32,913 nt of DNA from a virus (IMGVR_UViG_3300027510_000010:1-32913), one strand, 5' to 3'. Shown: positions 1 to 32,913, counted from the stretch's first letter. The notes: generated by a model from the letters alone, not told the origin. Translations and numbers: made by a program.

Positions 1-80
1 GCAAGAAGAACATGGACGGGCGGACCGTCTCCCTGGCAGTTGACCGGCCCGCCCGGACGACCACAGCATTACACGAGTGA
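1..80 (+). CDS. 3' end of an upstream gene, truncated by the window edge (...KKNMDGRTVSLAVDRPARTTTALHE*)
   Basis: Open frame from position 3 to TGA at 78-80, 6 nt before the next ATG. Confidence 0.5.
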   Translation, partial: KKNMDGRTVSLAVDRPARTTTALHE

Positions 81-86
81 TCGACA

Positions 87-1310
87 ATGATAACTATTGA
101 TCCAGAGTTTAAAGCATTGATCCCGCCCCTCCTCCCAGAAGAGCGGAAGGGGCTCGAAGAGTCTATTTTAAAGGAGGGATGCCGCGATGCCCTCGTAGTG
201 TGGAAAGGTCACAACATTCTGGTCGACGGACACACCCGCTACGAGATCTGCACGGCGCATGGGAAACCGTTCGAAACCGTCGAGATGGAGTTCGCGTCGC
301 GCGATGACGCGATGGTCTGGATCATCGACAACCAGTTCTCACGGCGAAACCTCACTCCATTCACCCGGGGAGAACTCGCCCTGAAGAGAAAACATATCAT
401 CGCGGCGAAGGCGAAGAAGAACCAGGCTTGCGGGCAGGGCGGTGTTTTGCTTTTGCAGAATTCTGCAAAAGCATTTGCTCCGATCAACACCCGCGCGGAG
501 ATCGCCAAGATCGCCGGGGTGTCCCACGACACCATCGCCCGGATTGAGAAGATCGTGCAGAAGGCACCGGAGGAGGTGAAGGAGAAGCTCCGCCGTGGCG
601 ATCCGGGCGTATCAATCAACAAGGTCTTTAACGACATCAAGAAGGAGGAGACCCTCCAGAGACACCGGGAAGAACTCGCTGAGAAGGGGGCGGCAGTCGT
701 CAAACTTCCGCCATCCGTGCAGGTGTACCATGGCGACTTCCTCAAGGACTATCATATACTCGGTGAGGGATCGGTCGATTGCATCATCACGGATCCGCCA
801 TACGTTAAGGACTGGTTGGAGAACTATGAGGGATTCGCGCGGGCGGCGGAATACGTCCTGAAACCCGGCGGATTTCTGATAACCTACGTGGGCCACATTC
901 ATCTCGATCGCATCCTCGATCAGATGTGCAGACACCTTGACTTCTACTGGATTGCCGCCCTGAAACACGCCGGAACGACAAAGGCAGTTCATTCTCGGAG
1001 TGTGATGTGTGGGTTTAAGCCGATCCTGATATTCCACAAGCCGCCCCGGATGGCCCCGAAGCGGTATTTCTGCGATGTCATTCTCGGCACCGGGCGCGAG
1101 AAGTCGGCGCACGAGTGGCAGCAGGGCAAGGAAGAATTGCGGCAGATATTCGAGCCGTTCACCGATCCGGGAGATACCGTCCTCGATCCATTCATGGGAT
1201 CCGGCACGGTCCTCGATATGGCCCGGGAGATGGGGCGGAAGGCGATCGGGTTCGATATCGACGCGGTGAACGTGCAGATTGTCAGGGGGCGGGTTGCAGG
1301 TGTCACGTAA
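87..1310 (+). CDS. ParB-N domain / HTH / beta-class amino-methyltransferase fusion
   Basis: N-terminal ParB signature (IDPEFKALIPPL...LVDGHTRY), HTH-like RAEIAKIAGVSHDTIARIEKI, catalytic DPPY, SAM-binding DPFMGSGT near the C-terminus. Confidence 0.9.
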   Translation: MITIDPEFKALIPPLLPEERKGLEESILKEGCRDALVVWKGHNILVDGHTRYEICTAHGKPFETVEMEFASRDDAMVWIIDNQFSRRNLTPFTRGELALKRKHIIAAKAKKNQACGQGGVLLLQNSAKAFAPINTRAEIAKIAGVSHDTIARIEKIVQKAPEEVKEKLRRGDPGVSINKVFNDIKKEETLQRHREELAEKGAAVVKLPPSVQVYHGDFLKDYHILGEGSVDCIITDPPYVKDWLENYEGFARAAEYVLKPGGFLITYVGHIHLDRILDQMCRHLDFYWIAALKHAGTTKAVHSRSVMCGFKPILIFHKPPRMAPKRYFCDVILGTGREKSAHEWQQGKEELRQIFEPFTDPGDTVLDPFMGSGTVLDMAREMGRKAIGFDIDAVNVQIVRGRVAGVT

Positions 1311-1869
1311 AGATTGGCGAGCCCTTAACGCAGGATACTCTCATGATCCGGAGTTCGTCGTCGCCGCGAAGCTCAACGCCCTCTTTATCCACGATGGCAT
1401 CCGGGCTGAGCGTCCGGTCGGGCGAGACCGGGCGAAGTTCTCGCCGCAAGACGTGATCGTCCACACCTACGATCGGCGGTCACTGACGTTTGGAAAGGAG
1501 ATATGCAAGATCGACGTTGAACGCAAACCCAACGATGTTTTCGAAGAATATCCCTCGCCTCCGAGACGGTGGCACTCGTGGTCATTTCTCGCCCGGAAGG
1601 TCGAAAAGGCGTCGAACCGGGATCAGGATGTTTACATCCTCGTCGATCGAGAGATATCCGATCGGGTATTCTGGATCACATATGGCGCGATCCGAAGACA
1701 CTTCTCGTTAATTACCGAGGTGGATGAGTGGCTCGTCCGGGATCGGTATTATCGCGCACCGATTGATAGTCAGATCGCCGTGCAGAGGGGATACTCGACA
1801 CTCTGTCAGTATATCGTCGGTCTCCGTGACGGGAAGAGCGACCTGCGGACGTATGGAGTGATCGCATGA
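1300..1869 (+). CDS. Putative PD-(D/E)XK restriction-endonuclease-fold protein
   Basis: GTG start at 1300 overlaps the MTase stop; E-helix (PEFVVAAKL), PQDVIV and IDVERK are spaced like a PD-(D/E)XK core. Confidence 0.45.
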   Translation: MSRKDWRALNAGYSHDPEFVVAAKLNALFIHDGIRAERPVGRDRAKFSPQDVIVHTYDRRSLTFGKEICKIDVERKPNDVFEEYPSPPRRWHSWSFLARKVEKASNRDQDVYILVDREISDRVFWITYGAIRRHFSLITEVDEWLVRDRYYRAPIDSQIAVQRGYSTLCQYIVGLRDGKSDLRTYGVIA

Positions 1870-2354
1870 CCCGCCCGATCCTCTACATCTCCGGTCCCTA
1901 CTCCGCCGGCAACGGGCGCACGGTCGCGGACAACATCGCGGTCGCCAGGACCCATGCAGAGGCAGCATGGCGGCAGGGATGGGCGGCGATCTGCCCACAC
2001 CTCAACTGCGCCGGGTTCGAGGTCACCTGCCCGGATGTCTCGCACGAGGAGTGGCTCGCCGGCGACCTCGCGATCCTCGATCGGCTCGACCCGGCGACCG
2101 ACGCGATGCTGCTCCTGCCGGACTGGATCGAGAGCCCTGGCGCGGTGCGTGAGTATCACCGGGCTGTGGCGAGAGGCATCGAAGTGATCTACCCCGTGGC
2201 CTCGCCTGACGCGATCCCATCGGCGAGAGGACGCGGGGTGTGCGAGTACTATCGGCAGGTGCATTACGAGACGGATAGCCGCGACACCTGCGGGAGTGGT
2301 CGCGCCCGGTGCCCGCCGGGGAAAACATGCCCGATCCGGAGGCGGTGCCAGTGA
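1866..2354 (+). CDS. Nucleoside 2-deoxyribosyltransferase-like protein (DUF4406/DUF1937 type) with Cys-rich C-terminal tail
   Basis: LYISGPYS...CPHLN...DAMLLLPDWIESPGAVREY pattern; ATGA overlap with the previous gene. Confidence 0.75.
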   Translation: MTRPILYISGPYSAGNGRTVADNIAVARTHAEAAWRQGWAAICPHLNCAGFEVTCPDVSHEEWLAGDLAILDRLDPATDAMLLLPDWIESPGAVREYHRAVARGIEVIYPVASPDAIPSARGRGVCEYYRQVHYETDSRDTCGSGRARCPPGKTCPIRRRCQ

Positions 2355-3598
2355 GCGACGGACTCAAGCGGAGTTGTACTTTGACTAATACAGCAAGTGG
2401 CATGAAACACACGATCCTGAATGGAGATGTTCTCGACTGCCTCAGGTCGCTGCCGGACGCCTGCGTGCAGTGTGTCGTGACGTCGCCGCCGTACTGGGGG
2501 CTCCGAGACTATGGCGTCAAAGGGCAGATAGGACTTGAACCGACGCCCGAGGAGCATGTCGAGAAGATGGTTGAGGTCTTCCGCGAGGTCCGGCGGGTGC
2601 TGCGCGACGACGGCACGCTCTGGCTGAATTACGGGGACTGTTATGCTGGGAGCACGACCGGAGCGGATCGCCCGCCGGAACCGGGACACACTCGCGAAGA
2701 CAGCGGGCGAGTGAAGACCGGGCAGGAGAACAAGCACCGCCGCCCGGATGCAGGACTCAAGCCGAAGGATCTCGTCGGGATGCCCTGGCGGATCGCCTTC
2801 GCCCTTCAGGCGGACGGGTGGTATCTGCGCTCCGATATCATCTGGTCGAAGCCGAACCCGATGCCGGAGAGCGTGACCGACCGCCCGACGAAGAGCCATG
2901 AGTATGTGTTCCTGCTCACGAAGCGGCCCCGCTACTTCTACGATGCCGACGCGATCCGGGAGGCGCATGTATCGGTAGATCAATCTCCGAGAAAGTCTGG
3001 TGTCGGTAATGGGTTAAACCGCACGGATCGCGGCGTGGGGCGCGAGTTCTTCGGAAACCCCGCCGGCCGCAACCGCCGCACGGTCTGGGAGATTGCGACG
3101 CAACCGATGCCGGAAGCACACTTCGCCACGTTCCCGGAGGCACTCGTCGAGCCGTGCATCAAGGCAGGGACGAGCGCGCGCGGGGCGTGCCCGAAGTGCG
3201 GGGCGCCGTGGCGGCGAGTGGTGGAGAAGGGCGGCGGCACGACCGGGGCGAGCTGGCACGACCACTCGAACGATCTCGTGCGGGGGCAGGTCGGCCCGGC
3301 ATCCGCGCTCGGGAGGTCGCGGATGACGGGCCGGCGCTACTACCGGCGCGATATCGGCTGGCAACCCTCCTGCACATGCGGGTGCGAGGAAACCATTCCG
3401 TGCGTCGTGTTGGATCCGTTCGGCGGGTCCGGCACGGTGGCGAAGGTGGCGCGGGACCTCGGGCGCTCCTCTATCCTGATCGAGATCAACCCCGAATACG
3501 TGCAGATCGCAAAGAAACGGCTCCGCATCGGGGAACAACTCGATTCCGGAGTTTGTGAATACGTTGTCAAGAATTTCCTCACGGAGGCGACCCCATGA
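2351..3598 (+). CDS. Beta-class DNA methyltransferase, probably N4-cytosine, with an inserted Zn-ribbon
   Basis: TSPPY catalytic motif, HFATFPEALVEPCI, CPKCG...CTCG insert, DPFGGSGT; start is GTG 2351 (overlaps the prior stop) or ATG 2402. Confidence 0.9.
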   Translation: MSDGLKRSCTLTNTASGMKHTILNGDVLDCLRSLPDACVQCVVTSPPYWGLRDYGVKGQIGLEPTPEEHVEKMVEVFREVRRVLRDDGTLWLNYGDCYAGSTTGADRPPEPGHTREDSGRVKTGQENKHRRPDAGLKPKDLVGMPWRIAFALQADGWYLRSDIIWSKPNPMPESVTDRPTKSHEYVFLLTKRPRYFYDADAIREAHVSVDQSPRKSGVGNGLNRTDRGVGREFFGNPAGRNRRTVWEIATQPMPEAHFATFPEALVEPCIKAGTSARGACPKCGAPWRRVVEKGGGTTGASWHDHSNDLVRGQVGPASALGRSRMTGRRYYRRDIGWQPSCTCGCEETIPCVVLDPFGGSGTVAKVARDLGRSSILIEINPEYVQIAKKRLRIGEQLDSGVCEYVVKNFLTEATP

Positions 3599-5664
3599 GT
3601 TCTATCGTGCTAAAAATACCTATCGAATCACAATCATTCCGCGCCGTGTTGACCGACGCGACGCTCCGGGACCGTGTCCAGGAGTGGGTGGCGGCGGCCG
3701 TCACACTCGACGACGCGGTGTATATCCCGCTCAGGACGGACTGGATGCCACCGAGGGATCGCCGGACCGCTGACGGGGTCGAGATCCTCCTCGCGGGCCG
3801 GTGGCCGCCGGAGGTGGACGCCGAGACCGGTCCTAGGGTTAGTGCGGCGTTCTTCGGCCGAGTATGGGATACTCTCTGCAATGCGACGCCCGCCGATGAA
3901 CCTGAGGATATAGCAGCATGTGGTTTATCTGAGGTAAACGAGGAGCAAATGGAAAACGAGGCGCCGGAAGAGGCGCCTGTCGTAATCCGCATCCAAGCAA
4001 CCCCGGTCAATCATGTCGACGGGTGGTCGTGGAGCCATGTTGTGACCGAGATCCGGCGATGGGCCGCGATCTACCCCGAGGAGATCCCCGACCCGAACGA
4101 GATCTCTGAGGCTGAGGCCCGGGCGCTCCTCAAGACGATCTACCAGCACCCGGTGGTGATCGCGGAGTTTGAACGACGGCGGATGGTCGCGGAGGCGACT
4201 CAGAGGGAGTATCGAGACGCCAGGACGATCCAGTATGCTATCGACGTCGGTGTAGAGTTGCCCGACCCGACCCCGCCGCCGGTGGCGCAGGAGTTCCCGT
4301 GCACCGATGACGGGAACGGGGACCGACTCGTGGCGCAGTATCGGGACTCGATCCGGTATTGCAAGACTTTTGACGCATGGTACATTTGGAACGGCTCTTT
4401 TTGGGAGCGCGACGAGACCTGCCGGATGCTGGCGCTTGCCAAGCGGGTCGCCCGGACGATCCATATCGAGGCTTCGGCGACCACAGACGACCGGCGCGAG
4501 AAGGTCGGAAAGTGGGCCCTCACGTCGGGGATGCTCTCGCGGCTCAAGGCGATGATCGCCTGCGCTGCCCCGGCCGTCGCGGTGACTCCTGATGAGTTCG
4601 ACGCCCGGCCGGAACTGTTGAACTGCAAGAACGGCACGCTGGAACTCGATACGCTGACGTTCCGCGAGGCGCGACGGGAGGACCTACTGACGAAGTGCTG
4701 CGGGGTGGACTACGATCCTGCGGCCGAGTGCCCTACGTGGCTGGCGCACCTTGACCTCGTGTTCGGCGGGGACGCGGCATATATCAGAGGGTTTCAGGAG
4801 CTCTGTGGGTATTCGCTCCTGCAGTATAACCCGGAGCAGATCATGGCGATCCTCTACGGCACGGGCAAGAATGGTAAAAGCGTGACGATCGGGGCGCTGG
4901 CGCGGGTATGGGGCGATTACGCTGTCAATATCGCCGCCGAGAGTCTCATGGTGCGCCGGGGAGACGGCCCGCGATCTGACCTGGCGCGACTGCACGGCGC
5001 CCGGCTCGTCACGGCATCGGAGGGAGAGAGCGGCGCATATCTCGCGGAGAGCGTGGTCAAGCAGTTGACCGGCGACGATGCGATCACCGTCCGGAGGCTC
5101 TACGAGAACGAGTTTGAGTTCCGCCCCGGGGCGAAAATCTTCCTCGCGACGAACCACGAGCCCCGGATCCGGGGCACAGATGAGGGGATATGGCGGCGGT
5201 TATGGTTGCTGCCATTCACCGTCACAATCCCGGAGGATCGGCGCGACCCGGGCATCCTCGATAAGCTGGAGGCCGAAGGGTCGGGTATCCTGAACTGGTG
5301 TATCGAGGGACTCCGGCGGTATCAGGAGAACGGTTGCAGACTCGCGCCTCCGGCGAAGGTCGTCGCGGCAACGGCACGGTTCCGGTCGGAGTCGGACGTT
5401 ATCGGGAGGTTCCTCGCGCAGGAGATGAAGGTCGACCCCCTCGGCACAATCGCGCGGTCGGCGCTCTATAAGATATACCTCCAATGGTGCGAGGATGAGG
5501 GTGAGCGGCCGGTCAGCAACCGGACGGTGATAAAGTACCTCAGGGAGCGCGGGTTCGGTGAACGCAAAACCGGCGGGGTCATGTGCTGGACTGGCATACG
5601 CATAAAGAGTGCTACGGAGGCAGAAGAAGATGCTACGGAAGGGTCATTACAGGCAGGTCTTTGA
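3595..5664 (+). CDS. D5/P4-family SF3 replicative helicase (D5_N + ATPase + C-terminal winged helix) with an unrecognised N-terminal region
   Basis: TDDGNGDRL D5_N start, LLNCKNGTLEL, Walker A GTGKNGKS, ARLVTASE, VKQLTGDDAITVRRLY, FLATNHEP; C-terminal LYKIYLQWC wHTH-like segment. Confidence 0.9.
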   Translation: MSSIVLKIPIESQSFRAVLTDATLRDRVQEWVAAAVTLDDAVYIPLRTDWMPPRDRRTADGVEILLAGRWPPEVDAETGPRVSAAFFGRVWDTLCNATPADEPEDIAACGLSEVNEEQMENEAPEEAPVVIRIQATPVNHVDGWSWSHVVTEIRRWAAIYPEEIPDPNEISEAEARALLKTIYQHPVVIAEFERRRMVAEATQREYRDARTIQYAIDVGVELPDPTPPPVAQEFPCTDDGNGDRLVAQYRDSIRYCKTFDAWYIWNGSFWERDETCRMLALAKRVARTIHIEASATTDDRREKVGKWALTSGMLSRLKAMIACAAPAVAVTPDEFDARPELLNCKNGTLELDTLTFREARREDLLTKCCGVDYDPAAECPTWLAHLDLVFGGDAAYIRGFQELCGYSLLQYNPEQIMAILYGTGKNGKSVTIGALARVWGDYAVNIAAESLMVRRGDGPRSDLARLHGARLVTASEGESGAYLAESVVKQLTGDDAITVRRLYENEFEFRPGAKIFLATNHEPRIRGTDEGIWRRLWLLPFTVTIPEDRRDPGILDKLEAEGSGILNWCIEGLRRYQENGCRLAPPAKVVAATARFRSESDVIGRFLAQEMKVDPLGTIARSALYKIYLQWCEDEGERPVSNRTVIKYLRERGFGERKTGGVMCWTGIRIKSATEAEEDATEGSLQAGL

Positions 5665-5665
5665 G

Positions 5666-5992
5666 ATGTTGAAAGAGGAGATTATGGCTTGGTTCTCAGC
5701 GGGGCAGGAAGGGCAGGAAAAACCGGAAAGTGTTTCAGGCATAGTGTGTCTGGAAAACTTTCTGAGTTTTCCTACCCTAAATACCCCAAAAGGCACGAAG
5801 GGTATGAACTTTCAGGAGTTCCACAACATTCGAAGTTGGAACCTTTTCCAGAATTTCGTGCCCTTCGTGCCCTTCGTGCCCCAAAAGGCATTTAGGGCAT
5901 ATAGGATCGTAACTTTCCCATATGGGGGGGGTATAGGAAAAGTTACGATCCTATATACCCCAAATACCCCACTCGTGCCAGGGGGGATCTGA
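5666..5992 (+). CDS. Possible ORF running through the origin (FVPFVPFVP is the iteron read-out)
   Basis: Starts 2 nt after the helicase stop and ends in a TGATG overlap with the next gene, but its composition is dictated by DNA repeats. Confidence 0.25.
   Translation: MLKEEIMAWFSAGQEGQEKPESVSGIVCLENFLSFPTLNTPKGTKGMNFQEFHNIRSWNLFQNFVPFVPFVPQKAFRAYRIVTFPYGGGIGKVTILYTPNTPLVPGGI
5702..5980. promoter_or_regulatory. Putative replication origin: convergent 9-bp iterons plus inverted repeats
   Basis: GGGCAGGAA x2 (5702-5719); GGCACGAAGGG (5792-5802); TTCGTGCCC x3 (5855-5881); imperfect 28-bp IR 5775-5802/5870-5897; perfect 18-bp IR 5899-5916/5939-5956; immediately downstream of the helicase. Confidence 0.65.
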
Positions 5993-6198
5993 TGGTTGCT
6001 CTATGCGCTGTGGATCGGAGTTTTGTCCTGGTTGTCGAACGGGCACTTGCTACTGTAAGTGTTACGCCGACCTTCATACCCGACCCGGCCCGACCCCTCA
6101 CTCACTACCATGTCATGGTCGAGGATGACGAGGTCGATCGGGTACGGGCAGCACTTGAGATGGTCGGGACGTTCGTCCCAGAGGAGGTGCGGCCATGA
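5992..6198 (+). CDS. Hypothetical protein
   Basis: Stop/start overlaps at both ends; GAGGAGGTG RBS for the next gene lies within its 3' end. Confidence 0.6.
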   Translation: MVALCAVDRSFVLVVERALATVSVTPTFIPDPARPLTHYHVMVEDDEVDRVRAALEMVGTFVPEEVRP

Positions 6199-6653
6199 CC
6201 GCGAACACCCCCGCCTCCCGCAAGGCCAAGGGGCGGCGACTGCAGCAGGCGGTCCGGCAGGACCTGGTCGACCGCCTCGGTATCGACCCGGGCGACATCC
6301 TGAGCACAGGGATGGGGCAGTCTGGTTGCGACCTCTACCTCTCGCCGGCCGCCCGAACCATCTTCCCCTTCGGCGTCGAGTGCAAAGCGCAGGAAGCGAT
6401 CGCGCTCCCGGCGTGGTGGAAACAATGCACCCGAAACGCCGAGGTGGAGGGGCTCGCCCCCCTCCTCATCCTGAAGCAGAGCCGGCGGGAGCCGCTCGCC
6501 GTGCTCCGGTGGACCGACCTCCTCGCGCTGCTGAGCGAGGTTCGGACACTGCACGAGGCGGCGCTGGAGCAGGTCGCCCCAGACAGGAGGCCGCCCGCGA
6601 CCATCGACCTCAACGGCACCTCGGCGTCGAACCTTGACTGGAGGCGCTCATGA
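6195..6653 (+). CDS. Holliday junction resolvase-like PD-(D/E)XK nuclease
   Basis: RKAKGRRLQQ...GQSGCDLYL...GVECKAQE...W..Q motif series of the phage Hjc-like family. Confidence 0.75.
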   Translation: MTANTPASRKAKGRRLQQAVRQDLVDRLGIDPGDILSTGMGQSGCDLYLSPAARTIFPFGVECKAQEAIALPAWWKQCTRNAEVEGLAPLLILKQSRREPLAVLRWTDLLALLSEVRTLHEAALEQVAPDRRPPATIDLNGTSASNLDWRRS

Positions 6654-6796
6654 CCCCGCCCAAGACCCTCTCGATCTCGGCCGCCCTCCATTCCCGGCTC
6701 TGGCTCCTCAAGATCCGGCGCAAGGCTCGGACCCTTGACGAAGTGATCGAGCAGGCCCTGGACGCCCTCGAAGAGCAGGAGGTCAACAATGGATAG
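6650..6796 (+). CDS. 48-aa ribbon-helix-helix-like DNA-binding protein (not in the ORF track)
   Basis: MTPPKTLSISAALHSRLWLLKIRRKARTLDEVIEQALDALEEQEVNNG; ATGA overlap upstream, overlaps terS start. Confidence 0.6.
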   Translation: MTPPKTLSISAALHSRLWLLKIRRKARTLDEVIEQALDALEEQEVNNG

Positions 6797-7334
6797 GTCT
6801 CCCGGGGGGCAGTGCAAGATCTGCAACCACCCGCAGCGGGTCGAGATCGACAAGGCACTTGTGTCGGGTGAAACACTGCGAAACATAGCGAAACAGTTCG
6901 GGGTGTCATATAGTGCGGTAGGGCGGCACAAGAGAAACGGACACATCGCCGCCCAAATCGCCAAGGTCGCTCGGAAAAAGGAGATAGAGGACGCAAAAGA
7001 GATCCGGAACGCCGTCGAGGAAAAGGAGCAACAAGAGATCGCCGACGTGGCCTCCGTCCTCGACGAGATCATCGGACTCAAGGACCGGCTCAACGATCTC
7101 CTTGACCGAGCGGAGGGGGAGGGGATCAAAGAGGTCTGCATGGTCTCCGGCGAGATCCGGCGCACTCTCGAGCTGATCGCAAAGATCTCCGGTGAGTTAA
7201 AACAGGCCCGGAGCATAACCGTGAATATTACCCAGTCCGCCGAATTTAAACAGGTGGTCGCAATTCTCCTGGAAGAGGTACCTGATGACGTCAAGGAACC
7301 GCTCGCCCGACGACTCTACGAAATTAGCGCTTAG
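6789..7334 (+). CDS. terS: Terminase small subunit (putative)
   Basis: CKIC-HP, HTH LRNIAKQFGVSYSAVGRH, coiled-coil; directly upstream of terL. Confidence 0.7.
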   Translation: MDRSPGGQCKICNHPQRVEIDKALVSGETLRNIAKQFGVSYSAVGRHKRNGHIAAQIAKVARKKEIEDAKEIRNAVEEKEQQEIADVASVLDEIIGLKDRLNDLLDRAEGEGIKEVCMVSGEIRRTLELIAKISGELKQARSITVNITQSAEFKQVVAILLEEVPDDVKEPLARRLYEISA

Positions 7335-8772
7335 AGTAATTGCTGAGCGGCTCTCGCCGTCGACGCCACCCCCTGACCTCTGGGACCGTCTCGGTCTCCG
7401 CCCACAACCCGGGCCGCAGGAAGCCTTTCTGAAGTCGGACGCCGATATAACGATATTCGGCGGAGCGGCCGGGGGCGGTAAGTCCTTCGGCCTCCTCCTC
7501 GCCCCGCTCCAGTGGATCCACGTCCCCGGGTTCGGCGCGGTCATCTTCCGCCGGACCACCACACAGGTCCGGGCCGAGGGCGGCCTCTGGGATGAGAGTC
7601 AGGAGTTATACTCGCGCCTCAACGGCACGCCCCGAGAGCAGCAGCTCGAGTGGCGGTTCCCGTCCGGCGCCGCGGTCTCCTTCGCCCACATGGAATGGGA
7701 GCGGAACCGCTATGACTGGCAGGGCTCGCAGATCTGCCTGATCGGGTTTGACGAGTTGACGCATTTCAGCAAAAAACAATTTTTTTATATGCTCAGCCGT
7801 AACCGGAGCACCTGCGGCGTTAAACCGCGCATCATGGCGACGACTAACCCCGACGCCGACTCATGGGTCGCGGAGTTTATTGAGTGGTGGATCGATCAGG
7901 AGACCGGCTACCCGATCCCTGAGCGCGCCGGCGTCCTCCGCTGGTTCGTCCAGACCGGCGACGAACTCGTATGGGCCGACTCCGCCGAGGATCTCAAGGC
8001 GCGATACCCTGACGCGGTCCCGACGTCAGTCACGTTTATCCCGGCGACACTCGACGACAACCCCGCGCTGACGCAAAAGGACCCTGGGTACCGCGCCCGC
8101 CTCTTGGCGCTGGACCGCGTCGAGCGGGAACGGTTGCTCAACGGCAACTGGAAGATCCGCCCGGTCGCCGGGATGTACTTCCGGCGGGAATGGTTCGAGA
8201 TCGTCGACCAGGCCCCGACCGTCGACATCGCCGTCCGGTACTGGGATTTCGCCGGGTCCCGGCGCACCGCGAAGAACAAAGATCCTGATTGGACGGTCGG
8301 CCTCCTCCTCGGCTACAAGGAGCCATACTTTTACGTCCTCGACGTCGTCCGGCTCCAGGAGAGCCCCGGAACGGTCATGGAGACCGTGGCCGCGACCGCC
8401 GCGATGGATGGTCCCCTCACCCCGATCATCGTCGAGCAGGAGCCCGGCAGCGCCGCGCTCTACCACATCGACAACCTCGTCGACGCCCTGCCCGGGTTTG
8501 CCGTCGTCGGCCGGCCGTCGACCGGCAGCAAGATCCTGCGGGCAAAACCCATCTCCAGCGCCGCCGAGCACGGCAAGGTCATCCTGGTCCGGGGCGAGTG
8601 GATTCGGGCATTTCTTCAGGAGTTGGAGTATTTCCCGGACGGCGCTCACGACGACCAGGTTGACGCGCTCTCCGGCGCTCATGCCTCGCTCGTGGAGCTA
8701 CTCAAGGCGCTCAGGTCGCACGAGGGCGAGGTCGTCATGTATAGCGACGAGGTGAGTATCAGCCCGGTGTAA
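7285..8772 (+). CDS. terL: Terminase large subunit
   Basis: Walker A GGAAGGGKS, Walker B LIGFDELTHF, coupling motif ATTNP, nuclease WDFA...DWTVG...HDDQVDA. Confidence 0.95.
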   Translation: MTSRNRSPDDSTKLALRVIAERLSPSTPPPDLWDRLGLRPQPGPQEAFLKSDADITIFGGAAGGGKSFGLLLAPLQWIHVPGFGAVIFRRTTTQVRAEGGLWDESQELYSRLNGTPREQQLEWRFPSGAAVSFAHMEWERNRYDWQGSQICLIGFDELTHFSKKQFFYMLSRNRSTCGVKPRIMATTNPDADSWVAEFIEWWIDQETGYPIPERAGVLRWFVQTGDELVWADSAEDLKARYPDAVPTSVTFIPATLDDNPALTQKDPGYRARLLALDRVERERLLNGNWKIRPVAGMYFRREWFEIVDQAPTVDIAVRYWDFAGSRRTAKNKDPDWTVGLLLGYKEPYFYVLDVVRLQESPGTVMETVAATAAMDGPLTPIIVEQEPGSAALYHIDNLVDALPGFAVVGRPSTGSKILRAKPISSAAEHGKVILVRGEWIRAFLQELEYFPDGAHDDQVDALSGAHASLVELLKALRSHEGEVVMYSDEVSISPV

Positions 8773-8774
8773 CC

Positions 8775-8835
8775 CCTACTATATAATACCTACGTTTTTA
8801 CAAATTTATAAATTCTTCAACATTTAAGTGCTTAG
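8775..8835 (+). promoter_or_regulatory. AT-rich archaeal-type promoter (putative late promoter)
   Basis: TTTATAAA at 8805-8812 inside the perfect palindrome AATTTATAAATT (8803-8814); only sizeable intergenic gap between 6 and 29.9 kb apart from the tRNA. Confidence 0.65.
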
Positions 8836-8875
8836 AGCGCCAAGACATATCTGTAGCCAAATCGGAGGCTCCGAC

Positions 8876-9184
8876 ATGTCTAGACTGGCAACATTCCTGA
8901 TCACGGTCGTCGACGCCATCCGCGCATTTTTCACCCGCGCATCGCCTCCAGATCCTCTCGCGCCCCCGAGCACCTCGCCCGGCACCGCACCCGGGCCGCG
9001 TCCGATCTCTCCGGCCGTCCGCTCCTTTATCCTCGACGGCCACACCAAGGAGATCCAGGCATCGCTTGTCGAGCAGATCGAGCAGTACGAGGCCGCCGGC
9101 GCAACCTCGTTTACCCTCCGGTATCCGGGCGGCTACTACCTGATCCGCGACGGGCAGGTCGTCGGGTCCGGGAGGGGCGAATGA
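8876..9184 (+). CDS. Hypothetical protein, amphipathic N-terminus and Pro-rich linker
   Basis: GGAGG RBS before ATG 8876; ATGA overlap with the next gene. Confidence 0.7.
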   Translation: MSRLATFLITVVDAIRAFFTRASPPDPLAPPSTSPGTAPGPRPISPAVRSFILDGHTKEIQASLVEQIEQYEAAGATSFTLRYPGGYYLIRDGQVVGSGRGE

Positions 9185-9429
9185 TTGAGGCGCTCCCCCT
9201 CGATCTCCTCTACTCCGTCGCCGCGATCGCCGGGACCGCGATCCTCTCTGCCCTCGCCGGCCGGGCGTGGGGTCGTCGGACCATCGCGGCCGCACACGCG
9301 ACCCGTGCAGCCGTCGACGTCATTTGTGACGCGATCGAGGACGGCACCATCACCGAGGAAGAGGTTCGTGCGATCGTCGCCGCTGGGAACAACTGGCTCG
9401 CAGCAATTAGCCTGGAGACTGGCAAATGA
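9181..9429 (+). CDS. Small membrane protein, holin-like candidate
   Basis: Hydrophobic N-terminal helix LLYSVAAIAGTAILSALAG followed by a basic RR stretch. Confidence 0.55.
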   Translation: MIEALPLDLLYSVAAIAGTAILSALAGRAWGRRTIAAAHATRAAVDVICDAIEDGTITEEEVRAIVAAGNNWLAAISLETGK

Positions 9430-9437
9430 GCAATCTG

Positions 9438-9510
9438 GCCGCCGTGGCGCAACAGGTAGCGCACTCCCCCTGTAAGGGAGCGGTTGCGGGTTCGACCCCC
9501 GCCGACGGCT
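9438..9510 (+). tRNA. tRNA-Thr(UGU), intronless, no encoded CCA, atypical C33
   Basis: Cloverleaf: acceptor GCCGCCG/CGACGGC (one C-A mismatch), D stem GCGC/GCGC, anticodon stem CTCCC/GGGAG with loop CCTGTAA, T stem GCGGG/CCCGC with loop TTCGACC, U73, followed by a T-run. Confidence 0.85.
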
Positions 9511-9526
9511 TTTTCGAGGTGACCGC

Positions 9527-11131
9527 ATGAGCTCCACCGCTCCTACCTCGCAGGACCTCCAGCAGTTTGCTGACGCACTGCAGGTTGCCCTCGACTCCTA
9601 CGATCTGCTCGTCGAGCGCATAGGTATCCTGGAGGACCAGCTCAGCGAGCGGGGGTGGCAGCGGATCGGCGGCGACCCCCGAGACTTCTCCCGCGAGGGG
9701 CTCCGCGCGATCTCCAGGATGGTCCGGATATACTGGCTCAAAAACCCGCTCATCAAGCGAGCCGTGGCAGTCCAGAATCTCTATGTCTGGGGGCAGGGCG
9801 TCACGCTGCGGGCCGTGCACCCGACCGTCGATACCGTCGTACAGAAGGTCCTCAAGGACCCGACGAACCGGACCGTCTTTGGCGACGTCGAAGCCTGGAT
9901 GCGGCTGGAGACCGGCCTCCAGCTATTCGCGAACCTCTTCTTTGTGTTTTTTGTCAACCCGAGCACCGGCCACGTCAAGGTCCGTACGATCCCGTTCGAC
10001 GAGATCGAGGCCGTCATCACTAACCCCGAGGACGCCCAGGACCCTTGGTATTACCTCCGCACCTGGACTGTGACGACCGTCAACCCCTCAACCGGGTTCC
10101 CGACCGTCGAGCCGAAAAAAGCCTACTACCCCGACTGGCGGTACAACCCTCGCGGCGGTCATCCCGCATACATCGCTGGCATCCCGGTCCGGGCGGATAC
10201 CCCGATCTACCATGTCAGCGTCAACCGGCTCGACGACATGCAGTTTGGCGTCTCGGAACTCTACGCGGCCTGTGATTGGGCAAACGCTTACAAGGTGTTT
10301 TTGGAGAAATGGGTCACGATCACCGACGCGCTCAGCAAGTTTACGATGCAGCTCACGGGTGCGAACAAGCGGGCCGCGACCGCCGCCGTCTCAAAACTCC
10401 AGGAGATGATCCCCCGGTTGCAGCAGGGGCTCGCCGAGGCTCGGGCACAGGGCGGCGGCACGGTCGGTGGAACGTTTGTGACGACGCCCGGGACGAAGCT
10501 CGAGCCGATCAAGACCTCCGGCGTCACGACCAGCATGGACGACGCCCGCCGGCTGATGCTGATGGTCTGCAGCGCGACCGGCATCAACGAGCCCTACCTC
10601 ACCGGCGACCCCTCGACCGGCAACCTCGCGACCGCGAAGTCCATGGAGCGCCCGATGGAGCTCCAGTTCACCGCTAGGCAGCGCCTCTGGTCGTCGATCC
10701 TCGGCAACATCCTCGACTATATCATCGACCAGGCCGCGATGATGCCGTCCGGGCCGCTGCGTGCTGGAGCGACCGTCGAGATCGACGATGACGGCGACCG
10801 GATTGTGACGCTCGGTATCGATCCGGAGACGGGGGAGCCGATGAACAGGGCGGTCGAGGTCAAGTTCCCACCGATCCTCGAACGCGACCTCTCCGAGCAG
10901 GTCGATGCCATCATCCATGCTGGCACGCTCAAGGGCGCCGCAGCGGCAGGCACGATCCCGATCAAGTATCTGACTCGGATGCTCCTCGACGCCCTCGGAG
11001 AAGAACACGCCGCCGACCTCGTCGAGGAGTGGTTCCCGGAGGGTGAAGACCAGCAGGCTGACGACAGCGAGGCGGCGCTCGCGACGGCGATCGGGAAACT
11101 GGAGGCCTACCTCCGGGAGGTGTCGGCATGA
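9527..11131 (+). CDS. Portal protein
   Basis: 534 aa, first large gene after terL; YWLKNPLIKRAV, GVSEL...WA..YK and TGDPSTGNLATAKSME portal-like segments. Confidence 0.85.
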   Translation: MSSTAPTSQDLQQFADALQVALDSYDLLVERIGILEDQLSERGWQRIGGDPRDFSREGLRAISRMVRIYWLKNPLIKRAVAVQNLYVWGQGVTLRAVHPTVDTVVQKVLKDPTNRTVFGDVEAWMRLETGLQLFANLFFVFFVNPSTGHVKVRTIPFDEIEAVITNPEDAQDPWYYLRTWTVTTVNPSTGFPTVEPKKAYYPDWRYNPRGGHPAYIAGIPVRADTPIYHVSVNRLDDMQFGVSELYAACDWANAYKVFLEKWVTITDALSKFTMQLTGANKRAATAAVSKLQEMIPRLQQGLAEARAQGGGTVGGTFVTTPGTKLEPIKTSGVTTSMDDARRLMLMVCSATGINEPYLTGDPSTGNLATAKSMERPMELQFTARQRLWSSILGNILDYIIDQAAMMPSGPLRAGATVEIDDDGDRIVTLGIDPETGEPMNRAVEVKFPPILERDLSEQVDAIIHAGTLKGAAAAGTIPIKYLTRMLLDALGEEHAADLVEEWFPEGEDQQADDSEAALATAIGKLEAYLREVSA

Positions 11132-11937
11132 CTCCGCTCCGCGACCTCCTCGAAAGCATCGTCACCCTGACGAAGATCTGGAAGCGGGACCAGGCACTCA
11201 AACCTATCGAGACGAAGCTCGCCGGGCAGATGGCGAAGGCGTTCCGGGCGCACCGGGCCGTCTTCATGCGCGAGTTTGAGCGGATCGGCCCGGGGATCCT
11301 CGGCGAGGCCTCTACCCTCCCTGCGATCGAGGGGGCACTCGAAGTAGCCTACCAGGCGACACTCGCCGATTTCCTCGCCCCGATCGAGGAGGCTGCCGGG
11401 GCCGCGGCCGCCGCCGCCGCGAAGCACCGGGTGGCGGAGTTCGGGGTCAGCTTTGCGTTTGACCTCAAAAACCCCCGAGCGATCGCCGCCATCAAAGCAC
11501 AGGCGGCCGCGTCCGTCGAGGAGATCGACGCGACCACCCGGGACGACCTCACCCGTATCCTGACGCAAGGGATGGAGGAGGGCTACAACTACCAGCAGGT
11601 AGCCCGGGCGATCGCGGCGAAGTACGACGAGTATGCAGTCCCGGTCACCCGACCCCGGCACATCCGCAACCGGGCGGAACTGATCGCGGTCACTGAAGCG
11701 GCCGAGGCGTACGAGACCGGGAACCGCCTGGTCATCGACGAGATGACGGCCGTCGGCCTGGAGATGGAAAAACGCTGGTCCGACGTCGGCGACGAGCGAG
11801 TCTCGGTCGGGTGCCGGGCAAACTCGCAGGCGGGGTGGATCCCGGTCGACCAGCCGTTTCCGTCCGGCCACCAGCACCCCCCCAGGTTCCCGGGGTGCCG
11901 GTGCGCCACCCTGTACCGCCGGAGGCCGGCAACATGA
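11128..11937 (+). CDS. Minor head morphogenesis protein (SPP1 gp7 / Mu gpF-like)
   Basis: RAELIAVTE...KRWSDVGDERV...C...HPPRFPGCRC motif, located after the portal. Confidence 0.85.
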   Translation: MTPLRDLLESIVTLTKIWKRDQALKPIETKLAGQMAKAFRAHRAVFMREFERIGPGILGEASTLPAIEGALEVAYQATLADFLAPIEEAAGAAAAAAAKHRVAEFGVSFAFDLKNPRAIAAIKAQAAASVEEIDATTRDDLTRILTQGMEEGYNYQQVARAIAAKYDEYAVPVTRPRHIRNRAELIAVTEAAEAYETGNRLVIDEMTAVGLEMEKRWSDVGDERVSVGCRANSQAGWIPVDQPFPSGHQHPPRFPGCRCATLYRRRPAT

Positions 11938-13025
11938 ACGGAGTGATGGAAAGTGTGACAAACGACATGAAAGAGTTTGTAGCGGACGTCGTCCCGCTCA
12001 TCGAAGCAAAGACCGACGACAATGGCACGATCCCCATCAAGATCATCGACCCTGGGTGGGGCTCATCGGGCTACTACTCCCGCGAGGTCCTGCAGCAGGC
12101 GGTCAACGCCCGAGTCTACGCGGCCGGGACCCAGATGTTCTGGAACCACCCGAGCAAAACCGATGAAAAGGACCGGCCGGAACGCGACCTCCGCGACCTC
12201 GCCGGCGTCCTGACCGAGGACGCCTGGTGGGACGAGCGCGGGCCAAAAGGCCCCGGAGTCTATGCCCGGGCGAAGGTGTTTTCCCCCTACCGCGACGCCG
12301 TCGCCGAGATGGGACCGTACATCGGGCTCTCCCACTACGTGTGGGGCGAGAGCAAGCCGGGCGAGGCGGAGGGGAAGAAGGGTGACATCATCACCCGGAT
12401 CGTCGCCGCCCGCTCGGTCGATTTCGTGACCGTGCCCGGCCGGGGCGGGGCGATCGCGGAGGCGTTCCGGGCCGCCCGGCCCCCAGAACCGACAGATGAA
12501 CAAAAAACCGAAGCAGGAATCCAAATGGTAGGAGAGAAACCCGAAAAACTGACGCTCGAATCCATCCGCAAGGAGCACCCTGAGATCATCGAGGCGCTCC
12601 GGCAGGAGTTCGAGAACGACAGCGCCCGCAAGGAGGCGCAGGCACGGCAGGAGAAGAAACTCGCCGAGACCGAGAAGGCCCTCGAAGAGGCGAAGGCGGA
12701 GAACGCCCGGCTCAAGGAGGCACTGCTCCTCGTCGAGGCGCGGACGTTTGTTGAGGCGAAGGTCAAGGCGTCAACGCTGCCGGAGATCTCGAAGACGCGG
12801 GTTGCCGAGGCGCTCGCGAAGGACCCGGTCGTCAAGGACGGTAAGATCGACGAGACGGCCTACGCCGCGAAGATCGAGGCCGCAATCAAGAGCGAGGCCG
12901 AGTATCTCGCGAATCTCGGCGCCGGTAAGGTCTCCGGGATGGGCGCGGGCGCTCCGACCGAGATGACGCTCGAAGAGGCGGAAAAGGCGTTTGCAGAGCG
13001 AATCAAAGTATTTGGAGGATACTGA
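11934..13025 (+). CDS. Prohead protease fused to C-terminal scaffold
   Basis: IKIIDPGWGSSGYY, MFWNHP, IGLSH, SVDFVTVPGRGG protease domain followed by an acidic coiled-coil; ATGA overlap at 11934. Confidence 0.8.
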   Translation: MNGVMESVTNDMKEFVADVVPLIEAKTDDNGTIPIKIIDPGWGSSGYYSREVLQQAVNARVYAAGTQMFWNHPSKTDEKDRPERDLRDLAGVLTEDAWWDERGPKGPGVYARAKVFSPYRDAVAEMGPYIGLSHYVWGESKPGEAEGKKGDIITRIVAARSVDFVTVPGRGGAIAEAFRAARPPEPTDEQKTEAGIQMVGEKPEKLTLESIRKEHPEIIEALRQEFENDSARKEAQARQEKKLAETEKALEEAKAENARLKEALLLVEARTFVEAKVKASTLPEISKTRVAEALAKDPVVKDGKIDETAYAAKIEAAIKSEAEYLANLGAGKVSGMGAGAPTEMTLEEAEKAFAERIKVFGGY

Positions 13026-13027
13026 GC

Positions 13028-13402
13028 ATGGCAAAAAATGAGGTCTACTATCCGGGCGACACGATCCCGCTCCCCGTCCCGGAGGGAACTAAGAGTGGCG
13101 ATCCGGTCGTCGTCGGAACCATTGCAGGCATCGCGATGGAGGACCGCGATGCGGCAGGAAATGCCCCCGTCCGCGTGAAGGGGGTTTTCAAGCTCTCTGT
13201 CACCGGACACAACGGAACCACGAACGTGGCAATCGACGTAGGGGACAAAGTGTACTACACTCTCCCGTCGAGTGGGGCGCCAATCATCAACGCCAACGCG
13301 TCCGCTGGCGCCGAGTTCGGCGTCGCGCTCGGAGCGATCGCCGCGGGTGCGACCGATCCGGTCGTCGCGACGATCCCCGTCGTCCTCAAAGGAGGTATCT
13401 GA
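13028..13402 (+). CDS. Capsid decoration/cement protein (DUF2190-like)
   Basis: SGDPVVVG...G(I)A...V.VKGVF pattern, between the scaffold and the MCP. Confidence 0.75.
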   Translation: MAKNEVYYPGDTIPLPVPEGTKSGDPVVVGTIAGIAMEDRDAAGNAPVRVKGVFKLSVTGHNGTTNVAIDVGDKVYYTLPSSGAPIINANASAGAEFGVALGAIAAGATDPVVATIPVVLKGGI

Positions 13403-14575
13403 ATGATGATGGATAAGGTATTTGAAACCGTCGATTCGACCGATGCGTCGATCAAGCAGTTCTTCGCGGAGGCGGGTACTCCGGTCAGTCGGGCACTCGC
13501 CCGTGCAGAAAACAAAGCCGACCTCCTGAACCGCGTCTGTCGCGCCCTGGACCTCGTAGAGGCCACGAGCCGAGGCGACGTCGGGATCAACCGGCTCGCC
13601 GAAGCGATGGGTACCAGCGACTTCCCCCTCCTGATGGGGGTCGCGATGGAGCAGGTCATGGTCGGCGCATACAAGGCCTGGCCGACATCCTACCGCGACT
13701 GGGCGATGGTGAGCACCGTCCCGGACTTCCGCGACGCGGCTCGCTATGAGGTCGCGGGCGGCGACGGCACGCTCCCGGAGGTCGGGCAGCAGAGCGAATA
13801 CCCGGCGACCCACCTCACTGAGTCGAAGAGCACCTTCAGGGTCAAGAAATACGGGACGCGGATCCCGCTCTCCTGGGAGTTGATCAGGAACGACGCAATG
13901 GGCGCGTTTGCCGACATCCCGAAGCGGTTCGGTCGGGCCGCCGCGCGGACGGAGGAGAAGTTTGCGACCAGCCTGATCGTCGGCCCCAACGGCCCTGACA
14001 TCACGCTCTACTCCGCGAATCAGGGCAACCTCCTCACCGAACCGCTCTCCGTCGCCGGAGTGCAAGCGGGCTTTGCCGCGATGAGTGAGATGACCGACGC
14101 AGGGGGTGAGCCGATCTTGAACCGGCCGACCGTCCTCGCAGTGCCTCCGGCGCTCGAAGTGACTGCCAACAACATCGTCAACGCGCTCACGATCAAGGCA
14201 AAGTTGACTGGGGGCGGGTCATCCGAACAGGAGATCGAGACCGCGAACTGGATCAAGGCCGGCGGGCTCAAAGTTGCGGTACTCCCCTACGCGCCGATCC
14301 TCGCATCAACCGCAAACGGGTCCACGCAGTGGTATCTCTTCGCCGACCCGGCAGAGGGGCGGGCCGCCGTCGAGGTCGCGCACCTTCGCGGGCACGAAGC
14401 GCCGGCGATCTTCATGAAGAGCCCCAACGCAGTTGGGCTCTCCGGGACCGCCGCAAGTGCCTTCGACGGCGATTTTGACACCGACACGATCCAGTATAAG
14501 GTTCGGGCGGTGTTCGGCGGCAGGCAGGGAGATTACCGCTTCACTGTGGGTTCCACCGGGGCGGGATCCTCCTAA
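13403..14575 (+). CDS. Major capsid protein (HK97 fold, Mu gpT-like)
   Basis: MGTSDFPLL, VPDFR, KKYG..I.LSWELIRND..GAF, L.VPPALE, D.DTD..QYKVR..FG. Confidence 0.9.
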   Translation: MMMDKVFETVDSTDASIKQFFAEAGTPVSRALARAENKADLLNRVCRALDLVEATSRGDVGINRLAEAMGTSDFPLLMGVAMEQVMVGAYKAWPTSYRDWAMVSTVPDFRDAARYEVAGGDGTLPEVGQQSEYPATHLTESKSTFRVKKYGTRIPLSWELIRNDAMGAFADIPKRFGRAAARTEEKFATSLIVGPNGPDITLYSANQGNLLTEPLSVAGVQAGFAAMSEMTDAGGEPILNRPTVLAVPPALEVTANNIVNALTIKAKLTGGGSSEQEIETANWIKAGGLKVAVLPYAPILASTANGSTQWYLFADPAEGRAAVEVAHLRGHEAPAIFMKSPNAVGLSGTAASAFDGDFDTDTIQYKVRAVFGGRQGDYRFTVGSTGAGSS

Positions 14576-14592
14576 CCCTCTTTTTCCGGGGG
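14576..14592 (+). terminator. Possible oligo-T terminator after the MCP
   Basis: CCCTCTTTTTCC immediately after the MCP stop. Confidence 0.35.
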
Positions 14593-14601
14593 TGATCTGA
14601 C

Positions 14602-14742
14602 ATGGACAGCCTACCGCGCCCGGTAACCACTACGGATGTCTATCTCGCCCGGATTGTGGAGCAGAACGATGAGATCATCGCCCTTATAAAGACCGAGGGC
14701 GCGCGGCCGAAGACTCGGCGCCTCAAGGAGCCGAAACCATGA
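14602..14742 (+). CDS. 46-aa hypothetical protein (not in the ORF track)
   Basis: MDSLPRPVTTTDVYLARIVEQNDEIIALIKTEGARPKTRRLKEPKP; GGTGA RBS; ATGA overlap with the next gene. Confidence 0.6.
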   Translation: MDSLPRPVTTTDVYLARIVEQNDEIIALIKTEGARPKTRRLKEPKP

Positions 14743-15107
14743 CGTTTACATACATCCCCGGGACGCCGATTGGCCTGGTGCGGCTCCTCTGCACTGACCG
14801 CGACCCGGACAACGAGATCTTCTCTGACGAGGAGATCGCTGTTTTCCTCGACCTCAACGGGCAGGACGTCCGGCTCGCGGCCGCCGACGCTCTCGACCAG
14901 ATCGCCGCGTCGCAGGCCCTGATCCTCAAGTACATCGAGGTCAACGGCTTGAAAACAAACGGGCAGGCAGTCGCCAACGCGCTGCATCAGCAGGCCGAGA
15001 GCCTCCGGGCCCGGGCAGCGGTCGAGGCGGCCGAGGATGATGTGTATATCGACATCATCCCCGGACCGGGCTCGATCATCGCACCTGACTCGTGGGGGTT
15101 GATCTGA
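14739..15107 (+). CDS. Head-tail adaptor (neck) protein
   Basis: VRLL..DRDP....FSDEEI..FL...V..AAA.AL pattern; position after the MCP. Confidence 0.7.
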   Translation: MTFTYIPGTPIGLVRLLCTDRDPDNEIFSDEEIAVFLDLNGQDVRLAAADALDQIAASQALILKYIEVNGLKTNGQAVANALHQQAESLRARAAVEAAEDDVYIDIIPGPGSIIAPDSWGLI

Positions 15108-15457
15108 TGCAGGGCATCGTTGACCCCCGGCTCATGGGGGCGCTGGAGAGCCATTTCCCTGACCGCTGCACCATCCAGTATCTCACGGAGACCGTGGACG
15201 CCGATGGGCAGGTGGTCAAGACCTGGACGGACCGGCACACCGATGTACCGTGCAACGTCATGCCGCTCAAGGGCCGGGAGATCAAGCGCCCGAACCAGAC
15301 CTACGTCGTCGCCAACACCTCGATCGCCCTGCAGGGGCACTACGCCGATATCGTCGAGAGCGACCGGGCGATCGTCGGCGGCACGACCTACGACATCCTA
15401 CTCGTGGAGCAGATCCTCGACACGATGACGCGACTCTCCTGCGAGGTGGTGCGGTGA
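15107..15457 (+). CDS. Head-closure protein (SPP1 gp16-like)
   Basis: CTIQ..TETVDADGQVVKTW...Y.I..V beta-rich pattern; TGATG overlap. Confidence 0.7.
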   Translation: MQGIVDPRLMGALESHFPDRCTIQYLTETVDADGQVVKTWTDRHTDVPCNVMPLKGREIKRPNQTYVVANTSIALQGHYADIVESDRAIVGGTTYDILLVEQILDTMTRLSCEVVR

Positions 15458-15684
15458 CGGACGACGGACTCCGGCAGATGGTCTACGAGACACGGCAGGA
15501 CGTCCGGTGGATCAAAGACACGCTCCGGGAGATCAAGGAGGCCAACCGGGCGCAGGACGAGCGGATCGACGAGATCAAGGCGCGACAGGACTCGCAGACC
15601 GGGAGAGACGGCGCACTTGCGGCGATCGTCTCAATGGTTGTCGCGTTCTTTACCGCGCTTGCCTCCGGGGGGTGGTTCCGATGA
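15454..15684 (+). CDS. Coiled-coil protein with a C-terminal transmembrane helix (lysis/membrane candidate)
   Basis: GTG start overlapping the prior stop; MTDDGLRQMVYETRQDVRWIKDTL...GALAAIVSMVVAFFTALASGGWFR. Confidence 0.6.
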   Translation: MTDDGLRQMVYETRQDVRWIKDTLREIKEANRAQDERIDEIKARQDSQTGRDGALAAIVSMVVAFFTALASGGWFR

Positions 15685-16106
15685 GCGACCCGGGCGTCCA
15701 CGTTATCGGCGCCGAAGACCTCGCGGCGAAGTTCCGCGCCCTCGCCGACGACATCAAAGGCCCGGCGCTCGAGGCCGCTACCCGGGCGGCGGCGCTCCCC
15801 GTGCTTAACCAGGTGCGGATCACCGTCCCCGAGGGTGGCAGAACCCCGTACAAGACCGGTACCTACCGCCGGTCGTTTCAGATGGAGACCGCTGAGAAGA
15901 CCGCCGAGCGGTGCACCGTGGTCGTGGGGACGGACGCCCCGCAGGCCCGACGACTTGAGTATGGGTTCGTCGGCCCGGACAAACTCGGCCGCGTCTACAA
16001 TCAGGCCGCCCGCCCGCACATCCGGCCCGCACTCGATGAAAACAGGGGCGCTGCCGTGGCCGAGTTCCGCGCCGCAATCGGGGATATCATACGGAGGCGA
16101 GGCTAG
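15681..16106 (+). CDS. Tail completion protein (HK97 gp10-like)
   Basis: PYKTGTYRRS...V.VG......LEYG...ARPHIRPALDE. Confidence 0.8.
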   Translation: MSDPGVHVIGAEDLAAKFRALADDIKGPALEAATRAAALPVLNQVRITVPEGGRTPYKTGTYRRSFQMETAEKTAERCTVVVGTDAPQARRLEYGFVGPDKLGRVYNQAARPHIRPALDENRGAAVAEFRAAIGDIIRRRG

Positions 16107-16487
16107 ATGCAGATCGAATCCATCCTCCGCGCGATCCTCGTCGCCGACCCGGACGTCGCGGCGATCATCGGATCCCGCGCCTATCAGGGACACCTGCCCC
16201 GCGAGCCGACGTTTCCGGCGATCGTCTACCAGATGATCAGCCGCCCCCAGGACGGCTTGACCGGTATCGTCCAGGCCCGGATGCAGTATACCTGCATGGC
16301 CGAGTCCTGGCGCGAGGCGGCCGACCTCGCCGACGCGGTGCGGTGTGCCCTGCACGGCTACCGCGGCGTGCGGGACGGGGCGCGTATCGAGGACGTCCGA
16401 TACGCAGGACAGCATGACGACTACGACGAGACGACCGGGATCCACTGGATCCCCGTGGACGTCATCGTCACGTATCTTGAGGTTTAA
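16107..16487 (+). CDS. Tail terminator protein (DUF3168-like)
   Basis: L.ADP.V....G.R.Y....P....FP.IVY...A..LADAVR.AL. Confidence 0.75.
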   Translation: MQIESILRAILVADPDVAAIIGSRAYQGHLPREPTFPAIVYQMISRPQDGLTGIVQARMQYTCMAESWREAADLADAVRCALHGYRGVRDGARIEDVRYAGQHDDYDETTGIHWIPVDVIVTYLEV

Positions 16488-16489
16488 GC

Positions 16490-17053
16490 ATGGCAAAATT
16501 CCAGACTGAAATTCAGAACGAGGACGCGATCCGGCTTGGATCGTGCAAAGTTGAGGTTGCACCGTACGACGAGACCACACCCGCGTACGTGGAGATAGGG
16601 GCGGCGCGCAATGTGAGGCTCGCAGAACAGATCGAGATCGCAACCATCGCGCCCGACAACGCGCCACCGATCCGCAAGGTCAAGGCACAGACCGTCGTCG
16701 TCTCGTGCGAATGGATGGAGCCGACCTTGACGGGGCTCGCAGCGCTCCGGGGAGCGCTCGACACGGTTACGAGCGCTGCTGGAGAGGATACGTTCCGGAC
16801 CGGCGGAAAAACGGATATCGGGTACGTCTCCGTGCGGCTGACGAATACCAACGCCGCCGGGAAGACCTATCAGGTCACCGTATACAAAGCACAGGTGACG
16901 AAGGGACTTGAGCAGGCGTTCTCGTCGGACGCGGACCTCGAGGCGGCGGTGATCCCGCTGGAGTTCACCGGCGTGGAAGACACTACGAAACCGGTAGGGG
17001 AGCAGCTCTTTGAGATCGTCGACATGCAGGCACCGAAGACCCCGGCGGCGTGA
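16490..17053 (+). CDS. Major tail tube protein
   Basis: 187 aa after the terminator; IRLGS.KVEV...IGA...V.IYKAQV...F...IPLEF.G. Confidence 0.8.
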   Translation: MAKFQTEIQNEDAIRLGSCKVEVAPYDETTPAYVEIGAARNVRLAEQIEIATIAPDNAPPIRKVKAQTVVVSCEWMEPTLTGLAALRGALDTVTSAAGEDTFRTGGKTDIGYVSVRLTNTNAAGKTYQVTVYKAQVTKGLEQAFSSDADLEAAVIPLEFTGVEDTTKPVGEQLFEIVDMQAPKTPAA

Positions 17054-17061
17054 GGTGTGAC

Positions 17062-17418
17062 ATGGTAGAGATTATCGATCTCTCCACCCTCTCGCCGAAA
17101 CCGGTGATCGTCAGGATCGGGAACGGCGACGATATTGAGGAGATCGATCTCACCATCGTCCCGGCTCGCGGCACACTGCTCCTAGCGCAGGCGACGCAGA
17201 AACACGGCGGGTGGGACAAGATCCCCGACGATGAGATGATCCCGGCGATCGCGGCCATCTGCCAGCAGTCCAACCCCAAGATCACCGCCGAGTGGCTGGA
17301 GACGAAACTGACCCGGCCGCAGCTCGCGGGGCTGGCGCAGGTGGTCATCGCACAGGCGTTCCGGCGGTGGGGGGGCGGACAGGATGACGACCAGGAGGGG
17401 GAGGCAAAAAACCCGTAA
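17062..17418 (+). CDS. Tail assembly chaperone (gpG-like)
   Basis: Between the tail tube and tape measure genes; ends in the slippery A AAA AAC. Confidence 0.8.
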   Translation: MVEIIDLSTLSPKPVIVRIGNGDDIEEIDLTIVPARGTLLLAQATQKHGGWDKIPDDEMIPAIAAICQQSNPKITAEWLETKLTRPQLAGLAQVVIAQAFRRWGGGQDDDQEGEAKNP

Positions 17419-17660
17419 TCGAGGCAGGTCGGATCATTGCCCACCTGTGCCGGACGTATGGGTGGACGCCGGACTACTGCCTCGATCGCCTATCATGGGC
17501 ACAGGTGATCATGTTCGATGCGTATTCGAGGGACCTCCCGGGGGTAACAGCGCCGGAGACCGGCGTGAGCCCGCCCTCAGAGGAGGGGGACGAGCCGGAC
17601 GTCGAACGAATCGAGCAGCGGTATGGCCCCAGGATCAGGAGGGTGATAGATGGTCGGTGA
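17406..17660 (+). CDS. -1 frameshift extension of the tail chaperone (gpGT-like)
   Basis: Heptamer AAAAAAC at 17406-17412 is in correct phase; the -1 frame reads PVIEAGRIIAHLCRTYGWTPDYCLDRLSWAQVIMF... to TGA 17658-17660 with no ATG of its own at the 5' end. Confidence 0.75.
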   Translation, partial: KKPVIEAGRIIAHLCRTYGWTPDYCLDRLSWAQVIMFDAYSRDLPGVTAPETGVSPPSEEGDEPDVERIEQRYGPRIRRVIDGR

Positions 17661-20550
17661 AACAAGCGCAGGGAAACTCGTCGTCGAGATCGTCGGCGAT
17701 GTCGCGGGGCTGACTCGGGCCTATGACGAGGCAGTGCGCCGCACCGAAGGGTTAGAGGGCAACCTCAAATCCATCGGGTCGCGGATGACGAGCATCGGCT
17801 CTGACCTCATGCTAAAGGTAACCGCCCCGCTCGCCCTCACCGGAGGGCTGATGGTCAAGACCGCGGTGGACTTCGACAACTCCATGCGGAAGGTCCAGGC
17901 TGTCACGGGGGCTACCGGGGACCAGTTCGACAAGCTCCGGCAGGCAGCTATCGATCTTGGTGCCTCAACTGCCTGGTCCGCGACTGAATCCGCGGAGGCT
18001 ATGCGGTACCTCGGTATGGCCGGGCTCGACACGAACGAGATCCTCGAGGCCACACCGCAGATGCTCAACCTCGCGTCCGCGGGGGCGATGGATCTCGGGA
18101 CCGCGGCCGACATCGCGACCAACGTCCTCACGGGTTTCAACCTGGAGATTTCAGACCTCGCCCACGTTTCCGACGTCCTCGCCAAGGCTGCAGCCAGCAG
18201 CAACACATCTGTCGAGCAGCTCGGGTACGCGATGGCCTACGTCGGACCGGTCGCGTCGTCTGCCGGGCTCTCTATCGAGGAGACGACCGCTGCAATCCAG
18301 ATAATGAGTGATGCCGGTATCCAGGGCACGATGGCCGGCACGGCGCTCCGGGGCGCGTTGTCATCCCTCCTATCCCCGACGAAACAGGCCACCGATATCC
18401 TCGCCACCTACGGCCTAACCGCGGCCGACGTCGACCCGCAGGTGCACAGCCTCGCCGAGATCATCGACACGCTCGGCGCCGTAGGTATCTCCACCGGCGA
18501 CGCCATGACTCTCTTCGGTGACCGGGCAGGTCCGGCGATGCTCACCCTGATCCGGTCCGGGGGCGACGGCATCCGGGACTATACCCGGGCCCTGGAAGCC
18601 TGTGACGGTGCCGCGCAGCAGATGGCCGAGACCATGAAGGGGGGTATCGGCGGTACGCTTGAAGAGATGGAAGGCGCGATTGAATCCCTATCCATTGCGT
18701 TTGGCGACCTGATCGCCGAAGCGCTGCTGCCCGTCATCCATGGTGTGACGAATCTCGCAAATTGGATCTCAGGCCTTGATGAAGGCACCCAGCGCGTCAT
18801 CGTCACCACCGGACTCCTCGCCGCTGCAACCGGTCCGGTCATCTGGGGGCTCGGCACCCTCGCCGGTTCGGTCGGGCAACTGATCTCTCTCTACCGCACG
18901 TATCAAGCCTCGACGATCGCCGCCACGATCGCGACGAGAGGGTTCAGCGCCGCGATCGCCGCAAACCCGATCGGGCTCGCCATCATCGGCGTGACTACAC
19001 TCGGTGCAGTCCTCCTGCCGCTGATTGCGTCCACGAATGACGCGACCAAGGCGCAGGAAGAGTATAACGCCGTGCTCCGGGAAACAGCGGATCTCACCGG
19101 CAAGACGACCGAAGAGATCGAGGACGAGATCGACATACTCAAGGAGCGGGAGCAGCAGATCCTCGCCAACATCGAGGCAATCAAGGCGCAGAACGTCGTC
19201 ACCAGACACGGAGCGTTCGAGACCCGGTATGCGGCCGAGGAGACCCGCTGGCATAAACTCGCTACCGGCGACCTGACACGGGAGTTTAGGGATACAACCG
19301 ACGCGATCAAGGACGGGACGGTCGCCCTCGGCAAGATGACGCAAGCGCAGAAGGATGCCATACTCGCCGCGAAGGAGCAGGAACTTGCTGAGATCCGGGC
19401 GGCGCGGGCCATCCGGGAGACCGAGCTCCAGGCCCGTCGTCTCGCGGACGGGGCGAAAACGGCATATGAGCAGGCGTCGAAAGCCGTCTCCGCACATCAG
19501 CGGGCCGTCTCCAACCTGCAGAAGGAGTACAACGAACTGAAAGAAACGATCGACAAAGCGCTCGGGATCGACAAGGAGATCGAGGACGCCGAGCGGGAAG
19601 TCGAGCGGGCAGACATCCGGCGCATCCGGGCAGAGCGCGACCTCGCCGATATCCGGGAAGAGATCAAGAAGATGCGGGCGGAAGCCGCAGGAGGCGACGC
19701 TGATGCCAAGCGGAAACTCGAAGACCTCCTCCTCCGCGAACGTGAGGCGGTGCTTGACGTTGCCGAGGCGCAGGATCGGTATCAGGAGGCGCTCAAAGCG
19801 GCAAGCGACGCACAGCAGGAGCGGGTTGAGATCGAGGAGGCGCTCAACGGCGAGAGCATCTCCAGCGCACAGAAGCGGCTCGACGAGATCGGCCGGATGC
19901 TCGAAGAGGAGCAGGAGAAACTCGACGTTGCGCTGGAAAAGCGGGAAGAGGCACAGATCGCGCACGAGAACTTTATGGCCATGCTGACGAGAGACTCGGC
20001 CACATATCAATCGGAGACATGGGCCGAATACGTCAAATTTATGGATGCCCATCCGGCATACGGCCGCACCTACTATGTCGAGTATGACGAGAACGGCAAC
20101 CCGATTGGCGGTCTGCCTCAGCCTCCCGTCCGCGACATCCAGATCCCGTCCTACGGCTCGCCCGCCTTCGCGGCGGCCTCCCGGAGTACAGCGTCGGTCG
20201 CGGCCGGGGCATCAGGAGGCGCACCCGAGGGGGAGCAAGGCGCTGCTCAGACTGCTGCCCCGGGTACACAGTCGTCCGGAGACCGCCGACCGGTGGTGCG
20301 CGGGAACGACACCATCTGGTCGGACGAGGCGATCCTGAAATACGCGGAACTCGCACAGGAGACCGTTCGCGTTGGCGACAAGGTCGTGGAGTCCGCAAAC
20401 GCCTTAGCCGCGCAGGCGTGGTTGCAGCGGAACGCGCCCGGGGTTACCATCCAGAACCTTAACGTCTACTCCCCGGCCGCCGACGCGAGCACAATGATGA
20501 ACGAGACGAAACGCACCCTCCGGAACATCGGGACGCAGGTGGTGCTCTGA
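17650..20550 (+). CDS. Tape measure protein (TP901-type N-terminal domain)
   Basis: 966 aa; FDNSM..V.AVTGAT..QF..L...A..LG..T..SA.E.A.AM.YL.MAG; hydrophobic mid region and long coiled-coil. Confidence 0.92.
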   Translation: MVGETSAGKLVVEIVGDVAGLTRAYDEAVRRTEGLEGNLKSIGSRMTSIGSDLMLKVTAPLALTGGLMVKTAVDFDNSMRKVQAVTGATGDQFDKLRQAAIDLGASTAWSATESAEAMRYLGMAGLDTNEILEATPQMLNLASAGAMDLGTAADIATNVLTGFNLEISDLAHVSDVLAKAAASSNTSVEQLGYAMAYVGPVASSAGLSIEETTAAIQIMSDAGIQGTMAGTALRGALSSLLSPTKQATDILATYGLTAADVDPQVHSLAEIIDTLGAVGISTGDAMTLFGDRAGPAMLTLIRSGGDGIRDYTRALEACDGAAQQMAETMKGGIGGTLEEMEGAIESLSIAFGDLIAEALLPVIHGVTNLANWISGLDEGTQRVIVTTGLLAAATGPVIWGLGTLAGSVGQLISLYRTYQASTIAATIATRGFSAAIAANPIGLAIIGVTTLGAVLLPLIASTNDATKAQEEYNAVLRETADLTGKTTEEIEDEIDILKEREQQILANIEAIKAQNVVTRHGAFETRYAAEETRWHKLATGDLTREFRDTTDAIKDGTVALGKMTQAQKDAILAAKEQELAEIRAARAIRETELQARRLADGAKTAYEQASKAVSAHQRAVSNLQKEYNELKETIDKALGIDKEIEDAEREVERADIRRIRAERDLADIREEIKKMRAEAAGGDADAKRKLEDLLLREREAVLDVAEAQDRYQEALKAASDAQQERVEIEEALNGESISSAQKRLDEIGRMLEEEQEKLDVALEKREEAQIAHENFMAMLTRDSATYQSETWAEYVKFMDAHPAYGRTYYVEYDENGNPIGGLPQPPVRDIQIPSYGSPAFAAASRSTASVAAGASGGAPEGEQGAAQTAAPGTQSSGDRRPVVRGNDTIWSDEAILKYAELAQETVRVGDKVVESANALAAQAWLQRNAPGVTIQNLNVYSPAADASTMMNETKRTLRNIGTQVVL

Positions 20551-21428
20551 TGCACCTGACCTGGCACGCTGCGAACGGCGACACGCTGGTGATCGCAGAC
20601 CCGTCACAGGCCGCTCCTGAGCCGATGTTCCGCTACCTCTCCAGCGACGGGTTCGGCGGAACCGACAATGAGATCCAGACTCGGCGAGGGGCGTATCAGG
20701 ACGGCACGACGTTACAGCAGGTCCGGCTGTCGCCCCGCACGCTGATGATCCGGTTCCTGCTCCTCGCTGCCGACCGGGCAGGGGTCGAGCAGAAACGCCG
20801 GCGGATCGCGGCCGCGTTCAATCCGCGAAACGGGGCCGGCACTCTGGTCTGGACGCAGGAGGACGGGTCGCAGTATGCGCTCCGGTGCGTGGCCCTCTCC
20901 GGCTCGCCCTCGTTCACTTCCGGGCGGCAGGCGCAGGGCCGGACCTGGCAGGAGGCCATTGTGGATCTCCTGGCGCCGGACCCCTGCTGGTTCGACGCAG
21001 AAGCGACCACGCTGCCGCTCGCCGGGCTGACCGGCGGGGCGACCTTTCCGATCTCGTTCCCGTGCATCTTCGCAGTCCAGGGAACGACGAGGGTCATCAT
21101 CAACGAGGGCGATATCGCCGCCCCCGTCCAGATCCAGATCCCCGGGCCCTGCCTTAACCCGGTGGTCGAGAACCTCTCGACCGGGGAGAAGATCGGGTTG
21201 CAGATGGAGGTCGATGAAGGGGAGACGATCGTCATCGACACCACGTACGGTAACCTGATCTGTCGGCTCCAGGCCCGCAACGGCACTCAGACCAACGCCA
21301 TGCAGTACCTGACCGCCGAGAGCACGTTTTGGCGGTTGCAGCCTGGTGTGAACATCGTGACCTTTTCGGCGCCGAGCGGGAGCGTCGAGGTCACGATCGA
21401 GTATGCATCCCGCTACACAGGAGTCTAG
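20550..21428 (+). CDS. Distal tail protein (Dit)
   Basis: Follows the TMP; YQDG.....V.L.PR...I, APDP.W, N.GD...P..I.I.GP..NP, F..LQPG.N. Confidence 0.8.
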   Translation: MHLTWHAANGDTLVIADPSQAAPEPMFRYLSSDGFGGTDNEIQTRRGAYQDGTTLQQVRLSPRTLMIRFLLLAADRAGVEQKRRRIAAAFNPRNGAGTLVWTQEDGSQYALRCVALSGSPSFTSGRQAQGRTWQEAIVDLLAPDPCWFDAEATTLPLAGLTGGATFPISFPCIFAVQGTTRVIINEGDIAAPVQIQIPGPCLNPVVENLSTGEKIGLQMEVDEGETIVIDTTYGNLICRLQARNGTQTNAMQYLTAESTFWRLQPGVNIVTFSAPSGSVEVTIEYASRYTGV

Positions 21429-21430
21429 AT

Positions 21431-21778
21431 ATGACAGTCAAACTCAACGCAAAAGGGTATGAGGCGCTCCGTGAGCGCACGCCCGTGATCGAATGGTACG
21501 CTGAACTCCAGACGGCCGATGGGTCGGCCGCCTGTGCCCGGTATGCCCTGGCTAATCATCGCACCTCGGCCACCGGGGTCACGCCGATGACCTTTTCGCT
21601 ACCGGTGACGGGAGCAGACGTCACCCTGCCCTGCCAGATCGAGCGGGTGCAACTCTTCGAGACCGCGAGCGGGGGAGACCCACTCTCCGCTGCCGAGAGT
21701 GTCGAACCCCTCCTCCTGGTCCTGGCAGCCGATGTCGGGGCCGTGGTCCTGACCATATACCTACCGGAGGTGACGTAG
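21431..21778 (+). CDS. Hypothetical tail-associated protein
   Basis: ATG 2 nt after the Dit stop; abuts the next gene. Confidence 0.65.
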   Translation: MTVKLNAKGYEALRERTPVIEWYAELQTADGSAACARYALANHRTSATGVTPMTFSLPVTGADVTLPCQIERVQLFETASGGDPLSAAESVEPLLLVLAADVGAVVLTIYLPEVT

Positions 21779-24700
21779 ATGGGATTACCTGACCTCTATC
21801 CGGCCCAGGTCGGATCTCCGTACACTACCCTTGCCGCGCCGTATACAACCGGTGAGGCTACGATGACCGTCGTGGATGCGACGAAACTCCCCGACGCCCC
21901 GAACATCGTCTGCCTTGCAGGAGCGGTTGCCGGCGAGTTCCGGTACTCCGGGAAAGATGGTAACATCCTGCAGGGAGTGACCGCGCTGCCAGGCACTCCG
22001 GCGGCGACTACCTGGCCCGCCGGGACGTTTGCATTCCGCGGGATCTCCGCATACGACCATGCCTCGATAGTCGAGCATCTCACATACCAGCGCTCCCATA
22101 TAGTCGAGGCATCCCTGGACCTTACCACCAACCACACGTATTCCGGCAGAGTCCTCGAAGGGGCCGAGGCGGGCGAGAATCTGGCATTCGGGGATCTCGC
22201 GGTGCTCGCGGAGAGCGGTAAGTTCGTGAAAGCCAATCCCGCCACCCTCGCCACCCTCGACGGCACTATCGCCCTGGTGGTCTCCGACACGATTGCCGCC
22301 GGCAGTCAGGGGATGTTCCTGCTTCGGGGTCTGATCCGAAATGACAGTTGGACGTTCTCGCCGGGCAAGGAACTCTATGCCGGCAGCGGGACGCTGACCC
22401 ATGAACCCCCGACGACCGGGACACAAATCATCCGGAAGGTCGGGACGGCGCTCACCGCGACGATCATCGAGTTCAACCCTTCATCAACCCTCCATGCTGA
22501 ATATCTGGTATCGGTTCTGCCGGTAAACACGATCAGCAAGGACAACGGTGATGTCGAGCGGAAGTTCTGGAAGGATGATTTCAGCGTTGATTCGTTGGGT
22601 GGTTATGAAGTCATAGATGGTTCCGTTGAGTATGTCACAGATCATATTAAAGTCTACAACAATACTTACTTCTACCCTATAAAATTCAAAAATAGTGCTG
22701 GATATGGTGTTAGGGCTCATATCAAACAGCCCGGTGTATCTGGGACTATGGTTAATGGGTTTAATCAGATACAATTCATGTTTGGAGGGGATATACCTTC
22801 ACAATTTCCCGTATCTGAGGATTATACTAAAAGGATTGGAGTCGCGCTGTATAATGGTGGTCCAGACACAGATTCATTATATATGGGGATTGTAACACTT
22901 AATTCACCTGTGATATGGACACGAATTAAACAGTTCCCATCATCACAAGATTACTTTGATAGTCTTGCCGCGGGTTATACGTTAGAAGTGTCCATTGATA
23001 AGAATGGATATATGATAATATCTATTCCGGAATATGGATACACCTGGACCACGAGTGCACCTGTCAAATTATCAGAAATGTCAACATTCCGTATCTTAAC
23101 ATACAACCTTAAAACACCAATCGAAATTTACAGACTTTCAGTTACTCCATCCATCTCTTACGCCGATGATTTCACCACCGATACCTCCGAGCGGTATCAG
23201 GCAGTCACCGGAACAGTTGCCTATGACGATGCCAACAAACGGATGAACGTCACCACAGCGACAGGAGCGAATGGGAAAGCATCCGGCAGGTTGAAGTCCT
23301 ACAAGTTCTGTGAAGGCGCACAACAATTTGATGTAACGCTCCCTGTCGGTGCAGACGGGGATTTCATCTGCATGGTCACTCACGCTACCGATCCTGCAAT
23401 GACCAACGGTATCGGAGTAGGTCTGCAATCCGATGGAGCAGGGAACTGGAACCTCGTAACCTTATCTGGAACTACGGTTACGGAAGGTGTCGATTCTGGA
23501 TTAGATGATGGTGATGTCGCAAGAATCGAGATAGAGAAGGATGACAAAGGGTGCTACTGGTATTACATATACGATGCTTCCGGCGTTAAACCAACAACAC
23601 CTACTGGGAAACTCTTCACCACGTTATCAGAGGGTTACACCGGATGGTATGCTAACGGTAACAGCAAGACCTATGCGATAGACAATATCTCCATTCGCGC
23701 TGAATCCATCGTGGGACGGACGAATGTCGAGGTGACTGAACCGTTCTGGCTCAGGGATGAGTTTAGTGAGGATTCACTTGGACGGTGGTTAGGTCCAAAG
23801 ACATCCGTTACAATATCCGATGGTAAACTCTTGTGGGGCAATTCAAGCACATATATGTATTTCCCTCTTGCTAGATTCAAAGAACAAACCATTTCATTCA
23901 CTTGGACACCCACATCTGCATCTGAGGAATCGGGAAGATATCGCATTGCTGTCGGGTTTTGCGAGGCGTATCCTAAGACAGAGTTGTTTTCCGACTCTGG
24001 TAACAAGTATATCCTATACTTCATAGCAGATACATCATCATTGGCTCTATACAAAAATGGGGTATCATATAAGACAAATTATGGGTTAACTGGTATTACT
24101 CTTGGTGGAACTTATAATATTACGATCACCAAATCCGGTGGGACATTTAATATTACAGTAAATGATAAAACGTTCTCGTTCATTGATGATTCTGGAACAC
24201 CGATTATCGAATCATCGTATGTAGCATTGATGTGTCCGAATGTAGGAACAATACCACATGAGATCACAAACCTCGAAATCTCCGGCACCCGAGTCTACAA
24301 CAAACCCATCCACCGAGGAGCAATGCTTGAGACATATCACGATGGGACACAGGAGATTACCGGAACCCAACTCGTGTATGATTTCCAATGGGATCGTCGT
24401 GATGAAGTTACAGCATTACTTGGAACTTATACATGGGACGTAACCAATGGACGCTTAGTGATTACTTCCGGACCATCAGATTTTACATTAATGAAATTCA
24501 ATGGGTTGAAATTCGGAGATCAATATGCTGAAATTACCATGACCATTGGAACTAATGTTGGAAGCACATTGTATTATGTATTTAATTGGGATGGTGAAAT
24601 CTCAGGTAATGGTCCACGTAATTGTTATATTATACTCGTTACCACATCTACATTCCAAATCAGAAGAGTGGAGAATGGCACATCAACAACGATTACTTCA

Positions 24701-25303
24701 GTTGCATCTGGATTGACTGCTGGAGATATGTTTACTATAAGGATGTTAAAAGTTGGAACAACTATTCAGGCAATGCTATATGATGCAAATGGCATTTTAA
24801 AACAAACCATATCAGCAACCGATTCAACATATTCAACTGGATATAGTGGATTACATGCATATGCCATTAATCAATATATTCACAAAGTTTTGATCATTGG
24901 CAAGGAACTACATTCCTCGAACGGCATTGCTGCCTGCATCCCGCCGATAGGGGGCGGGGCGAGATATGGGGTAGAAGAGTCCGTCTACATCCCCATCACC
25001 CCCGGCACCGAGATCCCGGTCGGATCTGTTGTCATCAGTCCGAACGCAAAATCCACGGTAGTCGGGACAGCCCTGACCACCTTCGCACAGACACCCGCCG
25101 GGGTCTCGGCCTCACTCGAGTATGCGACCGGCACAAAGACTTGCCCGGGTCTGTCGGCTGCCTTCGCTCCGACAGGGAGACATCGGGTCAAGGCCGACCG
25201 CAACACCCTGACGAACATCGGGGTCAAAGGATCTGCGGCTGGCACCAGTCCGGCGGTCTACATCGACAGTCTCCATGTCCGGAAGCAGGAGGTGGTAGCA
25301 TGA
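21779..25303 (+). CDS. Large tail fibre/adhesin with four tandem beta-sandwich-like modules
   Basis: 1174 aa; N-terminal AQVGSPYTTLAAP tail-anchor-like segment; modules start with D(D/E)F motifs (KDDFSVDS, ADDFTTDT, RDEFSEDS, YDFQWDR); AT-rich cores. Confidence 0.75.
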   Translation: MGLPDLYPAQVGSPYTTLAAPYTTGEATMTVVDATKLPDAPNIVCLAGAVAGEFRYSGKDGNILQGVTALPGTPAATTWPAGTFAFRGISAYDHASIVEHLTYQRSHIVEASLDLTTNHTYSGRVLEGAEAGENLAFGDLAVLAESGKFVKANPATLATLDGTIALVVSDTIAAGSQGMFLLRGLIRNDSWTFSPGKELYAGSGTLTHEPPTTGTQIIRKVGTALTATIIEFNPSSTLHAEYLVSVLPVNTISKDNGDVERKFWKDDFSVDSLGGYEVIDGSVEYVTDHIKVYNNTYFYPIKFKNSAGYGVRAHIKQPGVSGTMVNGFNQIQFMFGGDIPSQFPVSEDYTKRIGVALYNGGPDTDSLYMGIVTLNSPVIWTRIKQFPSSQDYFDSLAAGYTLEVSIDKNGYMIISIPEYGYTWTTSAPVKLSEMSTFRILTYNLKTPIEIYRLSVTPSISYADDFTTDTSERYQAVTGTVAYDDANKRMNVTTATGANGKASGRLKSYKFCEGAQQFDVTLPVGADGDFICMVTHATDPAMTNGIGVGLQSDGAGNWNLVTLSGTTVTEGVDSGLDDGDVARIEIEKDDKGCYWYYIYDASGVKPTTPTGKLFTTLSEGYTGWYANGNSKTYAIDNISIRAESIVGRTNVEVTEPFWLRDEFSEDSLGRWLGPKTSVTISDGKLLWGNSSTYMYFPLARFKEQTISFTWTPTSASEESGRYRIAVGFCEAYPKTELFSDSGNKYILYFIADTSSLALYKNGVSYKTNYGLTGITLGGTYNITITKSGGTFNITVNDKTFSFIDDSGTPIIESSYVALMCPNVGTIPHEITNLEISGTRVYNKPIHRGAMLETYHDGTQEITGTQLVYDFQWDRRDEVTALLGTYTWDVTNGRLVITSGPSDFTLMKFNGLKFGDQYAEITMTIGTNVGSTLYYVFNWDGEISGNGPRNCYIILVTTSTFQIRRVENGTSTTITSVASGLTAGDMFTIRMLKVGTTIQAMLYDANGILKQTISATDSTYSTGYSGLHAYAINQYIHKVLIIGKELHSSNGIAACIPPIGGGARYGVEESVYIPITPGTEIPVGSVVISPNAKSTVVGTALTTFAQTPAGVSASLEYATGTKTCPGLSAAFAPTGRHRVKADRNTLTNIGVKGSAAGTSPAVYIDSLHVRKQEVVA

Positions 25304-25899
25304 GCCGCCTACTCCGTGGCCCGGTGCCGGCAGAGTTCCCCTGCTCGGTGATAGAGGTCTATGACGACGATACCGGCATCGTGGAGGTGCCGGACATCTT
25401 CACCCGCCAGATTCAGACTGGCGTGGTTGAGGACGACGACGGGATCGAGATCCCGACCTACGATCTTGAGGTGTTCGAGCCGGATCTGTCTGCCTACGAG
25501 GAAGTCACCTGGGCTGAGGTCAAGACCCTGATCCACTTCGACTTCAAGATCCGCAACACCCTCTACACCTTCCGTAACACCCCGGGGGCCACGCATGCCG
25601 GCATTGAGGATGAGGTTATCTGCATCCGAGACTATCCGGCCTTCATCTATCACACGGTCGATCAGGGCGCTGCCATTGAGCATATAGGCCACTATCGCCG
25701 GCTCCGGCACCCCACTGTCCCGCCGCTCAAACTATCGGGCGATACGTTCTATGTGGGCGGCCCGGAGGACTATGATGATACTCCGTTCCAGGACGCCACT
25801 GACCCATCAATCTCGCTGACGTTGGCCGACATTGAACTCTGGAAGGATGGGGTATATGTGAAGAACTATGCCCGTCCCCGGCCTGTGGATGAGGTATGA
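25300..25899 (+). CDS. Hypothetical protein (tail-tip region)
   Basis: ATGA overlap with the adhesin stop; GGAGGTGG RBS. Confidence 0.7.
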   Translation: MSRLLRGPVPAEFPCSVIEVYDDDTGIVEVPDIFTRQIQTGVVEDDDGIEIPTYDLEVFEPDLSAYEEVTWAEVKTLIHFDFKIRNTLYTFRNTPGATHAGIEDEVICIRDYPAFIYHTVDQGAAIEHIGHYRRLRHPTVPPLKLSGDTFYVGGPEDYDDTPFQDATDPSISLTLADIELWKDGVYVKNYARPRPVDEV

Positions 25900-26126
25900 G
25901 GCGGTTTACCTTCTCCCCCTTTTCCTGCCCCGGCACCCGGCAGACTCGACACGGGGTTATTGAAGGGGCAGAGGGAACCATTGTCGCGACGCGGGAACCT
26001 CTCGTCGCCGCGGACCGGTTGGCAGCGATCGCCGGGCTTGGAGGTTATCTTGCCGGGCGGTCGTATGCGGTACCGGACGTCTCCGGCGGCGTTTCAGTGA
26101 TGTTCAAGGAGGTGTACCCCATATGA
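25896..26126 (+). CDS. Small tail-region protein, single copy of a ~70-aa unit (MRRF...SC.GT.Q.R)
   Basis: ATGA overlaps at both ends; paralogous to 26526-26951. Confidence 0.6.
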   Translation: MRRFTFSPFSCPGTRQTRHGVIEGAEGTIVATREPLVAADRLAAIAGLGGYLAGRSYAVPDVSGGVSVMFKEVYPI

Positions 26127-26455
26127 CCGATATTCAATTCAAGCGCGGCTCGACGTTGCCTGTCTACCAGATCACGCTCTACCGCCCGGACAGCCCTACG
26201 ACCCCGCTCCCCCTCGCCGGCGCCGAGGTGCGCCTGGTCGCAAAATCCCGGCTCACGGGGGAGATCGTGATCGACCGATCTCTAGAGATCCTCGATCCGA
26301 CCGCCGGCCTCTGCCAGTTCACCCGGGAGGCCGATGAGTACCACGGAGGCGAGACCTGCCAGGCAGAGATCATCGTGACGTTCGGCAACGGTGCCGTCCT
26401 GATCCTGCCGACGACCGGCTACTACTCCCTCATCATTGAGGACTCGCTGGCATGA
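26123..26455 (+). CDS. BppU-N-like baseplate/Ig-like domain protein
   Basis: IQFKRGSTLP...L....PLPLAGAEVRL...G.C.F...G....AEI.VTF.NG....LPT.GY. Confidence 0.65.
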   Translation: MTDIQFKRGSTLPVYQITLYRPDSPTTPLPLAGAEVRLVAKSRLTGEIVIDRSLEILDPTAGLCQFTREADEYHGGETCQAEIIVTFGNGAVLILPTTGYYSLIIEDSLA

Positions 26456-26529
26456 CCGACATTGAACTCCGGAAGGATGGGGCATATGTTAAGAACTATG
26501 CCCGTCCCCGGCCTGAGGAGGAAGTATGA
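26452..26529 (+). pseudogene. 25-aa remnant ORF (MTDIELRKDGAYVKNYARPRPEEEV), a duplicated C-terminus of the 25300-25899 gene
   Basis: Lies in repeat A; ATGA overlaps at both ends, so translational coupling is preserved. Confidence 0.55.
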
Positions 26530-26951
26530 GGCGGTTTACCATCTCCCCCTTTTCCTGCCTCGGTACCCGGCAATCTCGTGTCGTCGAGGTTGCAGGCGAG
26601 AGTGCTACTGTTGACGCCACTCGCTCGTTTGCAGCGGCACCCCGGACCGTCGCAGTAGAGATCCCCTTGGAGGTCTGGCTGGATGCACATGCATACCTGG
26701 GCACCGCTCCGTCGTACCTGGTTCCTGGGATGCGGCGATTCGGGCTGTCCCGGTTTTCCTGCCCCGGCACCCTCCAGTCTCGACACATGGCTGTTGAGGG
26801 GGCAGAGGCAACCATTGCCGCGACGCGGGATCCTCTCGTCGCTGCGGACCGGTTGGCAGCGATCGCCGGGCTTGGAGGTTATCTTGCCGGGCGGTCGTAT
26901 GCGGTACCGGACGTCTCCGGCGGCGTCAACATAACGTTCGAGGAGATATAG
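26526..26951 (+). CDS. Tail-region protein with two tandem copies of the ~70-aa MRRF unit
   Basis: MRRFTISPFSCLGTRQSR... and MRRFGLSRFSCPGTLQSR... Confidence 0.6.
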   Translation: MRRFTISPFSCLGTRQSRVVEVAGESATVDATRSFAAAPRTVAVEIPLEVWLDAHAYLGTAPSYLVPGMRRFGLSRFSCPGTLQSRHMAVEGAEATIAATRDPLVAADRLAAIAGLGGYLAGRSYAVPDVSGGVNITFEEI

Positions 26952-28388
26952 ATGGCCGTCGATATCGAAATCCAGCAAGCCGGGACGTGGCCGACCTACC
27001 GACTGACCCTGACCCGGTCCGGGCACCCGCTCCCGCTCGCCGGAGCGACCGCCCACCTGATCGCGATCCACGCGCAGTACCCAGTCTGGGAGATCCGGAA
27101 ACAGATGGAGGTCGAGAACCCGTTGGGCGTCCTGGTCTGCCGGTTCGCGGCCGAGGACACTGTCCATCCCGGCACCTACAACGTCACGATCCGAATCCTC
27201 TGGGGCGACGGGTCGGCCGATACTCTGCCGGTCGCCGGATCGTACCAGATGGTGATCGGCCCCGGGCTGGTTGCCCCCGATACTCCGCCAGAGCCCCTCC
27301 GGGTCTACGAGCGGTCCGGCGGCGTGTTGACGCTGCTCGGGGTGATCGATGCGTATGAGGCGATTGAATGGACCCGGCGGTGGCGCTCTCCCGGAGAATG
27401 GCAGGCCGTCATCAACCGGTATGCCACCGGGGCGGAGTATCTGAAAGAAGGCCGGTTCGTCTCGCTCCCCCGACGCGGTCAGCACCTGGTCGGCCGGATC
27501 GAGAGTATCGAGGGCCAACAGACGGAAGAAGGGGAGATCAGTGAGAACTGGACGGTCCGCGGGCGGGAGGCGGGCGTCATCCTACAAGACCGGATCTGCC
27601 TGCATGGAGTCTCGTCCGGGACCGGGTATGACGAGCAGAAAAATGTTGTCGGGGAGACGGCCATGCGGCATTACGTCGACGTCAACGCGGTCAACCCGAC
27701 CGATCCCGATCGGGCGATCCCTGGGTTGGTGTTGGCTCCGGTCGACCAGGGTCGAGGATCGTTAGTCACGGTCTCCGCCCGGTTCCAGGCGCTCCCGGAC
27801 CTCCTGGAGCAGATCGCTCTCCAGTCCGGGCTCGGGTGGGAGATCGGCTACGACTTCTCCGGGCAGCAGTTCGTCTTCACCGTGTTGGATGGGGTAGATC
27901 GGAGCGCCGAGGTCCTCCTCTCCCCGCGACTCGGCAACTGCCTGGTCTCCGGGTACCGGGCCTGCCTCTCGGACGCCCCGACCCTGGCGGTCGTGGCCGG
28001 GCAGGGGGAAGCCGCCGACCGGGAGATCGTGGAGGTCGGGACCGCGACCGGGTGGGACCGGCGCGAGGTCTTTGTAGACGCCCGGGACCTGGACGCGACC
28101 GACGCCCTGATCGCCCGCGGGGATGAGAAACTCGCGGAAGTTGGGGAGACGACAACCCTGGAAGTCGAGTATATCCCGACCCCGACGTATCGCTACATGA
28201 CGGACTTTGACCTCGGCGATATCGTGAGCGCCGAGTACCCGGGCATCTGCTCGATGCAGGCCCGGATCGTTGCGGTGACCGAACAGTATCCATCCGGGCG
28301 GATTGTGCTCGGACTTGGGAAAGAGTGGCCGGACCTGATCAGTCTGGTCCGGGCGATGCGGAAAGAGAACGCGGAGATGAGACGATGA
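26952..28388 (+). CDS. BppU-N-like domain fused to a siphovirus Gp37/Tal-like minor tail protein
   Basis: N-terminus paralogous to 26123-26455; then YE.IEWTRRW..PGEW, V.GQGE..DR, WDRREVFVDARD, DFDLGDIV. Confidence 0.75.
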   Translation: MAVDIEIQQAGTWPTYRLTLTRSGHPLPLAGATAHLIAIHAQYPVWEIRKQMEVENPLGVLVCRFAAEDTVHPGTYNVTIRILWGDGSADTLPVAGSYQMVIGPGLVAPDTPPEPLRVYERSGGVLTLLGVIDAYEAIEWTRRWRSPGEWQAVINRYATGAEYLKEGRFVSLPRRGQHLVGRIESIEGQQTEEGEISENWTVRGREAGVILQDRICLHGVSSGTGYDEQKNVVGETAMRHYVDVNAVNPTDPDRAIPGLVLAPVDQGRGSLVTVSARFQALPDLLEQIALQSGLGWEIGYDFSGQQFVFTVLDGVDRSAEVLLSPRLGNCLVSGYRACLSDAPTLAVVAGQGEAADREIVEVGTATGWDRREVFVDARDLDATDALIARGDEKLAEVGETTTLEVEYIPTPTYRYMTDFDLGDIVSAEYPGICSMQARIVAVTEQYPSGRIVLGLGKEWPDLISLVRAMRKENAEMRR

Positions 28389-29548
28389 CACTGAATTACG
28401 GGATTTTCGATGTGAGCGACCCGCAGAACCCCGACAGGGTGTATTCGGCGGCGCTCCTGAGCAGGATTCTGAGCAAGCATATCCGGGACGGGATCGTCCA
28501 CGGCGACGGCGGCGAGTTGGCCGTCACGGTGACGGACCCGCCGGCGATGACCGTCAAGGTGGCAACCGGGACCGCGATGGTGCAAGGCCGATTTTGCGAG
28601 AATGATGCGGCGCTGACGCTGTCGGTGCCGGCGGCTCACGCGACCTATCCCCGGATCGACCGGGTGGTGGTGCGGCTGAACGCCTCGCCCGGCCGGACGA
28701 TCGATATCCTGGTTAAGAAAGGGACTCCGGCACCGTCCCCGGTCCCGCCGGGCCTGACCCGGACCCCGGAGACCTGGGAGTTGTCGCTCGCGCAAATCTT
28801 CGTCGCGGCTGGCGCGACGATGGTCCAGGCCGCGAATATCACCGACGAGCGCAGGGACGCGACCCTGTGCGGCTGGGCGTGTGCGACCTACCTCCCGTCC
28901 TCGCAACTGGAGATCACCGGGCCGGTCAATATGCAGGGGAACGCGCTGACCGGGCTGCCGGCGCCGAGCGCAGGGACGGACGCCGCCCCGAAATCCTACG
29001 TGGATGCGACGCTCCCGAAACTGTCGCAGATCGCGATCGACGCGGACAAGGACTGGGGCGGGAAGAATATCACGAACGTTGGGGTGATCCGAACCTCGGA
29101 CGTCACCTGCGTGGGGAACACCAACATCCTCTTTCTCAGTACGCCATCGAACACGGTCCAGGCGAGTTCTACAAATGTATTGGAGGGGAACATTTCGGAA
29201 TGGCAGACAGTAGCGAAATTTTTGATGCCGTCTAATGTTCTTCGGGGCGGGATTCGCATTAAAGCCCAAGTCAAAGAGACGTTCGTTCTGGGTTCCTATT
29301 CCTCTCTAAAAACCCAAATATTCGTGGATGGGGTAAATGTTGGAGGATTTGTTATTACTGGTACAGGTTGGCAAGAGGCGAGTAAAGACATATATGATGA
29401 TGGTATGTGGGGGTCGATCGTTGAAATCAAGGCCATGTCTGATCAAGACAAGACGAACAAGGAATGTGGTATTCGGAATTGCAGAATTTGTGCCACGTTT
29501 TCCCGTCTTCCGACGTCGGAGACGCCTGTAACCCAGACGTTGGTGTGA
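28385..29548 (+). CDS. Baseplate/tail-fibre protein with an AT-rich C-terminal domain
   Basis: DRVYSA...DG...M.V.V..G.A.VQG...PRIDRVVVRLN...WELSLA.I...ITDER...CG; DA..KSYVD fibre motif. Confidence 0.75.
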   Translation: MTLNYGIFDVSDPQNPDRVYSAALLSRILSKHIRDGIVHGDGGELAVTVTDPPAMTVKVATGTAMVQGRFCENDAALTLSVPAAHATYPRIDRVVVRLNASPGRTIDILVKKGTPAPSPVPPGLTRTPETWELSLAQIFVAAGATMVQAANITDERRDATLCGWACATYLPSSQLEITGPVNMQGNALTGLPAPSAGTDAAPKSYVDATLPKLSQIAIDADKDWGGKNITNVGVIRTSDVTCVGNTNILFLSTPSNTVQASSTNVLEGNISEWQTVAKFLMPSNVLRGGIRIKAQVKETFVLGSYSSLKTQIFVDGVNVGGFVITGTGWQEASKDIYDDGMWGSIVEIKAMSDQDKTNKECGIRNCRICATFSRLPTSETPVTQTLV

Positions 29549-29563
29549 GATCCATTTTCTCTC

Positions 29564-29908
29564 ATGACCTACTCCCAATCATCTTTCTGGACCCCGGCGC
29601 GCATCGCCGCGGTGATCGGGGCCATCCTGCTCGTCGTGGCGCTCGCATACCTGGCAAGCCTGCCGCAGAACCAGTTCCAGCCGGCCGACCTGCTGGAGCC
29701 GAAATACGCCGCCGACGCGGATCTCGGCTACTGGATGGTCGACAAGTACGATCCGGAGGTCGACGTCTATCACCTGCTCGTGGTGATGCAGCACGACAAC
29801 GGCACGTTCGAGTGGTTGGACGGCGACGGGATCTGGTTACCCCGGCGCGCCGTCGAGGGGACGTTTACCGTGATCGGATCGTTCGACGCCCGGAAAGCGC
29901 ACCTCTGA
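29564..29908 (+). CDS. Membrane-anchored hypothetical protein
   Basis: N-terminal TM helix IAAVIGAILLVVALAYLA. Confidence 0.7.
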   Translation: MTYSQSSFWTPARIAAVIGAILLVVALAYLASLPQNQFQPADLLEPKYAADADLGYWMVDKYDPEVDVYHLLVVMQHDNGTFEWLDGDGIWLPRRAVEGTFTVIGSFDARKAHL

Positions 29909-29922
29909 TCCGGCGAGGGCAG

Positions 29923-30012
29923 TTAGGGTATCTAGGATCGTAACTTTTTAAGATCTCTCTCTCATGTGGAAAGTTACGATCTCTCGTGCCCTATGTGCCT
30001 CGTTCTGCCCTT
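29923..30012. promoter_or_regulatory. Second copy of the origin-type inverted repeat plus degenerate iterons
   Basis: GATCGTAACTTT (29936-29947) / AAAGTTACGATC (29970-29981); 29923-29947 matches 5892-5916 at 23/25; TCGTGCCC and TTCTGCCC follow. Confidence 0.7.
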
Positions 30013-30016
30013 CTTG

Positions 30017-30070
30017 CGATAGTTATTTATACTATTACAACTAATATATGTATTGTAAGAGGTGTAAGAG
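30017..30070 (+). promoter_or_regulatory. Early promoter + RBS, copy 1
   Basis: TTTATA at 30026-30031 within ATAGT-N7-ACTAT; GAGGTG before ATG 30071. Confidence 0.75.
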
Positions 30071-30457
30071 ATGGAGATTGTACAACTCGCGAAGATCATC
30101 CCCCTGCACGAGATGCTAGATGAGGCAAAGTTCCAGACGCTGAAAGAGGATATGGAGGAGCGCGGGTGGGTCGGCCGCCCGCTCGTGGCATACCCCTGGG
30201 GGGACGGCCTCCGGGCGCTGAACGGGTCGCACCGCTACGCAGCAGCTTGCGCCGCCGACCTCTACGAGATCCCGGTTGAAATCATCCCCGAAGATGCGCT
30301 GACACCAGAGCAGATCGAGCGCCTCGACCGGGAGCACGACACAGATGGTTTCGTCCGGGCGCTGGAGGAGTTCGCCGAGGATGGCACGGCCGGCCTCGAT
30401 GCGGCTCTCGAAATCATGCAAGCAGAAGCTGAGCAGGAGTGTGCAAGCAGAAGCTGA
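30071..30457 (+). CDS. Stand-alone ParB/sulfiredoxin-domain protein
   Basis: L..DM...GW...PL.........LNGSHRYAAA......IPV. Confidence 0.75.
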   Translation: MEIVQLAKIIPLHEMLDEAKFQTLKEDMEERGWVGRPLVAYPWGDGLRALNGSHRYAAACAADLYEIPVEIIPEDALTPEQIERLDREHDTDGFVRALEEFAEDGTAGLDAALEIMQAEAEQECASRS

Positions 30458-30466
30458 GCAGGAGTG
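30417..30466 (+). repeat. Perfect 25-bp tandem duplication TGCAAGCAGAAGCTGAGCAGGAGTG x2
   Basis: 30417-30441 = 30442-30466. Confidence 0.95.
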
Positions 30467-30478
30467 AATTTGCAAAAA

Positions 30479-30531
30479 CGATAGTTATATATACTATTAC
30501 AACTAATATGTATATGTAAGAGGTGTAACAA
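30479..30531 (+). promoter_or_regulatory. Early promoter + RBS, copy 2
   Basis: First 31 bp differ from copy 1 at one position; shares TGTAAGAGGTGTAA; TATATA box within ATAGT-N7-ACTAT. Confidence 0.75.
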
Positions 30532-30651
30532 ATGAGATGTTCGTGTGGTAGAAAAATCACCCAGACCGAGGGGTCGGGGAAAGACAAAGTATGGATTTGT
30601 GAATGTGGTGCCCGGTACCAGATGATTCGGGGAAAAGCACGGAGGGTGTAA
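30532..30651 (+). CDS. 39-aa Zn-finger microprotein (not in the ORF track)
   Basis: MRCSCGRKITQTEGSGKDKVWICECGARYQMIRGKARRV; CxC...CxC; directly behind promoter/RBS copy 2. Confidence 0.7.
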   Translation: MRCSCGRKITQTEGSGKDKVWICECGARYQMIRGKARRV

Positions 30652-30652
30652 A

Positions 30653-30955
30653 ATGGTAAATTTCAGAGAGATTGAGGAGGGCGAACTCCTCGTTTTCCGA
30701 GACCGACGTAACAACAAGGTGTATTCTGAAATCGTAACATTCGTAGGGTTCGCAAACAATGGGTACCCTATCGTAGAATTCGAGAATGGAAAGCGTTTGA
30801 TTGTACTACCAGAGCAACTGGCGTATCCTCACGAAGTAGAGTACGTCAACATCCGGATCTACCGCGCCGACCGTGACCGGCTCGCCGCGACCATGAAGTA
30901 CGGCGATACGATGGCGGACAAGATTCATACGCTGATCGAGAGGGCGCGACTGTGA
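30653..30955 (+). CDS. SH3/KOW-like N-domain with RHH-like C-terminus, putative regulator
   Basis: GGAGGGTG RBS; C-terminal YVNIRIYRADRDRLAATMKYGDTMADKIHTLI. Confidence 0.55.
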   Translation: MVNFREIEEGELLVFRDRRNNKVYSEIVTFVGFANNGYPIVEFENGKRLIVLPEQLAYPHEVEYVNIRIYRADRDRLAATMKYGDTMADKIHTLIERARL

Positions 30956-31015
30956 GGCGCGGCCCTCACATCCGCACATTTTTGAAAACGGCCATCGTCG
31001 GAGTAGAGTCAAACC

Positions 31016-31032
31016 GGATACATTATATATCC
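31016..31032 (+). promoter_or_regulatory. TATA box inside the palindrome GGATA-N7-TATCC
   Basis: TTATATAT at 31023-31030, about 25 nt upstream of ATG 31051. Confidence 0.5.
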
Positions 31033-31050
31033 ATGAGTAGATCTATGAAT

Positions 31051-31218
31051 ATGAGGCAGCGGAACAGCGCGAAACCAAAACCAAAGCTCCAGGTCTACGT
31101 TAGTCAGGAGGTTGCAGATCGACTCAGAGATTACGCCTCATTAGTGGGGGTGTCCGCATCGTTTGCCACGGAAATGGCGCTGCGGGCATACCTCGATATG
31201 GAGAGGGTAAAAATATGA
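31051..31218 (+). CDS. RHH/CopG-like transcription regulator
   Basis: KLQVYVSQEVADRLRDYASLVGVSASFATEMALRAYL; alternative ATGs at 31033 and 31045. Confidence 0.75.
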   Translation: MRQRNSAKPKPKLQVYVSQEVADRLRDYASLVGVSASFATEMALRAYLDMERVKI

Positions 31219-31559
31219 CGAAAAGGAATTCCTATGTCGGCCACTGCGCTGCCGCCTGCAATCCGGGAGCGGGAACCGACGCTCAGAATGGTACGTTCGA
31301 TCGTATATTAGTTGCGGCCGCGGAGCATGCCGCACGCGAGGCAGGGCTCCCGGGGCGCGCGGATCGTATGATCACCTGCCGCTCCTGCGGCGCGCCGACC
31401 GCGAGCAGCGACGGGATCTGCCGAGACTGTGCGGACGCGATGCGCGAAGAGCGGGCCGCGGCCCTGGGCGAGCGGTGCCGCATCCACCGGGTGCGGTACG
31501 TCGAGGACCTCCCCGTCTCCGTGCTAGAGGAGATACAGGCCGAGTGGGGGCGGTGCTGA
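31215..31559 (+). CDS. Zn-finger protein
   Basis: CRSC...CRDC; overlaps at both ends; the true start may be later. Confidence 0.6.
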   Translation: MTKRNSYVGHCAAACNPGAGTDAQNGTFDRILVAAAEHAAREAGLPGRADRMITCRSCGAPTASSDGICRDCADAMREERAAALGERCRIHRVRYVEDLPVSVLEEIQAEWGRC

Positions 31560-31978
31560 TGACCAGCGACAATCTCCTGGAGCGGGCGTTCATGGCCCGG
31601 ATCCGGGCCGATGAGTACCGGGAGGCGCTCGCTGCCCTGCAGCGCGAGTTCGACGAGCGGCCGGATGTCATCGAGATCAAGCGCCGGATCGAGCGCTGCG
31701 AGGAGGAGCGGCGCCAGTGCATCGAGCAGGCAAAGGCCGCCGGCATCAGCAAGCAGGGCTCGTTCCGGCTCAAGGTCCGCACCCGCAAGCAGCGCACGGT
31801 GATCCCGGAACGGTTCTTTGCCCGGTTCGGCGCGGAGACGTTCGTCGCGTGCGCGACTGTCGCGATCGGTAAGGCCGAGGCTCTGCTGGGCAAGGGGACG
31901 TTCGATGACTGCTGTGAGGTCGAGGTCAAGGATCTCGGTGCGACGGTTGAGTATGTGCGCCCGGAGGGGTCGGAATGA
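31559..31978 (+). CDS. Coiled-coil hypothetical protein (Gam/Gp157-like architecture, unconfirmed)
   Basis: TGATG overlap; long N-terminal coiled coil followed by a beta segment. Confidence 0.65.
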   Translation: MTSDNLLERAFMARIRADEYREALAALQREFDERPDVIEIKRRIERCEEERRQCIEQAKAAGISKQGSFRLKVRTRKQRTVIPERFFARFGAETFVACATVAIGKAEALLGKGTFDDCCEVEVKDLGATVEYVRPEGSE

Positions 31979-32271
31979 TCCCCGCACTCCCCTGCGGCAC
32001 CTATGCAGACTCCGGCGTCCCTGCCGGGGCGTTTTACGTCGCCGCGTTCGAGGACGGCGACCAGACGCACCACGTCGGCGAGTATCGGATCGAGACCGTC
32101 CTCCGGGCGCTGCGGGCGCTCCAGGCCTGCGGCTACGACGACGTCGAGGTCGGCAGCGTCGAGCGCGACGGGAAAACGCACCTGCTCCTGATCGGGCTCG
32201 ACGGCGAGGCGCGGTTCGGCGACCGGCAACTCGGTTGCATCGCGGTCGCTCCGGTGGAGGTGCCGGAATGA
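31975..32271 (+). CDS. Hypothetical protein with weak resemblance to a single PCNA domain
   Basis: ATGA overlaps; GEY...AL..L...DDVEV...LLLI...IAVAPVE. Confidence 0.55.
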   Translation: MIPALPCGTYADSGVPAGAFYVAAFEDGDQTHHVGEYRIETVLRALRALQACGYDDVEVGSVERDGKTHLLLIGLDGEARFGDRQLGCIAVAPVEVPE

Positions 32272-32732
32272 CATTCCTACCCAAAAACGCCCTTATCGCG
32301 GGCACGATCAACCTCGGGAACTACGATAACTTCCGTTTCGAGTTCGGCGCGGAGATCGCCTCCTCTGAAGACTACCTCGAACTGGTCAGATTTGCCGCGG
32401 GGAGCCTGATCGGGCAGTTCCGCAACGCCGACGAGAATACGCAGACTATCATTCGGGCATACGTCGCGAGACTCTGCAGCATCGAGGAGGAGGATGTGCC
32501 TTGCCTGGGGACGCCTGCGCCCGAGACCCCGGCGCCGGAGACACCACCGGTCACGACCCCGGAACCCGTGCCTCAACCGCCGAAACCCGCGCCTGCACCG
32601 CCGACACTGAAACCCGGCGAGGAGGTCTGCGAGGAGTGCGGGGGCATAGTCCCGGCGCAGCAGGCCAAACTCTCGAAACTCTTTCAGAACAAGGCGCTCT
32701 GTAAGTCGTGCCTTGACGGGAGGCGGTCGTGA
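32268..32732 (+). CDS. Hypothetical protein with Pro-rich linker and C-terminal Zn finger
   Basis: TINLGNYDNFRFE N-domain, PAPETPAPET linker, CEECG...LCKSC. Confidence 0.7.
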   Translation: MTFLPKNALIAGTINLGNYDNFRFEFGAEIASSEDYLELVRFAAGSLIGQFRNADENTQTIIRAYVARLCSIEEEDVPCLGTPAPETPAPETPPVTTPEPVPQPPKPAPAPPTLKPGEEVCEECGGIVPAQQAKLSKLFQNKALCKSCLDGRRS

Positions 32733-32913
32733 TGCTTCTTATTTTCGCGACGCCCGAAGAGGCCCGGGAACTGCTCGGGCTCTCGACTCGGCAGCCAGAG
32801 ATCGTCCGGCCGCAGACGAGCGGCCCGTGCGTGTATTACGACGAGCAGACGGAGTACGTGGCGGACGCCTACCCATGCACATATCCGTACGGCGACGGCG
32901 TCTGCCCGCACCT
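32732..32913 (+). CDS. 5' part of a gene truncated by the window edge (MLLIFATPEEARELLG...)
   Basis: TGATG overlap; GGAGG RBS; open to the end of the window. Confidence 0.6.
   Translation, partial: MLLIFATPEEARELLGLSTRQPEIVRPQTSGPCVYYDEQTEYVADAYPCTYPYGDGVCPH

What the first reader, a model, noticed from the sequence alone, without database searches (positions are those of the whole stretch)
5892..30012. Two cognate inverted-repeat/iteron sites, 24 kb apart, bracket the whole virion module: possible bipartite origin or recombination pair
Seen: site 1 has arms ATATAGGATCGTAACTTT / AAAGTTACGATCCTATAT (5899-5916, 5939-5956). Site 2 has GATCGTAACTTT / AAAGTTACGATC (29936-29947, 29970-29981). Both spacers are exactly 22 nt but unrelated in sequence. 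The left flanks match at 23/25, and both sites carry TCGTGCC iteron-like units nearby. Both are in the same orientation, and each arm contains GATC. Established: phage P4 needs two separated iteron-bearing cis sites (ori1 and crr), both bound by its alpha primase-helicase, which belongs to the same helicase family as 3595-5664. Inference: (a) a P4-like ori+crr system in an archaeal virus; (b) the helicase or ParB protein binds site 2 to control the early promoter directly downstream; or (c) a direct-repeat recombination pair able to separate the early/replication unit from the 24-kb morphogenesis block, leaving a plasmid- or satellite-like circle. GATC methylation by a viral MTase could gate binding.
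Basis: partly seen in the sequence, partly recalled or inferred. Interest (0 to 1): 0.8.

Follow-up and report, generated by a model that had tools for sequence, protein, structure and literature searches.

The report
Duplicated origin-like module in methanogen virus
A Blf4-like virus of methane-producing archaea carries two copies, in opposite orientation, of a roughly 100-bp protein-binding DNA module: one inside the likely replication origin just after its primase-helicase gene, the other just before its early promoter, which suggests a link between replication and early gene control but not a proven two-part origin.

Summary
The two palindromes are real and far beyond chance. The exact 12-mer GATCGTAACTTT occurs only four times in the window, as two inverted pairs, each with a 22-nt spacer.

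The window is an 89%-complete relative of Methanoculleus virus Blf4, and Blf4 has both sites.

- The spacers are related. Read as reverse complements they share the plan CCCAYRTG, a purine tract, then TATAGGA or ATCTTAA.
- Judged by the spacer, site 2 is inverted relative to site 1.
- GATC is three-fold over-represented across the whole window, so its presence in the arms is not special.

Each site is a module of about 100 bp: three or four 9-bp-phased GGGCA/TGCCC pentamer units on each side, pointing inward, around an AT-richer palindromic centre.

Site 1 ends a roughly 330-bp iteron block just downstream of a P4-family primase-helicase. That protein has a predicted RFX-type winged-helix C-terminus. 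In one complete relative a Prim-Pol replicase replaces the helicase, and a different iteron set replaces the block. I therefore read the block as an initiator-plus-origin cassette.

Site 2 abuts the early promoter. It is missing from two complete relatives that keep the helicase and site 1, so an obligatory P4-style ori+crr pair is unlikely.

About 75 site instances showed no recombinant junction.

My best reading is an origin plus an auxiliary initiator or regulator site at the early promoter. Which protein binds is not established.

The parts
3595..5664 (+). P4-family primase-helicase (D5_N plus SF3 helicase core) with a C-terminal RFX-type winged-helix domain. This is the candidate initiator.
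   Evidence: Pfam D5_N 5.7e-33, DUF5906, Pox_D5 and RFX_DNA_binding at aa 599-651. NCBIfam TIGR01613 scores 268 bits against a cutoff of 108.7. A model of aa 571-689 matches the RFX DNA-binding domains 8zjr_M and 1dp7_P with target TM 0.72-0.73.
5665..5991 (.). Iteron block, the candidate replication origin. GGGCA/TGCCC-type pentamer units lie at 9-bp spacing in alternating orientation: GGGCAGGAA x2 at 5701-5720 and TTCGTGCCC x3 at 5855-5881. Site 1 sits at its 3' end.
   Evidence: Unit density is 27.5 per kb against 5.1 per kb window-wide, the highest in the window, with spacings of 9, 9, 9, 8, 9, 9, 11. The block is conserved in 10 helicase-anchored relatives. It is replaced by different iterons where the replicase differs.
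5886..5980 (.). Site 1 module: units GGCA, GGGCA, GGATC, then the core, then GATCC, TACCC, TACCC, GTGCC.
   Evidence: A 33-nt inverted repeat, 88% complementary (I1). The ssDNA hairpin energy is -21 to -27 kcal/mol, z -5.9 to -8.5.
5905..5950 (+). Site 1 core: arm GATCGTAACTTT (5905-5916), oriented spacer CCCATATG-G8-TATAGGA (5917-5938), arm AAAGTTACGATC (5939-5950).
29564..29908 (+). Last gene of the late arc (114 aa). Its stop lies 27 nt before site 2.
   Evidence: Conserved at 83-94% in relatives and used as the anchor for site 2.
29917..30010 (.). Site 2 module: units GGGCA, GGGTA, GGATC, then the core, then GATCT, GTGCC, GTGCC, CTGCC.
   Evidence: I11. Units lie at 8-10 bp spacing. Hairpin energy is about -16 kcal/mol, z about -6.
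29936..29981 (-). Site 2 core: the same arms, with a spacer that on the minus strand reads CCACATG-(AG)4-ATCTTAA. It is an inverted copy of the site 1 core. On the plus strand it places a T5 run (AACTTTTTAAG) right after the late genes.
30017..30070 (+). Early promoter cassette: a TATA-like TTATTTATAC, then AGGTG as the ribosome-binding site, then ATG at 30071. A second copy lies at 30479-30515.
   Evidence: 37-nt direct repeat D17, 92% identical. These are the strongest AT-rich blocks outside the tail-fibre gene. The same cassette occurs in relatives with and without site 2. The promoter assignment is by eye.
30952..31218 (+). Small protein with a ribbon-helix-helix-like C-terminus (KLQVYVSQEV, then two helices). 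The real start is probably near 31040, behind its own TATA-like element at 31018-31031. It is the rival candidate binder of the arms.
   Evidence: The motif was read by eye. There is no Pfam or NCBIfam hit. Co-occurrence with site 2 is shown.
5992..6653 (+). First genes after site 1: a 68-aa ORF and a PDDEXK/RusA-like resolvase. TerS-like (6789-7334) and TerL (7285-8772) follow.
   Evidence: Pfam PDDEXK_15 and PHROG 244. Terminase_6N and Terminase_6C.

Best explanation
The two sites are copies, in opposite orientation, of one protein-binding module of about 100 bp that belongs to the virus's replication origin. The module has three or four pentamer iterons (GGGCA on one side, TGCCC on the other, 9-bp phase) that point inward. 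They flank a 38-bp AT-richer centre made of the GTAACTTT/AAAGTTAC palindrome and an asymmetric spacer containing a purine tract.

Site 1 is the 3' end of the roughly 330-bp iteron block immediately downstream of the P4-family primase-helicase gene. By analogy with SaPI Rep, P4 alpha and pRN1 ORF904, this is where the helicase would load itself through its C-terminal winged-helix domain (inferred).

Site 2 is a second, dispensable copy between the last late gene and the early promoter. The same protein or proteins bound there would sit about 10 bp from the TATA-like element of the promoter that heads the co-directional early arc, and the helicase gene lies in that arc. The most likely role is therefore feedback control of early and replication-gene transcription by the initiator, perhaps together with the small RHH-like protein. 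A possible secondary role is as an auxiliary initiator-binding site. In the orientation found, site 2 also places a T5 run directly after the late genes, which could help terminate late transcription.

Shown: the anatomy, its conservation, and the swap of iterons together with the replicase.
Inferred: who binds, and every functional consequence.
For: - Both sites share arms, spacer plan and phased flanking units.
- Both are conserved in Blf4, at 36024-36069 and 24050-24094, and in G008. Sites of both kinds also occur in many viral and metagenome contigs.
- The site 1 block always follows the helicase gene in 10 relatives.
- In the complete genome G007, a 949-aa Prim-Pol protein replaces the helicase. 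The syntenic block there carries about 10 ACTCATAA 9-bp iterons and no GTAAC core anywhere.
- G003, whose helicase is 53% identical, has GTGCAC iterons flanking an AT-rich stretch.
- The helicase belongs to the P4 family and has an RFX-type winged-helix C-terminus.
- Literature: the SaPI ori lies downstream of pri-rep, with opposed penta- or hexamer iterons around an AT-rich region bound by the Rep C-terminal winged helix (bioRxiv 10.64898/2026.10.17.759575). The pRN1 ori is a stem-loop 54 bp after orf904, and an RHH repressor acts at the operon promoter (PMC4234260).
- The distance from the site 2 core to the TATA-like element is 41-50 nt in most variants.
Against: - No binding or replication data exist for any virus of this group.
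- In the mosaic genome G008 the ori units are largely GTGTCC, while site 2 keeps GTGCC units. The units at the two sites therefore do not clearly co-vary with the helicase.
- The palindrome is better kept at site 2 than at site 1. At site 1 one arm is lost in L012, L015, L017, L023 and G008. This fits a regulator centred on site 2.
- Site 2 mostly co-occurs with the RHH-like gene, and G001 and G002 lack both.
- GC skew gives no clean origin signal.
- An open frame runs through the site 1 block in all relatives.
Confidence: 0.5

Rival explanations
1. The sites are operators of a dedicated transcription regulator. The small RHH-like early protein (30952-31218), or another early-module regulator, binds the GATCGTAACTTT arms at both places. 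It would control the early promoter at site 2 and either origin firing or read-through into the packaging genes at site 1, as ORF56 does for the pRN1 replication operon.
For: - The RHH-like protein with the strand KLQVYVSQ[ED]V is found wherever site 2 and enough downstream DNA are available: window, Blf4, G008, L008, L009, L134, L175, L192, L193.
- G001 and G002 lack both site 2 and this gene.
- G007 has only a 32%-identical relative with a different strand and no cores.
- In G008 the arms at site 2 are kept with an 86%-identical RHH, although the helicase is only about 60% identical and site 1 has lost one arm.
- The pRN1 precedent.
Against: - L189 has site 2 but no room for the gene at the syntenic place. 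L147 has an unrelated RHH-like ORF there yet the same arms.
- The association is confounded by close kinship.
- No family model recognises the protein.
- Arm centres 34 bp apart are unusual for RHH operators (own knowledge).
- No convincing conserved promoter follows site 1. The TATATA there is lost in L017, L023 and L159.
- This reading does not explain the phased iterons shared with the rest of the ori block.
Confidence: 0.25
2. This is a true bipartite replication system like P4 ori plus crr, or two working origins. Both sites must be bound by the helicase for replication to start.
For: - The helicase belongs to the same family as P4 alpha.
- Both sites have the complete mini-origin plan of opposed iterons around an AT-richer palindromic centre, 55% and 66% A+T against 38% for the genome.
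- Both can extrude long hairpins.
Against: - G001 is rated 100% complete and its helicase is 92% identical. G002 has direct terminal repeats, is rated 100% complete, and its helicase is 64% identical. Both keep site 1 but have no second copy anywhere, even allowing one mismatch in a 10-mer.
- G003 and G007 also have a single iteron cluster.
- The second site is therefore dispensable in this virus group.
Confidence: 0.12
3. The sites act as structures rather than protein sites. They would form hairpins or cruciforms serving as a terminator of the late operon, as single-strand priming signals on opposite strands, or as a packaging (pac) signal.
For: - Strong predicted ssDNA hairpins.
- A T5 run on the coding strand at site 2 in all variants.
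- The opposite orientation would put the purine-rich loop on opposite strands, as with ssiA and ssiB of RSF1010 (abstract of PMC8567376).
Against: - The arms show no compensatory changes. They decay one at a time: TATCG... opposite ...CGATC, GTAATTTT opposite AAAGTTAC, or a whole arm lost.
- Sequence, not just pairing, is conserved between the two sites.
- G007 keeps TerS and TerL homologues (44% and 78% identical) but has no core, which argues against a pac role.
- There are no Rfam matches at the sites.
Confidence: 0.08
4. The sites are a recombination pair. Exchange between the two cores would invert or excise one arc of the genome.
For: Spacer types have moved between the two sites during evolution (L159, L177), and one site 1 spacer is flipped (L013 against L119). 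A 3.66-kb circular-looking contig (L015) carries the helicase plus the ori block.
Against: - Among about 75 distinct site instances, all fully classifiable ones are either helicase side-core-resolvase side (15) or promoter-core-late gene (35). None is a hybrid.
- The L015 circle is not joined at the cores.
- No recombinase was seen among the window ORFs that were scanned, though not all ORFs were scanned.
- Contigs drop rare isomers, so low-frequency events are not excluded.
Confidence: 0.04

Closest known systems
SaPI pri-rep-ori modules (self-loading SF3 Rep/PriRep helicases)
   Same: The ori is a roughly 300-bp non-coding block directly downstream of the primase-helicase gene. It has short penta- or hexamer iterons in opposed orientation around an AT-richer centre, and the C-terminal winged helix is the iteron reader.
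   Different: This is an archaeal tailed virus with a 9-bp phase and several alternating arrays. Its palindromic centre is only mildly AT-rich. It has a second, inverted copy of the inner module about 12 kb upstream at the early promoter. No biochemistry exists.
Phage P4 alpha protein with ori1 and crr
   Same: The helicase belongs to the same primase-helicase family (TIGR01613). Two separated cis sites share the same repeats and lie on either side of the replication genes. The P4 facts come from my own knowledge and were not checked in the library.
   Different: The second site is absent from complete relatives that keep the helicase and ori, so it is not a conserved requirement. The N-terminal 242 aa has no recognisable DnaG/Toprim domain. 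Each site here is a palindromic module rather than a direct iteron array.
Plasmid pRN1 (orf56/orf904 operon plus downstream stem-loop ori)
   Same: There is an archaeal SF3 primase-helicase with a winged helix. The origin lies downstream of its gene and contains a stem-loop. [quoted passage not shown]
   Different: In pRN1 the stem-loop structure, not its sequence, is conserved, and no iterons were found. Here sequence and iterons are conserved but pairing is not. The RHH gene here is not the first gene of the operon and is not recognised by any family model.
Iteron plasmids and P1 (incC/incA); SV40 T-antigen sites I/II
   Same: Extra initiator-binding repeats outside the origin, or overlapping the initiator's promoter, give autoregulation or copy control. 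SV40 uses GAGGC pentamers in inverted pairs bound by an SF3 helicase. This comes from my own knowledge.
   Different: The initiator families and hosts are different. In the known systems the repeats are close to the origin or promoter, whereas here the two modules are 12 kb and 24 kb apart on the circle and inverted.

Membership tests
Origin next to a self-loading P4/D5-type SF3 primase-helicase (SaPI Rep, P4 alpha, pRN1 ORF904 type) | The initiator has a P4-family SF3 helicase core. | tested here: met
   TIGR01613 scores 268 bits against a cutoff of 108.7. D5_N 5.7e-33 and DUF5906 also match.
Origin next to a self-loading P4/D5-type SF3 primase-helicase (SaPI Rep, P4 alpha, pRN1 ORF904 type) | The initiator has a C-terminal winged-helix DNA-binding domain. 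| tested here: met
   A single-sequence model of aa 571-689 has pLDDT 79-90 over the domain. Its best PDB matches are the RFX DNA-binding domains, with target TM 0.72-0.73 and probability 1.0. This is a predicted fold only.
Origin next to a self-loading P4/D5-type SF3 primase-helicase (SaPI Rep, P4 alpha, pRN1 ORF904 type) | A block of about 300 bp directly downstream of the initiator gene carries short iterons in opposed orientation around an AT-richer centre. | tested here: met
   One frame stays open through the block, but variation is equal at the three codon positions, 0.44/0.51/0.44.
Origin next to a self-loading P4/D5-type SF3 primase-helicase (SaPI Rep, P4 alpha, pRN1 ORF904 type) | The iterons change when the initiator changes. 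| tested here: met
   G007 pairs a Prim-Pol replicase with ACTCATAA iterons. G003, with a 53%-identical helicase, has GTGCAC iterons. The sample is small.
Origin next to a self-loading P4/D5-type SF3 primase-helicase (SaPI Rep, P4 alpha, pRN1 ORF904 type) | The initiator binds the iterons and the block supports replication. | not testable with these tools
   Needs EMSA or footprinting, marker-frequency analysis, or a mini-replicon.
P4-type bipartite ori + crr | A second site with the same repeats is kept wherever the initiator and ori are kept, because it is required in cis. | tested here: not met
   G001 and G002 are rated complete and have the helicase and site 1, but no second copy. Not filed as a member.
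P4-type bipartite ori + crr | Both sites are bound by the initiator. | not testable with these tools
   Only the shared phased units at both sites are shown.
RHH (CopG/ORF56-type) repressor with operator | A ribbon-helix-helix protein is encoded. | tested here: inconclusive
   A strand-helix-helix motif was read by eye at aa 31-75 of 30952-31218. There is no Pfam, PHROG or NCBIfam match.
RHH (CopG/ORF56-type) repressor with operator | The protein and the operator co-occur and co-vary. | tested here: inconclusive
   They co-occur in at least 9 contigs and are jointly absent in G001 and G002. L189 (no gene) and L147 (a different RHH-like ORF) keep the same arms.
Invertible or excisable segment with a recombination-site pair | Alternative junctions (hybrid flanks) exist. 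| tested here: not met
   0 hybrids against 15 and 35 parental arrangements. Assemblies may hide rare isomers.
Structured hairpin element (terminator or single-strand initiation site) | Pairing is preserved by compensatory changes. | tested here: not met
   Arm variants break pairs without compensation, and whole arms are lost singly.

The most novel reading that the evidence does not exclude
An archaeal tailed virus couples replication to its early/late programme through one initiator. The primase-helicase would load at the origin module behind its own gene. It would also occupy an inverted second copy of that module at the early promoter, 12 kb away. That second copy would act at once as autorepressor site, late-operon terminator and distant auxiliary origin element. 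This would be a P4- or SV40-like logic not yet described for archaeal Caudoviricetes.
Probability: 0.25. Interest if true: 0.65.

Novelty: new variant of a known kind. Interest (0 to 1): 0.45.

Why it matters
To my knowledge (not checked in the library), replication origins and early-gene control have not been mapped for methanogen tailed viruses such as Blf4. This work gives a precise, conserved candidate origin. It also gives a second cognate site that can be tested directly with an existing virus-host pair, Blf4 and Methanoculleus bourgensis E02.3. If the helicase binds both sites, it would extend the self-loading SF3 helicase origin model (SaPI, P4, pRN1) to archaeal Caudoviricetes. It would also show how replication and transcription are linked there. 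If it does not, the sites still mark a virus-specific regulator-operator pair. The practical stakes are modest, limited to basic virology of biogas methanogens.

Tried and rejected
- **GC skew**: overall positive with a local dip at 6-11 kb and no clean origin/terminus pattern. Not used.
- **Bacterial promoter/terminator scan**: found nothing. The models do not apply to archaea.
- **Rfam**: nothing at either site.
- **Genome-contig scan for the palindrome**: 26 hits, all in unrelated bacteria and none in archaea. These are chance matches, with no sign of a host copy or provirus.
- **Viral-contig scan for GTGCAC 9-bp iterons**: 76 mostly unrelated contigs, and only the two known G006 loci from this family. 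It could not show whether G006's site-2-position iterons match its missing ori.
- **RHH as sole binder**: the association is real but has counter-examples and is confounded by kinship.
- **Hybrid-junction search**: none found.
- **pac-site idea:** G007 keeps the terminase genes but has no core.
- **PDB sequence search with the helicase C-terminus**: no meaningful hit. The fold search was needed.
- **Coding reading of the frame across site 1**: the frame is open in all relatives but shows no third-position excess.
- **Resemblance of the arm core GTAAC to the RFX half-site GYAAC, and of GGAAAGTTA to the start of some early promoters:** noted by eye only and given no weight.

Full report
**What the window is.** The window is a whole IMG/VR virus record: linear, 89% complete by CheckV. 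Its closest isolate is Methanoculleus virus Blf4 (MZ171369, 37,078 bp, Pungoviridae/Flagovirus, lytic on M. bourgensis). TerL is 94% identical and the helicase 91%. All large ORFs are on the + strand.

The arc from about 30.0 kb through the window ends to 5.66 kb holds early and replication genes:
- a ParB-N-like protein, zinc-ribbon ORFs and an RHH-like protein;
- two N6/N4 methyltransferases;
- a 689-aa primase-helicase.

The arc from 5.99 to 29.9 kb holds a resolvase, TerS, TerL, a tRNA and the portal-to-tail genes. The Blf4 paper reports a circular assembly with no detectable termini and does not discuss origins or promoters (PMC8540584).

**The observation.**
- GATCGTAACTTT occurs four times, only there. 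0 of 100 shuffles reach the match count seen at up to 2 mismatches.
- The inverted repeats extend to about 30-33 nt (I1 and I11).
- Both can fold as ssDNA hairpins of -16 to -27 kcal/mol, z about -6 to -8.5.
- GATC is over-represented three-fold across the window (354 copies), while CTAG (11) and AGCT (27) are avoided. GATC in the arms therefore carries little weight.

**Finer anatomy.** Each core is flanked by pentamer units at 8-11 bp (mostly 9 bp) spacing that point inward.
- Site 1: GGCA, GGGCA, GGATC, core, GATCC, TACCC, TACCC, GTGCC.
- Site 2: GGGCA, GGGTA, GGATC, core, GATCT, GTGCC, GTGCC, CTGCC.

The 38-bp centre between the GGATC units is 55% A+T at site 1 and 66% at site 2, against 38% for the genome.

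Site 1 is only the last part of a roughly 330-bp block (5665-5991) filled with the same units in alternating orientation. These include GGGCAGGAA x2 and TTCGTGCCC x3, plus a TACCC-TACCC/GGCAC-GGGTA palindrome and a further AAAGT-type palindrome. Unit density there is the highest in the window.

**Relatives.**
- Blf4 has both sites: 36024-36069 with a 22-nt spacer, and 24050-24094 with a 21-nt spacer and one arm base changed.
- Anchoring on the helicase gave 10 relatives in which the whole block follows the helicase stop.
- Anchoring on the last late gene gave 13 loci, 8 of them with site 2.
- A pattern scan of metagenome contigs added about 60 more instances.

Oriented by the spacer, every classifiable instance has one of two flank arrangements: helicase side then resolvase side (15), or early promoter then late-gene end (35). 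There are no hybrids.

The spacers form one family: CCCAYRTG, then an 8-nt purine tract (G8, AAGGAGGA or AGAGAGAG), then TATAGGA, TATAGTA, ATCTAAA or ATCTTAA.
- Site-1 spacers match reverse-complemented site-2 spacers about twice as well as they match them directly.
- L159 has a site-2-type spacer at site 1, and L177 a site-1-type spacer at site 2. L013's site-1 spacer is flipped relative to L119.

Site 2 is therefore an inverted copy of the site 1 core, and spacer types have been exchanged between the sites during evolution.

**Evidence that the site 1 block is an origin cassette.**
- The helicase is a P4-family primase-helicase (TIGR01613, 268 bits).
- Its last 90 or so residues model as an RFX-type winged helix. 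This is the domain that reads iterons in P4 alpha and SaPI Rep.
- In the complete, syntenic genome G007 a 949-aa Prim-Pol protein replaces the helicase. The block between it and the resolvase gene then carries about ten ACTCATAA units at 9-bp spacing. No GTAAC core exists anywhere in that genome.
- G003, whose helicase is 53% identical, has GTGCAC pairs flanking an AT-rich stretch.
- This joint replacement of replicase and adjacent repeats is the classic signature of an initiator-origin module. It matches the SaPI and pRN1 layouts.

**What site 2 is not.**
- It is not a conserved partner of the origin. G001 (helicase 92% identical, rated complete) and G002 (64%, terminal repeats, rated complete) keep site 1 but have no second copy. 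G003 and G007 also have one cluster each.
- It is not a structural hairpin kept by pairing. Arms vary without compensation and are lost singly.
- It is not tied to the terminase.
- No host-genome copy was found.

**What site 2 probably does.** Its inner unit array ends about 10 bp upstream of the TATA-like element of a strongly conserved early promoter cassette. The core-to-TATA distance is 41-50 nt in most variants. The same cassette works without site 2 elsewhere, for example after TerL in G002 and at 30479 in the window.

A protein array on site 2 would therefore modulate, not create, the early promoter. Because the units are those of the origin block, the initiator is the simplest candidate. 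That would give autoregulation of the co-directional early arc that includes the helicase gene.

The rival candidate is the small RHH-like protein. It accompanies site 2 in at least 9 contigs and is absent, like site 2, from G001 and G002. However, L189 lacks it and L147 has a different one with unchanged arms. In the mosaic genome G008, site 2 and the RHH gene are Blf4-like, while the helicase (about 60% identical) and the ori units (largely GTGTCC) have diverged. This slightly favours the regulator reading for the arms. The two readings are not exclusive: pRN1 uses both an RHH at the promoter and the helicase at a downstream ori.

**Verdict.**
- The spacers are related and the cores are inverted relative to each other.
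- Site 1 is part of a well-supported candidate origin.
- Site 2 is an accessory inverted copy at the early promoter.
- An obligatory P4-like bipartite origin and an excision pair are both unlikely.
- The binder and the function remain inferences that the Blf4 system could test.

Noticed in passing
window 5609-5992 (frame of 5666-5992): One + frame stays free of stops through the whole iteron block in all 11 relatives. Block lengths differ by multiples of 3 (295, 298, 331 nt). The frame ends in a TGATG overlap with the next gene. Even so, variable columns are equal at the three codon positions (0.44/0.51/0.44), so it does not behave like a protein under purifying selection. The 9-bp (3-codon) unit phase may explain this.
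   Followed up: partly
L015 (IMGVR_UViG_3300025708_000230), whole 3684 nt: The contig has a 26-nt terminal direct overlap, so it reads as a 3.66-kb circle carrying only the helicase, the iteron block (left arm only), the resolvase and a short methyltransferase. It may be a mini-replicon or an assembly collapse between methyltransferase paralogues. The junction is not at the cores.
   Followed up: partly
L068/L069 (G006) about 130-165 nt after the last late gene; L022 (G003) 11480-11700: At the site 2 position G006 has four tandem GGTGCACTA units (9-bp period) instead of the GTAAC core. GTGCAC units are also the ori repeats of the distant helicase relative G003. G006's own helicase and ori part is missing from the contig, so co-variation of the two sites could not be tested.
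   Followed up: partly
L055:4196-6844 (G001) and L019: The helicase of G001 and L019 is 883 aa. It carries an in-frame insertion with an HNH_3 endonuclease domain (aa 169-209) in the N-terminal part.
   Followed up: partly
window 30017-30053 and 30479-30515: There is a 37-nt promoter-like cassette in two copies, 92% identical, each followed by AGGTG and a start codon. They bracket the ParB-N-like gene. The same cassette follows TerL in G002.
   Followed up: partly
window 9438-9510: A tRNA gene (Rfam RF00005, 58 bits) lies between an AT-rich promoter-like block (8777-8817) and the portal gene.
   Followed up: no
window 22000-25000: G+C drops to 40-51% inside the 1174-aa tail-fibre-like ORF (21779-25303), against about 63% elsewhere.
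   Followed up: no
whole window: Tetranucleotide bias: GATC 354 (about 115 expected), CTAG 11, AGCT 27.
   Followed up: no
L065 (G001), L071 (G007), L072: directly after the last late gene: Relatives without site 2 have a GC-rich hairpin (CCCGGCAAATTTGCCGGG) there. A short reverse-strand ORF follows whose end reads like an AbrB/SpoVT-type motif (by eye only). This may be an alternative regulator at the same position.
   Followed up: no
window 25823-26116 vs 26453-26950: There are two direct repeats of 171 and 224 nt (80-85% identical) within the tail-tip gene region.
   Followed up: no
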